From: Candidatus Zhuqueibacterota bacterium
GTDB lineage: Bacteria > Zhuqueibacterota > Zhuqueibacteria > Thermofontimicrobiales > Thermofontimicrobiaceae
DNA length: 64,000 bases
Direction: 5' to 3'
Assembly: GCA_049322915.1 (NCBI GenBank)
Contig: JBMOPW010000001.1
Location: forward strand, 105,858 to 169,857
Shown here: piece after piece, positions 1 through 64,000 of the stretch
Position numbering within the stretch: the first letter of the stretch is position 1
How the letters are laid out: each line of letters starts with the position of its first letter
Program-made: the position numbers and the translations under genes
Notes under the pieces: generated by a model
What the model was told of the DNA's origin: nothing
Database searches by the model: none
Seen by the model: the letters and a program-made list of their open reading frames with translations, nothing else

Positions 1-78
1 AATACAGCCAATTATTTCAGATAGAACAACATGAATAAAAACATAAAGATAATTCTTTGGAGCCAAGTCACCAATATA

Positions 79-102
79 AAAACGGCCATATATGGCCGTT
101 TT
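79..102. terminator. Perfect 24-bp palindrome with A/T-rich ends, probable (bidirectional) terminator
   Basis: AAAACGGCCATA-TATGGCCGTTTT. Confidence 0.5.
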
Positions 103-229
103 ATCTCTCTGGCAGAAAACGAATACGAAATTCCAATTCCTGATCCGTGATGGGAATATCGATTTAAGTGGCGTAAAAACAGGCCTGGCCAGGTCTTCAA
201 ACGCAAATGCATTTAATAGTAATGATTAT

Positions 230-245
230 TGGCATGATTTTGGCA
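230..245 (+). promoter_or_regulatory. Putative sigma54 (-24/-12) promoter
   Basis: TGGCATGATTTTGGCA has GG-N10-GC spacing, ~50 nt upstream of the receiver gene. Confidence 0.45.
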
Positions 246-294
246 ATGCATAGCTCAAATCCGAGACGAAGAGAAATGTTTGGGAGGGCATGCC

Positions 295-729
295 ATGCAG
301 TGCCAAAGGGATACTATTCTGTATTTAACCAGCAGAAGGAACGCTATTGATACGAATTTGTGCCAACACATTTTACATGCATCCTATCGGTTCTTGTGGG
401 CGAGTTCCATAGATGATGCATGGATTAAGGCATCCTATCACGATGTAAAGCTTGTCTTGATCGATAGTAATCTGTATGGGATTAAAGGAATTGATGTTGC
501 AAAAATATTAAAAAGAAATTATCCCGAGATAGGCATTATCATATTAACGGCTTTTGAAGAATATTCACCGGACCTCATTAAACTTGATGAGGGAGTTCTA
601 TTCTTTCTGAAGCCCTATAATGCCGCGGAAGTTGTGAAGGCCATACGTTACTTGATTAAGAAACAACACACGTATAATTTCTCTCAATACGAGGTCCCAG
701 TTTTGAGGCAATCCCTGAGCTTCAATTGA
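295..729 (+). CDS. Single-domain (atypical) response regulator receiver
   Basis: LVLIDSNL (phospho-Asp), IIILTAF and LKP motifs; N-terminal acidic pair absent; start uncertain (ORF from 280, GGGAGG upstream). Confidence 0.7.
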   Translation: MQCQRDTILYLTSRRNAIDTNLCQHILHASYRFLWASSIDDAWIKASYHDVKLVLIDSNLYGIKGIDVAKILKRNYPEIGIIILTAFEEYSPDLIKLDEGVLFFLKPYNAAEVVKAIRYLIKKQHTYNFSQYEVPVLRQSLSFN

Positions 730-783
730 GATTCACTGGTAAGGCCTTTGTCACTTTGCTTCCCTGAATCCTGACTTCACCTT

Positions 784-826
784 CGATTGGTTAATTTACT
801 CTATTTGACCAATCGCTTTCTTTTTC
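784..826 (+). terminator. Rho-independent terminator
   Basis: CGATTGGTTAA...TTGACCAATCG followed by a T-rich tract. Confidence 0.55.
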
Positions 827-954
827 TGATAATCTATTGTGAATATTTTGTCATATATACTAATTTACCTGCAAAATTAGTTGACAACATAAAAAAAGAC
901 TTTTTAAAATAAAAAAATAATTATTATTAAATCAACTTAATAAACGACTTCAAA

Positions 955-982
955 TTGCTTTATTGAATTTTATTGCTATATT
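955..982 (+). promoter_or_regulatory. Putative sigma70 promoter (extended -10)
   Basis: TTGCTT-N16-TATATT with TG upstream of -10; GAGGTG RBS before ATG 1020. Confidence 0.4.
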
Positions 983-1019
983 ATAGTGACCCAGACAGTT
1001 TAACCAAGAGAGGTGACTT

Positions 1020-1292
1020 ATGGTTAAAAAAATTTTGGCCACTATAATATGCATGCTGTTTGTTCTCAGTTTTCTAAACGTTTCGTTCGCTAAAAATTAT
1101 CTGTCTCCCAGTTCAGCCTTTGAAAACGCGAAGTTAAAGCTCGGTGATGTCGTTGAAAAAGGTTACCAACGTATTATTTCTTTCGGAATACAGGGCGATT
1201 GGTCGGTATTAATAAATGGTATGGATCCATTACCGGATCCTCCCATGCCGCCGCCTCCTCCGCCTCCTCCGCCGAAACAGGGCGGCAATTAG
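1020..1292 (+). CDS. Small secreted protein with C-terminal polyproline tract
   Basis: Sec signal peptide (MVKK-hydrophobic-SFA), C-terminus DPLPDPPM-P9-KQGGN, strong RBS. Confidence 0.75.
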   Translation: MVKKILATIICMLFVLSFLNVSFAKNYLSPSSAFENAKLKLGDVVEKGYQRIISFGIQGDWSVLINGMDPLPDPPMPPPPPPPPPKQGGN

Positions 1293-1337
1293 TCGTATTT
1301 TTTGTGAATCGGGAACATAAACTGTCTGGGAATCTTT

Positions 1338-2408
1338 ATGTTAGTAAAAAGGAATACGCTCTTTTCATTAATTATTAATGCCTGGTTCATTTTCAATTTA
1401 TTCCTCATTGTTATATCCAATTTTCCTCATTGGCCGATCCCTACAACATCTTGGCTGAATCATTCCCTTTACTTTTTATTATTCTTACTGACAACGACAG
1501 TTGCAATTAAGGAAAAGAATGCTCGTGAGATATTCATCCTCTTATCCATTTTGTTTCTGCTCTTTGCTGCAGGAATTTTTCATTCGTTCACAGGAAACAA
1601 TTATCTGTTTGGCGATGATTACTTCGTCTACTATCTTCTGACGTATAAAAAAGTGGGCTTTTCATTTTTGGTCTTGCTCATCATCACCCAGATTTTACTG
1701 CGGTATATTCAAAAAGGGCAGTCAAAATATTTTGTCCTGGGACAATCACTTCTGGTCAGCGCCGTCGTTACGTACATTCTTTTCCGAAATTTTTTACTCG
1801 ACCGAAATTATCTGCTCTATGAAAATGTCGGATTGAAGTCGTTGTATTTCCATGTGTTGATCATCAATGTCATCTTGTTCCTTTTAATAGGGGTATATTG
1901 TTTTTTACGGTATCGACTAAAAAGGCCGAATGGGGAAACATTAGGTCTATTCATAGCAGCTTTCTTTTTATATGTGGTGATTGAAATAGGGGATTCGTAT
2001 CTTTCTTTTTTGGGCAAGAAAAATTTTAATGTGAGTCAATTGGTTTTAATCGTAAATTTGCTCATCTTTGTTGTGGTGATGCTGAGGAAGCTTATTCATT
2101 TGTATTCCCCATTCGGCAATTACTATGAAAGGCTTATACTGGCAAAACTAAATTTAATGAATGTCCCTGCAACTGGAGTTCATGAGGCGAATCGGAGTTT
2201 GATGACGACAACGGCCAAATACATTTTGAGAATGAATTATGTTTCGCCCATCAAACTGTTTTTTATTTCTCTCATTCCCAATATGTTGTATCTGCCGCTG
2301 TACATGAAAATTACTATTTTCATGATCCTGTTTTGCATGGCGACATTCATTGCCTTCTATCAGGCGTTGTACAGAAGCAGGATACGCCATAGAGGATATC
2401 TTCAATAA
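1338..2408 (+). CDS. Polytopic membrane protein (~9-10 TM; N-terminal region 7TM sensor-like)
   Basis: Many hydrophobic segments, no catalytic motif; directly follows the peptide gene. Confidence 0.7.
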   Translation: MLVKRNTLFSLIINAWFIFNLFLIVISNFPHWPIPTTSWLNHSLYFLLFLLTTTVAIKEKNAREIFILLSILFLLFAAGIFHSFTGNNYLFGDDYFVYYLLTYKKVGFSFLVLLIITQILLRYIQKGQSKYFVLGQSLLVSAVVTYILFRNFLLDRNYLLYENVGLKSLYFHVLIINVILFLLIGVYCFLRYRLKRPNGETLGLFIAAFFLYVVIEIGDSYLSFLGKKNFNVSQLVLIVNLLIFVVVMLRKLIHLYSPFGNYYERLILAKLNLMNVPATGVHEANRSLMTTTAKYILRMNYVSPIKLFFISLIPNMLYLPLYMKITIFMILFCMATFIAFYQALYRSRIRHRGYLQ

Positions 2409-2445
2409 TTCGCCGGGCACTTTTTCAGTTATTTGGCGCAATATG

Positions 2446-2482
2446 AACCCTTGTTAAGGCCTGACCTTAAAAGGGTTTTTTT
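2446..2482 (+). terminator. Rho-independent terminator
   Basis: AACCCTTGTTAAGG-loop-CCTTAAAAGGGTT followed by a T run. Confidence 0.75.
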
Positions 2483-2649
2483 GTTCTTGCGAACACCATA
2501 TTCAGTTCGCTGCTGGTGTGGATGTTGGTCGGCTATGCTAAAAAATTTTACTGGATTGTTTTGTTAAAAATTATTACATTGTTCGGCCGATTTTCCCGCT
2601 TGCGGGAATTCGGGGACTAACACATCGTTCATTAATATTGGAGATTAGA

Positions 2650-4083
2650 ATGGACCAACAGATTCGCGACGTTTTTAAAACGGCTCATGAACAAAATGTT
2701 GAGATGGTTGATTTGAAATTCTGTGATTTATTTGGTCGATGGCATCACATCACGATTCCCATTAGTCAGTTCGATGAAACTGTATTCACGCGTGGAATAG
2801 CATTTGATGGATCGAGCGTACCAGGTTTCAAAAAGCTGGAAGCCGGCGATATGGTGCTCATTCCTGATGTGAATTCACTGCTGTTTGATAAATTCTGGCA
2901 TCAAAAAACGATGAGTTTCATTTGTTCCGCTTACGAAGCCGACACTATGGAATTGTTTAAAAATGATCCGCGCAATATTGCATTTCGCGCTGAGCAGTTC
3001 CTGAAGCAGACCGGAATTGCGGACGTGAGTTATTGGAGTCCTGAATTTGAATTTTATATTTTCGATAATATAACGTATGTGAACGATATTAATCTGGCAG
3101 CCTATCAGGTCGATTCGGAGGAGGCTGACTGGAATACCGGCTATGATGAAGCGCAAAACCTGGGGCACAAGATCCCTCGCCAGGGTGGCTATCATGCCAT
3201 TCCGCCTCTCGATAATTTGTACAATCTGCGGGCAGAGATGGTGAAGCAAATCGAGCAGTGCTGCATTCCGGTTCGGTATCATCATCACGAAGTCGGCGGG
3301 CCGGGGCAATCGGAGATCGAAATCCATCATCATCCACTGCTGCGCGCAGGGGATGTGACAATGACGATCAAATATATCATTCGAATGGTGGCTAAGGAGA
3401 ATCGGAAAACCGTGACGTTCATGCCCAAGCCGTTATACAATGAAGCGGGAAGTGGCATGCATTTTCACATCAAATTGGAGAAACAGGGACAGCCTGTGTT
3501 TTATGACGCCAATGGTTATGCCGGGCTGAGTCAGACTGCGCTCTATTTCATCGGCGGTATTTTGAAACATGGGCCGGCGTTGCTGGCGTTCACCAATCCG
3601 AGCACGAATTCATACAAACGTCTGGTCCCGGGATTCGAAGCGCCGGTCAAAGCCATTTTCGGTTTGGCCAACCGCAGCGCAGCGATTCGCATTCCCAAAT
3701 ATGCCAATACGCCGGAGACAAAGCGGTTCGAATTCCGCCCCTCCGATGCTACCTGCAATGTTTACCTGGCGCTGTCGGCGCTGTTGATGGCCGGCATCGA
3801 TGGTGTAAAAAAGAAAATTGATCCGACTAAAGAGGGATTCGGACCCTATGATATCAACGTGTTCAATTTGCCGAAGCAGGACCAGGATAAAATTAAATCG
3901 CTGCCGACTTCGTTGAAAGAGGCGATGGACTGCCTTCAAAATGACCATGAGTTCCTGCTGGATGGAGCGATTTTTTCACCTCAGCTCATTGAAACATGGG
4001 TTGATCATAAGCTGAAACACGAATTTAACGAAGTGCGAAACAGGCCTCATCCCTACGAAATGAGTTTGTATTACGATCTATGA
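2650..4083 (+). CDS. glnA: Type I glutamine synthetase
   Basis: FDGSS, HHHEV, TFMPKP, GSGMHFH, NSYKRLVPGFEAP, NRSAAIRIP and EFRPSD motifs; GGAG RBS before ATG 2650. Confidence 0.97.
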   Translation: MDQQIRDVFKTAHEQNVEMVDLKFCDLFGRWHHITIPISQFDETVFTRGIAFDGSSVPGFKKLEAGDMVLIPDVNSLLFDKFWHQKTMSFICSAYEADTMELFKNDPRNIAFRAEQFLKQTGIADVSYWSPEFEFYIFDNITYVNDINLAAYQVDSEEADWNTGYDEAQNLGHKIPRQGGYHAIPPLDNLYNLRAEMVKQIEQCCIPVRYHHHEVGGPGQSEIEIHHHPLLRAGDVTMTIKYIIRMVAKENRKTVTFMPKPLYNEAGSGMHFHIKLEKQGQPVFYDANGYAGLSQTALYFIGGILKHGPALLAFTNPSTNSYKRLVPGFEAPVKAIFGLANRSAAIRIPKYANTPETKRFEFRPSDATCNVYLALSALLMAGIDGVKKKIDPTKEGFGPYDINVFNLPKQDQDKIKSLPTSLKEAMDCLQNDHEFLLDGAIFSPQLIETWVDHKLKHEFNEVRNRPHPYEMSLYYDL

Positions 4084-4200
4084 TGAATCGATGTGCGACA
4101 GGGATCGTTGGCGATGACTGGGAAAAGATTGAATCGAAAAGTTACATCAATGCCGACCAGTCTCTGTCGATGCAATTTTTAACAGGTGCAATACAGGGGC

Positions 4201-4863
4201 ATGACTGATAATAACACGACATTTCAGGTATTTACAGACTTCGATGGGACCGTTGCGCTGAATGATGTGGGGGATAAATTTTTTGAACGGTTCATCGGCC
4301 CTGACTGGATAATCGCCAATGAAAATTACAAGGCAGGGAAAATTACATCGAAACTGTACCTCATCGAGCAGTGCCAATTGGCTCGCGTTACCAGACAACA
4401 AATGACCGAGTTCAGCGATGAGCAACAGATCGATCCCCATTTCCAGTATCTCGTTGATTTCTGCCGGAATAAAAACTACCCCATCACAGTATTGAGCGAT
4501 GGACTTGATTTTTACATCCAGCGCATTCTTGATAATTTTGGGTTGAGCGATTTGGCCATCCGTTCGAATCATGTCAAATTTTTAGACGGCAATCGTATTG
4601 CCGTGGAGTTCCCCTATTTTGAATACGGCTGCCAGGCTTGCGCCAATTGCAAAGGGTACCATATTCGGAATATCCCTGGCAATGGAACCAGGACAGTTCA
4701 AATCGGGGATGGGCTCTCGGATCGCTGCGGGGCAGTTGAAGCGGATTTCATTTTCGCCAAAAATGATCTGGTCGAATTCTGTAAAAAGCATGATCTCAGT
4801 TATTTTGAATATTCGAATTTCAATGATATTCTGTTAAAATTAAAAACCCTCGACACTGAATAG
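4201..4863 (+). CDS. HAD-IB family phosphatase (MtnX-like)
   Basis: DFDGT motif I, LSDG, C..CANCK, IGDGLSD, FAK. Confidence 0.85.
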   Translation: MTDNNTTFQVFTDFDGTVALNDVGDKFFERFIGPDWIIANENYKAGKITSKLYLIEQCQLARVTRQQMTEFSDEQQIDPHFQYLVDFCRNKNYPITVLSDGLDFYIQRILDNFGLSDLAIRSNHVKFLDGNRIAVEFPYFEYGCQACANCKGYHIRNIPGNGTRTVQIGDGLSDRCGAVEADFIFAKNDLVEFCKKHDLSYFEYSNFNDILLKLKTLDTE

Positions 4864-4878
4864 ACCGGTGCACGCGAC

Positions 4879-6213
4879 GTGGATTTGTTTGAACAAGAAA
4901 AACGATCGGCATCGAACTCGGCGGCGCGGCCATTGGCCGAGCGAATGCGACCGCAGCGGCTGGATCAATTCATCGGACAGCAGCATCTGGTGGCGCCGGG
5001 AAAGGTACTTCGCGAAGCCATTGAGCAGGACCGACTGGTATCCATGATTTTCTGGGGGCCGCCCGGCGTTGGCAAAACGACGCTGGCGCGGATCATTGCC
5101 GGGGAGACGAAATCCGAGTTCTTCTCCATCAGCGCCGTCACTTCGGGCGTGGGCGATGTTCGAAAGATCATTGAGAAGGCGGGATTCAACCGGGATCAAC
5201 TGGGCCGGCGAACGATTCTTTTCATCGATGAAATTCACCGGTTCAATAAAGCGCAGCAAGATGCGCTGCTGCACTGCGTGGAGGACGGGACAATTTTGCT
5301 CATCGGTGCGACGACAGAGAATCCATCGTTCGAGGTTATTTCTCCGCTGCTGTCCCGATGCCGTGTGTACACGCTGAAAAATTTCAGCGATGATGAAGTC
5401 CGAAAAATTGTTCAACGGGCCATGGAAACGGATCCTGTGTTGCAGGAGATGAATGTCCGCGCGGACGTGGACACAATGGACACAATTGTCCGGCAGGCTG
5501 GCGGAGACGCGCGAATTGCATTGAATGCGCTGGAACTGGCAGCGCAACTTGCAATCCAGGATTCAGGCGGGCTGCGGCGTATCACCAAAGACCTGATGGC
5601 GGAAGTCCTGCAACGACGCATGCAAATTTACGACAAAAAAGGGGACTTCCACTACGACGTCATTTCAGCGTTCATCAAGAGCATTCGAGGCAGCGATCCG
5701 GACGCCGCGGTCTACTGGCTGGCGCACATGCTGGAAGGCGGCGAGGATCCCAAATTCATCGCGCGACGGATGATCATTGCAGCTTCGGAGGACATTGGCA
5801 ATGCGCATCCACAGGCGCTGGTGATTGCCACCACAGCGTTCACCGCTGTCGATTATGTGGGTATGCCGGAAGCCCGGATTATCTTATCCCAGGCTGCGAC
5901 CTATTTGGCCTCAGTCCCCAAAAGCAACGCGGCGTATCTGGCCATTGAGGCGGCATCCAAGGATGTGAAAAATTCGCCACCAGAGCCAGTTCCGCTTCAT
6001 CTCCGAAATGCTCCGACGCAATTGATGAAACAACAGGGCCACGGTGAGGGTTACCAATATCCGCATGACTTCCCGGCTCATTTTGTTGAAGCGCAGTATC
6101 TCCCCGAAAACAAAAAATCTGCTATTTACTATCATCCAACCGGGCAGGGTTTCGAAAAGTCGCTCGCCGAGAGGCTGAATCAATTGTGGAAGAGGCGGCG
6201 CCACTCCGAATGA
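4879..6213 (+). CDS. rarA: Replication-associated recombination protein A (MgsA/RarA AAA+ ATPase)
   Basis: PLAERMRP, GPPGVGKTT, FIDEIHRFNKAQQD, GATTENPSF, SAFIKSIRGSDPDAA, VPLHLRNAPT. Confidence 0.96.
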   Translation: MDLFEQEKRSASNSAARPLAERMRPQRLDQFIGQQHLVAPGKVLREAIEQDRLVSMIFWGPPGVGKTTLARIIAGETKSEFFSISAVTSGVGDVRKIIEKAGFNRDQLGRRTILFIDEIHRFNKAQQDALLHCVEDGTILLIGATTENPSFEVISPLLSRCRVYTLKNFSDDEVRKIVQRAMETDPVLQEMNVRADVDTMDTIVRQAGGDARIALNALELAAQLAIQDSGGLRRITKDLMAEVLQRRMQIYDKKGDFHYDVISAFIKSIRGSDPDAAVYWLAHMLEGGEDPKFIARRMIIAASEDIGNAHPQALVIATTAFTAVDYVGMPEARIILSQAATYLASVPKSNAAYLAIEAASKDVKNSPPEPVPLHLRNAPTQLMKQQGHGEGYQYPHDFPAHFVEAQYLPENKKSAIYYHPTGQGFEKSLAERLNQLWKRRRHSE

Positions 6214-6346
6214 CACCCGGGGAACTTTGTTTTCAGCCGCGGGTAAAATGGACAGCCTTCAGTTTTAAAGGGGACATACCCTGTAATTTCTTCAACTTGA
6301 ACAACAAAATATTTTCAACAGACATGAATAACTGAATCTGGCAGCA

Positions 6347-9058
6347 ATGAACATTCGATTCCCTTTATCAATATTTTGCCTTTCCATTATTTCACTGACC
6401 ATGCCAGGGCGCGCCTGTTCCGTTGAAATAATCCAGGACAGCACTCGGCAACAACAGGAGCAATTACAACAAAAGTTATCCGCCGTGTCGCTGCCGGATA
6501 GCGCTGCTGTTGTCGATTCTTTGTCCGGCCAGATCGATTCCGTAAAAACGCCGCCGCAGTCCTCAGTAGGCTTGGATACCATCCTGAAATACAATGCTCA
6601 GAGCATCGATGTCAGCGTCAAAGAGAATAAAATTTACCTCGTCGGCAAAGCCGATGTGTTGTATAAGGCCATGCATTTGACGGCTGAAAAAATAACCGTG
6701 GACTGGACCAAAAATACGCTCACCGCTGAAGGGGTTCCGGACACCGTCTGGACGAAATCGGAAAACCGGAGCGATTCGGTCATGACTGTCCGCTGGCGAG
6801 GCCTGCCAGTATTGGCCGATGCCGGCGATGTGATGAATGGTTTCAGAATGACCTATAATTTCGATACCGAGAAAGGCATCGTCGAAAAGGGGAGAACTGA
6901 ATTTGAGGGCGGCTATTATTCAGGGCAGAGCATCAAAAAGGTCGGCCGGGACGTGATCAATTTTTCCAATGGGTATTTCACATCCTGCGATAAAGACGAG
7001 GACCCGCATTATCATTTCCGAAGCCGGCGCATCAAGGTGCTGATCGGGGACAAGGTGATTGCCAAACCTGTCATTTTATATTTCGGCCATATGCCGGTGG
7101 CGGCCCTGCCATTTGCTGTTTTCCCCAACAAGAAAGGGCGGCATTCCGGAGTGATTGTACCCACTTACGGGGAGAGTTCCTACGAAGGTCGATTCATTCG
7201 GGGATTAGGCTACTATTGGGCGCCCAACGACTATTTCGATACCAGCATGAAAGTGGACTATTTCGACCGCAGCGGCTGGATTCTCCGCGGCGATCTGAAT
7301 TATGCCTTGCGATATGTTTTGAACGGGCGCGTCTCCGGTTCGTTCACGCGAAAGGATTTCATCAGCGGCCAGAAACAGCGGCGATGGGATGTAGTTGTCA
7401 GTCATCAGCACACCATTGATCCGACCATGCGGTTCACTGTCAGCGGCAGCTTTGTCAGCGATGATAAATTTTATAAAGATTTCAGTTCTAACATCAACAC
7501 AAGGCTGAACCGAAATATTCGCTCCGATGCGACATTTTCGAAAAACTGGACCGAGCAACGACTTTCGCTCAGCGCTAATGTATCTCAGGAACGGGATATC
7601 GAGACCGGAAAAATTTACCAGGTTCTGCCCCAGGTTCGACTTAGCATGTCGCAACGGGCGCTATTCAAAAAGACCGATAAACGCGCTAATTCGATGGCGT
7701 TGTCCTCTTCAAAAAAAAGTGATGAAAAAAATCCCTGGTATGAGTCCATCTATTTCTCGTACAGCACGAACATCTATAATAGCGTCACCAGAGGCGGCGG
7801 CGATCCGGAGCGGTCGACCCGGTATTTGAATCACAGTGCAAGTTTGAGCATGAATTCGCCGCAGAAATTTTTCGGCTGGCTGACCATGGGACAGTCCTTC
7901 AGTTACCAGGATCGATGGTATGATCGCTACCGGAAAAATCGTTTTGATGCAGCGACCAATTCGGTCGTCTCGGATACACTTCAGGGATTCGCCTCCAAAC
8001 GAACATTCTCCTACAATGTGAACGCGACGACCAATATTTATGGAATGTTCGCACCGCGAATCGGCAGGGTTCAGGCGATTCGTCATGTCATTACGCCCAA
8101 TGTCAGCTTCCAGTACCAACCAAATTTTTCGGACACCCAATGGGGCTATGTCGATGTCTTCACGGATACCAGCGGGAATGTCGTAAAAGCGTCCCGATTT
8201 CTCGATTCGGTTCCCGGTTCCACTCAGAAAAGCATGTCCTTCAGCATCCGGAACTTGTTTCAGATGAAAATGATGGACGGGGAGAAAGAAAAAAAGTTCG
8301 ACCTGTTCACATTGAATTTCAGCTCCGGGTATGACTTTGAGGAGGATTCATTGCGGTTCAGCGATGTGAGTTCATCGTTCCGTTCCACGATCGCCAGAAA
8401 ATTGAATATCGACTTGTCTGCCAATCACAGTTTCTACAAATACGATACGACGTTGAATCGTACGGTGGACCAGTATGTTATTCAAGATTGGAAGAGGGGG
8501 AAATTTCTGCGGCTGAACAATCTTCGACTTTCGGCTTCGATTCAATTCCAGGGTTCCAGGAAGACGGATCCGAATAAAAAGAAAGAGGCAGGGGAGGAGC
8601 AGGTTTTTATCGATGAGGCCAGCGGGCAGGTCGTGTCAGAACAGGAATACTACGATCGCATGTACGAGCCGGGTGGCAACCGCTTCGAGGTGAATGAGGG
8701 GTTCTCCGGGCTGGATATTCCCTGGCGCATGTCCCTGGCGTTCAGCTATTCGCTGAGTAAATACAATCCGGAAAGTCCGACCAAGAATTACTATCTGGAT
8801 ATCACCGGTATGGAAGCGCAACTCACGAAAAACTGGAAAATCAGTTATACCGCGCATTATGATTTGCAGACAAAACAAGTGGTGAATCATGCGTTCACAA
8901 TTTACCGGGATTTGCATTGCTGGGAAGCGCGGCTCACGTGGCGTCCATCGGGGATCGGAGGCAATTCGTACTACCTGCGCATTAATGTGAAAGCACCGCA
9001 GTTGCGCGATTTGAAATACGAACAACGCGGTGGCAGAAGCAGTGTCTTGAGGTATTAA
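6347..9058 (+). CDS. lptD: LPS assembly outer-membrane protein LptD (Bacteroidota-type)
   Basis: Signal peptide, OstA-like N-terminus, FTSCD...PHYHF, GLGYYW, RHVITP, RDLHCWE near the C-terminus. Confidence 0.85.
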   Translation: MNIRFPLSIFCLSIISLTMPGRACSVEIIQDSTRQQQEQLQQKLSAVSLPDSAAVVDSLSGQIDSVKTPPQSSVGLDTILKYNAQSIDVSVKENKIYLVGKADVLYKAMHLTAEKITVDWTKNTLTAEGVPDTVWTKSENRSDSVMTVRWRGLPVLADAGDVMNGFRMTYNFDTEKGIVEKGRTEFEGGYYSGQSIKKVGRDVINFSNGYFTSCDKDEDPHYHFRSRRIKVLIGDKVIAKPVILYFGHMPVAALPFAVFPNKKGRHSGVIVPTYGESSYEGRFIRGLGYYWAPNDYFDTSMKVDYFDRSGWILRGDLNYALRYVLNGRVSGSFTRKDFISGQKQRRWDVVVSHQHTIDPTMRFTVSGSFVSDDKFYKDFSSNINTRLNRNIRSDATFSKNWTEQRLSLSANVSQERDIETGKIYQVLPQVRLSMSQRALFKKTDKRANSMALSSSKKSDEKNPWYESIYFSYSTNIYNSVTRGGGDPERSTRYLNHSASLSMNSPQKFFGWLTMGQSFSYQDRWYDRYRKNRFDAATNSVVSDTLQGFASKRTFSYNVNATTNIYGMFAPRIGRVQAIRHVITPNVSFQYQPNFSDTQWGYVDVFTDTSGNVVKASRFLDSVPGSTQKSMSFSIRNLFQMKMMDGEKEKKFDLFTLNFSSGYDFEEDSLRFSDVSSSFRSTIARKLNIDLSANHSFYKYDTTLNRTVDQYVIQDWKRGKFLRLNNLRLSASIQFQGSRKTDPNKKKEAGEEQVFIDEASGQVVSEQEYYDRMYEPGGNRFEVNEGFSGLDIPWRMSLAFSYSLSKYNPESPTKNYYLDITGMEAQLTKNWKISYTAHYDLQTKQVVNHAFTIYRDLHCWEARLTWRPSGIGGNSYYLRINVKAPQLRDLKYEQRGGRSSVLRY

Positions 9059-9104
9059 CCGCCGGGCTTTTCATGCTGCCCTGCGGTTTCAGCGGCTCGT
9101 TGCA

Positions 9105-10544
9105 TTATTTAAATTTACTCATCCATCGGCCCCGTTCATCTTCCGGGCTGAATACAACCTTTACTTTTTTCTTCGTTTCCGGCGCCGGGGGTGGCACATT
9201 CCCAAGCAGCTTTTCTTCTTCGACGACCTTAATCGTGTTTTCAATATCAAAATTTTTATCCAGCAACTGGTCAAATCCGGCCGTAATCACTGTGTGCTGG
9301 TGCGATTCGAGGATGTTATTCAGCAGATCATTCAGCGGCTGGAAATTGAAATCCTGGGGCTTGCCCTGTTCCATGTAATTTCGAATGTGCTGCTCGGCAG
9401 ACGTCAATGCATTGAATACAGATTCGTCCGGGGTCTGATTGTATGAAAGTCGTTCTTTTGCAAGTTTATCCAGCAGCGTTAAACTCGGCTGGACATCTTT
9501 CACGTGAAAGCAATTGGCGGCATCGCGGAGTCCGCTGCACGACTCTTTAATGCGCATGATCGCTTCGCCCGGGGATTGCTCGTCTTTAACTTTTTGCAAC
9601 GATTGCTTCAGAAAGTCGAGATTTTCGATGGTCTCTTCCCTGAAGATGTCATTAAAAACCTGTTCTATCTCCTTTGCCTGACTTTCCCGTTGGCTTTTTT
9701 TTTGAGCCAATTGCGACAGATCAACATCGATGAGATGATTTGCCGGGCTGTCTGTTTGAACGGCGACCGGCGCTGTTTCCATCGCTTCCTCTGGCGATTC
9801 CGCGACCGCCGGCTCAGGAGTTTCGGAAAGAACTGGTTCCTGGTTCTGCATCGGCTCGGGAGCCTGACTCACCAGCTTTTTGTGATTCTCAATTTCCTCC
9901 ACCAATTTCATGAGCGAATCCAGTTCTTTAATTTCGAACTGCGGAGGCTGTTTGATTTCCTGCGGCGGGATGGTGGCTGGAATGATGTCGTCATCTGAAG
10001 TATCATCAGCTAAAAATTCCAGTTCGGCGAATTCGGCTGGCAAGGGTGGCGTCTTTTCGCTGGCCGGAGGTTTCGGCTCGTCGGCTGATTGAATGGGCGT
10101 CTTGTCGGGCATGATCTCCACAGCCTGTGACGGATGCATAGTTTGCGTGATCTCGCGAATGAGTTTTTCTTCTTCAACGTCGTTATCGATTCGCACCATC
10201 TGTCGGATGGCTTTCAAAGCGATGTGAACCCGAAGTCCAATATCTTCGGGCATCGAATTCTGCTCATGAGTGAAATTTGCCATGGCCGAAGCCAGATTAA
10301 ATGCCAGTGATTCAATACCGGGATAGCCGTACACCATAGCCAGATCTTCCATGTTCTCGGCGCATTCCAGAATAGCGCCCACCATAGCGCCATCCAGTTC
10401 CTGAACATTTTGTTCCGGTATCAACTGCTCGATACTTTTTAAATTGCTCTCAATTTCCTCAAGGCAGTAGGCGTTGAATTCTCTCCGTTGAGTTTCGGTT
10501 TTCCCATCACGATCGTTCATATTCATCATCCGACTCATTTTCAT
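9105..10544 (-). CDS. Uncharacterised protein with two Hpt/CheA-P1-like helical domains (His absent) and an acidic Pro-rich linker
   Basis: N-domain YCLEEIESNL...CAENMEDLAMVYGYPGIESLA; C-domain IFREETIENL...IKESCSGLRDAANCFH; both fit the F.EE..E.L...H.LKG.A...G spacing without His. Confidence 0.7.
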   Translation of the reverse strand: MKMSRMMNMNDRDGKTETQRREFNAYCLEEIESNLKSIEQLIPEQNVQELDGAMVGAILECAENMEDLAMVYGYPGIESLAFNLASAMANFTHEQNSMPEDIGLRVHIALKAIRQMVRIDNDVEEEKLIREITQTMHPSQAVEIMPDKTPIQSADEPKPPASEKTPPLPAEFAELEFLADDTSDDDIIPATIPPQEIKQPPQFEIKELDSLMKLVEEIENHKKLVSQAPEPMQNQEPVLSETPEPAVAESPEEAMETAPVAVQTDSPANHLIDVDLSQLAQKKSQRESQAKEIEQVFNDIFREETIENLDFLKQSLQKVKDEQSPGEAIMRIKESCSGLRDAANCFHVKDVQPSLTLLDKLAKERLSYNQTPDESVFNALTSAEQHIRNYMEQGKPQDFNFQPLNDLLNNILESHQHTVITAGFDQLLDKNFDIENTIKVVEEEKLLGNVPPPAPETKKKVKVVFSPEDERGRWMSKFK

Positions 10545-10641
10545 TTTATTCTAATTCACTCCATGTTACATCACCATAGGTGGAACACAGCTCCAGCCAT
10601 AAATATTTCTCGACGAAAACCATTTTCGATGAGCCATGATT

Positions 10642-10992
10642 TCATGCAAATTTGCTACGAAACATAAAATAGACCGCTCCTACCAGACAGAGTCCGGCCC
10701 ACAGGTAATCCAGCTTGAGCGGTTCTTTCAGATAGAAAACTGAGAAAGGCACAAATACAGATAGTGTGATCACTTCCTGGATTATTTTTAACTGGCCAAC
10801 TGTAAGCATTCCATAACCAATCCGATTGGCCGGCACCTGAAGCAAATACTCCAGCAGCGCAATCCCCCAACTGACAATCGCCGCGATGATCCACGGTTTA
10901 TTGTTCAATTCTTTGAGATGAGCGTACCAGGCAAATGTCATGAAAAAATTACTACAAATCAAGAGCGATACAGAGATCAAAATAGGATTCAT
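10642..10992 (-). CDS. DMT superfamily small membrane protein (DUF486-like)
   Basis: SNFFMTFAWYAHLK, SWGIALLEYLLQVPANRIG, QLKIIQEVITL; 4 TM. Confidence 0.88.
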   Translation of the reverse strand: MNPILISVSLLICSNFFMTFAWYAHLKELNNKPWIIAAIVSWGIALLEYLLQVPANRIGYGMLTVGQLKIIQEVITLSVFVPFSVFYLKEPLKLDYLWAGLCLVGAVYFMFRSKFA

Positions 10993-11041
10993 ATTCGATT
11001 TCAGGCGCCAATAGTTTTATCGTCAGTTTTGTGTGATAACC

Positions 11042-12787
11042 TTAATTTAAATCCATTCTTAATTTCGTCTTCAGGTCCTCCTGTTCAATATGCAATTCGT
11101 CCTTCATACCTTCTGCAGCATTCGGTTGAAACAGATTCTTCAGACTAAGCTTATTTTTTTTTAGCGAACCATTACGCTGATGGTCAATCAGAAGGGTCAA
11201 TTTTTCAATGATGTACTGAGCGTCGGACAGCGCATTGTTGTCATTGACCAGCATGCCCGCCAGGATCGATGGAATATTATGAAAGTGAGGCATAAAATCT
11301 TCAGTAACGATCACTTTCTTCAGCAAAATTTCTTCGAATAGTCCACCGATGAACATTGCGAACTCTTCGATTTTATCATGCGAATAGAGCTGCGCTGAAT
11401 TTTGAAGAGCAATACAGGCATTCTTGATGTTGCGGAATAGCTTGGGATCCTGATTCATCAGATTAATATGATTCAGTGATTCCTTCAGGATATTCAAGTC
11501 GCCGGCTATCTCTTCCGAAAACATCTGGTCGAACACCCGATGAGCCGATTGCTTTGGCTTTTCCTGCTCTCTGGGTTCCTCATCACGAATCACCTTCCTG
11601 TCATTGCCGGATTTTTCCTCTTTTTGAAGTATCATTTCCGGGGCCGGTTTGACAATCTTATCTTCCTTCACCGGGGTGACGAATGTTTTGCTTTCCTTGA
11701 TATCGAAAAAAGGGTTGGCATCCACCTTTTTTTTCTCCATCGGCGCTGGTTGCGGTTTTGCTGTTCGTAATTCCCCAGCCGGACCTTTGGCTTTTGTGCC
11801 GGTCGCAATGAGCAGGACGCGAATTTTATCCTCCATGCCCGGATCAATGCGCGCGCCCCAGATAATGCGGGCGTTGGGATCCAGCTTCTCTGCAATGGAT
11901 ATCATCACGCTGCGGGCCTCGCGGATTGACATGGATTCGTTGCCTGTGATATTGATTAACGCACTTTGCGCGCCGGTTATATCCACATCGAGCAGGGGAT
12001 TATCGATCGCTTTAGCGACGGCGTCCTGAGCTTTGTTTTCTGTATTGCTTTCGCCAATCCCAATCATCGCTGTATCGCCATCCTTCATGATCGATTTGAC
12101 GTCCGCGAAATCGAGGTTCACCAGACCTTTCTCAGTGACCAGTTCGGTAATGCCTTTCACGGCATTGGTTAAAATTTCATCGGCGACTTTGAACGCGGCA
12201 TTCAGCGGCAGGTCCGGAACCATATCCAGCAACCGGTCATTCTGGACGACAATGACGGTGTCAGAATGTTCCCGCAGTTTGGCTAAACCGGCCTTTGCAT
12301 TTTCGCGGCGCATCACACCCTCTTCGGTGAAGGGCAGCGTGATGACAGAAATTGTGAGCGCATTCAAACTGCGCGCAATTTCCGCGACGACGGGCGCAGA
12401 ACCGGTACCTGTCCCTCCGCCGAGACCGCACGTGATGAATACCATGTCGCAACCTTCCAGCAGTTCGCGAATCTCCGCCTCGTTCTCCCGTGCTGCGCTT
12501 TCACCAATTTGAGGATTACTGCCCGCGCCCAATCCGTTCGAAAGGTTTTTTCCGATGAGGATTTTATGTTCAGCCTTTGTGAACAGCAGATCCTGGGCGT
12601 CTGTATTGACCGCTACAGTTTCTACCCCTTTAATACCGACTTCGGTCAACCGAGTAATCGTATTATTTCCCGCGCCGCCCGCACCAATCACCTTGATTTT
12701 CGTGCGATGCGTTTTGAGTAAACTTTCCAGTTCTTCATCTTTTGTTTTCAAAGTGAACTCCTTTGTGGATATTTTCTCCCTCGACAT
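11042..12787 (-). CDS. ftsZ: FtsZ-family GTPase (archaeal FtsZ1-like core) fused to a C-terminal Hpt-like domain
   Basis: GAGGAGNN, NTDAQ, GLGAG.NP, GGGTGTG tubulin signature, NLDFADV T7 loop; ~250-aa C-terminal extension. Confidence 0.93.
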   Translation of the reverse strand: MSREKISTKEFTLKTKDEELESLLKTHRTKIKVIGAGGAGNNTITRLTEVGIKGVETVAVNTDAQDLLFTKAEHKILIGKNLSNGLGAGSNPQIGESAARENEAEIRELLEGCDMVFITCGLGGGTGTGSAPVVAEIARSLNALTISVITLPFTEEGVMRRENAKAGLAKLREHSDTVIVVQNDRLLDMVPDLPLNAAFKVADEILTNAVKGITELVTEKGLVNLDFADVKSIMKDGDTAMIGIGESNTENKAQDAVAKAIDNPLLDVDITGAQSALINITGNESMSIREARSVMISIAEKLDPNARIIWGARIDPGMEDKIRVLLIATGTKAKGPAGELRTAKPQPAPMEKKKVDANPFFDIKESKTFVTPVKEDKIVKPAPEMILQKEEKSGNDRKVIRDEEPREQEKPKQSAHRVFDQMFSEEIAGDLNILKESLNHINLMNQDPKLFRNIKNACIALQNSAQLYSHDKIEEFAMFIGGLFEEILLKKVIVTEDFMPHFHNIPSILAGMLVNDNNALSDAQYIIEKLTLLIDHQRNGSLKKNKLSLKNLFQPNAAEGMKDELHIEQEDLKTKLRMDLN

Positions 12788-12892
12788 TGTTATTTTCCTT
12801 CAATTAGCAGTAAAACTGCACTTTATATTACCCGCACCATATCAGGTTTGGAGAAACTAATTTAGTGAAATGGCTGAGGAAATCAGCATCGA

Positions 12893-14677
12893 TCAGATTT
12901 TTGATGACCTCACTCCCGGCGAACCAAACGTCGTATTGAAATATTCTTTCAGTGTTGTCAGTATGGAAATGAAGTGGACCTTGTGTTCCGCATTATTGCG
13001 GTCAAAAATCTTAAGCAGCGTCATTCCGCTTTCCATGCTCTCCAGGATATTTCCCGGCAATTTGATGTTTCGCTTGTTGGTCTGAAAACAAATGGATTCC
13101 ATCAACTCCGGCAAGAACGCCATTTTCTCAAGTCCAAATTTCTGAGCCAATTGATTCAGAGACGCGCTGGCCAATTCAATATCCTCCAGTGATGCTTGAT
13201 ATTTTTTACCCTGGGTCAATTGAGCCAGGGCATTCAGAATGATCTTGTGGTACAAACTGGCTTCCTTATGGAAGCGATCCAGTGGATTCCTGACTGACTC
13301 ATCGATTGGTTTCTCGTCAGATTTTTCAGCATCGGACTGGCCTGCCTCAATTGTGTCTCCTGCTCCGGTGTGAATCACCTCGGCTGAGGCGATTTCGTCA
13401 TGACTCGTTTTCTGAATGAACGGTTTTGCCGGGGGAATGATTTCCTGTAATAGAATCAATAATTCTTCATCTTCCTCCCCGGGTAACTTAAATTCCAATA
13501 GGTCCTTATCAATAATATCGTCATCTTCTGGAACAATTGGAGTCACAGGCGTAACTTTATTGACTTTTTCTTTATTATCGATCTCCGCGGGAACCGGCGC
13601 CACCGACTCCGATGGTGACAATTTCTCTGCATCCGGAATCGCCTGTTCCTTTTTGGAAATCAGTTCCTGAGTTTCTTTTTCAAGAGGGGCAATCAACACA
13701 TTCGAACCAGCGTGTGACAGATAACTATCGAATTTTTGTAGCTGGTCCTCGATATGCTCGACGTGCTGATGATGGAAGACCATTTTTTCAATAGTGGTTT
13801 TCGCATCGAAAATTAATCGAATGGCCTCCTGGTCTGGGGTTTGGTTCGCTTCGAGATTTTTTTTCACAATCTTCACCGCGCGATCCGCAATTGCTTCGAT
13901 CTCGTCATGTCCGTGATACATGGAGACTTCTTTGATATTATGGAAGCTTTCGAAACACATTTTTAAATCGGACCGATGCGTGAGAAACCAGGATGGCTGC
14001 GATGTCATCCTGGACAGTGGTTTGAGCAGCTCGAAAATCTCTTCTTCGAAAAATCCCTGAAGAATATTGTTGTTTAATACTGCGTTGTTTTTACGCGCTG
14101 GTGCGACTGTACTTTCTGGTTGACTTTGCGGATCGATTTTGGCCGCTGACTCTGCTTTGACCGTGGACCGATAGACTTTCAATTGAGGGGCCGCTGATGG
14201 CACACTGTCCGTGTCTTTGGTGGCTGATTTTCGGAGCATCGAGCGCAAATTAGTTTTGATATTCAGATATTTTTCCAAAGTCGCCCTATCGTTGGCTTCT
14301 GTCCCTACAATCCGCACTAATTTCGACATGAAAAACTGGGCATAATTTTTAATCGCCTCTTTCAATTGCGATTGATCCAGGCTTTTCAAGTCCAATTTTA
14401 GAAGATGGTTTTCGAGATCCGAGTACAACGTGGAGAAGCTCTGAATCTGAGTGATTTCTTTCAACTCAAGCGCCGGCTGCGGGGACTCAACCAGATAGTG
14501 AATGAAATTGGAAATGACGCGAAAAGAGGCCTCATCAATGGTTTTCAATTCCAGGGTCTTGTTTTGCAAAAAGCTTGACACACAAAAGTAGAAGTAGCTC
14601 TTGGGATGAAAAAACCGATTTATTAATTCCAGATAGAAGTGGTTCAATGTCTCAAATTTAGTCTGCATACAAACCAA
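12893..14677 (-). CDS. Uncharacterised protein with two Hpt-like domains (first keeps His)
   Basis: FFEEEIFELL...FESFHNIKEVSMYHGHDEIEAIA; second RFHKEA...ELASASLNQLAQKFGLEKM; start uncertain (TTG 14677 or ATG 14668). Confidence 0.7.
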   Translation of the reverse strand: MVCMQTKFETLNHFYLELINRFFHPKSYFYFCVSSFLQNKTLELKTIDEASFRVISNFIHYLVESPQPALELKEITQIQSFSTLYSDLENHLLKLDLKSLDQSQLKEAIKNYAQFFMSKLVRIVGTEANDRATLEKYLNIKTNLRSMLRKSATKDTDSVPSAAPQLKVYRSTVKAESAAKIDPQSQPESTVAPARKNNAVLNNNILQGFFEEEIFELLKPLSRMTSQPSWFLTHRSDLKMCFESFHNIKEVSMYHGHDEIEAIADRAVKIVKKNLEANQTPDQEAIRLIFDAKTTIEKMVFHHQHVEHIEDQLQKFDSYLSHAGSNVLIAPLEKETQELISKKEQAIPDAEKLSPSESVAPVPAEIDNKEKVNKVTPVTPIVPEDDDIIDKDLLEFKLPGEEDEELLILLQEIIPPAKPFIQKTSHDEIASAEVIHTGAGDTIEAGQSDAEKSDEKPIDESVRNPLDRFHKEASLYHKIILNALAQLTQGKKYQASLEDIELASASLNQLAQKFGLEKMAFLPELMESICFQTNKRNIKLPGNILESMESGMTLLKIFDRNNAEHKVHFISILTTLKEYFNTTFGSPGVRSSKI

Positions 14678-14786
14678 TACCGAGTAATGACGTGGAGAAA
14701 CCTGATAGTGTGTGTTTTTTCATTGGGCAAAAAGTCAAATGTTCAGCTTTGAATTTTTTTTTAGCCGGATAATTCCCTGGATAATA

Positions 14787-15239
14787 CTCAGGCAACGCAG
14801 CGAAAGGCTGGATTGCCGGTCTCGTGTACACAGGCTCAATCCTTATTTAGCGTAATTTCAGCTTTGCGCTAACGGTTACAGTGATGAGGGTTTATTTGTG
14901 GCCGATGTTTCGAATGATGATGCCCACATCGCTGCGGAGAATTCCAGGTATCCATGGCTCCATTGACCGACTTATTCAAACAGCGACGCGCGGAGTTCAC
15001 TGTCATTTCTGTTCAGTCGGTGCAATTCAGACGGGCAAAGCGGAGACCGTTATCAGAAAATGGAAGATGTGCTAAAGATGGTCAACCCTGGCGGCAATGC
15101 AGTCTTAATTTATCTGGGGAATCGCCGCCGAAGCCCTCGGAAATGCCCCGGATGACCCATTGCCCGTCTGCATCTCGGACGTTCCGTGAAAGGCCATTTG
15201 GTCGAAGCGTTGCCGGTCGCGTTTCAGATGCGATTGGCA
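14787..15239 (+). ncRNA. Candidate structured RNA in a 600-nt intergenic gap (family not recognised)
   Basis: Multiple stems with G-U pairs on the + strand, incl. 15028-15038/15160-15170 (11 bp perfect) and 15211-15239 (12 bp). Confidence 0.3.
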
Positions 15240-15276
15240 CACGTATCGTTTCAATGAGCGAACGGAGTGATCAGTG

Positions 15277-15993
15277 CTACAAGATGGCAACTTGTTGTTG
15301 AAATTTTTCATAAAGCTTCAGCACGGCCGGGACGTAGCTGCGCGTTTCTTCCCACAGCAAGGCCCAGTCGGTCTTATTGTTGCGGTTCTTCAACCACAGC
15401 GCCGCGCGTTTTTCGCCTCCATTATAAGCTGCCAGCCCGCCGTCGATTTCATAAAGGTGAATTAAATTAGACAGATAGCGGCAACCCATTCGAATGTTCA
15501 GGATCGGATTGAATAAAATCTCCTCCGGCGTTGTCCATTCAATGCCTTCCTGAATTGCCAGCAGTTCGCCGGTTTTTGGCATGATCTGCATCAGACCCAA
15601 CGCACCAACAGGCGAGACAACATCTTTTCGCCAGGTCAGTGCGCTCTCATGGGTGATGGTCGCGCAAATGAGATCGACGTTGAGATTGTCGTATTTCAGG
15701 CTCATCTTAAAAATCTCATCGGCGATTTCATATTTCTCATCCGGAGTGATCGTTCGATTGTACTGGTCAATTATTTTAATAATTCTCTGGATTTTATATT
15801 GCCGAACACTCTCGATGTTCAATGCATTTTGCACAGACGCCAGGTGATTTTCAATGAAAGCCATTTGCTTCGTTGTATCTTCTGTAGAAGTAAGCTTGTG
15901 AGAAAAACTAACGGTTGAAATGAATACCGCAAATATCAAAGTAATTAATAACATGGATTTTAATGAACTCAACCCTCTTTTGTCTCGCTTCAT
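15277..15993 (-). CDS. Membrane-anchored lytic transglycosylase (SLT/GH23)
   Basis: ITHESA (catalytic Glu), GALGLMQI, LAAYNGG, ETRSYV; N-terminal TM; GGGAGG RBS before ATG 15993 (ORF extends to 16035). Confidence 0.9.
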   Translation of the reverse strand: MKRDKRGLSSLKSMLLITLIFAVFISTVSFSHKLTSTEDTTKQMAFIENHLASVQNALNIESVRQYKIQRIIKIIDQYNRTITPDEKYEIADEIFKMSLKYDNLNVDLICATITHESALTWRKDVVSPVGALGLMQIMPKTGELLAIQEGIEWTTPEEILFNPILNIRMGCRYLSNLIHLYEIDGGLAAYNGGEKRAALWLKNRNNKTDWALLWEETRSYVPAVLKLYEKFQQQVAIL

Positions 15994-16397
15994 CCTGACA
16001 ACCTCCCACATTCGTAATAGACTTAATGTTGACATGTGCTTGTTCTGGTGGACACCCCACCTTTTTTCAGTTACAAATTACTACCAGCCGTTCGAATTGA
16101 TTTCTACGATAACAGAAAATGTTTTCACTGGAAGTCTATGTAACAAATATAGAGCCAAACTAATCGAAATGAATTTGTTGTTCACCCTCAGTCGGATTCT
16201 CTAAACGTGATTCTCCTATTTTAATCTGTTATAATAAAAAAAGTTATCGGCCAAGATGAAACTGATCAAAACGGGCGATAACTCTATACCAATGAAATGC
16301 GATGTAAATGCGTTGTTTTTCGATAGAAAGAATATAGTGATTTGAAAACGAGTTATGAGGTTTTTAGTTTTGTTAAATTAATGAAATTAATAAGATG

Positions 16398-17216
16398 CTA
16401 TTGAAAACTCTCGGCCATCACCATCTCTTTTTTGGCTAATGATGATTCACTTGTCCCGTTCTGATTCAATAATTCAGTCGCAAGTTCCATGTAGCTATTA
16501 GCGCCTTTGCATGTTTTATCAATCAACAACACTGGTTTGCCGAAATAGGGCACTTCTGCAAGCCGAACATTGCGGGGAATGATAGTTTCAAAGACAAGGC
16601 CTTTGAGCGTATATTTGATTTTATCCATGACGCGCCGGGAAAGATTGTTTCGCAGATCGACCATGGTGAGTAGAAATCCCCGATATTGTAATGAGGGATT
16701 GTAATCGTTTTTAACCATTCGGGTGAGCTTTAGTAATTTCCCCAGAGATTTCAGCGCGTAAAATTCGCACTGGATGGGAACGATGATTGAATCCGAAGCC
16801 ACCAGAGAATTAAAGGTCAGCTTGCCCAATGACGGTGGGCAATCCATTACGATGAAATCGTACCTGGTCTTTAGTTTGCTCAAGGGAGATTTTAAAAATG
16901 ACGTGCGGTCCTGGTGGATCTGTTCGAGTTTGTCTTCATCTTCAGCCCAGAAATTCGAAGGGATGAAATCGAAATTGTCCATAAGAGTGGGATGGATAAT
17001 TTCGTCGAGCTCTTTCGATCCGGTGATCAATTCATAGACGCCAGCTTTGATATCATATTTCCCATAGCCAAAACTTGTTGCAACATGTCCCTGCGGATCC
17101 AGGTCAATGAGCAACGTCTTATGGCCCAATGCAGTGAGACTGGCGCAGAGGTTTACAGCGGTCGTTGTTTTGCCAACTCCCCCTTTTTGGCTAACGATTG
17201 AAATAATCTCGCTCAT
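16398..17216 (-). CDS. parA: ParA/Soj family ATPase (no adjacent parB)
   Basis: Deviant Walker A QKGGVGKTTT, DLDPQG, DCPPSLG, PIQCEFYAL, IPRNVRLAE. Confidence 0.9.
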   Translation of the reverse strand: MSEIISIVSQKGGVGKTTTAVNLCASLTALGHKTLLIDLDPQGHVATSFGYGKYDIKAGVYELITGSKELDEIIHPTLMDNFDFIPSNFWAEDEDKLEQIHQDRTSFLKSPLSKLKTRYDFIVMDCPPSLGKLTFNSLVASDSIIVPIQCEFYALKSLGKLLKLTRMVKNDYNPSLQYRGFLLTMVDLRNNLSRRVMDKIKYTLKGLVFETIIPRNVRLAEVPYFGKPVLLIDKTCKGANSYMELATELLNQNGTSESSLAKKEMVMAESFQ

Positions 17217-17232
17217 ACATAGTCCCTGAAAC

Positions 17233-17928
17233 TTAAATAAATTTTCCAATATTCTGAGAACTGTATTTTTTCAGCAGCGTTCTCCAACCGCTATGAATGG
17301 TTTTTCGGATTGGAGTCTCTGAAAGGGTTGTATCGTAATAGCCATCGTTCCATTTGAGCACATTTGATAGTGCCTTCTCGCCTTCTAGCGTCCCGACCTG
17401 GGCATGGATTATTTCACCCGCCCTGAAGTGAATTACACCATTCTCTGTACCGTTTGAAATACTCAAATTACCATTGAATTTTTTCTGGCAATTCCGGATG
17501 ATGATGTCCGCCAGATTCAATTCGACCAGTCGACTCTTATAGTTATCGGTAGATTTCTGGACAGCTTGATGGATTATTTTTTTCAATTCGGCGATCTCGA
17601 ATGGCTTTTCAATGAAGTAAACCGAATTTGGAAATGCAAGTCTGTCTCTGAGCTCGATACTGTCCGAAGCTGTCATAATGATGACTTTCATTTGAGAATG
17701 ATACTTTTTCACATAATCCAGAAGTATCAATCCGTCGATTCCTGGCATACGAATATCTGTTATGAGCAAATCCAGGGAGAAGCGCCTGATCACTTCAAGC
17801 GCTTCCTCCCCGGAATTGACACACATTATTTCGTACTGCTCGTTCTCTTTCCTGAGACTTCGTGCTATACTCCACGTCAGATCCTCTTCATCATCCACGA
17901 TGAGTATTCGTTTCGGATCGGAAGTCAT
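17233..17928 (-). CDS. Response regulator: REC + DUF4388 (PatA-N-like) domain
   Basis: ILIVDDE, TDIRMP, MTA, EKPF; C-terminal L.DII......G.L.I....G.I.F..GEIIHA....GEKAL....W..G. Confidence 0.85.
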   Translation of the reverse strand: MTSDPKRILIVDDEEDLTWSIARSLRKENEQYEIMCVNSGEEALEVIRRFSLDLLITDIRMPGIDGLILLDYVKKYHSQMKVIIMTASDSIELRDRLAFPNSVYFIEKPFEIAELKKIIHQAVQKSTDNYKSRLVELNLADIIIRNCQKKFNGNLSISNGTENGVIHFRAGEIIHAQVGTLEGEKALSNVLKWNDGYYDTTLSETPIRKTIHSGWRTLLKKYSSQNIGKFI

Positions 17929-17989
17929 TGATGTTTCCCCTGTTAGATGCATGAACGATAATGTGTTAGTAGTACTTCAATGCCACCAG

Positions 17990-18006
17990 CGCAAAAAGTA
18001 TGCCAG
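17990..18006 (-). promoter_or_regulatory. Sigma54 promoter for REC-DUF4388/parA
   Basis: Minus strand CTGGCATACTTTTTGCG, near-consensus -24/-12. Confidence 0.75.
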
Positions 18007-18405
18007 TGGACGGCGTCTTTCGGGCCAGGTGTCCATTGATGAAAATTCAGACCGATGAGAGGAGATAGAATTTTAATTTTTAGTGAATTAGGGTGGTGAT
18101 TATTCATTGGAAAATTTATCGTGTCTGGAAGAGGGCAACGCCTGTTTGCACAATTCGGTAATTACAAATTCCGACTGACCGATAATTGACCAAACTCGAT
18201 TTGATTTAAGTCGGTGAGTACTTTGAATCGCTATCCATTTGTTTTATTGTGCTGAAATCATGTTTTGAGAAATCATTTATATGAATAACAAACAATTAGG
18301 CTGAAAATGGCAGGGGAGAAGGACAGCGACATCGCTGAACGTGTGGATATTCCGGGGCATGGAGCAGTGAGGCAATCAGCAATTACATCATTGAAAACGG
18401 GTGAT

Positions 18406-18464
18406 AAATAAAAACGACCGGACAGAAATGAACAATGAATGCATTCATTTCAGTCCCGGTCGTT
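18406..18464 (-). terminator. Long hairpin terminator after the sigma54 activator
   Basis: AACGACCGG...CCGGTCGTT with inner stem; T-tract on the minus strand. Confidence 0.65.
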
Positions 18465-18484
18465 GAAATTGTAATAGAAAAAAA

Positions 18485-19852
18485 TTAATTTATACCGTAC
18501 TGTTTCAATTTTTCTCTGAGCGTCGAGCGAGAGATATTCAATACGCGCGCCGCTTTGGATTTATTGCCATCAAAGCGTTCGAGCACTTCGATAATGTGTT
18601 TTCGTTCGATGTCCTGAAGCGAGAGATTGTCATTGGACTGGGGGCTGGCCGGCACGACTTTTATCTCCTTGGGCTGAGAATTGTATAATTCCCGAGGCAG
18701 ATGTTCAACGTCAATGATATTGGTGCTGCATAGAATGGATGCCCGTTCCATTACGTTCTTGAGCTCGCGCACATTGCCGGGCCATTCATAATTCAACAGC
18801 AGGTTCTCCGCTTCCGGGGTAAACCCGGTGATGCGCTTCGAAAATTCTTCATTATAAAGCTCGACAAACAATTTGGCCATGGGAATGATATCGTCCATTC
18901 GCTCGCGGAGCAGGGGCAAGTTAATGACCATGACTTTCAGGCGATAATACAGATCTTCCCGAAACGATCCGTTGTCCACGCACTCTTTCAAATCCTGATT
19001 CGTGGCAGCGATGATGCGGACGTCGATTTTGATATCGGAAGTCCCGCCGATTCTGCGAAAGCTCTGCGTTTCGAGCACCCGAAGCAGTTTCGGCTGGAGC
19101 GACAGTTTCATGCTGGAGATTTCATCCAAAAAAAGCGTGCCTCCATGGGCTAATTCAAACACGCCTTTCTTCACATTCTTGGCGTCAGTGAACGCGCCTT
19201 TTTCATAGCCGAATAATTCACTCTCCATGAGATTTTCCGGGATGGCGCTGCAATTGATGGGTATTATCGGCTTCGTGGCTCTGGCGCTCCAGTTGTGGAT
19301 AGCCTTGGCCACCAATTCCTTACCAGTGCCGCTTTCGCCCTGAATAAGAACCGATGTCTTGGGAGTCTTTGCCACCATTTTGATCATATCTTTCACAACT
19401 TTGATCTTGTTGCTTTTACCGAAAATGGCTGTATCCGGGTAGCGCTTCCGCTCGGCTAATTTTAATTGAGAAACTTCGCGTTTCAATTCATTGATTTTCA
19501 ATGTCTTTTGTGTGACCAGCCGAAGCTCGTTGTGATCGCAAGGCTTCATGAGATAGTCGTACGCGCCTTTTCTCATGGCATCAACTGCGGAAAGGACTGT
19601 GCCATGAGCCGTCATCATAATGATGATCAAATCCGGATCGATGTCCAGCGCTTGGGTGAGCACTTCCATCCCGTCCATTTTGGGCAAGCGAATATCCAGC
19701 AACACAAGATCGAATATTTCTTGTTTCAATAATTCAAGCGCCGCCTCACCGGAGCTTGCAGTGCTTACTTCGTAGCCTTCCTTTTGAAGACACTTTGAAT
19801 AACCTAATGTTAAATCTTCCTCATCATCAACTATGAGAATACGCTCGTTCAT
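18485..19852 (-). CDS. NtrC-family sigma54-dependent response regulator (REC-AAA+-HTH)
   Basis: GESGTGKE, ESELFG, GAFTDA, FLDEI, FREDLYYRL, WPGNVREL, Fis-type HTH. Confidence 0.95.
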   Translation of the reverse strand: MNERILIVDDEEDLTLGYSKCLQKEGYEVSTASSGEAALELLKQEIFDLVLLDIRLPKMDGMEVLTQALDIDPDLIIIMMTAHGTVLSAVDAMRKGAYDYLMKPCDHNELRLVTQKTLKINELKREVSQLKLAERKRYPDTAIFGKSNKIKVVKDMIKMVAKTPKTSVLIQGESGTGKELVAKAIHNWSARATKPIIPINCSAIPENLMESELFGYEKGAFTDAKNVKKGVFELAHGGTLFLDEISSMKLSLQPKLLRVLETQSFRRIGGTSDIKIDVRIIAATNQDLKECVDNGSFREDLYYRLKVMVINLPLLRERMDDIIPMAKLFVELYNEEFSKRITGFTPEAENLLLNYEWPGNVRELKNVMERASILCSTNIIDVEHLPRELYNSQPKEIKVVPASPQSNDNLSLQDIERKHIIEVLERFDGNKSKAARVLNISRSTLREKLKQYGIN

Positions 19853-19858
19853 TAATAC

Positions 19859-21925
19859 CTACTCCTCCGTTGGTAAGAGCAACGTAAACGTTGTCCCTTT
19901 TTCCATGATACTGTCAACGCGAATTTCACCTTTATGTTCTTCTACTATCCTATAGACAATCGAAAGCCCAAGTCCGGTTCCTTGCGGTTTGAGTGTGAAA
20001 AATGGATCAAATATTTTTCCCAAATCGTCAGGTTTGATCCCGGCCCCGGTGTCGCGAACCGTCACTTCGACGTAACGTGATTCCCTGTTCAAATTAGAGA
20101 ATCCCTTTTTCCGACGATCTCTCGCGTAAATGATGGTTTCAACCGTTCGTGCTTTCAGCTCCAATCGGCCACCGTGTGGCATTGCTTCAATTGCATTCAA
20201 AAACAGATTGATAAACACCTGTTGAATCTGCTGATAATCCACAAACACCTTCATGAGATTCGATTGAAATTCTTTGGTGTAGGTGATTTTATTCTTTTTG
20301 ATGCGATCGTCCAGCAGAATATTGACTTCCTGAATGATGTCCTCCAGTTTTTGGAGCTTGCGAATCGGCTGTCGTGGCCGCGCATAGGAAAAGAGTGTGC
20401 GAAGAAGCTCATCAAGACGATCGACTTGCCGGACAATTCGCATCAGATATTCCTGGCGCGGGTCGCTTTTTTCAATTTCTTCTTCGAGGGTCTGGGCCAT
20501 AGTCTTGATGCCGGCAAGGGGATTCCTCACCTCGTGCGCAATGCCGGATGCCAATACGCCCATGGAGGCCAGGCGATCCATCCGCACAACCTCCATCTGC
20601 ATTTGCTTGATCTGTGAAATATCCCGGAATGAGATGATGGTGCCGACTTTCAGGTTATGATTATCAATGCGCGGTGTGATGGTAAATCCCACAAAGACCT
20701 TCGTCTTATCTTTTCGGGTCAATTCAATTTCTCGGTTGAGCAGCGATTGATCCTGCGAAATACTATCCGGCAACAGTTTCCGGCTCAGTTCCCCCAAAAT
20801 CTCATCCAGATTTTTTCCCACTATTTCTTCGGCTTTGTAACCCAGCACCTCCTCAGCGCCGTTGTTGAACGATGTTATTTTGCGTTCCAGGTCAATGGTC
20901 AGCAGGCCGGCGCCCATACTCTGGATGATACTCTCATTGAAATTCTTCAACTCCGTGATTTCTTGCTCCAGCTCTTTGCGCTGGGTAATATCGCGGGCAA
21001 TTCCAACCACACCCATCACTTCGCCCTTTTCAAAGATGGGGTTGATGTTCATCGACAAAAACAGGGGAATACCGGTCTGGCAAATCAGACGAATTTCGAA
21101 AATCCGCGCTTTCCCTTTTAATGTCAGATTGAAGTTGTTGCGCGCCTCCACGCGATCTTCCGGGGCAACCAGATCGAAAAAGCTGCGGCCAATCCAATCC
21201 TCCCTGGCAAATCCGGCAAGCGTAATCAGCCGGCGATTGATGAAAATGAAATCACCTTTCAGATTCAATGTGTAAATTAAATCGTTGGCATTCTCAATGA
21301 GGTCCTGGTACTTGTATTCGGTGCGCCGAATTTTCTGTTCCAGCTCTTTATTTTTCTGCCGAACCTGGTGAAGTATGAACACATTGTCGATGACATTCAT
21401 CAACTCCCGATGCCCGAACGGTTTGACAAGAAACGAAGACAATCCCATTTCAAACAGCGCTGTGCGATCAATATTGTACTCGGTCTGGGCGGTAATCATG
21501 ATCACCGGTGTGTCTGAAAGATGCTTGTACCGCTGACTGGTGACGAGCCGTTGAAATACTTCTGCCCCGCTCATTGACGGCATCATGTAATCGAGCAAAA
21601 TCAGATCTGGCTTGTAATTGAGAATGAAGTCCAGGCCTTCCTGTCCATTGGAAGCGTAAAAGAAATTGTACCCGGCCGAAACGATGATCTTTCTTCCGAT
21701 TTCCACCATGTCCGGATCGTCATCGACCAGCAAAATTGATTTTTTGTTGGTCGCTTTCAAACTGACAGTTGCATGGGTGATAGCCTGGCTGCTTCGGTAA
21801 ATGTGGTCGCTGATTAAATTTTCCAGGTCCTTGATGCTTTTCTTGTCTTTGATGGTAAACAGTTCCTTGGATTTATGCTTGACCGGCAGTAAATCCCCAT
21901 CATTTGTTTTATCATTGTTCACCAT
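19859..21925 (-). CDS. Cytoplasmic hybrid histidine kinase REC-PAS-PAS-HisKA-HATPase
   Basis: LLVDDD/LDYMMP/KPF, two PAS domains ending RDIT and RDIS, AHEVRNPL, NAIEAM, DTGAGI, GTGLGL. Confidence 0.93.
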   Translation of the reverse strand: MVNNDKTNDGDLLPVKHKSKELFTIKDKKSIKDLENLISDHIYRSSQAITHATVSLKATNKKSILLVDDDPDMVEIGRKIIVSAGYNFFYASNGQEGLDFILNYKPDLILLDYMMPSMSGAEVFQRLVTSQRYKHLSDTPVIMITAQTEYNIDRTALFEMGLSSFLVKPFGHRELMNVIDNVFILHQVRQKNKELEQKIRRTEYKYQDLIENANDLIYTLNLKGDFIFINRRLITLAGFAREDWIGRSFFDLVAPEDRVEARNNFNLTLKGKARIFEIRLICQTGIPLFLSMNINPIFEKGEVMGVVGIARDITQRKELEQEITELKNFNESIIQSMGAGLLTIDLERKITSFNNGAEEVLGYKAEEIVGKNLDEILGELSRKLLPDSISQDQSLLNREIELTRKDKTKVFVGFTITPRIDNHNLKVGTIISFRDISQIKQMQMEVVRMDRLASMGVLASGIAHEVRNPLAGIKTMAQTLEEEIEKSDPRQEYLMRIVRQVDRLDELLRTLFSYARPRQPIRKLQKLEDIIQEVNILLDDRIKKNKITYTKEFQSNLMKVFVDYQQIQQVFINLFLNAIEAMPHGGRLELKARTVETIIYARDRRKKGFSNLNRESRYVEVTVRDTGAGIKPDDLGKIFDPFFTLKPQGTGLGLSIVYRIVEEHKGEIRVDSIMEKGTTFTLLLPTEE

Positions 21926-22149
21926 GACATTATACTCTAACTTAGGACAAAAAAGTTATCGCGCGTTTTTTCACACGCATTGTTTGATTCCTCAACAATG
22001 AATGAAGTGCGCTACCATTCAACCATCAGCCATCCTGGGGATGGCCTTATATTTAGCTTTTTCCACTAAGGAACCGCGCAGGCAATTCCTGTGTATAGTA
22101 AGTCCGATTCAGTTTAATTCTGCGAAGCCAGTGAAAGCGGGCATTTGCC

Positions 22150-23652
22150 TCATTCGATGATGTCCACTTCCTCAAAAGATTTCGAATATTCATTTTGAAT
22201 TTCCCGTTCGCTTGGCTTGGGAATCGAAAAGGAAAATCTTGAGCCTTTATTCAACTCGCTCTCCACCCAGATGGCGCCATCATGCAACTCAACGATTTCT
22301 TTGACCAGGGATAATCCCAATCCCGAGCCGGTGACATCCTGGATGTTTTCGTTGTCCGTAACGCGGTAAAATTTATTAAAAATTTTATCGATCGATTTTT
22401 GTCCGATTCCATACCCCTGATCGATGACGCTCACCACCTGCTCCCGGGCGTTATCTTCCACAGATATTATAATTTTCTTCCCATCAGGACTGTATTTGAC
22501 GGCGTTGGAGAAAAGGTTTAGTACCACCTCGCCCATCATTTCCTGGTCGACCCACACTGTCGACAGATCCTCCGGAATTTCGATTTGCAGATCCATCCCT
22601 TTCTGCTCCGCCAGGTACATGTTCATTTCGAGGATGTTCTCAATGACATGCTTCATATTCACATAGGTTTTATTGACCTGGCTTTTGCCTGATTCGATCC
22701 GTGAAATGTCTAAAAATTTATTGATGAGATCGCCCAAACGATTGGATTCTTTGAGAATGATTTCGGCATACTCTTTGGACTGGTCCTGGGATACGCCCGA
22801 ATCCAACAGCAGTTCACTGAACCCGGCTATGGACGTGAGAGGCGAGCGCAATTCATGGGCGACCATAGAGACCAGATCCGTTTTCATTTTGTCAATTTCT
22901 TTTTCCTTGGTAACGTCTCTGAATACGGTCACAATGCCGATCAACTCATGCTTGGTGTTGATGACCTGAGCTGCCTTTGCCTGAAGCACGATCGATTTTT
23001 TTCTGTCCGCCGGCTTAATTTCAATTTCGACTGATGCATTCTCCTGGTCGTTTCCGTTGATCACATCATTTATCAGCGAGAGCAATTTCTGTTCATAAAT
23101 CAGTTTCTCGATAGGCTGATCGATCACTTCCATTTCGGTCAGGCCAAACCAGGATTCTGCAATGGAGTTCAACACGAGGATTTTGTGGTTCGGATCAGTG
23201 ACAATGACGCCGTCGGCAATGTTCTTTAATATAGTTTCCGTTTTATTTTTCTCGGTGATAATTTTATTGAGATTCATCTCGTTCAACCGACGCAGTTCCG
23301 TCGTCATGAAATTGAAAATCCTGGCCAGTCTTCCTAATTCATCATCGGAACTGCTTTTCACTTTATGCGTAAAATTGCCCCGCGCAATTTCTGTGGCGCT
23401 GCGGGTGAATTGGCGGATTGGCTCGTTGATTCGCTTGGAAAATGAAAGCGCACTCAGCGCCGCCAGAATGATAGTGAGTAAAATGAGAGAAGCGCAAAAC
23501 AGAACGGTTGAATTCTGTTGAATCAGCGCGGCGTGAGCGCTTGTCTTCAGAAAGAAGACTAAACAGATTATCAGGGGGAAAAGCGAAATACCCAATAAGA
23601 CAAAAAATAATTTTCTGGATAAAGATTGTTTCTCTAAAATTTTGAGTGGCAT
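22150..23652 (-). CDS. Membrane histidine kinase 2TM-HAMP-PAS-HisKA-HATPase (WalK-like architecture, very short extracytoplasmic loop)
   Basis: HAMP DELGRLA..FN, DGVIVTD, AHELRSPL, NAVKYS, DQGYGI, GSGLGL. Confidence 0.93.
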   Translation of the reverse strand: MPLKILEKQSLSRKLFFVLLGISLFPLIICLVFFLKTSAHAALIQQNSTVLFCASLILLTIILAALSALSFSKRINEPIRQFTRSATEIARGNFTHKVKSSSDDELGRLARIFNFMTTELRRLNEMNLNKIITEKNKTETILKNIADGVIVTDPNHKILVLNSIAESWFGLTEMEVIDQPIEKLIYEQKLLSLINDVINGNDQENASVEIEIKPADRKKSIVLQAKAAQVINTKHELIGIVTVFRDVTKEKEIDKMKTDLVSMVAHELRSPLTSIAGFSELLLDSGVSQDQSKEYAEIILKESNRLGDLINKFLDISRIESGKSQVNKTYVNMKHVIENILEMNMYLAEQKGMDLQIEIPEDLSTVWVDQEMMGEVVLNLFSNAVKYSPDGKKIIISVEDNAREQVVSVIDQGYGIGQKSIDKIFNKFYRVTDNENIQDVTGSGLGLSLVKEIVELHDGAIWVESELNKGSRFSFSIPKPSEREIQNEYSKSFEEVDIIE

Positions 23653-23677
23653 GGCATGATTCCTTGTCAGCAGAAAA

Positions 23678-24628
23678 TTATTCTAATACAACCTGGTTGC
23701 GCCCATTTTTCTTCGCTCGATAAAGCCGTTTATCCGCCACGGTCACCAGAGTGTCCGGCATGGTTGCGTCTTCGGGAAACGTCGCAACGCCCATGCTGAT
23801 GGTTAATTTCCCGTTGGGTTGGGTGTCTTCAAAGTTAAATCTATGCTGTCCAATTAGATTTCTAATTTTATCAGCGACAATTCCGGCGGCGTCCTTTCGG
23901 GTTTCGACGAGAATTAATGCAAATTCTTCGCCGCCGTATCGAGCAGCCACATCAATTTTCCGAATATTGCTATGCAACAGGGACGCGATTTTCTTCAACA
24001 CCAGGTCCCCGGCCGGATGGCCATGTGTATCATTATAATTCTTGAAATAATCGATATCGATCATAGCAATGGAGACATCGATGTTATGCCTTTTGGCCCG
24101 GGTGATTTCGTGGAATAGCTGTTCTTTGAAATAGCGGTAATTGTACAGCCCGGTCAGCCCATCTGTGATGGCCAATTGCCTGAGTTTTTCCTGGGCAAGT
24201 TCCAATTCTTTTATTTTTAATTCCAGTTCATCGTGCAGGTGCTTGATACGAAGCAGCGATTTGACCCGCGCCAATAGCTCCAGTTTATTGAAAGGCTTGC
24301 ACAGGAAATCATCCGCTCCGGATTCAATGCCTTTCAGCTTGTCCTCCAGTTCATTCAGGGCTGTCACCATGATGACCGGAATAAACCTGGTTTTGTCGCT
24401 ATTTTTCATGCGGCGGCAAACCTGATAGCCGTTCATTTTCGGCATCATAATGTCGAGCAGAATTAGATCTGGAGATTCCTCTTCTACTCGTTGTAAAGCT
24501 TCAACTCCATCTTGCGCTAAAATAACTTTGTAACCTGCTGCCTCGAGATATGTTTTCTGTAATTTCCTATTCAGAGGTATATCATCGACAACCAACACAG
24601 TTGAGCGCTCAGGACTCTTGTTAATCAT
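23678..24628 (-). CDS. Response-regulator diguanylate cyclase (REC-GGDEF)
   Basis: VVDD/LDIMMP/KP; DGLTGLYN, DIDYFK.YND, RKID I-site, RYGGEEF. Confidence 0.95.
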   Translation of the reverse strand: MINKSPERSTVLVVDDIPLNRKLQKTYLEAAGYKVILAQDGVEALQRVEEESPDLILLDIMMPKMNGYQVCRRMKNSDKTRFIPVIMVTALNELEDKLKGIESGADDFLCKPFNKLELLARVKSLLRIKHLHDELELKIKELELAQEKLRQLAITDGLTGLYNYRYFKEQLFHEITRAKRHNIDVSIAMIDIDYFKNYNDTHGHPAGDLVLKKIASLLHSNIRKIDVAARYGGEEFALILVETRKDAAGIVADKIRNLIGQHRFNFEDTQPNGKLTISMGVATFPEDATMPDTLVTVADKRLYRAKKNGRNQVVLE

Positions 24629-24719
24629 ACGGTTCAGATCTCCTGGTCGTTGTCAGTCAAAGATGACTATCATTTATAATATTGTATCAGAGTCGTTGAA
24701 CAATATTATATCCAGTCCG

Positions 24720-26171
24720 CTAACTATGATCAAAATTGTAACGGATGTTCGGCTGTTTTACAGCTTTTGCCTCATCCAGGCGGGAAACAGGTGTGGAATG
24801 AGGTGCGGTCATTATTATGTCAGGATTTTCCTCCACTTCATTGGCAATTTGAATCAAACAGTCAGCGAACCTATCCAGTGTTTCGCGGGACTCGGTTTCC
24901 GTTGGCTCAATCATCATCGCTTCGCGAACAATAAGAGGAAAATAGATTGTCGGTGCATGAAAACCAAAATCCAATAGTCGCTTGGCCATATCCAGTGTGG
25001 AGATACCTTTTTCTTTTTGCTCGATGCCCGATAAAACAAACTCGTGCATGGCCGGCCCTGAATATGGAAGCTGGAAATGATTTTCTAAACGTTTCATTAA
25101 ATAATTGGCATTGATAATTGCGTTTTCACTTAATCGTTTTAAACCCCGACCACCCAACATCCTGATATATGCGTACGCACGTATCATGACACCAAAATTT
25201 CCATAAAAAGCATGGACCTTCCCAATTGACTTTGGTAAATTTTCATTAAAACTATAGTAATCATCTTTTTTAGTAATGCGCGGAATCGGTAAGAAGTCGA
25301 CTAATTTTTTGGAAACCCCGACCGGACCGGAGCCTGGTCCTCCACCGCCATGAGGGCTGGAAAATGTTTTGTGCAAATTGAAATGCAGTACATCCACTCC
25401 CACATCGCCCGGTCGTATGATTCCCAACAATGCGTTCAAATTAGCGCCGTCCATGTAAAGCAAAGCGCCGGCATCGTGAATCATTTTATCGATCTGTTTC
25501 AACTGAGTTTCAAAAAGTCCAAGCGTGTTGGGATTGGTCAGCATGAGCGCTGCTGTGTGTTCGTCGACCTTGCTGGCGAGGTCATTTAGATCCACCAGGC
25601 CTTTTTCATTCGAATGGACTTTGATGGCGTTGTACCCTGAGATTGTGACGCTGGCTGGGTTAGTGCCATGGGCCGAGTCGGGAATGAGCACGTTCTTGCG
25701 CGGATTCCCAAGGTTTTCGTGATAGGCTCTGATGAGCATTAATCCCACCAACTCGCCATGGGCGCCGGCAGCGGGTTGCAGCGTGACCTGTTTCAGCCCT
25801 GAAATTTCGCATAAAAATTGCTCTAATTCATACATGAGCGCCATGGCGCCCTGTGTCAGTCGGGCGGTTTGCATGGGATGCACATTTTTCAAACAGGAGC
25901 TATTAGCGATATTTTCATTGATCTTGGGATTGTATTTCATGGTGCAGGAACCGAGCGGATAAAACCCTTTATCCACATGATGGTTGAGCGTGGAAAGGGC
26001 GACAAAATGCCGTATCACGTCATTTTCGCTGACCTGGGGGAGGCGGGCTGCCGTACTTCTCAAATATTTTTCTGGAATTAATTCATTGGCTTTTTTTGCC
26101 GGAACCTGCAAACGAGGGAGAGAATAACCTTTTCTATTTTCGATACTTTTAGAAAACAACGAGCTTGCCAT
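24720..26171 (-). CDS. gcvPB: Glycine dehydrogenase (decarboxylating) subunit 2
   Basis: [35 protein letters not shown] (PLP Lys), [15 protein letters not shown]. Confidence 0.96.
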
Positions 26172-26270
26172 GCGATCACTCCTAAATATAATCGTTGAGA
26201 TTGCTCACACATTTTTCAAATAATTTTTTCGTGTTGTTTACTAATAAATCATATCTTAAGTCATTTTTTA

Positions 26271-26299
26271 AAAATACGATATAATTTATAAATTGTCAA
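26271..26299 (-). promoter_or_regulatory. Sigma70 promoter for gcvPB
   Basis: TTGACA-N17-TATTTT on the minus strand. Confidence 0.6.
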
Positions 26300-26708
26300 G
26301 CATTTTTTATAAAAACATTATTAAAGTAAAGTAACATAAATTGGTGCGTATTGAACGCTCGAACAATATGATGAGTTCAATCGACCTCAAACTTAAACAA
26401 GGAATGATCTCCGGTCGACCAAGTCGATGAACTTCCCTGCATGAGTTTTGGGATAACGCATGAAACGCATTTGAAAATTTTTTTGAACAAGATCCATTTG
26501 AATAATTTGTCCGGGTATATTGCAGATGATGCCATCCTGTTCGCCGGCTTCGTCCGCGATAATGCGGCCAAGTTACGGATTCGGCGAAGCGCATTGGTGA
26601 GTAGCATGACATGTTCAAGTCAATTTATCAAATGTCAATAAGTTGAATCATAGCGTTCTGCGTAAATTCTGTCGATTCAAGGGTGGCAGAATTTATTGTA
26701 TTTTTAAC

Positions 26709-26737
26709 TTGCATTCTAATGAAAAACGCTCTATATT
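26709..26737 (+). promoter_or_regulatory. Putative sigma70 promoter
   Basis: TTGCAT-N17-TATATT. Confidence 0.45.
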
Positions 26738-26865
26738 TATCCCGCTATTCAAAACAGGGATATCTTAAATGGCAGGTTGATAAAGCAGCTTTTTCAATTT
26801 CTTTCGGTTACTTCGAGTTTTAGATCGGCAGCGAGATGAACAACACACGTAGGAGGAACCTGATT

Positions 26866-27204
26866 ATGAGCATTGAAAATTACAGTGGATTACATTCGGT
26901 GGCCGTCGATAATGAAACAAACACCTCGCATCACGTGTCGGATGCAGATATGATTTCCCTGGAATCGGTCGTTTCAATTCTGGTCAAAAAAGGAATTTGC
27001 ACTCGTGAAGAACTGTTAGCGCTTGAAGAAGAAATTCGTCACGAGCGGATTGAACAGCCGCAGCTGAAGTACATGAATATTCAAAATGTGTATGACCGGG
27101 GACGCTTTCCCGGGCTGAAGCGATCGATGAGCAAATACCGTTGGTCGCGCCGACTGGGCACCCTTTTGTTCGGTTGGAAATGGAAAAAAGTGAAGAAAAA
27201 TTAG
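26866..27204 (+). CDS. Hypothetical protein with basic, Trp-rich C-terminus
   Basis: AGGAGG RBS; LVKKGICTREEL helix; ends RWSRRLGTLLFGWKWKKVKKN. Confidence 0.7.
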   Translation: MSIENYSGLHSVAVDNETNTSHHVSDADMISLESVVSILVKKGICTREELLALEEEIRHERIEQPQLKYMNIQNVYDRGRFPGLKRSMSKYRWSRRLGTLLFGWKWKKVKKN

Positions 27205-27248
27205 GCGCTCAGGTCCATGCAATGTCTGTCTTTAACATAGATCGCAAA

Positions 27249-27288
27249 GGTTTCTGCTTGCACGATTGGGGAGCAGGAGCCTTTTTTG
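27249..27288 (+). terminator. Rho-independent terminator
   Basis: GGTTTCTGCTT...GAGCAGGAGCC followed by a T run. Confidence 0.55.
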
Positions 27289-27368
27289 TTTCATTGGGCG
27301 GAACTTAACTGTCGGGAATTTCGTGAAAAAGGCAATTTATTATTAGCCACCAATTCGAGAACAGGATT

Positions 27369-28136
27369 ATGAAAATATTTAAAATCTCCTCATTAGCGCT
27401 CGTTGTTTTTTGGACTTTGGCCGGACTTGTCACTGCACAAGAACTGCCGAAACCAGTGGGGTTTGTAAACGATTTTGCCAATGTTATTCCCCAATCGGCG
27501 CAGCAGGACATGACTTCCATTTGCCAGGAACTGAAGCAGAAGACAGGGGCTGAAATTGCAGTCGTCACCATGACGTCCATTAGAGATGAGGACTATCGCG
27601 ATTATGCCAATCGTCTGTTCTCCGAATGGAAAATCGGCGAACGGGGCAAGGATAATGGCGTGCTTGTTTTCAATGCGGTGAATGAGCGGAAGATCTGGAT
27701 CGAAGTAGGATACGGCCTTGAGGAAGCGCTGCCCGATGGACTTGCTGGTGAAATTCGGGATCGCTATTTTATCCCCCATCTGAAAAAAGGCGATTATGGC
27801 AGCGCTCATTTGACCGGGACGACGGCGATAGCCTCCGTGATTGCGAAGTATTACGGCGTCAGTCTTAATGGTGAAATGAATGTCCCTGATTCTGGAGGCG
27901 CCTCCGGCAAACGCGTTTCCAAGTTTCCGAAATTGTTTGGGCTGTTATTTTTCATTTTTCTGATCATCGTGACGCGCGGACGAATAATCCCCTGGTTGCT
28001 GTTAGGTTCTATGATGGGCGGTGGAAGCCGACGTTCCGGACACTGGGGAGGATCCAGCGGCGGTGGTTTTGGCGGAGGGTTCGGTGGCTTCGGCGGTGGA
28101 ATGAGCGGCGGCGGCGGCGCTGGCGGAAGTTATTGA
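27369..28136 (+). CDS. TPM domain protein (YgcG-like) with Gly-rich tail
   Basis: Signal peptide, VNDFANVI, EIAVVT, DNGVL, IEVGYGLE...PD, TM, GGFGGFGGGMSGGGGAGGSY. Confidence 0.92.
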   Translation: MKIFKISSLALVVFWTLAGLVTAQELPKPVGFVNDFANVIPQSAQQDMTSICQELKQKTGAEIAVVTMTSIRDEDYRDYANRLFSEWKIGERGKDNGVLVFNAVNERKIWIEVGYGLEEALPDGLAGEIRDRYFIPHLKKGDYGSAHLTGTTAIASVIAKYYGVSLNGEMNVPDSGGASGKRVSKFPKLFGLLFFIFLIIVTRGRIIPWLLLGSMMGGGSRRSGHWGGSSGGGFGGGFGGFGGGMSGGGGAGGSY

Positions 28137-28298
28137 AAAAAAGGTTGCGCCGATCAAAGATACTGTGAAAGCAATGCATTCGTCTGTGTATAGCCGGGCC
28201 TGAGCCCATCGTATCGTCGGCTAATATGTGCGACATCGGGTTATGGCCTGGTTTTTCGATTACGTAAATTGGTTGAATTAAAATTCAGGAGTACATAC

Positions 28299-29024
28299 AT
28301 GGCAAAAATTCCAAAACGCCCTGAAGACATATTTCAGGAATTCTCAAATGATGTCCGTGATGTATTTGGAGGCGATGTGGAGTCGATCATCCTGTACGGC
28401 AGCGCCGCCCGCGGTGAATATGTCTATCGGCGATCCGATATCAATTTTCTCGTGGTGTTGACTGAATCGGGGATGACTCAATTGAACAAAGCCCATGCCC
28501 TGGTTCACCGCTGGGCAAAACGCAAGGTGAGCACACCGCTGATTCTCACAAGGCGCTACATCGAATCAGCGCTGGACAGCTACCCCATTGAATTATTAAC
28601 GATGAAACAATATCATCGGCTGGTTTTTGGGAGAGACGTCCTGAACGAGATCGAGGTGGCGGCTGAGCATCTTCGGTTGCAATGCGAACGAGAGATGAGA
28701 GGAAAGCTGCTCCACATGCGCGAGCAATATCTGGAGACAAACGGAAAGCCCGTACCTATCAAAAACCTGATTCGGATAACCGTGCCGGCGTTCGTTTCCA
28801 TCTTTTCAGCGCTGCTCTTCCTGAAAGGCCAGGATAACACCGGCTCGAAACAACAAATTTTTGACAAGACAGCCGAATTGTTTGAGCTTGACAAAAACGT
28901 GTTCGACAATGTGTTATTGGTCTGGGGCAATTCCAAAAAAATGAAGCACGATGAGTTGAATTCGCTGATGCAACAATACGTCGAACAGATTCGTAAGTTG
29001 ACCAACATCGTCGACACGCTGTAG
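28299..29024 (+). CDS. Nucleotidyltransferase (Pol-beta-like) domain protein with helical C-terminus
   Basis: LYGSAARGEY....SDINFL; LRLQCEREMRGKLL. Confidence 0.8.
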   Translation: MAKIPKRPEDIFQEFSNDVRDVFGGDVESIILYGSAARGEYVYRRSDINFLVVLTESGMTQLNKAHALVHRWAKRKVSTPLILTRRYIESALDSYPIELLTMKQYHRLVFGRDVLNEIEVAAEHLRLQCEREMRGKLLHMREQYLETNGKPVPIKNLIRITVPAFVSIFSALLFLKGQDNTGSKQQIFDKTAELFELDKNVFDNVLLVWGNSKKMKHDELNSLMQQYVEQIRKLTNIVDTL

Positions 29025-29185
29025 GTGAATAAGAACGGATCGAATCGGGGTCTCCCTGGAGAGCGTAATTTCATCCGTCAAATTTTTAAGAAGTCTGAGT
29101 CATTGTTAACACGATAATTTTAATCATGCCGAGGGTGGATGCTCTCTGGCACAATTACAACATGTCTGCTATAGGAGGAACACAA

Positions 29186-29767
29186 ATGAGTAAAGGTATG
29201 ACGATATTTCTGATTATTCTGGCGGTGATCGTCGTTGGCGTTATTATGGCTGCGCTTTCAGTGAAAAATATGTATAACAGCCTCGTCGTGATGGATGAGG
29301 ATGTCAATAAAGCATGGGCTCAGGTGGAAAACGTCTTGCAGCGTCGCTATGACCTGATTCCCAATCTGGTCGAAACAGTGAAGGGATATGCCAGTCACGA
29401 AAAAGAGGTGTTGACCGAAGTGACAAAAGCCCGCGCCAGCGTTGGCGGAGCAACCACTCCCAGCGAAATGATGAAGGCAAATAATGAGCTTTCCAGCGCA
29501 TTGTCCCGGTTGCTGGTGGTTGTGGAAAGCTATCCGGATTTGAAAGCGAACGAGAATTTCATCCGCTTGCAGGATGAACTCGCTGGCACCGAAAATCGGA
29601 TTGCAGTGGAACGAAAACGTTACAACGATACAGTGGGCGTCTTCAACCAGCGCATTCGCCGCTTCCCGACAAATATCATTGCCGGCATGTTCAATTTAGT
29701 CAAGCGGGATTATTTTGAAGCGCCGGAAGCTGCCAAAGAAGCACCAAAAGTGGATTTCAGCAAGTAA
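29186..29767 (+). CDS. lemA: LemA family protein
   Basis: AWAQVENVLQRRYDLIPNLV, YPDLKAN.NF..LQDEL.GTENRI, FPTNIIA; AGGAGG RBS. Confidence 0.95.
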   Translation: MSKGMTIFLIILAVIVVGVIMAALSVKNMYNSLVVMDEDVNKAWAQVENVLQRRYDLIPNLVETVKGYASHEKEVLTEVTKARASVGGATTPSEMMKANNELSSALSRLLVVVESYPDLKANENFIRLQDELAGTENRIAVERKRYNDTVGVFNQRIRRFPTNIIAGMFNLVKRDYFEAPEAAKEAPKVDFSK

Positions 29768-29995
29768 GAATTCCTGTATAAATGATTTTCCAAGACAAAT
29801 GGATCTGGCGGATTTTTCAATCGACATCGATATTTGAAAAATCCGTCCTGATCCAATCGAGTGGTTCATGAGTCCTTTTCCCAATTCAATCTGTAAACAG
29901 AGGCGTCCGTGAAGATGAAAATAAACGGGGAAAGCGGTTGTGACCGATGAATTTCAGGACTGGTCACGGGTTTCAAATTCATTGTTGAAAATATA

Positions 29996-30862
29996 ATGAA
30001 TAAAAAAAATCTTCTCTTCATTTCCCTGATGTCTTTTCTGCTTTTTCAATGCAGCGTTCAACGGCTGGCAGTCCGCTCCATGTCTGGAATTTTGCAGGAC
30101 AATCTGACGGCTCTCTACGAAGAGACAGACCTGGTTCTTGCGGAACAGGCCATTACTTCTGATTTGAAGCTCCTCGAAGGACTGATAAAATCCGATCCGG
30201 AAAATGAACATTTGTTGTTGATGGCCTGCCAGGGATTTTCGGCCTATGCTATGGGATTTGTGGAAGATACTGATCCGGTCCGCGCTCAGCGATTGTACCT
30301 GCGCGGCAAAAACTACGGCTTGAAAATTCTCAGTAAACACAGCCGGATTCAGGACGCGCTGACAGGGCCGATTGAAAAATTCCAATCCGTGGTCACGAAA
30401 TTTTCCAAAAACGAACTCCCGGCGCTTTTCTGGACGGCCAATAGCTGGGGCAGTTACATCAATCTGAACATGGATAATCCAGGCGCGCTGGTCGATCTGC
30501 CCCGTGTTCAGCTTTTAATGAACCGCGTGATTGAATTGGATGAATCGTATTACTTCGGCTCGGCTCATTTGTTTTTCGCCACGCTTTATGCAGTGCGTCC
30601 GCCGATTTTAGGCGGCGATTTGAAGAAAGCCGCCCATCATTTCGACGTGTGTTTCAAGTATGCTGATGAAAAATTTCTATTGCCGTATGCGTATTACGCG
30701 AAATATTATTTGACGCGCCAGTTTGAGCAGGAGCAATTCCGAAACACGCTGAACAAGGTACTAGAAGCGCCGGAGGACATTTTGCCCGGCCAGCAATTGC
30801 CCAATGCCATTGCGAAACAGAAAGCGAAGCAATTGTTAGCAAGGGAAACGGAATTTTTTTAA
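29996..30862 (+). CDS. tatT: TRAP-associated TatT (T-component) lipoprotein of a TPAT system
   Basis: Lipobox LFQC, E.D..LA, YA.GFVE, A..LYLRG..YG, LDESY..G, PPILGG, N.IAK.KA. Confidence 0.82.
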   Translation: MNKKNLLFISLMSFLLFQCSVQRLAVRSMSGILQDNLTALYEETDLVLAEQAITSDLKLLEGLIKSDPENEHLLLMACQGFSAYAMGFVEDTDPVRAQRLYLRGKNYGLKILSKHSRIQDALTGPIEKFQSVVTKFSKNELPALFWTANSWGSYINLNMDNPGALVDLPRVQLLMNRVIELDESYYFGSAHLFFATLYAVRPPILGGDLKKAAHHFDVCFKYADEKFLLPYAYYAKYYLTRQFEQEQFRNTLNKVLEAPEDILPGQQLPNAIAKQKAKQLLARETEFF

Positions 30863-30912
30863 AAATGGTTGGCCTATTCGCGGTCAGAAAATGCATGGCA
30901 GAGGAGCCAGTC

Positions 30913-31836
30913 ATGCCCGAATACCCGGACATAACAATTTACATTGAACGAATGCATGCGCTTGTGATGGGACAGCCATTGCAGGACATCCGGCTGGCCA
31001 GTCCGTTTTTCCTGCGCACGTTCGATCCGCCCATCGATTCGCTGAAAGGTGCCATCCTGCGGGACATTGAACGACTGGGGAAGCGCATCATCTTCGTCTT
31101 TGACGATGAACGATTTTTGGTGCTCCACCTGATGATTGCCGGCCGCCTGAAATGGGCCGGGATCGGGATGAAAATCCCGGCCAGAATCGGTTTGGCGGCG
31201 CTGGATTTTCCCAACGGGGCGCTGCTGCTCACCGAAGCCGGCACCAAAAAACAGGCGTCGCTGTACTTCGTGAAGAACAGGTTCAATGTGGATGCCTTTG
31301 ACCGGGGCGGACTGGAAATTTTCGATGCGAGCCTGGGCCAATTCAAAGCAAGGCTGCAAAGCGAAAACCATACGCTGAAACGCTCCCTCACGGATCCGAC
31401 GCTGTTCAGCGGCATCGGCAATGCCTATTCCGACGAAATTCTGCACCGCGCCAGGCTTTCGCCCATACTGCTTACCGAAAAACTGACGGACGATCAGATC
31501 GAAAAACTGTACCTCGCAGTCAGACAAACGCTGCAGGAGTGGACCGATAAATTGCGCGCGGAAGCCGGCATCGGATTCCCGGAACATGTGACCGCGTTTC
31601 GGGAGGATATGAAAGTGCACGGCCGCTACGGCAAGCCCTGCCCGGACTGCGGCACGCCGGTGCAGCGAATTCGCTATGCCGCCAATGAAACCAATTATTG
31701 TCCGACGTGCCAGACCAATGGCATTCTATTAGCCGATCGATCGCTGTCGCGATTATTGAAAAAGGACTGGCCCAGATCCCTTGAGGAACTGGAAGAGAAG
31801 AAAAATGTGAACCAGTCCCTGCGACACCATGACTGA
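30913..31836 (+). CDS. Fpg/Nei family DNA glycosylase/AP lyase
   Basis: N-terminal PEYPD, RLGKR, HLMIAG, H2TH GIGNAYSDEIL, zinc finger CPDC...CPTCQ. Confidence 0.92.
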   Translation: MPEYPDITIYIERMHALVMGQPLQDIRLASPFFLRTFDPPIDSLKGAILRDIERLGKRIIFVFDDERFLVLHLMIAGRLKWAGIGMKIPARIGLAALDFPNGALLLTEAGTKKQASLYFVKNRFNVDAFDRGGLEIFDASLGQFKARLQSENHTLKRSLTDPTLFSGIGNAYSDEILHRARLSPILLTEKLTDDQIEKLYLAVRQTLQEWTDKLRAEAGIGFPEHVTAFREDMKVHGRYGKPCPDCGTPVQRIRYAANETNYCPTCQTNGILLADRSLSRLLKKDWPRSLEELEEKKNVNQSLRHHD

Positions 31837-31862
31837 GTCTAACCTGTAGTGTGGAGTTCTCC

Positions 31863-32870
31863 ATGAGAAGATATATCGCGTTTCTATTCGTTTTTACTTT
31901 GTTGAGTTCCCTGGCTCATGCCCAGAAATACCAGATCAAATTCGCCAGCCTCGCCCCGGATGGATCAACCTGGATGAAGGTGATGCGCGAACTGGATCAG
32001 GCCATTCGGGAGAAGACCAATAACGAAGTCGGATTCAAACTTTACCCGGGCGGCGTTGCCGGCGATGAAAAGGATGTGCTGCGGAAGATCCGGCTGGGGC
32101 AATTGCACAGCGCAGGATTCACCGGCGTTGGCCTCGGCGAAATATATCCGGCAGTGCGCATTCTGGACTCTCCGTTCCTGGGCCGCAATTACGAGGAGGT
32201 TGATTATATTGCCAATCTTTTCTATGACAAATTCGCTGCCGGATTTGAGAAGAACGGATACATCTTATTGGGCTGGGCCGACGTTGGATTTGTTTACATT
32301 TTCACCAATACCCCGGTGCATTCTCTGGACGATATGAAGCGCGTTAAAATGTGGATGTGGGAAGGCGATCCTGTTGCCGAAGCGACATTCAAAGCCATGG
32401 GCGTCAATCCAATTCCGCTTTCGGTGATCGATGTGATGATGGCTTTGCAGACCAAAATGGTCGATGGCGTGTACATTTCTCCTATGGCCATGATCGCGCT
32501 GCAATGGTTCACTCAGGTGAAATACATGATGGAAGTGCCGCTTACGAACGCGGCCGGCGCGGTGCTCATTTCGAAGCGCATGTTTGATTCCATGCCCCAA
32601 TCCTACCAGACGCTGGTGAAAGAGACGTCCCGGGGGTATTTCAAAACATTGCTGGATTTAAGCCGCAAAGAAAACATCGAGTCGATAAAGACACTGAAAG
32701 CAAACGGCATCCAGATGGTGCCTCCGCCGCCGGAGGAACAGATGAATTTCTTCTACGAAAAAGGAAGACAAGCGAGACGCCTCATGGTCGGCGCGTTGTA
32801 TCCATTGGAATTGGTCGATGATGTGGAAAAAGCGCTGGCGGACTTTCGCAGCCAGAGCAATCGGCCGTGA
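31863..32870 (+). CDS. dctP: TRAP substrate-binding protein (DctP/TatP)
   Basis: Signal peptide, KFASLAPDGSTW, YPGGVAGDE..VLRKIR.GQL. Confidence 0.92.
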   Translation: MRRYIAFLFVFTLLSSLAHAQKYQIKFASLAPDGSTWMKVMRELDQAIREKTNNEVGFKLYPGGVAGDEKDVLRKIRLGQLHSAGFTGVGLGEIYPAVRILDSPFLGRNYEEVDYIANLFYDKFAAGFEKNGYILLGWADVGFVYIFTNTPVHSLDDMKRVKMWMWEGDPVAEATFKAMGVNPIPLSVIDVMMALQTKMVDGVYISPMAMIALQWFTQVKYMMEVPLTNAAGAVLISKRMFDSMPQSYQTLVKETSRGYFKTLLDLSRKENIESIKTLKANGIQMVPPPPEEQMNFFYEKGRQARRLMVGALYPLELVDDVEKALADFRSQSNRP

Positions 32871-33049
32871 GGTTACAGACCAATTGACAGAAAATTTAAC
32901 ATGATGACAGGCGACTTGCGGACTGCCGGGATGCCAGGCGAGTTTTTGAACTGACGGTTGATTCCTGTGACGACCCCGGTTTCGGACCTGCAATGATTCA
33001 GTCAGCTTCAACACAAATTTCAGGCAAACAACTGAAACAGCGACGACAG

Positions 33050-33553
33050 ATGAAATATATCCAAATCCTCAATAGATCCTTAGCGTTCATCGAAAAGAGT
33101 TTTCTCATTTTCATTCTCACTTCTATGATTATATTGGCCTTTGTGCAGGTGTTGCTGAGGAATTTTTTCTCGACATCGTTGCTCTGGGGCGATACGCTGC
33201 TGCGGCATCTTGTCCTGTGGGTTGGATTTTTGGGGGCGTCTCTGGCGGCGAAAGAGAATAAGCATATCAGTATCGATGTGCTCTCCCGGTTATTACCGGC
33301 GATGTGGAAGCGCGTGGTCGGTGTGGCGGTCAATTTTTCCTCGGCCGTCGTTTGCTATTTCCTGATGCGCGCGGCAATGACGTTCGTTCAGTTCGAGAAA
33401 CAAGGCGGGGCCACGCTCATCCCCCATGTCCCGATCTGGTTTTTTCAGTCCATCATCATCATCGGCTTCGGTCTGTTGATGTTCCGTTTTGGCATCAATG
33501 CGGTCGAGACCATGGTTTCGGCCGGCAAATCAGCCGGGGAGGCCAGGTCATGA
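33050..33553 (+). CDS. dctQ: TRAP small permease
   Basis: QVLLRN, LVLWVGFLGASLA, HISID; 4 TM. Confidence 0.9.
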   Translation: MKYIQILNRSLAFIEKSFLIFILTSMIILAFVQVLLRNFFSTSLLWGDTLLRHLVLWVGFLGASLAAKENKHISIDVLSRLLPAMWKRVVGVAVNFSSAVVCYFLMRAAMTFVQFEKQGGATLIPHVPIWFFQSIIIIGFGLLMFRFGINAVETMVSAGKSAGEARS

Positions 33554-34827
33554 TGGCGATGATTTGGGGTGTTCTGCTCATTCTGTTGGCTCTGTTCGGC
33601 GCGCCGCTGTTTGTCATTCTCGGCGCGATTGCGCTATTGGCGTTCCATTCGCTGGGCATCGATACGTCCGCTGTCATTGTCGAACTATATCGAATCACCA
33701 GCGCGCCTACCTTGCTGGCTATCCCGTTATTCACATTTGCCGGCTATGTCCTGGCTGACAGCAACACACCCAAGCGGCTGGTGAATCTCTCGCGGGCACT
33801 GGTCGGCTGGTTGCCCGGCGGGCAGGCCATCGTGGCTCTGGTCACCTGCGCTTTTTTTACTGCATTTACCGGCGCATCCGGCGTGACCATTGTGGCGCTG
33901 GGCGGACTGCTGTATCCTATTCTTCGCAGCGAAGGCTACCCTGAAAAATTTTCACTGGGACTGCTCACCTCCTCCGGGAGCCTGGGGCTGTTGTTCCCGC
34001 CGAGCCTGCCGATTATCCTTTACGGATTCATTGCCAAAGTCAATATTGATCAATTATTTTTAGCCGGAATTCTGCCGGGCACCTTGCTAATAGTCCTGCT
34101 TTCGGTGTACAGCGTCAATCGCGGCACGGCTGCCTCCATCGTTCGAATTCCGTTTAGCTGGAAAAATCTATATCGCGCCACGCGGGACGCAATCTGGGAA
34201 ATCCCGCTGCCATTCATAATCGTCGGCGGAATTTATGCCGGCTTTTTTACAGCAACTGAAGCAGCGGCAGTCACGGCATTCTACGTTATTTTCATCGAGG
34301 TTTTCATCTATCGGGATTTGAAATTATTCAAAGACATCCCCCGAATTATGAAAGAGAGCATGCTGCTTGTGGGCGGCATCATCGTCATTCTTGGCGCGGC
34401 CATGGGATTGACCAATTATCTCATCGATGAACAGGTGCCGATGAAAATACTGGATTTCATGCAAACTTTCGTTCATAGTAAATTCATTTTCCTCATCATA
34501 TTAAATATCCTCCTGCTCATCGTCGGTTGCCTCATGGATATGTTCTCTGCAATCATCGTGGTCGTTCCGCTGATTGTCCCCATTGCCTTGCAGTACGGCG
34601 TCGACCCGGTGCATCTTGGCGTGATCTTTCTGACCAATCTGGAAATCGGCTATTCGACTCCCCCTGTGGGATTGAATCTCTTCATCTCCAGCTTTCGATT
34701 CAATAAGCCGGTCGTGCAACTGTATCTGGCCTCGCTGCCGTTCATCGCGATTCTGTTTGTTGCCCTGATGCTGATCACCTATCTGCCTGACCTCAGCCTG
34801 TGGCTGGTTCATCTATTTTCCCAATAA
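33550..34827 (+). CDS. dctM: TRAP large permease
   Basis: LLAIPLFTFAG, FTGASG, LFPPSLP, ATEAA, TPPVGLNLF; ATGA overlap with dctQ. Confidence 0.94.
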   Translation: MMAMIWGVLLILLALFGAPLFVILGAIALLAFHSLGIDTSAVIVELYRITSAPTLLAIPLFTFAGYVLADSNTPKRLVNLSRALVGWLPGGQAIVALVTCAFFTAFTGASGVTIVALGGLLYPILRSEGYPEKFSLGLLTSSGSLGLLFPPSLPIILYGFIAKVNIDQLFLAGILPGTLLIVLLSVYSVNRGTAASIVRIPFSWKNLYRATRDAIWEIPLPFIIVGGIYAGFFTATEAAAVTAFYVIFIEVFIYRDLKLFKDIPRIMKESMLLVGGIIVILGAAMGLTNYLIDEQVPMKILDFMQTFVHSKFIFLIILNILLLIVGCLMDMFSAIIVVVPLIVPIALQYGVDPVHLGVIFLTNLEIGYSTPPVGLNLFISSFRFNKPVVQLYLASLPFIAILFVALMLITYLPDLSLWLVHLFSQ

Positions 34828-35180
34828 TGCAACGCCTCTCATCCTTCTGAACTCCACTTTCACGCGCTAATTCGTAGCTGTTCTTTGTTGGGGCTTTCAC
34901 ACAGGCCTCGGCGCGAATGGCCCTGCTGCGATGTCAGCATCATTGGGATAATTCTAATCACCCGGCGCTCTTTTCCCCAATCCGCAACAGGTTCCCGGCT
35001 CCTCATGGCGATATAGTTCGAGACTATGGATATCGTTCCATAGAATCTATTTCTCACCTATGACTGCAAATCCCCAATTCACTGACAGAAAACAGAATGT
35101 CCTGCAGGGTGTGCCGTTCTTTTTCTTTTAAAATTAGCATGATACAGCGTTACAATTCTTCAGCAATGCGGTTCGTGCGA

Positions 35181-35197
35181 CAGGCATGGAATTTGTA
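35181..35197 (+). promoter_or_regulatory. Possible sigma54 promoter for the pilin gene
   Basis: AGGCATGGAATTTGTA (GG-N10-GT variant). Confidence 0.3.
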
Positions 35198-35365
35198 TTC
35201 TCCCAGTGGCGACAAATTCAGTGGAAGCATCGTCGATAATCATAAATTTTTATTTCGAATCTTAAAAGAAAACTCACGTTTATCAAGGAGGTGATGACGC
35301 TCTCAAAGTTTCTGTTGAGTAATTCATAATTCAAAAACGAAGGTAAAACGAAATGGAGGATCTAA

Positions 35366-35797
35366 ATGGGACAACAACAATTATTGCTCATCGTACTCGG
35401 AATTGTCATAGTCGGTATTGCTATCGCAGTTGGGGTGACCCAATTTAAGAGCAGTGCAGTGGAATCGAACCGGCAGAATGTCATTAGTGATTTGCTGAAC
35501 TATTCGGCCAAAGCGCAGCGATATTATAAAACGCCGACTGCGTTGGCTGGCGGCGGGCAGAATTTTAATGGATTCTTCCTCGCAGCAGTTGACACGGGCA
35601 ATGCCAATGGCAGCTATAGCGTCACTGCAACAGCGCCAAGCGGCACAGCGTACGTCGCCGGTGCGGTTACTGCGATTTCAGCGTCTGCCACGACGATTTA
35701 CATTGTCGGCTGTGGGAAAGAACAGAATGCAAGCAATTACGTCAAAGCCTATGCAACTGTTACCGCGGACAATATTACCACGACAATTTTGAACTGA
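35366..35797 (+). CDS. Putative major type IV pilin-like protein (MGQQQLLL family)
   Basis: N-terminal hydrophobic helix then amphipathic helix and beta-rich head; GGAGG RBS; first gene of the T4P locus. Confidence 0.75.
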   Translation: MGQQQLLLIVLGIVIVGIAIAVGVTQFKSSAVESNRQNVISDLLNYSAKAQRYYKTPTALAGGGQNFNGFFLAAVDTGNANGSYSVTATAPSGTAYVAGAVTAISASATTIYIVGCGKEQNASNYVKAYATVTADNITTTILN

Positions 35798-35954
35798 TGT
35801 CACCTGGAATATTGCTGCCAGGCATCTGGTAAAAAAAATGGCAAGGGGGAGGGGTAACAATATAATCCATAGTAACAATATCACAACGTAAAATCTTTGG
35901 GTTGAATCATGCTGCCGACACGCATTGTGTCTCCAGGTATCGATTGGATAAGCT

Positions 35955-36004
35955 ACCCCTGGGCTGTTCACGTAATATTTCGAATGACTGCCCCGGGGTT
36001 TTTT
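35955..36004 (+). terminator. Terminator/attenuator between pilin and assembly genes
   Basis: ACCCCTGGGC...GCCCCGGGGT followed by a T run. Confidence 0.55.
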
Positions 36005-36093
36005 ATTGAAAACCAGAAAGTAATGTCCGAGCGAATCAGGCTCGTCGTCCCTATAGCGACTGGAACTGTTCATAAAAGGATACTCATTGGCCT

Positions 36094-37497
36094 ATGTCTG
36101 AATTTCGATTTGAAGGGAATGCCGTCAGAGGCAATCGGGTGCAGGGAATTATCGCTGCGGAAAATTTTCAAACGGCGAAGAAGAAAATTCAGAAAATCGC
36201 CGAGGTGAAGAATATCCGGGTTCAACGCATCCAGAAAAAGAAAACATACATCTTCAAAATCCAGAAGAAAGATGACAGGCCCATGAGCGGCGAGCAGAAA
36301 GGTTTTACCAAAGAAGAGGTAAAGCGCGCGCTTGAAAAATTGGGCTACAAGGTGCTGAGGATTCAGCCGAAGATATTCAATTTCAAATTCAAGCCGCCGC
36401 AGACCGAGATTGTGACTTTTGTTCGCGTCAGCGCGGATCTGGTTCGGGAGAAACTGCCGTACGGCGAAGTGCTGCAACTCCTCATTTTTGATATTCAAAA
36501 TCCCACACTCAAAGAATCGCTCAAACAAATTAATAATGATCTACGACAGGGCAAAGACAGCGAAGAAGCATTTGTGCGCCAGGAAAAAGTATTGGGAAAA
36601 TTCACAGCGCGCATGCTGGGATTGGCGTCGAAGAGCGGCAATATGGCGGAGATGTACGAGAGCACGGCCAAGTTTTTGGAGCGGAACGCCGAGTTCAAAA
36701 AAAACCTGAGAGCCGCGCTCATCATGCCCATTTTCACGCTGCTGATACTGCTTGGCGCGGTGATTTTCTACGTCGCCTATATCTTTCCGGAGACCGCGAA
36801 GCTATTCCTCAAACTCGGCACCGAACTGCCGCCCATGACCAAAGCGACGTTAAAGTTCAGTGATTTTCTGGTCAATAATATGGTGGTCATTATTTTGGCC
36901 GCGATTTTAGCGGTAGCCGGGATCATCCATTACCTTCAGACGCCACACGGGAAATTTTTGCGGGACAGGGTCGTTATCAAAATCCCGGTGATAGGCGCGC
37001 TCATCCACCGGACCATCATTGAAATTTTCTGCCGCGTTTTTTATGCGCTGTACAGCGGATCTGGCGAGAATATCGACGCCATCAAACTTGCGTCCGAAGC
37101 ATGCGGTAACCGCTACGTTGAACAACAGATCAAAAATATCACAATTCCCATGATGCTCAGCAAAGGCAAGGGACTGGTGGAGTCTCTGGAGGCCAGTGGT
37201 GTTTTTACAAAGACGGCGCTGTCGCGATTTAATTCCGGCGCAGAGACAGGCACCGTGAAAAAGTCGGCGTTGCAGATTGCCAATTACTACGAAAAAGAGA
37301 CGGTGTATAAATTGAAGAATGTGGTGGATTTCATCCAAGTGGGCATTGCCATGATTATCATGATCGTCATGACTGCATTGACCCTGGTGTCTTCGGAGAC
37401 GGCAATGGTGAAACCGAAATCGCCCTACGGGGGCGTTCAGCACGTCCCGGAAACGACGGTACTGAGGCAGCCGGACAGTTGGCTGGAAACCGTCTGA
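36094..37497 (+). CDS. pilC: T4P/T2SS platform protein (PilC/GspF family)
   Basis: Two T2SSF domains, SKSGNMAE and ETGTV, LP.MTK, KIPVIG. Confidence 0.9.
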   Translation: MSEFRFEGNAVRGNRVQGIIAAENFQTAKKKIQKIAEVKNIRVQRIQKKKTYIFKIQKKDDRPMSGEQKGFTKEEVKRALEKLGYKVLRIQPKIFNFKFKPPQTEIVTFVRVSADLVREKLPYGEVLQLLIFDIQNPTLKESLKQINNDLRQGKDSEEAFVRQEKVLGKFTARMLGLASKSGNMAEMYESTAKFLERNAEFKKNLRAALIMPIFTLLILLGAVIFYVAYIFPETAKLFLKLGTELPPMTKATLKFSDFLVNNMVVIILAAILAVAGIIHYLQTPHGKFLRDRVVIKIPVIGALIHRTIIEIFCRVFYALYSGSGENIDAIKLASEACGNRYVEQQIKNITIPMMLSKGKGLVESLEASGVFTKTALSRFNSGAETGTVKKSALQIANYYEKETVYKLKNVVDFIQVGIAMIIMIVMTALTLVSSETAMVKPKSPYGGVQHVPETTVLRQPDSWLETV

Positions 37498-37560
37498 GCA
37501 TATCGGTCGGATTGAGGTTGGCTGCATTCGCAGCAATGGATAATATTTGAAGGACGCGCG

Positions 37561-39339
37561 ATGTCACTGAATGTCGATAAACTTGGGCAGATACTTCTGA
37601 ACAAAAGCATTGTTGATTACAACAAACTGAAAAATGCCCTTGAAGTGAAGGAAAAAGAGAGCGCCAATGGCCGAAGGAATCTCGCCCAGATTCTGGTCAA
37701 TGATTTTGCGCTGGACCCTGACAGCATTTTTGGTGAGGTGGCTGGCTTTTATGGTTTCAGGAAACTCACGATTAAAAAAGAGCAGATCGATGCTGCGCGC
37801 ATTGAATTTATCAGGGCTGTTTTCGAGCAACTGCCGGAAGTGCTTCAGGAACAGATGAAACGGGAAAAAATTCTGGTCTATAAACGGGATGAAAAATCGC
37901 CGGATAAATTTATCATCATTGGGGCGGATCCCACCAACAGAGTTACAGCGACAATTGCGCGAGCGATTGGGGCAAAAAAATATGATGTGTGTTACGTGAG
38001 CACAAAGGAAATTCAGCTCATCCTGGATCTGGTTTTCCCGCCGGAAAACGAGTTCCTGAAGACCATTGAGGAAAATCAGGTCGAAATCACCGAGGAAGAC
38101 GATGACGATGATGGCCTGGATGAGGCTGCCATTGAAGCGGAAATCAATAAAAGCGTGCTGGTGAATTTGATTGAAGGGATGCTGTTAGAAGCAGTCCGAC
38201 AGGATGCGAGCGATATTCATATCATCCCCATTGATTCCAGGACGACAGAGTTTCATTTCAGGATTGATGGCAAGCTGCGGCTGTGGCACACCCGGGAGGG
38301 ATTTCGTCCTGAGGCCATTGTGGCCGTGGCCAAAGACCGTTCGAAGAATGTCGATCGGTTCGAGCGGGAAACCGCGCAGGACGGGTTTATTCAGCGCAAA
38401 GTGGATGGCCACATGATCCGCTACCGCGTGTCCATTCTGCCAATTGTGTCGAAAGAATACCAGTACAAGCTGGAGAGCGTGGTGATTCGTGTGCTCGATG
38501 ACCGCAAGGTGATTACAGATTTTGAAAGGCTGGGTTTCCAATATAAATCCAGGGAAATGTTCATCAAAGCTATTTCCAGGCCGCAGGGAATGGTGATTGT
38601 GACTGGCCCCACCGGGAGCGGAAAATCGACCACATTAATGGCTGCGCTGAGCTATGTGATCAAGCCGGAAGTGAACGTGCTGACTGTGGAAGACCCAGTG
38701 GAGTACATCATCCAGGGCGCGCGCCAATTGAAAATTGGCCCCAAAATGGATTTCGAGCAGGCGCTTCGGTCGATACTACGGCATGACCCGGACGTGGTGA
38801 TGGTCGGCGAGATCCGAGACAAAATCACGGCGGAGATCGGCATCAAGCTGGCCAATACCGGGCATCTGACATTTTCCACGCTGCACACGAATGACGCGCC
38901 GAGCGCCATTTCACGGCTGTACAAAATGGGGCTGGAAACGTTTCTCATTGCGTATGCCATCAACATCATCATTGCGCAGCGGCTCATTCGGAGACTGTGC
39001 GATCATTGCAAACGTCCGCTTCGCAATTTCACTCCGGCACTGGCGCTGGGTCTGGGCTTCACGCAGCAGGAACTGGAACAGCTCACGTTTTATGAGGCAG
39101 TCGGTTGCGATAAATGCCACGGCGGATACAAAGGCCGGGTGGCCATTCACGAAACGTTGTATTTCAGCAAAGAAATCAGGAACATCATTTTCAAAGCCGG
39201 GCGCGAAATTGATGAAGAGCAAATACGCCAGCAGGCGATTAAAGAGGGCATGATGACGCTGCGGGGCGCCGGCCGGGAACGGGTGAAACAGGGCATTGCC
39301 ACCCTGGAAGAGATTGCTCAGGCAACCACGGATGATTAA
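37561..39339 (+). CDS. pilB: T4P assembly ATPase (PilB/GspE family)
   Basis: ASDIHI, QDG, GPTGSGKSTT, EDPVEY, LRHDPD...GEIRD, TGHL..STLHTND, CDHC...CDKC. Confidence 0.93.
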   Translation: MSLNVDKLGQILLNKSIVDYNKLKNALEVKEKESANGRRNLAQILVNDFALDPDSIFGEVAGFYGFRKLTIKKEQIDAARIEFIRAVFEQLPEVLQEQMKREKILVYKRDEKSPDKFIIIGADPTNRVTATIARAIGAKKYDVCYVSTKEIQLILDLVFPPENEFLKTIEENQVEITEEDDDDDGLDEAAIEAEINKSVLVNLIEGMLLEAVRQDASDIHIIPIDSRTTEFHFRIDGKLRLWHTREGFRPEAIVAVAKDRSKNVDRFERETAQDGFIQRKVDGHMIRYRVSILPIVSKEYQYKLESVVIRVLDDRKVITDFERLGFQYKSREMFIKAISRPQGMVIVTGPTGSGKSTTLMAALSYVIKPEVNVLTVEDPVEYIIQGARQLKIGPKMDFEQALRSILRHDPDVVMVGEIRDKITAEIGIKLANTGHLTFSTLHTNDAPSAISRLYKMGLETFLIAYAINIIIAQRLIRRLCDHCKRPLRNFTPALALGLGFTQQELEQLTFYEAVGCDKCHGGYKGRVAIHETLYFSKEIRNIIFKAGREIDEEQIRQQAIKEGMMTLRGAGRERVKQGIATLEEIAQATTDD

Positions 39340-39354
39340 CATGGTGGAAAAAGT

Positions 39355-39855
39355 ATGAATACAGGTCAGATGCTGCTCACGCTGGGCGCATTGGCGCTCC
39401 TGAGTTTGACGATACTTAACATGAATAAAGTTTTCAATCTGAACGAAGAGCTATTGAACGAGACCCGTTTCGGATTGGAAACCGTCGCGCTGGCCACCTC
39501 CATCATCGAAGAGGCGTCCCAGTTGCCGTTCGATGAGGTCAGTTGGGATTCCACCAAACTGCGGAAAGATGTATCCGATTTCACTCTGGCGGAAGATTTG
39601 GGGGCTGATGAAGATGAGACCGATTATGATTCATTCGATGATTTCGATGATTTCAATAATTATCAGATCACACAAAGCACCCTTCAAAACAATTATAGCA
39701 TTTCCTGCGAGGTGGCGTATATCGATTATTCCGACTTGGATACGCCGTTGTCCAATCGAACGTATTATAAAAAATTGACAGTGCGCATCACAAATCCATT
39801 CACCGCTGGAACGTTCGAAATGAGCTATATTCACGGTTACTGGTATTTCAACTGA
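39355..39855 (+). CDS. Minor pilin-like protein (PilV-like position)
   Basis: MNTGQMLLTLGALALL hydrophobic N-terminus, DDFDDFN, KKLTVRI. Confidence 0.6.
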   Translation: MNTGQMLLTLGALALLSLTILNMNKVFNLNEELLNETRFGLETVALATSIIEEASQLPFDEVSWDSTKLRKDVSDFTLAEDLGADEDETDYDSFDDFDDFNNYQITQSTLQNNYSISCEVAYIDYSDLDTPLSNRTYYKKLTVRITNPFTAGTFEMSYIHGYWYFN

Positions 39856-39869
39856 ATGAGGAACGCGGT

Positions 39870-40472
39870 TTGAGTACACTTTTGGACATCATTGGAGCGA
39901 CGATCATCGGCGGCATGCTGCTCATCACCGCCCTGGCGTTTCTGGATCGGACCAATCAGCACAGTTTTTCGTGCCGGGATGATTTGATTGTGCAGGAAAA
40001 TTTGACATCAACAACCGCGATACTGGAGCATGATTTGAAGAAAATGGGATATGGTATCGCCGAGTGGGAACAGGTCGTCTTCACCGCCGATTCCGACCAC
40101 ATTGTTTTTCGATCGGACATCGATCGGGATGATGTGGTGGATGTGGTTGAATATTATTCTGGTGATTGCACTGACCTGGCGAACACGCCGAATCCTGATG
40201 ACAGAATTCTTTACCGCAAAGTGAATGGGGAGCCCTCGAATGGCTTCAAAGTGGGCGTTGTGTCGCTGTTCAATTTTGACTATCTGAACCAGGATGGAAA
40301 TGAACTCGATACGTCGATTCCGGATAATTTAATCGCGATAAAAATGGTGCGTATTACCTTGAAGGTGGAAAGCTCGTTCGTCTACGGCAGCGATCCTAAC
40401 CCGGAAAAGACTGCATACCGGACCGCCTTCTGGCAACAGACGCGCCTTGTGTCTCGAAATTTAAGGAGATAG
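39870..40472 (+). CDS. Minor pilin-like protein (PilW-like position)
   Basis: MSTLLDIIGATIIGG, LEHDLKKMGY, C-terminal SRNL. Confidence 0.6.
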   Translation: MSTLLDIIGATIIGGMLLITALAFLDRTNQHSFSCRDDLIVQENLTSTTAILEHDLKKMGYGIAEWEQVVFTADSDHIVFRSDIDRDDVVDVVEYYSGDCTDLANTPNPDDRILYRKVNGEPSNGFKVGVVSLFNFDYLNQDGNELDTSIPDNLIAIKMVRITLKVESSFVYGSDPNPEKTAYRTAFWQQTRLVSRNLRR

Positions 40473-40474
40473 CC

Positions 40475-41677
40475 ATGGGCGGAAAAGCCTCGTTGATTTT
40501 AATATTTGGATTCAGTTTTCTTTTTTCAATGTATCAATTGAATATTCGCCGGGCCACCATCGAATCGGTTGAGAATTACATTAACTATTACGACAATGCC
40601 ATCGCTCATGAAATCGCCATCAGCGGAATGAACCTGGTCGCCGCAAAAGTGTACAGCGATTCGAGTTGGAGGGAGGCATTGAACACGCCTTTTCAGGAAG
40701 GCTCATTGAAGATCAATTTTGGGATTGGCACTTCGTTTCTGGAAGTGGAAGCGATCGGTGAGTACAATGGAGAGAGCGATACGGTCGTGGCGTATTTCGA
40801 GTACATTTCTTCTGGCGAGAACATATTTTTAAAATACACGATGTACACGGCCAACGAGAATGGTTCCAATTGGGCGCCAAACGATACCGTGTGGGGCGAT
40901 CTCCATACAAACGGCATTTTTAACCATCAGAACAAAAACACGATTGTGTTCTACGGAAAAGTGAGCGCCGGGATGGGCATTCACAGCAACCCGAATAAAG
41001 CCAAGACCCAATTCCTCGGCGGATATGAAGTGGGCGTATCACTGCCTGAAGTGGAAAATATGAATGAACTCATCGCCAGTTCTGTTTCGGGAGGATACCA
41101 ATTTTCGACGCCCGCGGATACGATGAAGCTCTATTTCAAGATGGATGGCAATGTTGTGGTCTATCGGAACTCAGTAGCAATTCACCCTGAACCAGGAATT
41201 GCGCTTTCCAGCCTGAGTCCGAACGGCGTAATTTATTCGTCAGGCCCGGTGGAAATTTTAGGCGGCGTGGTGAATACCAATAGCCATGGCGTGACGGTTG
41301 GTTCGGGCGATAACGTGATACTGCGCGATAATGTGTGCTATGTGGACAATCCAGAGACAAATCCGGATTCCGACGATATACTCGGAATTGTGTCCCTGAA
41401 CCATATCATTTTTGACAATCGAGTGAAATCCGATTGGTACATGCAATGCGCGTTGATGGCGATACAGGGATCTCTCACAGCTCTGGTGATGGACAAGTCC
41501 GGGCGCCTTGACTATTTCGGCAGCATGTATCAGTTGAATCGTGGCCGGGCGCTGATGTTTCAAAGTTTTCAAAAGAAATACAAGCATGATACGCGCTTTA
41601 ATGAAAAAGCGCTGCCGGGCTATCCGACCGCGGGCGAAGGAATTCCCCGACTGCGGCTTGTGAACTGGTGGGAATGA
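40475..41677 (+). CDS. Minor pilin-like protein (PilX-like N-terminus, larger C-domain)
   Basis: MGGKASLILI, A..IAISG, GDLHTNG, YKHDTRF...PGYP...WWE. Confidence 0.6.
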   Translation: MGGKASLILIFGFSFLFSMYQLNIRRATIESVENYINYYDNAIAHEIAISGMNLVAAKVYSDSSWREALNTPFQEGSLKINFGIGTSFLEVEAIGEYNGESDTVVAYFEYISSGENIFLKYTMYTANENGSNWAPNDTVWGDLHTNGIFNHQNKNTIVFYGKVSAGMGIHSNPNKAKTQFLGGYEVGVSLPEVENMNELIASSVSGGYQFSTPADTMKLYFKMDGNVVVYRNSVAIHPEPGIALSSLSPNGVIYSSGPVEILGGVVNTNSHGVTVGSGDNVILRDNVCYVDNPETNPDSDDILGIVSLNHIIFDNRVKSDWYMQCALMAIQGSLTALVMDKSGRLDYFGSMYQLNRGRALMFQSFQKKYKHDTRFNEKALPGYPTAGEGIPRLRLVNWWE

Positions 41678-41760
41678 CCCTAATGGCTCATGAACATGCT
41701 GGCGCTGAGGACATTTTCGGCAATGAATTGATAATGAATTGACAAAAGAGCGATGCGCTG

Positions 41761-42993
41761 ATGGACGAACGATTCCTGCAAAATGCGAAAGAGACCCTTT
41801 CATCCGAAGGGCGAAAAATACCGAACACGCTGAGCGGCATTGAAAAACAGCGATTCATCGGGGATGAGATCATCGAAAAAATGCCGGAAAATCAGCGACT
41901 GTCCCTGCGGCAATTGATGGAAGCATTCTTGACGCGCATGCGGGAGATCGAAGCATCGGACATCGATCTTGGAGGCCAGGCCGCCGGCGGCATGGTCTGG
42001 CTACGGATTCAAGGCTGCAAACAGCCAGCGCCGGAATTTGGCGCCTACGAGATCGAAGAATCCAATATCCTCATCCAGGCCATTCTCATGGAAGGTCAGC
42101 GCAAGGCGCTGTACCAGAATCGGAATTTCGATTTCTCGTACACTTTCAATCTGGGCGCCGATGTGGCGCGCCATCGTGCGGATGTATATTTTGACCTGGA
42201 TGCGCTGGCGCTGAACATGCGGGCAATCAACACGACGATCCGGCCCTACGAGGGATTCGGATTTCATCCCGAGGTCACTCGCATTTTCAATCTGGCGCAC
42301 ACCAAAGAGGGCCTCATTCTCATCACCGGCATCACTGGCTCCGGGAAAAGCAGCACCCTGGACGCAATCGTCGATTTGAACAATCGGTCGGTGGACGCCC
42401 ATATCATCATTATTGCATCGCCGGTGGAATTTGTGCATACCTCGAAACGGTGCATCATTCGCCATCGCGAAGTGGGGCGGGATACACTGTCGTTCAAACA
42501 GGGGACTATCGAGGCGCTGCGCCAGGATCCGGATATCATCGTCATCGGCGAGATGCGCGATCCCGACACAATTCTCTCCGGCCTGGAAGTGGCCGATAGC
42601 GGGCATAAAGTATTTTCCACGCTGCACACGTCGTCGGCTGTGGAGAGCATCGACCGAATTATCGGCGAAATTCCGCCGATTGAGCAGGAGCGAGTCCGCA
42701 ATCGTCTGGCAGATGTGCTTCGCTGCGTCGTCTCCCAAAAGCTCGTCCCAACCCTGAGTGGGAAACGAACTCTGGCCAAGGAAATTCTGGTGATGACCTC
42801 CTCGGCCCGGTCCGCGATTAAAAACAACAATACCGGCGAGATTTACCAGATGATCAGCGAGGGCTCCAAATTTGGCATGATGACCATGGAGCAGGATTTG
42901 AGGCGACTGTACCTTGAAAAGAAAATTTCTCTGGAAACAGCCAATAACTTTTCAAACAATAAATTGAGAATGAGACAGCTATTGAGTTCCTGA
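41761..42993 (+). CDS. pilT: T4P retraction ATPase (PilT/PilU family)
   Basis: GITGSGKSST, REVG.DT.SF, LRQDPD..VIGEMRD, GHKVFSTLHT, SQKLVP, GMMTMEQDL. Confidence 0.88.
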   Translation: MDERFLQNAKETLSSEGRKIPNTLSGIEKQRFIGDEIIEKMPENQRLSLRQLMEAFLTRMREIEASDIDLGGQAAGGMVWLRIQGCKQPAPEFGAYEIEESNILIQAILMEGQRKALYQNRNFDFSYTFNLGADVARHRADVYFDLDALALNMRAINTTIRPYEGFGFHPEVTRIFNLAHTKEGLILITGITGSGKSSTLDAIVDLNNRSVDAHIIIIASPVEFVHTSKRCIIRHREVGRDTLSFKQGTIEALRQDPDIIVIGEMRDPDTILSGLEVADSGHKVFSTLHTSSAVESIDRIIGEIPPIEQERVRNRLADVLRCVVSQKLVPTLSGKRTLAKEILVMTSSARSAIKNNNTGEIYQMISEGSKFGMMTMEQDLRRLYLEKKISLETANNFSNNKLRMRQLLSS

Positions 42994-43133
42994 CATTTCC
43001 CCGGAAAGGTGCGCGACGACCACGTCCCACGAGAAGGCGCTGCAGCGAGTAACTGGAAAATACGCCACTGCATTGTGGCAATGGCGCTTGCCGCGGATGA
43101 TTCAGGAAACATCAGATCTACGAAAGGTAAACT

Positions 43134-44939
43134 ATGTTCGACCTGCTGAAAGAATTGAAGAACCGCTCCAGGACGGCCAATCCAGAGCCGATTATCCTCG
43201 GGCTATACGCGGAAGGCCTCAACCTGCAGGCGGTGTGGCTGGAGAAACAGCAGTACCGTGTGCTATGGCTTGGCGCGGAAAATATTGTGTTGCCGGAACC
43301 GCTGGAATTGGCCATTGCGAATAACCCGCCGCATTCTGAAAAGCCAGCGCAGTCGGCGCCGGATGACGGTTTTTCGGAGATCCAGCAGATTGACGCCCTG
43401 TACCCGGATTTAGAGCCAGCCCATGAGCTGGATGGCATGGCAGATGCGCCGGAAGATATTACCACAGAGATTGAAGCGAACCTGGGTTCGGAACATCTGG
43501 CCGAGTCGGAAAAACATACCAACGCCTCGGTTATCCGGGGTCTGCTGAATCGGTTCCCGGACAGGAGACTGAAGATAGCGATCCCAATCGCTGAACCGCA
43601 GGTGTACTACACGCGATTCGAGTCTGATTGGGGCCTGACCAGCAAAAAATTGAGTAGAAAAATTGGTGACGAACTGCTGAAGCAAAAATCCAACAGCGAT
43701 TCCATTAAACCGGATGCAATGGACACGCTCAAGTTCGATGATGGCTCACTGCTGGTCATTACGCGCGATCCTGAAATTGGGTTGCTGTCCGTCATCGATC
43801 AGGTGCGGGGCAGCCTGGATGTTCGAATGCCGCAGATTTCAGTTGTGGAGAGTGCGGAAATTTCCATGGTTAATCTGGTGAAGGGCAACTACCCTCTGCA
43901 GGAGAAAGAAATAACCGTCATTGTCTACGTGGGCAATGAATTCAGCCGGTTGATTTTTTTGGAAGGGGAGAGGTTGAGCCACATTGCGCCCATCATTAGC
44001 GAAGGGATTGAGCTGTTTTTCCCGCGCCATGAGGCGCTGATGGAATTGGCCCAGAAAATCCGGAGTCGGTTGCTGCTGGAGCAGGATAATTTGAATATCG
44101 GTCAGATTCACCGCATCATTCTTGCCGGGAACGCTGGCAGAAAGGAGTTTCAGGAGGTGTTTCTGGAGTGGTTCGAAAAGGATGTGATCATCGCGCCGGT
44201 GGAGTTCCCCAATCTGGACATGGAGGTCGGCATTAAAACGATGGCGCACGATGTGCCGAAATACGCCATTCCGCTCGGCGCTGCCTGGCGCGCGACCGAG
44301 TCCTCAGATAATAGCGATTACCATGTGGATTTGACCCCATTCAAGATTCGCGAAGAGCAGAAGGTGCTCAAACTTGGCCCGGTCGGCTGGACCCTGTTCG
44401 CCCTCATCCCGTTGCTTACGTTTGTCTGTACACTCAAAATCAGCCAATATGGCCAGGTGTGCAGTCAAATGCAGCGCACAATCATCCAGAAAAAATCCGA
44501 ACTGACCTACCTGCAGGATGTAGCGGCCAGAGTGGATACAGAAAAACAAAAGTACGCCGGCTATGTGAATTCGTTCGGCATCATCGATTCGCTGGTCATT
44601 GGAACCTACACCTGGAGCGCGTTTTTGAGTGATGTGACGACGAGAGCGGATATCATCGGCAATATCTGGATCACAGAGATTTCCAAATTTGGTACGGGCA
44701 GAGCGACGATCAAAGGCTATGCGCTGGACAGGACGAAAATTCCGGCGTTCTCTGACCTGTTCTCCCATTGCGTTCTGAAACAGGTGCAGGTGCAGGAAAT
44801 CGATGGCAAAACCGTGTTTAGCTATGAATTGGAGACCGATGTGATTGAGCGTCGCCCATACTTTGATAAAGCGACGGTGGCGGAACCTGCGCACGAAAAA
44901 ACAGCGCAGGTTTTGGAAAGCGATAGAATTGTCCAATGA
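43134..44939 (+). CDS. PilM-like (actin-fold) domain fused via a TM to a PilN-like domain
   Basis: IVYVG..FSRLIF, IILAG, YAIPLGAA, VDLTP then TM, coiled coil and IWITEI....IKGYA. Confidence 0.65.
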   Translation: MFDLLKELKNRSRTANPEPIILGLYAEGLNLQAVWLEKQQYRVLWLGAENIVLPEPLELAIANNPPHSEKPAQSAPDDGFSEIQQIDALYPDLEPAHELDGMADAPEDITTEIEANLGSEHLAESEKHTNASVIRGLLNRFPDRRLKIAIPIAEPQVYYTRFESDWGLTSKKLSRKIGDELLKQKSNSDSIKPDAMDTLKFDDGSLLVITRDPEIGLLSVIDQVRGSLDVRMPQISVVESAEISMVNLVKGNYPLQEKEITVIVYVGNEFSRLIFLEGERLSHIAPIISEGIELFFPRHEALMELAQKIRSRLLLEQDNLNIGQIHRIILAGNAGRKEFQEVFLEWFEKDVIIAPVEFPNLDMEVGIKTMAHDVPKYAIPLGAAWRATESSDNSDYHVDLTPFKIREEQKVLKLGPVGWTLFALIPLLTFVCTLKISQYGQVCSQMQRTIIQKKSELTYLQDVAARVDTEKQKYAGYVNSFGIIDSLVIGTYTWSAFLSDVTTRADIIGNIWITEISKFGTGRATIKGYALDRTKIPAFSDLFSHCVLKQVQVQEIDGKTVFSYELETDVIERRPYFDKATVAEPAHEKTAQVLESDRIVQ

Positions 44940-45002
44940 AATCAATGCGTCGTCCCTGTACTTTGACGAAAAAATATAGATCAACCGACGAGTGGTTCAA
45001 CT

Positions 45003-45896
45003 ATGAAATACAAAATGAATTTGTCCTATAAAATGCGGAATACCTTGATCCTGTCCGCGTTTATTGTCGTGATTGCGGTTATCGGCGGATTTCTCATCCT
45101 CTACTTTTTGCCCAAAAAATCGGGCGCATTGCAGGCGGAACTGGGACGGCTGAATCAACAGATCGCCGTGTTGGACGGGATCGAGATTCAGTATGCCACA
45201 TTGCAGCGACTCATTTCCGAAGAGGAATGGAAGCTGGCGAACCTGGATAAGAGCATTGCGCCGAACGTGACTTCGTCGCAGACATACGCCTATTTGAACG
45301 CGATTGTACAGTATGCCGGCGATTTGAAATTCGATATTCTTTTCACTGAGCAGGTGACGTCAGACAGCTATGGCTACAATGTGTACCAGATCAGGGGCGA
45401 AGGATCATTTGAGGATATTTATAAATTTATCTGGTACGTCGAACGAGGGCCGAATATTTATAAAGTGAGAAATTTGAGTCTGCGGGGCGTGGAAAGCTCC
45501 CAGCATCGAGCCGGTCGGTCGAATTTGATCATCACATTTGAGATGGATCTGTGCGCCATGTTCACCGACGTGAAAAATCTGCCACAGCTCCATGGCGACC
45601 TGGCCAGTGTGGTCGTGGCTGAATTTAAAGATCCATTCAATCCGCGGGTGAAACGGAATTTGCCGCCTAACACTGAAAATTTCATTGAAGTGGAGCGCTC
45701 GGAATTAAAGGCCGTGATACCGGGCAAGGCGTTTGTCGCGGACCATTCCGGAAAGGTGCGGGTCATTCAGGTCGGCGACAGAGTGTTTTTAGGCTATGCC
45801 ACGAAAATCGATGTGGATAAAAATCAGGTTGAATTTTCATTGAATAAAAATGGTAAGGTTCAAAAGTTCGTACTAAAACTGAGCTTCAGGCAATGA
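45003..45896 (+). CDS. PilO-like protein with PilP-like C-terminal domain
   Basis: TM, coiled coil, GEGSF.DIY.FI..VE (PilO-like), then DPF.P and GDRVFLG (PilP-like). Confidence 0.65.
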   Translation: MKYKMNLSYKMRNTLILSAFIVVIAVIGGFLILYFLPKKSGALQAELGRLNQQIAVLDGIEIQYATLQRLISEEEWKLANLDKSIAPNVTSSQTYAYLNAIVQYAGDLKFDILFTEQVTSDSYGYNVYQIRGEGSFEDIYKFIWYVERGPNIYKVRNLSLRGVESSQHRAGRSNLIITFEMDLCAMFTDVKNLPQLHGDLASVVVAEFKDPFNPRVKRNLPPNTENFIEVERSELKAVIPGKAFVADHSGKVRVIQVGDRVFLGYATKIDVDKNQVEFSLNKNGKVQKFVLKLSFRQ

Positions 45897-45932
45897 CGGC
45901 TCATGCATTCTAAAATGAAAGTGAGAGATGAC

Positions 45933-47165
45933 ATGAAGCGAACATGGTGGATGCTGCTGCTTCTGCTGTTGGCGAGCGCAACCGACGAGGCATGGCCCCA
46001 GGTTAATCGTCCTCGGGAATTGATCAAAGCGCAAATAGCGCCTGAGGAGATCATTTCCATGTCCAGGACAATGCCGTTCAATCAGGCGCTGGAGATATTA
46101 AATTTTCTCAGCAAGAAGTTTTATAATAAAGTGATTATCGATCCGGAGGAGCGGGACGCACCCATCGACATCGATGTGGATAAATTGTACTGGTTCGATG
46201 CGCTGGAATTGATCCTCCGGAAAAATGGGCTCTGGTATGAGGAATTTACCGACTATCTGAAGATTAAAAACATTGAACCGGAAAAGACGCCGGAAAAGCC
46301 AGCGGTGATTGAGCCAGTGCCGGAGTCCAAGGGGGACAAATTGTTCCGAACGCGCGAGGTGGTTATTGCCGCGGTGTTTTTCGAAGCCGATGGTTCGAAA
46401 TTACGGCAATTGGGATTCAACTGGGATTTATTCCGCGGCAATGATGTGAACGCCGGCATTCGCATGTCAGCGGCGGAGACGAAAACAGGCCTGTTTGAAG
46501 TGGAAGTGGCGCCGGACATGAATTTTGGAAGTATGGTGGCTGTGTTCAAAGCGATGGAGAATGATCAGATCGGCGAGGTAGTGGCCAGCCCGCAAATCAC
46601 GGTTCGTTCGGAGCAGGAGGGGAAAATACAGGTGGGCAGCGATGTGGCGGTCACCATCAAAGATTTTGCCGGCAATTCGGTCACCCAGATGTTTTCGACC
46701 GGCTCCATCATCAAAGTGACCCCGGAAGTGCTGCAGCACGATTCCACCTGCTTCATTCACCTGGATTTAAATATCGAGCGCAGCAATACTTCCACCGGCG
46801 CCAGTGGACTTGAAATCAAAAAATCGTTCGCCAAAACGTCGGTGCTGCTGTTGGATGGGGAGGAGACGATCATTGGCGGTTTGTACGTGAATGAGGAGTC
46901 AAAAACACGGGAGGGCGTGCCGTTCCTGAAAAATTTGCCCGGCTGGTTTTTCGGATTGAAATACCTGTTTGGTTTTGAAGCCAAGAAAGTGATTAAAAAG
47001 GAATTGATCATTTTGCTTCATGCAGAACTGCTGCCGACATTACAGGAGCGGTTGAAAAAGAGAATGATGGACGAGGTGGCAGCCGATCCAGCTCAATTGA
47101 AAAATCAAATGAAATTCTGGCGAGAGATTAACAAATATCTGAAAAAGACCGATGCAATAAAATGA
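45933..47165 (+). CDS. pilQ: Secretin (PilQ/GspD family), short form
   Basis: Signal peptide, ASPQITV, GSIIKVTP, DGEETIIGGL, GVPFLK.LP....LF, KELIILL. Confidence 0.88.
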   Translation: MKRTWWMLLLLLLASATDEAWPQVNRPRELIKAQIAPEEIISMSRTMPFNQALEILNFLSKKFYNKVIIDPEERDAPIDIDVDKLYWFDALELILRKNGLWYEEFTDYLKIKNIEPEKTPEKPAVIEPVPESKGDKLFRTREVVIAAVFFEADGSKLRQLGFNWDLFRGNDVNAGIRMSAAETKTGLFEVEVAPDMNFGSMVAVFKAMENDQIGEVVASPQITVRSEQEGKIQVGSDVAVTIKDFAGNSVTQMFSTGSIIKVTPEVLQHDSTCFIHLDLNIERSNTSTGASGLEIKKSFAKTSVLLLDGEETIIGGLYVNEESKTREGVPFLKNLPGWFFGLKYLFGFEAKKVIKKELIILLHAELLPTLQERLKKRMMDEVAADPAQLKNQMKFWREINKYLKKTDAIK

Positions 47166-47475
47166 GTTGTGCCCGGCAGAGAAAAATATATTGAACCTGA
47201 AAATCTAAAATGAAAATAAGTCGTGGGCAATAACAAATTGTATGCTGGGCGTGCATCGCTTTGATTCGATGCAGTCCTGATTCATTTCGAAATCAAAATG
47301 TTGGGCTAAATTTCATAAACTCAATTTATATATATCGGTTGAATATCCGGATTTGTATGCTCTCAATAAAGGATGGCAAAACTACTTTTTCAAAGGTTTA
47401 AAACCTTTGAAAGGGCGAATTCCAACCAATATTGAAAGGTTACCCGGATTTGTACATCATAGGCTGGAGATTCCA

Positions 47476-48864
47476 ATGAAGAAAATTAGGTTGTTTTCAG
47501 TAGTGGCAGGCTTTGCATTTGGCGCATGGTTGAGCTGCGATTCTCCGACAAGTTCGGACGATGAAATCACTGCCCAGTTGGTGAAAATCAACGGGCTGGT
47601 ATTGAACAGCGCCACGGATTATCCCGTCGAAAATGCCATCATCAAAATCGCTGGCGTCTCCCCTGAGATTGTGGAGATGACGGACTCGCTGGGACAGTAT
47701 TCCATCGAACTCACGGTGACGGCCAGTATGGATTTAAACGTGATTGCGTTCAAAGAAAGTTATGTGCCCGATACCACGCTGGTGCTGGCTGTGCCAGGCA
47801 GAACCATTGAGGTGCCGGCGTTCCGATTGAGTCCCACGGAAGAAACGCCGAATACCTCATCGGAAGCGGCCAGCATTATGCTGCTGTCGCAATCGGCGCA
47901 GAGCATTGGCGTCCATGAAAGCGGGGCAGCGGAGACGGCAAAGCTCATTTTTGAGGTGCAGGATTCCAGCGGCTCCCCGGTCGACCTGAATCATGGGGTC
48001 GAATTGACATTGTCCATTGGTTCCGGACCGGGCGGGGGCGAGTTCATTTTCCCGACGGCGGTGCGCACATCGGACCAGGGGTTAGCCTCGGTGTATGTGA
48101 CAAGCGGGACCAAAGCGGGCGTGGTTCAAATCATCGCTGAAGCCCGGGTGGCCGAAAAAGTGATCCGCTCCAAACCGGTCGCCATGGCCATTCACGGCGG
48201 CCTGCCGGACCAGAACCACTTCAGCTTGGCCGCGGATGTGATCAATATTCCCGGCTATAACATTTTCGGCGTGACAGATTTGATCACCGCGTTCGTTGGC
48301 GATCGTTACGGGAATCCGGTCAAAGAAGGCACGGCAGTGTATTTCACCACGACAGGTGGGATTATTCAGGGCTCTGCGGCGACCAATGAACTGGGCCAGG
48401 CCCATGTGAATTTGGTTACAGCCGAGCCGAAACCGCAGCACCCTGTGTTGGGCGCCGGTTTTGCCACGGTCACTGCAAGCACGGTGGATGACGCGCAGCA
48501 GGCCATTCTCTCCGAGGCAATTGTGCTATTTTCGGGGCTGCCAATGATTTCCATCGAGCCGATGGCGTTCAATATTCCCAATGGCGGCAGCCAGCAATTC
48601 TCGTACACGGTCTGCGATCAAAATTTCAATCCATTGGCTGCGGGCACGCATATCAGCGTGACAGTCGAAGGCGAATTCGTGGAAGCGCGCGGGTCCATTG
48701 ATAAAACGCTGCAAGATACTCAGGACAGATTTTGGACGCATTTTTCCTTCAGTCTCGCCGATGCTAATGCAGACACAGTGGTGGCCAAGACGATTTACAT
48801 TAAGGTGAATGCGAGCGGCCCCAATGGATCGGCGGCTCTGGAAATTTCCGGAATATCATATTGA
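47476..48864 (+). CDS. Lipoprotein with carboxypeptidase-regulatory-like and Ig-like (invasin/Big_1-like) domains
   Basis: Lipobox WLSC, TDSLGQY, DRYGNPV.EGT.V.F.T.GG; GGAG RBS. Confidence 0.75.
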   Translation: MKKIRLFSVVAGFAFGAWLSCDSPTSSDDEITAQLVKINGLVLNSATDYPVENAIIKIAGVSPEIVEMTDSLGQYSIELTVTASMDLNVIAFKESYVPDTTLVLAVPGRTIEVPAFRLSPTEETPNTSSEAASIMLLSQSAQSIGVHESGAAETAKLIFEVQDSSGSPVDLNHGVELTLSIGSGPGGGEFIFPTAVRTSDQGLASVYVTSGTKAGVVQIIAEARVAEKVIRSKPVAMAIHGGLPDQNHFSLAADVINIPGYNIFGVTDLITAFVGDRYGNPVKEGTAVYFTTTGGIIQGSAATNELGQAHVNLVTAEPKPQHPVLGAGFATVTASTVDDAQQAILSEAIVLFSGLPMISIEPMAFNIPNGGSQQFSYTVCDQNFNPLAAGTHISVTVEGEFVEARGSIDKTLQDTQDRFWTHFSFSLADANADTVVAKTIYIKVNASGPNGSAALEISGISY

Positions 48865-48892
48865 ACCTTCAATAACGTCCGTGAAAGCATGG

Positions 48893-49381
48893 TCAGGTGT
48901 CCTGGCAGCACGTGTCCGCCGACGTCATTGTATCAGCACGAGAAGTGCCGAAGCTGGCGTCACTGGCAGAATTGGGGAATTGGCTCTTTGACCAATAGTC
49001 GAAGACAGTTTGTAGAAGCGTGACGAAATCGGAATACTTGACTGGCTTGATGAAATACCCAGCTACGCTGAGACGAAAGCAATCCTGTTTGTCCTGCTCG
49101 CTACTCGATGAGGTGAGGACAATCACCGGCACGTTCTGATGGGTCTGGTCTGCTTTGATGGCTTGTAAGAATTCCAGGCCAGTCATTTTTGGCATATCCA
49201 GATCTAACAGCACCAGACAGTACCTGGAAATCTTTGTTCCTCTGAGATAATTCAACGCTTCTACACCGTTCTGAACCGTGACCAGGTCGTTCGGAATGTT
49301 CAGTTCTTTAATCGCCCTTTTAACTGTCAGAACATCGACCTGGTCATCTTCAACTAATAAAATTGGATTTGCATTCAGCAT
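48893..49381 (-). CDS. Single-domain response regulator (Rcp1-like)
   Basis: ILLVEDD, LLDLDMPK, VLTSS...QD, YFIKP, DYW. Confidence 0.92.
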   Translation of the reverse strand: MLNANPILLVEDDQVDVLTVKRAIKELNIPNDLVTVQNGVEALNYLRGTKISRYCLVLLDLDMPKMTGLEFLQAIKADQTHQNVPVIVLTSSSSEQDKQDCFRLSVAGYFIKPVKYSDFVTLLQTVFDYWSKSQFPNSASDASFGTSRADTMTSADTCCQDT

Positions 49382-49429
49382 TCGACCCTCATCGATCGAT
49401 GATAATACTTCAAATTAACATCAGCGGAA

Positions 49430-50134
49430 TTAAATATCGCGCAGGGAAACAAGATAGGCTTTTTCGCCATCCCATTCAGTTTCGAAAACATGCATTGCCT
49501 CTGTCCGTAATTGTCCATGGCTATTGATTTGAATTTCCGACATTTCACCTTTTTGAACGGGATACTCAAATACCTTTCCGACAAAATTCTCCTGCCTCCG
49601 GCCAAACAGATCTTCAGCAGATTTATTCGCAAATTTCACGACACCATTTATATTGATGATCAGGGCGCTGTCCGAATTGTTTTCAATTAAATGACGAAAT
49701 CGCTGTTCGCTTAATTCGAGTAGTCGTGATTTATCTCTTAGGTCAGACAGAATCATATTCTTTTCCAGTGCGTACCTGATGGAACGTTTGAGCGATTGAT
49801 TGTCGATTGTATCTTTGATGAGATAATCATGCGCGCCCAATTCAATCGCTTGAATCGGGAGGTCTTCGTCATCACTTCCGGTGAGAACAATGACCGGTTT
49901 TCCCTGCCCACAATCAAGAACCTGCCTGATGCTTTTTAGGCCGCTGCTATCCGGGAGGCCGGGATCCACGAAAATCAGGTCAATGGTCTGTTCCTGTAAA
50001 ATTTTCACGCCGTTCGCAAGTGTGTTTACAACCAGAAGATGAAATGAATTGCTACCGTCCCGTAGTGTCCGCTGAAAAATTTTAACATCAACCAGATCAT
50101 CTTCAATCAACAACAGTTTTAATGTAGTTTCCAT
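49430..50134 (-). CDS. REC-PAS protein with no output domain
   Basis: LLIEDD, DPGLPDS.G, LTG, DYLIK, SIRYA; PAS ends SLRDI-stop; GGAGG RBS. Confidence 0.85.
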   Translation of the reverse strand: METTLKLLLIEDDLVDVKIFQRTLRDGSNSFHLLVVNTLANGVKILQEQTIDLIFVDPGLPDSSGLKSIRQVLDCGQGKPVIVLTGSDDEDLPIQAIELGAHDYLIKDTIDNQSLKRSIRYALEKNMILSDLRDKSRLLELSEQRFRHLIENNSDSALIININGVVKFANKSAEDLFGRRQENFVGKVFEYPVQKGEMSEIQINSHGQLRTEAMHVFETEWDGEKAYLVSLRDI

Positions 50135-50194
50135 GGTAGCCTCCACTAATCCGTTTTTATGTAGTCAGTTTTTTCCCCGAACATCCTGTCAATT

Positions 50195-52186
50195 TTAATT
50201 TTTCCCATGTATAGGCAATGTAAAATAAAATGTACTTCCCGTTCCGACAATCGATTCGACCCAGACTTCTCCTCCGTACATTTCCACAATTTTTTTGACA
50301 AGAGTGAGCCCGACGCCAGTGCTTTCGATTTCATCTCTCGAATGAAGTGTCTGGAAAATCTGGAATATTTTTGTAAAATATTTTTCCTCAATGCCTGGCC
50401 CATTATCAGCAACGTAAAATTTAACAAAACCATCGTGGTCTGCGCTTCCGATTTTTATTGCGCCAGCCGGTTTGTCCATAAATTTAATGGCATTACTCAC
50501 CAGGTTCTGAAAAACCTGAGCAATTCTTGTCCGCTCGATTGAGATTGTCGGAAGTGTATTTTCAATTTCAATCGTGATATACGGGGGAGGACCGATCAAA
50601 TCGATCACCTCATGGGTGACAGCGTTTAAATCGACGGATTCTACATGTTCGCTGATCCGTCCCACTCGAGAATATTGCAGCACCCCGTTAATCAATTCAT
50701 GCATGCGCTCCACTCTGTTCATAAGGAGTTGAATCTGATCTTTGCCCTCGCAATCGAATGTGTCGGCGTAGTCAGTGGCAAGCCAGTTGGCCAGTGAACG
50801 AATCGCGCGCAGCGGCGCTTTAAGGTCGTGCGATACAATGAACGCAAAGTCGTTCAGTTCCTTATTCACTTGATTTAATTCAGTGGCCTGGGATTGTGTT
50901 TTTTTCAATAATTCTGTTATTTGAATCCGAGATCGGGTGGAGTGATAGCTGACGGCGATCTTCTCCGCCACGTGGTTCAGAAAGGCGCGCTGCAATTCCG
51001 TCAATTCTGAGAATGACGCCAGCTCAATGACGCCGCTGATTTTTTTTTCATACATGAATGGAACAACGAGCAGAAAGGCCGGCGCGGACTGGCCCAGCCC
51101 GGATTGGACAGCGACATAATCTCTGGGTAGCCGGGTGACGATGATGCTCTTTTTTTCCAGCGCGCACTGGCCAACGATTCCCTGGCCTAACTTGAATTCA
51201 CGATTTGGAAAGTTGTCGTCCGAATAGGCATAGCTGCCAACCATTGTGAGCGTGTTGGATTCATTAATCAGAAAAATTGCGCCCAACTGAGCGCTTGCAT
51301 AGGGCGTGATAAATTGGATGATATTCTGTGAAAGCGAATGGATATCCAGGTCGCCGCTCAGCCGGTCGTTCAATTCGCTGATGCCGGTTTTCAACCAGTT
51401 TTCATTTTCAATTTTCAATTTTGATTTCTTGATCTTCTCAATCATCGAATTGAACGCATTGCCGAGAATGCCAATTTCATCACGGCTGTCAATAGCCACA
51501 GCCACATCGTCATTGCCGCTGGCGAATTTTCGGGAGACGACGACAATCTCTTTCAACGGTCGGGTAATGGACCGGGCGACGATGAGAGAAAATCCGCCCA
51601 AAAAAATGCTGCAGAACAGGATAATCGATTTGATCATACGCTGGGATTTGAAATAATTGATACGGGCGGAAGCCAGCGCAGCGGTGATTTCTTCCCGGCC
51701 GTTCTGTTTCGCTTTTTGCAGCAGGACTTTGATTTCGGTGTATTGCGACTCCAGCGACTGTTTCTGTCCGGTCAGCCCGGCGGAGTTCCTGCTGTTAATC
51801 ACATTGCGGGCCGTCAGGTGCGCCAGCGAGATGTAGTTGTCGAATTTGGCAGAGAGCTGCTGCGCAGCAATTTCCGGGATGATGGAGTTCTTCCTGGCGT
51901 CAGCCAATTGCTCGACAAAATAGACGCTCAGCGGTTCGGTATCGGCCAATTTTTGAGGATCGGCCTGGGCCATGGCGTCCTGAAAATACCGATGGATCGT
52001 GTTCAGCGCTAATTCCAGATTCCAGGTCAATTCCATCGACGGGTAATAACCTGATTCTATTTGAGTGAGCAGTTGCTCGTTCCGCTCGTTCAGCATTTGA
52101 TTTGCAAATAGCAATGCCATAAACGCGGTCACGACCAGGGAAGGAAGCAGCAGGATTTTATATTTTATCTTCAGGTTTTTCAACAT
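50195..52186 (-). CDS. Membrane histidine kinase: 4-helix sensor-HAMP-GAF-HisKA-HATPase
   Basis: 2 TM, DEIG.L..AFN, GQGIVGQCALE (GAF), SHDLKAPL, NAIKF, DNGPGI, GVGL. Confidence 0.93.
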   Translation of the reverse strand: MLKNLKIKYKILLLPSLVVTAFMALLFANQMLNERNEQLLTQIESGYYPSMELTWNLELALNTIHRYFQDAMAQADPQKLADTEPLSVYFVEQLADARKNSIIPEIAAQQLSAKFDNYISLAHLTARNVINSRNSAGLTGQKQSLESQYTEIKVLLQKAKQNGREEITAALASARINYFKSQRMIKSIILFCSIFLGGFSLIVARSITRPLKEIVVVSRKFASGNDDVAVAIDSRDEIGILGNAFNSMIEKIKKSKLKIENENWLKTGISELNDRLSGDLDIHSLSQNIIQFITPYASAQLGAIFLINESNTLTMVGSYAYSDDNFPNREFKLGQGIVGQCALEKKSIIVTRLPRDYVAVQSGLGQSAPAFLLVVPFMYEKKISGVIELASFSELTELQRAFLNHVAEKIAVSYHSTRSRIQITELLKKTQSQATELNQVNKELNDFAFIVSHDLKAPLRAIRSLANWLATDYADTFDCEGKDQIQLLMNRVERMHELINGVLQYSRVGRISEHVESVDLNAVTHEVIDLIGPPPYITIEIENTLPTISIERTRIAQVFQNLVSNAIKFMDKPAGAIKIGSADHDGFVKFYVADNGPGIEEKYFTKIFQIFQTLHSRDEIESTGVGLTLVKKIVEMYGGEVWVESIVGTGSTFYFTLPIHGKN

Positions 52187-52375
52187 GGCCGGAATCTACA
52201 TACGACAGAAAAATGATTTTGCCAATGGTGTAATTAATTAAAATCGAATTGGTTATCCAAGAGATATTATCGTATGTTTTTTGAAAATACTTTATGGCAA
52301 ATTTATCCGGCAGCAGCATTGGAGCGATTGCATCAGAATCCATGTGAGGCGGCGCTTCGAGTTTGGCGGGGACAT

Positions 52376-52415
52376 AAAAAAAGTGTACAGCCCAAGGGAT
52401 GAGGACTGTACACTT
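52376..52415 (-). terminator. Rho-independent terminator
   Basis: AAGTGTACAG...CTGTACACTT with T run on the minus strand. Confidence 0.75.
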
Positions 52416-52441
52416 ATGTAACGAGACGAAGAGTGGGCTAC

Positions 52442-54817
52442 TTATTTTAACAGCAGCAATCGCATGGATTGCGTGAAGTTCTCAGCTTTGATCTGGTAGA
52501 TGTAAAATCCAGCCGCTACTTTTTGACCTTTGTTGTCGGTTCCCTGCCAATTCACATTGTGCAGACTGGCCGATTGAAATTCATTGACCAGAGTGCTGAC
52601 CAGTTCGCCGCGCAGGTTGAATATCTGCAGGGTGACATGGCATGCTTTGGGCAATGAATACTGAATCGTAGTCGTTGGATTGAATGGATTGGGGTAGTTC
52701 TGCGACAGCGAGAATTCGGTCGGAATCTCGGTGCTGCCATTGTTCGTTTCGACATCGGACGACGACTGTGCGGTGGTCAATTGAAAATCGACCTGGTCAA
52801 TGACCCATTCATTCGATTCGCCGACAGTCACTTTGCTGGCATTGTTGATCTGGGTTGCGTCGCCGTAATACTCGGTCTGATACGGCATCCGATTGGCGAC
52901 CAGATAATATTCGCCGGCCGGCAGACCGCCCAGAGAATATCGACCATCCGGGCCTGTGATTTCTGAGGCGCGAACTTGCATATTTTCATCGATGACAGAC
53001 ACGAAGGCATTATTGATTTGTTCTCCATTTTCACCAGAGACCTGTCCGGCGATGGTGCCCAGGGTCGAGCCATTTTCGGGCAGCAGATATTCGAAACCCC
53101 AACCGGATTGCAGCACGAAGTCAATGCCGGATCGTTCTTCGGCGCCATCGAGCGAAACGTGATCCGCTTCCCACGGGTCTAACTTGTTGTCGTAAAATTC
53201 AACCACATGTTTGGGAGCCCAGCAAGAGACGATGTAATCTCCCTGAGGCAGGCCGCCCAACAGATACTGACCCTGCGAGTCTGCAATGGTGGCGTAGAAG
53301 TCGAACAGGGTGAAGTCACCGTGGAAATAACCGACCTGTGTTGAATCGAATACCGGGAATGCGGCAATCAGCGCATTGGGAATCGGCGCGCCGGTGGAAT
53401 CATCGGTGACAGAACCGGTCAGGACGCTGCCAGTCGTCGGAACAGCCGGAATCGAGAAGTCGATATTTTCAACGTCGCCGCCATCGACCACTTCGACGTA
53501 GGTCGCGCTGTCAATGTCCTGAACGTTATCGTAGAATTCGGTGTAGCCATTTTTATGAACCATGATCACGTAATTGCCATTCAGGACCATGTCCAATTTA
53601 TAATATCCATCGGCGTTGGTGTAGCCAACCATTGCCGGACGCGGGCGAACCGTCGGCCCGAAGTAGCAAGTATCGACGCGCATGGCTTCCACATAGGCGT
53701 TGGCGATTGGTGAACCACCTTCATCCGAAACGACTTTGCCGGAAATTGAACCGACCTCATTAATTTCGTTGAAAACAAAATCAATCCCGGTCGTCACTTC
53801 ATCATTGGCAACAGCCACTGATACTGCATCGTCGTACACGGTTGTGCCGCCCTGGCCGTCATACCACAGGGTCTGGAAATTCCACCACGCGGCATTGGTC
53901 GCTGAAACCAGATATTCGCCTGGTTTCAATCCACTGATCTGGTAGACGCCGTCCTCATCGGATTTTGAAAGATGGGGGAATCCCGGGAAATTGTGATAAT
54001 TCGAGTCGATTGACATGGGCTCGTAGGTCATCACCCACACATTTGCAAGCGGATTGCCGTCGCTGTCGGTAATTTTCCCTGTAATGGCGCCATTGGGAAC
54101 TGTGTATTCGAAGCAGAAATCCACACTGAAACCAACTGTCTGGCCGGCAGTGACTTCCACTGGGGTGGCGTCTTCGAAGTCATCGGTCTTTTCCCAGTAC
54201 TGCATCACCGGAGGGAATGCGCCATCCAGTTTGGCGGTGACGCGATACTGGCCGGTCGGCAGCGTGTTAATTTTGTAGTCGCCATTCTCATCGCTGAACG
54301 TGTAGTTGTAGGTCGAGCTCAGCAAGGAGTCAATCCAGCCGCCGTGAGGGAATTGATCGAATGGTGTGGCGGTCACCAGCACATGGTTCAGGCCGGCGCC
54401 GGACGAATCCGTGACAGTGCCGTAAATCGTGCCGCCCAGAGCGAGATAAAAATTAATTTCGCTTGTGGAAGCGCCAGGCATCACCACGATTGGACTGGCG
54501 GACAGCGGATTCTGCGCGTTGTCATATATCTCAGCGATGAAACTGTCGGCGCTGACGTAAATGTAGTATTGACCTGTGCTCAGGCTATCGAATTGATAGA
54601 AACCATTGGAATCTGTTTGAGCAGGTGTATGTTTTAACGCCATGAAATTCATGGGATTCACAGCCAGTACCCATGCATCCGCAATGGGAAGACTGTCCAC
54701 TTCGCTGCTCACGGTGCCGGAGATACTTCCAATGCCGAAGTTCTGGGCAAAGGATGATGCAACACCGATAAGCAAAATTAACATCATGCTCATCATTGTA
54801 ACGCGTGAAAATCTCAT
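52442..54817 (-). CDS. Secreted protein with tandem carboxypeptidase-regulatory-like repeats and a C-terminal T9SS/FlgD-Ig-type sorting domain
   Basis: Signal peptide; ~6 repeats G.I.G.V...D..G.Y....L..G.Y...YD...A..V...IDF; tail LSQNYPNPFNP...LLLK. Confidence 0.88.
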   Translation of the reverse strand: MRFSRVTMMSMMLILLIGVASSFAQNFGIGSISGTVSSEVDSLPIADAWVLAVNPMNFMALKHTPAQTDSNGFYQFDSLSTGQYYIYVSADSFIAEIYDNAQNPLSASPIVVMPGASTSEINFYLALGGTIYGTVTDSSGAGLNHVLVTATPFDQFPHGGWIDSLLSSTYNYTFSDENGDYKINTLPTGQYRVTAKLDGAFPPVMQYWEKTDDFEDATPVEVTAGQTVGFSVDFCFEYTVPNGAITGKITDSDGNPLANVWVMTYEPMSIDSNYHNFPGFPHLSKSDEDGVYQISGLKPGEYLVSATNAAWWNFQTLWYDGQGGTTVYDDAVSVAVANDEVTTGIDFVFNEINEVGSISGKVVSDEGGSPIANAYVEAMRVDTCYFGPTVRPRPAMVGYTNADGYYKLDMVLNGNYVIMVHKNGYTEFYDNVQDIDSATYVEVVDGGDVENIDFSIPAVPTTGSVLTGSVTDDSTGAPIPNALIAAFPVFDSTQVGYFHGDFTLFDFYATIADSQGQYLLGGLPQGDYIVSCWAPKHVVEFYDNKLDPWEADHVSLDGAEERSGIDFVLQSGWGFEYLLPENGSTLGTIAGQVSGENGEQINNAFVSVIDENMQVRASEITGPDGRYSLGGLPAGEYYLVANRMPYQTEYYGDATQINNASKVTVGESNEWVIDQVDFQLTTAQSSSDVETNNGSTEIPTEFSLSQNYPNPFNPTTTIQYSLPKACHVTLQIFNLRGELVSTLVNEFQSASLHNVNWQGTDNKGQKVAAGFYIYQIKAENFTQSMRLLLLK

Positions 54818-54943
54818 GTTAGCCTCCATGTTGAAAGTTGAGTAATTGATGATGCGATCGGTTTTTATTTATGTTTGATCTTTTCTTTAGTGATGGATAA
54901 CGGGTTTCATTTTTAAATTATCATTCGCAACGCCCCTGAATTT

Positions 54944-54960
54944 TGCAAGTATTGTGCCAG
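54944..54960 (-). promoter_or_regulatory. Sigma54 promoter
   Basis: Minus strand CTGGCACAATACTTGCA, consensus -24/-12. Confidence 0.8.
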
Positions 54961-55495
54961 CATCCGGATGAGTGGGACGGGGGTGCATTTGGGCCAGGCT
55001 ATTCTCCGGACAGGCGGTCTTTCCTCGGCTGGTTGGGTCAGAGTTTGTGCAGTATTCACAGCGAAGACGCTCGCTCCGATGAAACGCGCACTTTCCGCAT
55101 GCAGTGCCCGTGGCGATGCAGAGTTTAGGTTCATTATTTCAGCAATACGAGAAGTCTGCGAGTATATAACCCATAAAATTTCAAATATAAAAGCTGAATC
55201 GATCCGATACCTGCCAGCGCCTTTTTTGCAGGGTGAAAGACTTCCTGCGAACCGAGCGCATCAACAATCAGTGCGCAAAATAGTGCAAACGCATCCTGTG
55301 GCTGTGCAAATTTTGCAGTCCTGCTGAAGCATCCAGTTGGATATTGAGCCGAAGACCGCGCCCGTTTGTATTTGAAATATTACATTCCGGACGTAACTTC
55401 AAATGAAGTTGCATTCCATTTTTTTTTATGCTAAATTGATGCGACAATTTTAAATTAACCGACCCTTTCATTTAATGAGAAACTGAACGCAGTCT

Positions 55496-57277
55496 ATGGA
55501 TTTCGCTTTCTGGTACACGAGTTCCATTCTTGTAGTGATGACGTTGGTACTGATCAAAGAGGTGATTGAACCGGACATTGTTGTCTTTTCTGCCCTGCTG
55601 CTGTTGGTCGTTGGCGGGATTCTCGAGATTGACGAGGCGCTGGCTGGATTTGCCAATGGCGGAATGCTCACAGTCGGCTTCATGTTCATCGTGGCGGAAT
55701 CGATGCGGCAGACGGGCGTTTTGCACGAAGTCGGATCACGGATTTTGGGAAAGAAGGAGCAGAGTATCACCCGAAAGTTAGTCCGCTTCCTATTTCCTGT
55801 CTCTGCCATCTCTGCATTTTTCAATAACACTCCCGTCGTGGCGATGATGATTCCCACCGTTCATTCCTGGGCAAAGAAACATGACTATCCTGTCTCCAAG
55901 TTTTTGATTCCACTTTCTTACGCGACAATTCTTGGAGGCACCTGCACATTGATTGGAACCAGCACGACTCTTGTGGTGCATGGGCTCATGCTGCAAAATG
56001 GCATGCCCGGGCTGGGTTTTTTTGAGATAACGAAATTCGGGGTTCCAATCACCCTCTTCGGCCTTCAGTACATCACGTTGATTGGCCACAAACTATTGCC
56101 GGATAGAAAAGAGCCCATGACGGAATTGGGAGAAAATACCCGCGAATTTGTCATTGAACTGAAGGTGGAAGCAAATTACCAGCACATCGGCCGGACAATC
56201 GAAGCAGCCGGGCTGCGCCATTTGAAGGGACTATTCCTGTTTCAAATCGAGCGGAAGAAGACCTTCCTCGCTCCGGTTGGGCCGGATGAAAAAATCCACC
56301 TGGATGACCGGCTGTTTTTCACAGGCCTGCCCGCCACCATCATCGAATTGCAAAAAACCCAGGGGCTGTCCATTATTAAAGATTCCAAATTCGATTTGAA
56401 GAATTATGATTCGGATCTGCTGCGAACCTACGAGGCTGTTATTTCGTCCAGTTCGCCTCTCATCGGGGAGAACGTACGGGAGAGCAATTTCCGCAGTCGC
56501 TACAATGCAGTGATCATCGCTATTCACCGAAACGGGGAAAGGATTCGGCAGAAAATCGGCGACATCATCTTGCGCGAGGGCGATACCCTGCTGCTGTTGG
56601 CGAGAAATGACTTTTTGAAACAATGGTACAATTCGAAAGATTTTCACCTGATTTCGGAATCCGAGAAGGTGCCTTCGAAGCCAAAGTGGTATTCTTATTT
56701 TTCGATATTTGTTTTCATTTCCATGGTCATCGTCATGGGACTGAACGTGTTGCCCATCGTCGTTGTTGCAGCGATTGCGGCCATGCTGCTTGTCTATTCG
56801 CGATGCATCACGCCGAAGGACGCACACAAGAGCGTGGGTTGGGACGTGCTCCTGGTGATTGCATCCTCGTTCGGAATTGCCCGCGCCCTGGAAAACTCCG
56901 GTGTGGCGCAGTTTCTCGCAAACAACGTGGTCTCGGTGATGGGAGGCCTGGGGAGCATCGCGCTCCTGGCGACGATTTACTATATGACCAACTTTTATAC
57001 TGAGATTATCACCAACAATGCCGCTGCCGCATTCATTTTTCCTATCGGATTGGCGACGGCTCACCAGGCCGGACTGGACCCCCGACCCTTTGTGCTGGCC
57101 ATTGCTATTGGCGCTTCGTCGAGTTTTGCCACGCCCATTGGCTATCAGACCAATATGATGGTCTACGGCCCGGGCGGATATAAATTCAAAGACTTTTTGA
57201 AGATTGGCGTCCCCATGAATATCATGGTCGGATTGATAGCCATCGCTCTGATTTATCTGTATTATTTCGTCCGGTGA
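55496..57277 (+). CDS. SLC13/DASS permease with two TrkA-C domains (probable sulfate transporter)
   Basis: SAFFNNTPVVA, GGTCTLIGTST, ITNNAAA, TPIGYQTN.MVYGPGGY; adjacent to sat-cysC. Confidence 0.9.
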   Translation: MDFAFWYTSSILVVMTLVLIKEVIEPDIVVFSALLLLVVGGILEIDEALAGFANGGMLTVGFMFIVAESMRQTGVLHEVGSRILGKKEQSITRKLVRFLFPVSAISAFFNNTPVVAMMIPTVHSWAKKHDYPVSKFLIPLSYATILGGTCTLIGTSTTLVVHGLMLQNGMPGLGFFEITKFGVPITLFGLQYITLIGHKLLPDRKEPMTELGENTREFVIELKVEANYQHIGRTIEAAGLRHLKGLFLFQIERKKTFLAPVGPDEKIHLDDRLFFTGLPATIIELQKTQGLSIIKDSKFDLKNYDSDLLRTYEAVISSSSPLIGENVRESNFRSRYNAVIIAIHRNGERIRQKIGDIILREGDTLLLLARNDFLKQWYNSKDFHLISESEKVPSKPKWYSYFSIFVFISMVIVMGLNVLPIVVVAAIAAMLLVYSRCITPKDAHKSVGWDVLLVIASSFGIARALENSGVAQFLANNVVSVMGGLGSIALLATIYYMTNFYTEIITNNAAAAFIFPIGLATAHQAGLDPRPFVLAIAIGASSSFATPIGYQTNMMVYGPGGYKFKDFLKIGVPMNIMVGLIAIALIYLYYFVR

Positions 57278-57442
57278 AAATTCGCTCTGGCGTTGCTGCT
57301 GATGGAAATCCGGAGTGGTAGTGAAAATGCCGGATGGATGGAATGCACACTCAAAATATTTATTGAAAAGATGAAGAAATAAATTGATGATATCATTTAG
57401 TGAAATCGATTCGATTAAAATCACAATGTAAAGGAGTCAACT

Positions 57443-58618
57443 ATGAGTAATTTAGTGCCGCCTCATGGCGGTGAGCTGAAGCCGTTGTTATTGAAGGGTG
57501 AAAAACGCGCGGTTGAATTGAAGAAGGCGAAAGGGTTACGGCAGGTGCGAATGTCGTCGCGTGAAACGTCCGATTTGATCATGCTGGGTATGGGAGCGTT
57601 TAGTCCCCTGGAAGGCTTTATGCATCGGGATGATTATATAAAAGTCGTCGAGACCATGCACATGGCCAATGGTCTGTTATGGCCGATTCCCATCACGCTG
57701 GCCGTGGATAAATCGAACGCCGATTCGATAGCGTTGGGCGAAGAGATCGCGCTGATCGATGACGATTCCGACGAACTGATGGCAACGATGAAGGTTGAAG
57801 AAAAGTATGGCTACGATAAAAAGCATGAAGCCAAACACGTGTTTCGCACCGACGATGGAGCCCATCCCGGTGTGGCGAAAATTTTTGACCAGCCGGATAT
57901 CTACCTGGCCGGGCCGGTGAAAACGCTCAGCGAGAGCGAGTATCCAGCGAAGTATGGTGCTTACTACGCCACGCCCGAAGAGACTCGTGCAATTTTTGCG
58001 CAAATGGGCTGGAGTACTGTGGCCGCATTTCAGACCAGAAATCCAATTCATCGGTCCCATGAATATGTCACCAAAATCGCGCTGGAAGTCAGTGACGGCG
58101 TTTTCATTCACCCGCTGGTCGGGAAATTGAAGTCGGATGATATTCCGGCAGACGTTCGCATGAAATGCTACGAAGTCCTGCTGGACAACTATTACCCCAA
58201 AGACCGCGTGGTATGCAAAGTCTATCCGATGGAGATGCGCTATGGCGGCCCACGCGAGGCTGTTCTTCACGCCATCTTCCGACAGAATTTTGGGTGCAGC
58301 CATTTGATCATTGGCCGCGACCATGCCGGTGTGGGCAGCTACTACGGCCCGTTCGACGCGCAGAAAATCTTCGAAGAAATCAACGAAGGCGAGCTGGCTC
58401 TGAAACCATTGAATATCGACTGGACATTCTGGTGCTACAAATGCGAAGGTATGGCTTCCATGAAGACCTGTCCCCACGGCAAAGAAGATCGCCTGCTCAT
58501 CAGCGGGACCAAGTTGCGCGACATGCTGAGCAGCGGTCAGCAGCCGGCCAAAGAATTCAGTCGGCCGGAAGTCATTGAAATTCTCATCGATTATTACAAA
58601 ACAGTGAATGGCAAATAG
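57443..58618 (+). CDS. sat: Sulfate adenylyltransferase (ATP sulfurylase)
   Basis: [50 protein letters not shown]. Confidence 0.97.
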
Positions 58619-58771
58619 CGCACGTTTATTTTAGTTCAATTGAATCTCGAACGCTGGCCGGGACTCTGAGCGGAGCGCAGCCATACTGGCGACCCTTCGA
58701 GGGTCAGGCCGTTTTCCCTGGTCTCGGCAGCGACGAAATATTTTCATTGGAAATTTATAAAGGATAGGGTT

Positions 58772-59380
58772 ATGACAATTCAAAAAGCAACAAACATCAC
58801 GTGGCATGGTTCGACCATTAATAAAGAAGACAGAGAGCGATTGCTCAATCAAAAGGGAGTTGTAATCTGGTATACAGGCTTGTCGGCGTCGGGCAAATCG
58901 ACGATCGCGCGCAAAGTGGAAGAAAAACTGTTCGAGCGCGGCGTGCTCAGCTATGTGCTCGATGGCGATAATATCCGGCATGGGCTCAATAAAAATCTTG
59001 GCTTCTCACCGGAGGACAGGGAAGAGAACATTCGTCGGATCGGCGAAGTCGGTAAATTGTTCGCCGACGCCGGCATCATCGCCATGACGGCGTTCATTTC
59101 GCCCTATCGGCAGGATCGGCAGAACGCCCGGCAACTGCATGCGGATGGCGGTTTCATCGAAGTGTATGTTGATGCGCCGCTGAGTGTGCTGGAACAGCGC
59201 GATCCCAAAGGTCTCTACAAAAAGGCGCGCGCCGGCCAGATTCCGGAATTCACCGGAATCTCCGCGCCCTACGAAGCGCCTGAAAATCCCGAAATTCATC
59301 TCGATACGAGCAAGCTGAACGTCGAGGAATGCGCTGACGCCGTGTTGCATTATCTCGAACAGAAGAATATCATTTCATAA
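58772..59380 (+). CDS. cysC: Adenylyl-sulfate kinase
   Basis: TGLSASGKST, LDGDNIRHGL, ENIRRIGEV, RDPKGLYKKARAG, FTGISAPYE. Confidence 0.97.
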   Translation: MTIQKATNITWHGSTINKEDRERLLNQKGVVIWYTGLSASGKSTIARKVEEKLFERGVLSYVLDGDNIRHGLNKNLGFSPEDREENIRRIGEVGKLFADAGIIAMTAFISPYRQDRQNARQLHADGGFIEVYVDAPLSVLEQRDPKGLYKKARAGQIPEFTGISAPYEAPENPEIHLDTSKLNVEECADAVLHYLEQKNIIS

Positions 59381-59388
59381 ATGTCTTA

Positions 59389-59436
59389 TAAAAAAAAGAC
59401 CATACACGAACAAACTGATGTGTATGGTCTTTTTTT
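59389..59436. terminator. Bidirectional terminator between convergent genes
   Basis: A-run GACCATACAC...GTGTATGGTC T-run. Confidence 0.8.
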
Positions 59437-59465
59437 CTTCAGGGGTTTTATCCTCTCCCTGCCAC

Positions 59466-59843
59466 TCAACGCGCTGCATTCATTCCGCCCTTCCTCAGCC
59501 GGTACATTTTTTTCAGCCCAAGCGCCGATTCCCGGCCGTCGCAAATGCCATCGCCATTTCGGTCGATGAATTTGTCTCTGCTCCGACCCATTTGGTCCGG
59601 CAATTTCCCTACACGATTTCGCCTGATCGTACGTGCTGAACCCTGGCGATTTTGTGTGCTATCGGCAGCGATCCGCAGGCCGTCTTTGTCCTGGCCCTGC
59701 GCTGTTTCCGACGAGTCAATACGAGTGCTGCGGGTCAATGTCTGCGAGTTCGCGGTGTCCTGCTTTTGAGCCACAACATCCGTCGGAGTAAAGTTGGCGA
59801 ATGCCAGAGCGATTATCAGAGCGAGCCCATTGTTGGTCATCAT
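59466..59843 (-). CDS. Small secreted protein with DxNGDGICD (EF-hand-like) motif
   Basis: Signal-peptide-like N-terminus, FIDRNGDGICD; start inferred. Confidence 0.6.
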   Translation of the reverse strand: MMTNNGLALIIALAFANFTPTDVVAQKQDTANSQTLTRSTRIDSSETAQGQDKDGLRIAADSTQNRQGSARTIRRNRVGKLPDQMGRSRDKFIDRNGDGICDGRESALGLKKMYRLRKGGMNAAR

Positions 59844-59875
59844 GCACCTGTCGGTTGGGAGGTTCGCGTCAACGT

Positions 59876-60343
59876 TTAATTGGAACGCCGGCCGCCCCGG
59901 CCCTGACCCGGTCCCATGCGCTGTCCCGCCCAAACGGGCGAACCATCTGCCTTGCGCACTTCCCATTTCTGTTTGCTGTAATCAAATTCCCTGGCAACGA
60001 TGTGCGGTTTGTTCAAATAGGTGATCTGCGAACCGACGACTTTGATCGACGTGTTGGTCTGGAATTTTATTTTCACCTGATCCAGATACCACGTGGGGGA
60101 AACGTACACCAGGTGCTCTTTGCTGCCGCTCTTCACTGTCAGAAGCAGACTGGCAAATCTCCCGTAATCCGTGGTCACGGTGTCAATTTTAGTGATGGTC
60201 CCTTCGATCGTCGTGACCGTCGCTGTGTCGTAGGCCAGGGTGATGGCGCTGCGATTCAAGCCTCTGCCAGACTGGGCATAGGTTTGGGTGACGAGTGCAA
60301 TAAGCGCTAACACAAGTCCGAGAAACAGTTTATTTGTTTTCAT
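59876..60343 (-). CDS. Secreted small beta-barrel (OB-fold-like) protein with Gly/Arg-rich tail
   Basis: Signal peptide, YD..TVTTIEGTI, P.WYL, I.VVGS, R..DG.PVW; GGAGG RBS. Confidence 0.75.
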   Translation of the reverse strand: MKTNKLFLGLVLALIALVTQTYAQSGRGLNRSAITLAYDTATVTTIEGTITKIDTVTTDYGRFASLLLTVKSGSKEHLVYVSPTWYLDQVKIKFQTNTSIKVVGSQITYLNKPHIVAREFDYSKQKWEVRKADGSPVWAGQRMGPGQGRGGRRSN

Positions 60344-60373
60344 AATACATCCTCCAAATGATTTGTTAATGGG

Positions 60374-61210
60374 TTAATTTGCAGATTGAATGATTGATAC
60401 AATATCCACCGGAAGCATGTTCGCTCCGTTGGCGATATCCCGAATCGTGTCATCGGGCTTGGCGTCGATGCCGTTTTGTTTCAATCGAGCCAGACCAGCG
60501 TCCACAGTAACATTGTACTGTTCGCAAATTTCCTGTACGGATTTGCGGCCATATCCTCCTCGGAAGCTGTTGCCTGATTGAGTTTTTTCAGTTTTGGTAT
60601 TCATCTTTTCAAACACCTGGCGCGGCGTCACATTGTATTTTTTGGCCAGGTCTTCGACCAACATGCCGGCGCTATCCGGTTCCATGCCCGCCCGCTTCAA
60701 ATTGCCCATGAAATCTGTCACTGGAATTTGCAGCGTGGATGATAATTCAGTCAACGTCATCGCCTCGGCATGAGGAATTGGCGGTTCGGTTTTTTCATTG
60801 GACCACGAATTGGACAAATCTTCGCTCCAGTCCATGATTGTGCTGAATGGCGGCACATTGGCAATAGTGAGAATTGTCAGGGCTATGGTCAAAACCGTTG
60901 ACCAGGCCAGTTCTTTGCGACGATTGATGCCGGACTTGATTTTCGTTTTGAGATATCCGATGAGCACCGACCAGTTGTAATAAAGGTGAAAGACGACGAT
61001 GATGATGAACGCCAATGAAAAGATGGTGTGCAAGGCCTGCCACTGCTCTTTTGTGAGCGCCCAGAATTTCCAATGAGACCAGTGGGAAATCCGGCCCGGC
61101 GGCGCAAAGTAAAGAATGACGCCCGAAATTGTCATCAGCAAAAATGAAAATATTGAAAACAGGCTGGTGAATGACTGTCCGTGAAATTTTTTCGATCGTG
61201 GTTTTGTCAT
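60374..61210 (-). CDS. DUF4405 domain membrane protein (cytochrome b-like His ligands)
   Basis: SGVILYFAP.GR, W..LH, FHLYYNW, PPF, PIPHAE; GGAGG RBS before ATG 61210. Confidence 0.82.
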   Translation of the reverse strand: MTKPRSKKFHGQSFTSLFSIFSFLLMTISGVILYFAPPGRISHWSHWKFWALTKEQWQALHTIFSLAFIIIVVFHLYYNWSVLIGYLKTKIKSGINRRKELAWSTVLTIALTILTIANVPPFSTIMDWSEDLSNSWSNEKTEPPIPHAEAMTLTELSSTLQIPVTDFMGNLKRAGMEPDSAGMLVEDLAKKYNVTPRQVFEKMNTKTEKTQSGNSFRGGYGRKSVQEICEQYNVTVDAGLARLKQNGIDAKPDDTIRDIANGANMLPVDIVSIIQSAN

Positions 61211-61259
61211 TAAATAATCCTCCGAATGAGATGTCATGTATTCTGGTTGATGGCAATCA

Positions 61260-61276
61260 TTCAATTCCTGTGCCAG
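61260..61276 (-). promoter_or_regulatory. Putative sigma54 promoter for the DUF4405 operon
   Basis: Minus strand CTGGCACAGGAATTGAA (perfect -24, TTGA at -12); palindrome GGGC-N8-GCCC ~100 nt upstream. Confidence 0.55.
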
Positions 61277-61541
61277 TTTTTATGCCATGATTTAACCCAT
61301 TGATTTGCAAACGATAAGACGCTGCGAGGCTTCGAGAAAGAAAGAGGATAATTCGACCCGGCGGGCGAACTTTAGCCCGACCGGGCGAGCAGGCCGGGAA
61401 TGGTGTTTTGGCGGTGGTGCGCAATACCGGGAATTGCTGCGGTTGCCGGGGCGCGTCGCCCTGGCCCGAAACTGAAATGTGACTGGTGGAGAGGCTTAAA
61501 TTCCAAACGCTGAAACGCAGGGAGTATGGCGGATGATGGCG

Positions 61542-62912
61542 TTATTTTTTCTTGACGCCGAGTTTTTCCAGGCGGGATCGCAGATGGCGTTCCGTGATGC
61601 CCAGCGCCCGGGCTGCTGCGCTTTGATTGCCGTGGTGACGCGCTAATGCTTCGGTGATGAGCTCGGTTTCGAACGCCTGCATTTTTTGATCGTAACTGTC
61701 GGAGATGTCATGCGGGTCCAGCACCGCCCGTTCGGAGACGACCTGAAGTTTTGCCGGCAGGTCGCGCCGGGCGATGGATTCCTGCCGACATAAAACCACA
61801 GCGCTCTCGATGATATTTTCCAGTTCGCGAACGTTGCCGGGATAATCGTATTTCATCAGATAATCCAGCGCCTCGCGGGTAATTCCTGTCACCGGCCGCC
61901 CATTTTCTTTAGCATATTTTTGAATGAAATGCCCGACCAGCACCGGGATGTCGGACTTGCGATTTCGCAGCGGCGGAATCCAGATGGAAATCACATTGAG
62001 CCGATAGAACAGATCCTCCCTGAATGCACCGGATTTGATTCTCTCCTCGAGATTGCGATGGGTGGCGGCCACAATGCGGACATTCACGTCTATCGTTTCG
62101 TTGCCGCCTAATCGCTCGATCTGCCCGAATTGAACCGCGCGAAGTAATTTCACCTGAACTGGCATGGGAATATCGCCCATTTCGTCGATGAACAGGGTCC
62201 CGCTATCGGCCATTTCGAATCGGCCAATGCGCTGCTGAATTGCGCCGGTGAATGCCCCTTTTTCGTGCCCGAACAACTCGCTCTCCAATAAATTTTCGGA
62301 CAACGCAGCCACGTTCACCACGACGAACGGCTTGTCCTTTCGCGGACTGGCAACGTGAATGGCATGGGCGATGAGCTCCTTCCCTGTGCCGCTCTCGCCG
62401 CGGATGAGCACGGTCGCCTTGCTCGGCGCCACGCGCGCGGCCTTGTTCAGCACCGATTCCATTTCACCGCTCTGCGAAATGATGGCCTCGAATTTGAATT
62501 TTTCCTGGATTTGCTGCCGGAGCTGACGGTTCTCGGCCGCCAATTGCCGGCGCTCCTGTACGCGTTGGATCAGGTGCTCCAGTTCATCCAGATCGATGGG
62601 CTTGGTCAAATAGTCGTAGGCGCCGGCTTTCATAATGGCCACAGCATCTTCCACGCTGCCGAAGGCGGTCATCACAACCACATCGATATCCGGGTTGAGC
62701 GATTTTATCTCAGCCAGCACTCGGCGGCCATCCCATTCCGGCATGCGAAAATCGGTGAGTACCAGGTCAATCGTATGGCGTCTGACAATCTCCAGTCCCT
62801 CCGCGCCGGACGATGCCGTGAATATTTCGTAGCCGCGTCGGGTCAGAAAACTTTTCAGCGAGACCAGTTGCGCCGGTTCATCATCGATAAGTATGAGTGA
62901 TAAGTGAGTCAT
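61542..62912 (-). CDS. NtrC/ZraR-family sigma54-dependent response regulator
   Basis: IDDE/TDFRMP/KP, GESGTGKE, GAFTGA, FREDLFYRL, YPGNVREL, HTH. Confidence 0.95.
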   Translation of the reverse strand: MTHLSLILIDDEPAQLVSLKSFLTRRGYEIFTASSGAEGLEIVRRHTIDLVLTDFRMPEWDGRRVLAEIKSLNPDIDVVVMTAFGSVEDAVAIMKAGAYDYLTKPIDLDELEHLIQRVQERRQLAAENRQLRQQIQEKFKFEAIISQSGEMESVLNKAARVAPSKATVLIRGESGTGKELIAHAIHVASPRKDKPFVVVNVAALSENLLESELFGHEKGAFTGAIQQRIGRFEMADSGTLFIDEMGDIPMPVQVKLLRAVQFGQIERLGGNETIDVNVRIVAATHRNLEERIKSGAFREDLFYRLNVISIWIPPLRNRKSDIPVLVGHFIQKYAKENGRPVTGITREALDYLMKYDYPGNVRELENIIESAVVLCRQESIARRDLPAKLQVVSERAVLDPHDISDSYDQKMQAFETELITEALARHHGNQSAAARALGITERHLRSRLEKLGVKKK

Positions 62913-62970
62913 GGTATATTGGTAGCGGTCCTTCCATCGAACGACAGGTCCTGTCCGCTGCATGGTCGCA

Positions 62971-63765
62971 TCAGGCGATTTCCCTGAATCGGGCGGTGAT
63001 CAGGGCGATTTCAGCGAACTTGTTCTTCACTTTTTCCAATCCCTCGCCTTTGCGATAAATGTCTTTATCCAGTCGGCCGGCGGGATTGAGCTGGTCCAGG
63101 ACATTGGCTTTGTCGAGTTTGGGCGCATCCACGGCGTAAGGCCAAAGCCGGAACGATCCGCCGGAAATCTCGTCGATGAGGCAGACTTCCCCGCGGATGA
63201 GTCCATACTCCAGTTTGAAATCGATCAACTGAATTTTGAATTGAGCGAATGCATGTTCCAGATGCATGAAAACCGTCTGATTGATCTCCTGCATCCGGGC
63301 GTACTCGGACGCGCCCTTGGATTTCACCAGATACTCGATGAAACGGTCGTCCAGCATGGGATCATGCAGCCGGTCGTCTTTGTAATGAAATTGGGTAATC
63401 AGCGGATCGAATCGGGCGCCCTCCTCGAACTGGCTCCAGGTGAGAATCGAACCTGTGGCAACGCGCCGGGTGACCACCTCCAGGTTGATTTTGAAATCAA
63501 GTTTTTTAACAATGCACACCCGGGGTTCGGGGCTGTCGACGTAGTGGGTGGGCACGCCCTTACGATTGAGGTACTCGTAGATATCGCGGTTGGTTTGCCA
63601 GTCCAGCGCGGCTTTCCCTTCGATCACATCGTGTTTTACGCCATCGCCGGCAGTGATGTCGTCTTTGAAAACCATGATCACCAGCGAGTCATCCGCCGGA
63701 TGGGCATAAATTATTTTTGTCTTGCCTTCAATTATTTTTTTCATGGATTTAAAATCGAGTGCCAT
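62971..63765 (-). CDS. purC: Phosphoribosylaminoimidazole-succinocarboxamide synthase
   Basis: EGKTKIIY, FKDDITAGDG, LEVVTRR.ATGS, YKDD...DP, DFKLEYG, DEI....RLW, LDKDIYR. Confidence 0.92.
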   Translation of the reverse strand: MALDFKSMKKIIEGKTKIIYAHPADDSLVIMVFKDDITAGDGVKHDVIEGKAALDWQTNRDIYEYLNRKGVPTHYVDSPEPRVCIVKKLDFKINLEVVTRRVATGSILTWSQFEEGARFDPLITQFHYKDDRLHDPMLDDRFIEYLVKSKGASEYARMQEINQTVFMHLEHAFAQFKIQLIDFKLEYGLIRGEVCLIDEISGGSFRLWPYAVDAPKLDKANVLDQLNPAGRLDKDIYRKGEGLEKVKNKFAEIALITARFREIA

Positions 63766-64000
63766 GAGGTTGCTCCTTTGGTTGTCGAATGAAAATGATG
63801 ATGAGCGCCGCGAATGCAGCGCCCGGGAATCTCAACGAAACTTCAACGAAATACGGCTGTTGATTGTTTCCAAAAGTAATTGATCACAGGGGATCAAAAG
63901 TTGTATTTGTTTACTTTGGACAGGATAACAGGATGATAATGATTTACCGGATTATTCTCTATCCGGTAATATCCTCACCTTTCTTTTTACTTCTACCTTA

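Follow-up and report, generated by a model that had tools for sequence, protein, structure and literature searches.

The analysed window, a 64,000-nt stretch of DNA from a KSB1 genome (Candidatus Zhuqueibacterota), carries a second ftsZ whose product, judged from its sequence, is an archaeal-type, non-housekeeping FtsZ. It is designated here as FtsZ::P1. We lean towards reading the genes around it as a signal-induced accessory cytoskeletal module built round this protein, in which dead Hpt domains would serve as docking sites.

Gene content of the locus

Eleven ORFs form an unbroken series on the minus strand (9105–24628), and their coordinates and Pfam domains agree with the eleven consecutive genes listed in the earlier note. 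All coordinates are positions in the window, and all features of the module lie on the minus strand (Table 1). That note had overlooked that the FtsZ core is of archaeal affinity, that a sigma-54 promoter is present and that the DMT gene is a passenger. REC-GGDEF is the first gene of an upstream sensory operon, which also includes the two kinases and the NtrC-type activator and has a terminator-like hairpin at its end (MFE −25.7 kcal/mol, z −5.6, equalled by none of 200 shuffles). The REC-DUF4388 gene heads the FtsZ operon. Intergenic gaps of 362 and ~600 nt within this proposed operon may leave space for internal promoters.

Table 1. Features of the FtsZ::P1 locus, in order of transcription
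Feature	Position	Strand	Basis
REC-GGDEF response regulator	23678..24628	-	Pfam Response_reg 112.5 bits, GGDEF 164.3 bits; GGEEF at residue 232
HAMP-PAS-HisKA-HATPase histidine kinase	22150..23652	-	Pfam
Hybrid REC-PAS-PAS-HisKA-HATPase histidine kinase	19859..21925	-	Pfam; H-box HEVRNP at residue 464
NtrC-type sigma-54 activator (REC, AAA+ Sigma54_activat, HTH_8)	18485..19852	-	Pfam 236.3 bits; Walker A at residue 172
Terminator-like hairpin followed by U-run, directly 3' of activator gene	18413..18464	-	Folding vs. shuffles
Sigma-54-type −24/−12 element, TGGCAT-N5-TTGCG	17990..18005	-	Motif and conservation across loci
REC-DUF4388 (PATAN-type) response regulator	17233..17952	-	Pfam Response_reg 84.1 bits, DUF4388 35.1 bits
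Orphan Soj/ParA-type ATPase, KGGVGKTT	16398..17249	-	Pfam AAA_31 178.6 bits
Lytic transglycosylase (SLT domain)	15277..16035	-	Pfam SLT 70.3 bits
P2 (594 aa), scaffold-like	12893..14677	-	No Pfam family; alignment of 23 orthologues, AF2, PDB profile matches
FtsZ::P1	11042..12787	-	Tubulin, FtsZ_C and ~170-aa tail without Pfam family
DMT_6 (DUF486) membrane protein, passenger	10642..10992	-	Pfam 157.4 bits
P3 (479 aa), two His-less P1-like domains	9105..10544	-	No Pfam family; BLASTP, alignment of 11 orthologues

FtsZ::P1 and the dcw FtsZ

FtsZ::P1 consists of a GTPase core (residues ~17–345), a linker, a P1-like five-helix domain (~415–545) and, after a disordered stretch, a conserved short peptide at the C-terminus. 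It scores 420.5 bits on TIGR00065 (cut-off 295.2), and the GTPase motifs GGGTGTG and NLDFAD are intact. The canonical ftsZ of the genome (413 aa) was located on another contig beside ftsA, ftsQ, ftsW, mraY and genes for a Mur ligase and a PBP, and its product keeps the bacterial C-terminal peptide. The earlier proposals that the FtsZ of the cluster lies outside a dcw context and is not the housekeeping copy were thereby borne out. In FtsZ::P1, a His-less CheA-P1-type domain stands where either kind of C-terminal anchor peptide would be.

Sigma-54 promoter and its activator

The −24/−12 element, located between the NtrC-type activator and the FtsZ operon, precedes the start of the REC-DUF4388 ORF by 53 nt, and rpoN was found in the genome. 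Under a 2-mismatch rule, 18 of the 21 loci of the window's class have the element ahead of the orthologous REC gene and three lack it (background 0.023 per 300 nt); it was also present in all three f17/f18 loci. Other classes pass this rule in only 2/9 loci, and the variant TGGTA[TC]-N5-TTGC, seen in all nine, is a looser pattern read post hoc. The canonical L1 loop of sigma-54 activators is GAFTGA. The activator of the window has GAFTDA instead, and among 23 activator orthologues GAFTDA occurred in 16 and GAFTGA in 2, with no motif match in 5.

The link of the FtsZ module to two-component signalling that these data support is transcriptional, because a conserved sigma-54 promoter lies downstream of the predicted NtrC-type activator, and FtsZ::P1 is probably switched on by the neighbouring sensor kinases. 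The previously suggested link to two-component signalling is thus supported at the level of transcription but not as a phosphorelay through the Hpt-like domains.

Conservation of the module

Synteny was compared across 38 related loci. Orthologues of the REC-PAS kinase were found in 28 of them (42–90% identity), of the NtrC-type activator in 29, of the REC gene in 33, of ParA in 23, of SLT in 24 and of P2 in 26, while P3 was found by tblastn in 13. The HAMP-PAS kinase has upstream orthologues in 14/38 loci, many loci ending before the position of this gene. REC-GGDEF is syntenic in eight of the nine loci from other classes. The neighbourhood proposed earlier is therefore conserved with the exception of the DMT gene, which had been counted in the unit; none of the 38 loci, same-genus locus L016 included, has it, so that we regard it as a passenger outside the conserved unit.

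The pairing of kinases, NtrC-type activator, REC and FtsZ::P1 is kept phylum-wide, and in its simplest form, which is also the most widespread, the module comprises only REC and FtsZ::P1. ParA, SLT, P2 and P3 have been added to it in the class of the window and in two other families and are missing from all nine other-class loci, where the REC protein is a single-domain REC instead of REC-DUF4388. Together with family f10 (L106, L107), in which FtsZ::P1 has a different gene context, these loci indicate that the extended module is not obligatory for FtsZ::P1. The tail family was detected in 105 of 167 genomes of the phylum at E≤1e-8, a count that takes in a few weak CheA-type matches and one unpublished genome (G168). 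At the same threshold the module was absent in families f4 (0/4), f7 (0/8) and f12 (0/14) and is hence dispensable for division in those relatives.

It is unlikely, then, that FtsZ::P1 is a constitutive divisome partner working with the dcw FtsZ in every division, with P1-like domains whose only partners would be P2 and P3, serving as anchors, and signalling genes that merely tune its level. The likeness drawn here is to archaeal FtsZ1/FtsZ2 and plastid FtsZ pairs, which act jointly in division; SLT-type enzymes also participate in septal wall remodelling. Both paralogues coexist in 5/5 other KSB1 genomes tested (6/6 including that of the window), FtsZ::P1 is conserved with its GTPase motifs, and the basic/aromatic C-terminal end of P3 (GRWMSKFK) could reach the membrane, all of which would fit such a role. 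However, a sigma-54 element with its own activator and kinases throughout the phylum is typical of conditional expression, three families lack the module, and the core is just 43–49% identical to KSB1 dcw FtsZ.

Origin of the FtsZ core

The core of FtsZ::P1 is 56–63% identical to archaeal FtsZ1 and 42–51% to bacterial FtsZ. In a tree of 78 rows, the bacterial and archaeal ones taken from a pattern-biased scan, FtsZ::P1 was placed on the archaeal side, split from all sampled bacterial FtsZ (SH-aLRT 100). Duplication inside KSB1, modelled as one KSB1 clade with both paralogues, was rejected (delta lnL 168.8, p-AU 1.4e-9). Constraining the archaeal rows to one clade was not rejected (p-AU 0.615); consequently, the tree shows no nesting of FtsZ::P1 inside archaeal FtsZ1, and the KSB1 proteins may branch outside archaeal diversity.

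This placement leaves some room for an alternative that concerns the origin only, namely that the second FtsZ descends from an ancient paralogue within bacteria, or arose inside the phylum as a fast-evolving duplicate, with no archaeal transfer. Neither the archaeal ftsZ1 gene context nor the archaeal C-terminal motif is kept in KSB1 FtsZ::P1, and, according to PMC9871819, ftsZ has undergone no notable transfer between the two domains of life. Nevertheless, we consider such an origin unlikely in view of the rejected duplication, the higher identity to archaeal FtsZ1 than to any sampled bacterial FtsZ, and the single FtsZ in each of five non-KSB1 bacteria (Ignavibacteria, Fibrobacteria, Rhodothermota, Bacteroidota and Nitrospinota MAGs).

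P1-like domains of the FtsZ tail, P2 and P3

Pfam assigned no family to the FtsZ tail, P2 or P3, and Hpt was unmatched even at E≤10. Nevertheless, a profile of 26 FtsZ tails matched CheA P1 chains in PDB (E 8.4e-8 to 4.3e-7), and the AF2 model of the tail (mean pLDDT 80.8; >90 over residues 10–130) had CheA P1 as its top Foldseek matches (TM 0.78–0.81). Among 1.84 billion library proteins, the relatives ranked beneath the FtsZ fusions were multi-Hpt CheA/ChpA-like proteins; 15 relatives picked from this list comprised 11 with Pfam Hpt and four FtsZ fusions.

P2, which likely starts at the ATG at 14668, contains a helical N-domain of no assigned family (~10–153), two His-less P1-like domains (197–322 and 465–584) and a conserved acidic motif LPGE(D/E)DEEL at ~398–413. 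The P2 profile matched CheA P1 in PDB with both the middle (1.4e-8) and the C-terminal domain (4.1e-7), and the AF2 model of P2 gave Foldseek TM of 0.70–0.79 to CheA P1. The Atlas feature clusters nearest to the N-domain were FimL_2nd at 0.88, which we treat as a lead only. P3 matched the FtsZ tail (E 1e-5) and P2 (E 1e-3) by BLASTP; LAM..G..G.E is invariant in its 11 orthologues, and a conserved F-x-I-x-E-x-D/N motif separates its two P1-like domains. By profile and modelled fold, the FtsZ tail and the four P2/P3 domains are homologues of CheA P1/Hpt, which upholds their previous description as Hpt-like even though Pfam is silent.

REC-DUF4388, ParA and SLT

The receiver of REC-DUF4388 is intact, with D20, D21, D66 and K116 invariant in 18 orthologues. 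The closest PDB chain to the orphan ParA is 8ray_B (1.2e-66); with 45% identity to the parA adjoining parB on contig C32 and no parB adjacent to its own gene, it is by sequence comparison a second copy besides the chromosomal parAB. The SLT protein has the motif THES and, near the N-terminus, a hydrophobic stretch LLITLIFAVFISTVSF, a predicted anchor or signal.

Scaffolds, PATAN-REC and ParA might together organise a polar apparatus (pili, gliding or chemosensory array), for which the FtsZ polymer would provide a track or landmark, in the manner of FimL/FimV/PilG or ParC/PpfA systems. PMC12632253 proposes a scaffold role for His-less Hpt-type domains and describes FimV and FimL as hub proteins on which PilG, a REC protein, depends for its polar placement; bioRxiv 10.1101/2021.06.11.447907 describes PATAN-REC proteins that bind a motor ATPase, that of the pilus. 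We find such a polarity hub distinctly doubtful, despite the FimL_2nd lead, since Pfam detected no pilus, gliding or che genes among the cluster ORFs (the sole CheA/CheW cluster of the genome is on contig C44), FimL Pfam families were matched by 0/23 P2 orthologues, and REC plus FtsZ::P1 is all that the module contains in its simplest and commonest form.

Proposed docking in place of phosphotransfer

None of 26 FtsZ tails has the phospho-accepting His, nor does any of 12 tails from other groups, nine of which have Lys and three Ser at this position. Conservation of the His is likewise lacking in the middle (1/23) and C-terminal (0/23) domains of P2 and in the N-terminal (1/11) and C-terminal (0/7) domains of P3, and the residue at the acceptor column varies freely. 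The P1-like domains therefore cannot relay phosphate, and the description of the system as phosphorelay-coupled had to be abandoned. A true phosphorelay, with the Hpt-like domains of FtsZ, P2 and P3 taking phosphate from the kinases and passing it to REC and with FtsZ itself phosphorylated, is highly improbable on these counts and on the lack of Pfam Hpt matches, despite the genuine homology to CheA P1/Hpt, the two kinases and four REC domains (Pfam) alongside the P1-like proteins, the His at the acceptor position of the window's own P2 middle domain, and another His, in AMIHG[YF], common in P2 middle and P3 N-terminal domains.

In the signal-induced accessory module that we favour, the kinases would phosphorylate the NtrC-type activator, which would fire the sigma-54 promoter, so that the module would be made only upon signal. 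We infer that REC docks onto the P1-like domains: a phosphorylatable REC (REC-DUF4388 here, single-domain REC in other classes) would bind the dead P1 domains and couple the state of the kinases to how the FtsZ polymer is assembled, anchored or placed. The role of P2 and P3 would be that of multivalent adaptors, with P3 perhaps contacting the membrane via its basic C-terminus. The orphan ParA would position the structure, and the SLT enzyme would open peptidoglycan at the site placed by ParA. The module would likely serve a specialised septation or change of cell shape that takes place only under certain conditions, not routine division.

No publication describing an FtsZ::P1 module was found in the literature, and the module hints that signalling and a cytoskeletal filament may be linked in a way not described before. 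CheY docks on CheA P1, and the putative docking of REC on His-less P1 domains would be analogous to it.

Organization of the gene cluster

ORF calling and Pfam searches recovered eleven minus-strand ORFs in a row and confirmed the domains that an earlier note, made from the sequence alone, had claimed for them; as that note had also held, there was no dcw context, the fts and mur genes of such a cluster being absent by Pfam. In the sense of transcription, the genes encode REC-GGDEF, a HAMP-PAS kinase, a REC-PAS-PAS kinase, an NtrC-type activator (REC-Sigma54_activat-HTH_8), REC-DUF4388, a ParA/AAA_31 ATPase, an SLT lytic transglycosylase, P2 (594 aa, no family), FtsZ (581 aa), a DMT_6 protein, and P3 (479 aa, no family). 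The cluster is flanked by GcvP2 upstream and by a convergent LptD gene downstream. We designate the FtsZ as FtsZ::P1 for its tail domain, which resembles the P1 domain of CheA; P2 and P3 hold P1-like domains as well. Between 8500 and 27000, no Rfam match was obtained at E<=0.1. Counts of sigma-70 promoter-like sites (33; shuffles, 26.3 +/- 4.5) and of terminator-like sites (17; shuffles, 16.7 +/- 5.2) did not clearly exceed the shuffled background. A search of sequencing runs yielded DNA runs and none of RNA.

Positions of the cluster features and of side observations (window coordinates unless another locus is named)
Feature	Position	Strand
Eleven-gene cluster	9105-24628	-
P3	9105-10544	-
P3, basic/aromatic C-terminal end	9108-9140	-
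P3, F-x-I-x-E motif	9900-9938	-
DMT_6/DUF486 gene	10642-10992	-
FtsZ::P1	11042-12787	-
P2	12893-14677	-
P2, acidic linear motif (residues ~398-413)	13439-13486	-
SLT-P2 spacer	14678-15276	
TGGCAT-N5-TTGCG	17990-18005	
Hairpin with U-run	18413-18464	
NtrC-type activator	18485-19852	-
Low-G+C segment	1-2000	
Split FtsZ::P1, locus L021 (genome G013)	9977-11692	

The DMT_6/DUF486 membrane-protein gene between FtsZ::P1 and P3 was present in this genome only; it was missing from 38 of 38 related loci, and in L016, a locus of the same genus, a gap of 80 nt is found at that place. The spacer between the SLT and P2 genes is ~600 nt long vs. ~107 nt in L016, is single-copy in the genome, and gave no Rfam match and no Pfam match in its small ORFs. 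It may contain an internal promoter or what is left of a lost gene. The first 2000 nt of the window have a G+C content of 0.369 vs. 0.45-0.53 over the rest.

The second FtsZ and its archaeal-type core

FtsZ::P1 passes the NCBIfam FtsZ equivalog TIGR00065 (420.5 bits vs. a cut-off of 295.2) and matches Pfam Tubulin (residues 30-190, 171.7 bits) and FtsZ_C (residues 239-331, 109 bits); no Pfam family was found in its last ~170 residues. The GTP-binding signature and the T7 loop are present (motifs GAGGAGNN, GGGTGTG, NLDFAD). The assembly (6.25 Mb, 45 contigs, 96.3% complete) has two Tubulin-family matches above cut-off. The other one is the canonical dcw FtsZ that was sought elsewhere in the genome: a protein of 413 aa, encoded on contig C11 beside FtsA, FtsQ, FtsW, MraY, a Mur ligase, and a PBP, and ending in a bacterial-type C-terminal peptide ...ELPTFLRRRMEM. 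Searches with the dcw FtsZ found both paralogues in 5/5 other genomes of the phylum (KSB1), and five non-KSB1 bacterial genomes had one FtsZ each. A P-x-F/Y-L-R-type ending occurs in all seven KSB1 dcw FtsZ and not in FtsZ::P1; the absence of this ending and of a dcw context rules out FtsZ::P1 as the bacterial housekeeping FtsZ. In the family of the window, FtsZ::P1 ends with a disordered acidic stretch followed by ...DLKTKLRMDLN, and in several other families such a stretch is followed by ...(D/E)AVKY(F/I)DKL(F/L). Nine FtsZ::P1 proteins of other classes end shortly past the P1 domain. The sampled archaeal FtsZ1 terminate in ...FEIDFLK or ...LGIEF...

Two irregular cases were observed among the relatives. 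In locus L021, two frames, one of 386 aa and one of 185 aa for the tail, take the place of the single FtsZ::P1 frame, owing to either a frameshift or an assembly error. Genome G091 (L146, L148) has two dcw-type FtsZ matches. In the tree, one of these groups with an FtsZ from Nitrospinota and with an unclassified bacterial MAG, suggesting contamination or an additional paralogue.

The best non-KSB1 tblastn matches to the FtsZ core were archaeal (Methanomicrobiales, a Woesearchaeota MAG, and a Micrarchaeota MAG). They had 56-63% identity over residues about 17-356, and bacterial FtsZ had 38-51%, in a scan of one-genome-per-species contigs that took peptide patterns as its starting point and is hence biased. 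With re-extracted ORFs, one archaeal paralogue shared 56-63% identity with FtsZ::P1, and the second archaeal paralogue 43-50%. The corresponding values were 42-51% for bacterial FtsZ, 43-49% for the dcw FtsZ of KSB1, and 48-53% for the FtsZ::P1 proteins found in other KSB1 classes. According to the available portion of PMC9871819, ftsZ1 is told by its conserved protein-synthesis gene context, and the ftsZ2 gene follows an RHH_1 gene. Because its neighbors are tRNA deacylase-ftsZ-secE-spt5/nusG-L11-L1-L10, the nearer archaeal paralogue is ftsZ1 by this criterion; the more distant one sits behind an RHH_1 gene, which matches the description of ftsZ2 in the same portion of that paper.

A quick IQ-TREE reconstruction (LG+C20+F+G4 PMSF; 78 rows, 354 columns) was run after removal of duplicates, a truncated row, and some closely related FtsZ::P1 rows. 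The FtsZ::P1 rows formed one group (SH-aLRT 99), and a split with SH-aLRT 100 separated archaeal FtsZ together with FtsZ::P1 from all 29 bacterial rows and the seven KSB1 dcw rows. Archaeal FtsZ1 was the nearest relative of FtsZ::P1. A single clade of both KSB1 paralogues was rejected (delta lnL 168.8, p-AU 1.4e-9). Constraining the archaeal rows to one clade was not rejected (p-AU 0.615), and FtsZ::P1 may therefore branch either within or outside FtsZ1. Both the gene context and the C-terminal motif of archaeal ftsZ1 are absent from FtsZ::P1, the KSB1 gene being located in a signaling cluster. The second FtsZ of these bacteria is of archaeal type. No notable ftsZ transfer between archaea and bacteria is reported in the available part of PMC9871819, and FtsZ::P1 is therefore a candidate exception to that account.

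Helical domains of the FtsZ tail, P2, and P3

Pfam Hpt (PF01627) did not match the tail, P2, or P3 even at E<=10. A profile of 26 orthologous tails (alignment A1) matched PDB CheA P1 chains at E 8.4e-8 to 4.3e-7 (8c5v_C, 2lp4, 1i5n, 2ld6, 1tqg, and 6s1k) and also the synthetic repeat protein BRIC1 (E 1.1e-16). The AF2 model of the tail had five helices with a mean pLDDT of 80.8 (>90 across roughly residues 10-130), and its top PDB matches by Foldseek were again CheA P1 (1i5n, TM 0.78-0.81; 8c5v_C, rmsd 2.0 Å). Against 1.84 billion representatives, the tail profile retrieved 3323 proteins with E<=1e-3; of these, 330 reached E<=1e-10 and 24 reached E<=1e-30. Fifteen proteins picked from that list comprised four FtsZ fusions and 11 proteins with Pfam Hpt, several of the latter being CheA/ChpA-like with up to nine Hpt domains.

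For P2, a profile of 23 orthologues (alignment A2) matched CheA P1 in two places, the middle domain (E 1.4e-8) and the C-terminal domain (E 4.1e-7). In the AF2 model, P2 was folded over residues 10-153, 197-322, and 465-584, and Foldseek retrieved CheA P1 with TM 0.70-0.79. BLASTP of P3 matched the FtsZ tail (E 1e-5) and P2 (E 1e-3). The tail and the P1-like domains of P2 and P3 are helical bundles homologous to CheA P1/Hpt. For the N-domain of P2, Foldseek gave no clear fold. An Atlas feature search returned FimL_2nd (0.88) for it, a lead only; Pfam did not confirm it, FimL_2nd and FimL_C matching 0/23 P2 orthologues at E<=0.1.

The phospho-accepting histidine of helix B is a different matter. 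In the window's class, it was found in none of the 26 FtsZ tails, where I, S, N, T, A, V, G, E, M, or Q stands at that position, and in none of 12 tails of other groups (Lys in nine, Ser in three). The P2 middle domain had it in 1/23 sequences, namely the window's own protein, and the P2 C-terminal domain in 0/23; for P3, the counts were 1/11 in the N-terminal and 0/7 in the C-terminal domain. With the acceptor His missing or not conserved in the column, these counts rule out a phosphorelay through the P1-like domains, which are dead (pseudo-Hpt). The term "Hpt-like" in the earlier note was thus justified by profile and fold, but its "phosphorelay" was not. The architecture which that note claimed is real, conserved, and unusual; in place of the phosphorelay, we propose pseudo-Hpt docking together with sigma-54 control.

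Outside the bundles, P2 has an acidic linear motif, F-x-LPGE(D/E)DEEL-x-x-L-I-x-E-I, in a disordered linker. It occurs in most of the 23 orthologues, is modeled as a short helix, and may be a binding peptide. In P3, an invariant F-x-I-x-E motif is located between the two P1-like domains. The protein has a basic/aromatic C-terminal end (GRWMSKFK in the window, LKGKLRKIFGK in the related locus L114), presumably resembling the membrane-targeting ends or helices of MinD or FtsA. When the REC domain (alignment A3, residues 9-135) and the FtsZ tail (A1, residues 1-135) were modeled as a complex, without controls, the score was 0.25 vs. a mark of 0.32.

Conservation across the phylum

The tail was present in 43/61 related genomes at E<=1e-3. 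At E<=1e-8, the tail profile matched 105/167 genomes of the phylum, a count that includes a few weak matches in CheA-sized frames (~700 aa) and the unpublished genome G168; at this threshold, it found no tail in families f4 (0/4), f7 (0/8), and f12 (0/14).

Synteny was examined by tblastn of the window's proteins on 38 distinct loci (L101, a duplicate of L018, was left out), several of which end at contig ends or at the 10-kb flank. Matches were obtained for the REC-PAS kinase in 28 loci, the NtrC-type activator in 29, full REC-DUF4388 in 21, ParA in 23, SLT in 24, P2 in 26, and DMT in 0. A REC-only gene took the place of REC-DUF4388 in 12 loci. P3 was matched in 13 loci, which is probably too low a count because P3 is weakly conserved. 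Nine loci of other classes (L134-L142) have a simpler, strictly syntenic form in the order GcvP2 (8/9), REC-GGDEF (8/9), HAMP kinase, REC-PAS kinase, activator, single-domain REC, and FtsZ::P1; tblastn found ParA, SLT, P2, or P3 in none of the nine. The comparison of loci therefore defines a constant core of sensory genes, activator, REC, and FtsZ::P1; the neighborhood, which the earlier note had asked to compare among relatives, is conserved. To this core, ParA, SLT, P2, and P3 are added in the window's class and in families f17 and f18. Nine loci of the window's class carry an extra single REC gene adjoining ParA.

In family f10 (L106, L107), an FtsZ::P1 of 720-782 aa is found in another gene context, with no kinase, activator, ParA, SLT, or P2 within 10 kb. 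In L019, L021, and L108, no ParA match lies between REC-DUF4388 and SLT, and a gap of ~0.6-0.9 kb is present there; ParA may have been lost or decayed in these genera.

Sigma-54 element, activator, and receiver

The activator contains REC, AAA+ Sigma54_activat, and HTH_8 domains, all well above the Pfam cut-off. Walker A is present, and the sigma-54-contacting L1 loop has GAFTDA where GAFTGA is canonical; of 23 activator orthologues, 16 had GAFTDA, two had GAFTGA, and five were unmatched. A strong hairpin with a U-run (-25.7 kcal/mol, z -5.6) lies past the end of the activator gene, and TGGCAT-N5-TTGCG then precedes the REC-DUF4388 ORF start by 53 nt.

For comparison among loci, we used the rule TGGCAC-N5-TTGCA with fixed GG and GC doublets and <=2 other mismatches, <=300 nt upstream of the REC gene. 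Such a site precedes the orthologous REC gene in 18/21 loci of the class (misses: L104, L110, and L113), a set from which L097 and L098 (best match to another protein) and L017, L106, and L107 (no REC gene) were left out. Over all loci, 995,836 nt contained 76 such sites, a background of 0.023 per 300 nt. A second set of loci gave 5/12. All nine intergenic regions from the other classes contain TGGTA[TC]-N5-TTGC, 38-85 nt before the REC gene, a pattern drawn up after viewing those sequences. Over the whole window, a search for the sigma-54 pattern with 2 mismatches gave 25 sites vs. 35.7 expected, hence no enrichment, and the case for the element is therefore one of position and conservation. 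With the doublets at consensus spacing, a conserved position, and rpoN present in the genome, a sigma-54 promoter is predicted. A conserved sigma-54 element follows a cognate-looking activator.

In REC-DUF4388, the receiver (Response_reg, 84.1 bits) precedes DUF4388 (PF14332, 35.1 bits vs. 25). Its residues D20, D21, D66, and K116 are kept in 18/18 aligned orthologues. A receiver gene with a live receiver adjoins FtsZ::P1 across the phylum.

ParA and SLT

The cluster ParA has a deviant Walker A motif, KGGVGKTT. Its closest PDB chains were chromosomal ParA/Soj (8ray_B, E 1.2e-66, reportedly from a ParA-ParB study; Soj, 4.7e-56), and it scored below every NCBIfam equivalog cut-off, including those of MipZ and MinD. 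No ParB gene is adjacent; the parA-parB pair of the genome is located on contig C32, with a parA 45% identical to that of the cluster. The SLT protein (PF01464, 70.3 bits vs. 21.3) has an N-terminal hydrophobic segment and the motif THES. In family 1 lytic transglycosylases, the catalytic Glu is located in an E-S motif. True CheA and CheW genes are found elsewhere in the genome, on contig C44.

Possible mode of action and significance

In the mechanism we propose, kinase signaling would induce the FtsZ operon, and the REC protein would dock on the P1-like domains in a manner analogous to that of CheY on CheA P1. P2 and P3 would serve as adaptors, ParA would position the structure, and SLT would remodel the wall. 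We regard as possible, although on balance improbable, the full reading in which a phospho-receiver docks on the His-less P1 of an archaeal-derived FtsZ and on P2/P3, switching polymer assembly, membrane attachment, or placement in a machine acquired from archaea.

FtsZ is normally tethered and regulated via a short C-terminal peptide. The second FtsZ kept by this whole bacterial phylum has an archaeal-looking core and, as its tail, what appears to be a signaling docking domain. Judging from the sequence, expression of FtsZ::P1 appears to depend on its own kinase/sigma-54 circuit. If receivers do dock as proposed, dead phosphotransfer domains would have taken on a new role as phospho-dependent docking sites and would clearly exemplify pseudo-Hpt domains as adaptors; the phylum would possess a signal-gated second division or morphogenesis machine, in which environmental sensing acts directly on a tubulin-like polymer. 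KSB1 bacteria are uncultured, and the module is therefore a handle on their cell-cycle or differentiation behavior. Literature searches on FtsZ with KSB1 and on FtsZ-Hpt domain fusions found no publication describing the module, and the description of Zhuqueibacterota (PMC11683472) does not mention FtsZ.

Comparison with known systems

ParA-like positioning of FtsZ is known from MinD, MipZ, and PomXYZ. The cluster resembles these systems in having an orphan ParA/Soj-type ATPase encoded beside FtsZ. However, this ATPase is nearest to chromosomal Soj/ParA, with no MipZ/MinD equivalog above cut-off; it is paired with REC-DUF4388 and not with PomX/Y or MinE, and the simpler form of the FtsZ::P1 module lacks it. 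For REC-DUF4388, which is of the PATAN type, there is a precedent in PATAN-REC proteins that bind a motor ATPase, according to the available part of a preprint (bioRxiv 10.1101/2021.06.11.447907).

With NtrB/NtrC-sigma-54 control, the cluster shares a kinase, a REC-AAA+-HTH activator, and a GG/GC -24/-12 element before the target operon. It differs in the L1 loop, GAFTDA, and in its target, a cytoskeletal operon.

Archaeal FtsZ1, encoded beside secE-nusG-rpl11-rpl1-rpl10, is the closest relative of the core (56-63% identity) and falls on the same side of the split. FtsZ::P1, in contrast, has a bacterial host and lacks the archaeal gene context, and the motif (F/L)xI(D/E)F(L/I) of FtsZ1 is replaced by a linker, the P1 domain, and a new end peptide.

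In the Pil-Chp system of Pseudomonas, non-phosphorylatable Hpt-type domains were proposed as protein-binding scaffolds, and the polar localization of the REC protein PilG depends on the hub proteins FimV and FimL, as stated in the available excerpt of PMC12632253. The parallel to FimL and the Xpt domains of ChpA lies in Hpt-type domains that are unable to be phosphorylated and were proposed as scaffolds (same excerpt). In contrast, P2 has no Pfam FimL or Hpt, no pilus genes are found nearby, and the partner is FtsZ.

The closest parallel to the P1-like domains is CheA P1 itself (1i5n, 8c5v, 1tqg; CheA3-P1/CheY6 complex 3kyi), with the five-helix bundle, sequence homology (E 8e-8), TM 0.7-0.8, and a receiver protein encoded beside the domain in the cluster. 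Unlike CheA P1, the cluster domains have no phospho-accepting His and no Pfam Hpt match, and they are fused to FtsZ or repeated in scaffold proteins without a kinase core. CheA P1 docks CheY, and by analogy with 3kyi, the REC domain would bind the P1-like domains of the cluster.
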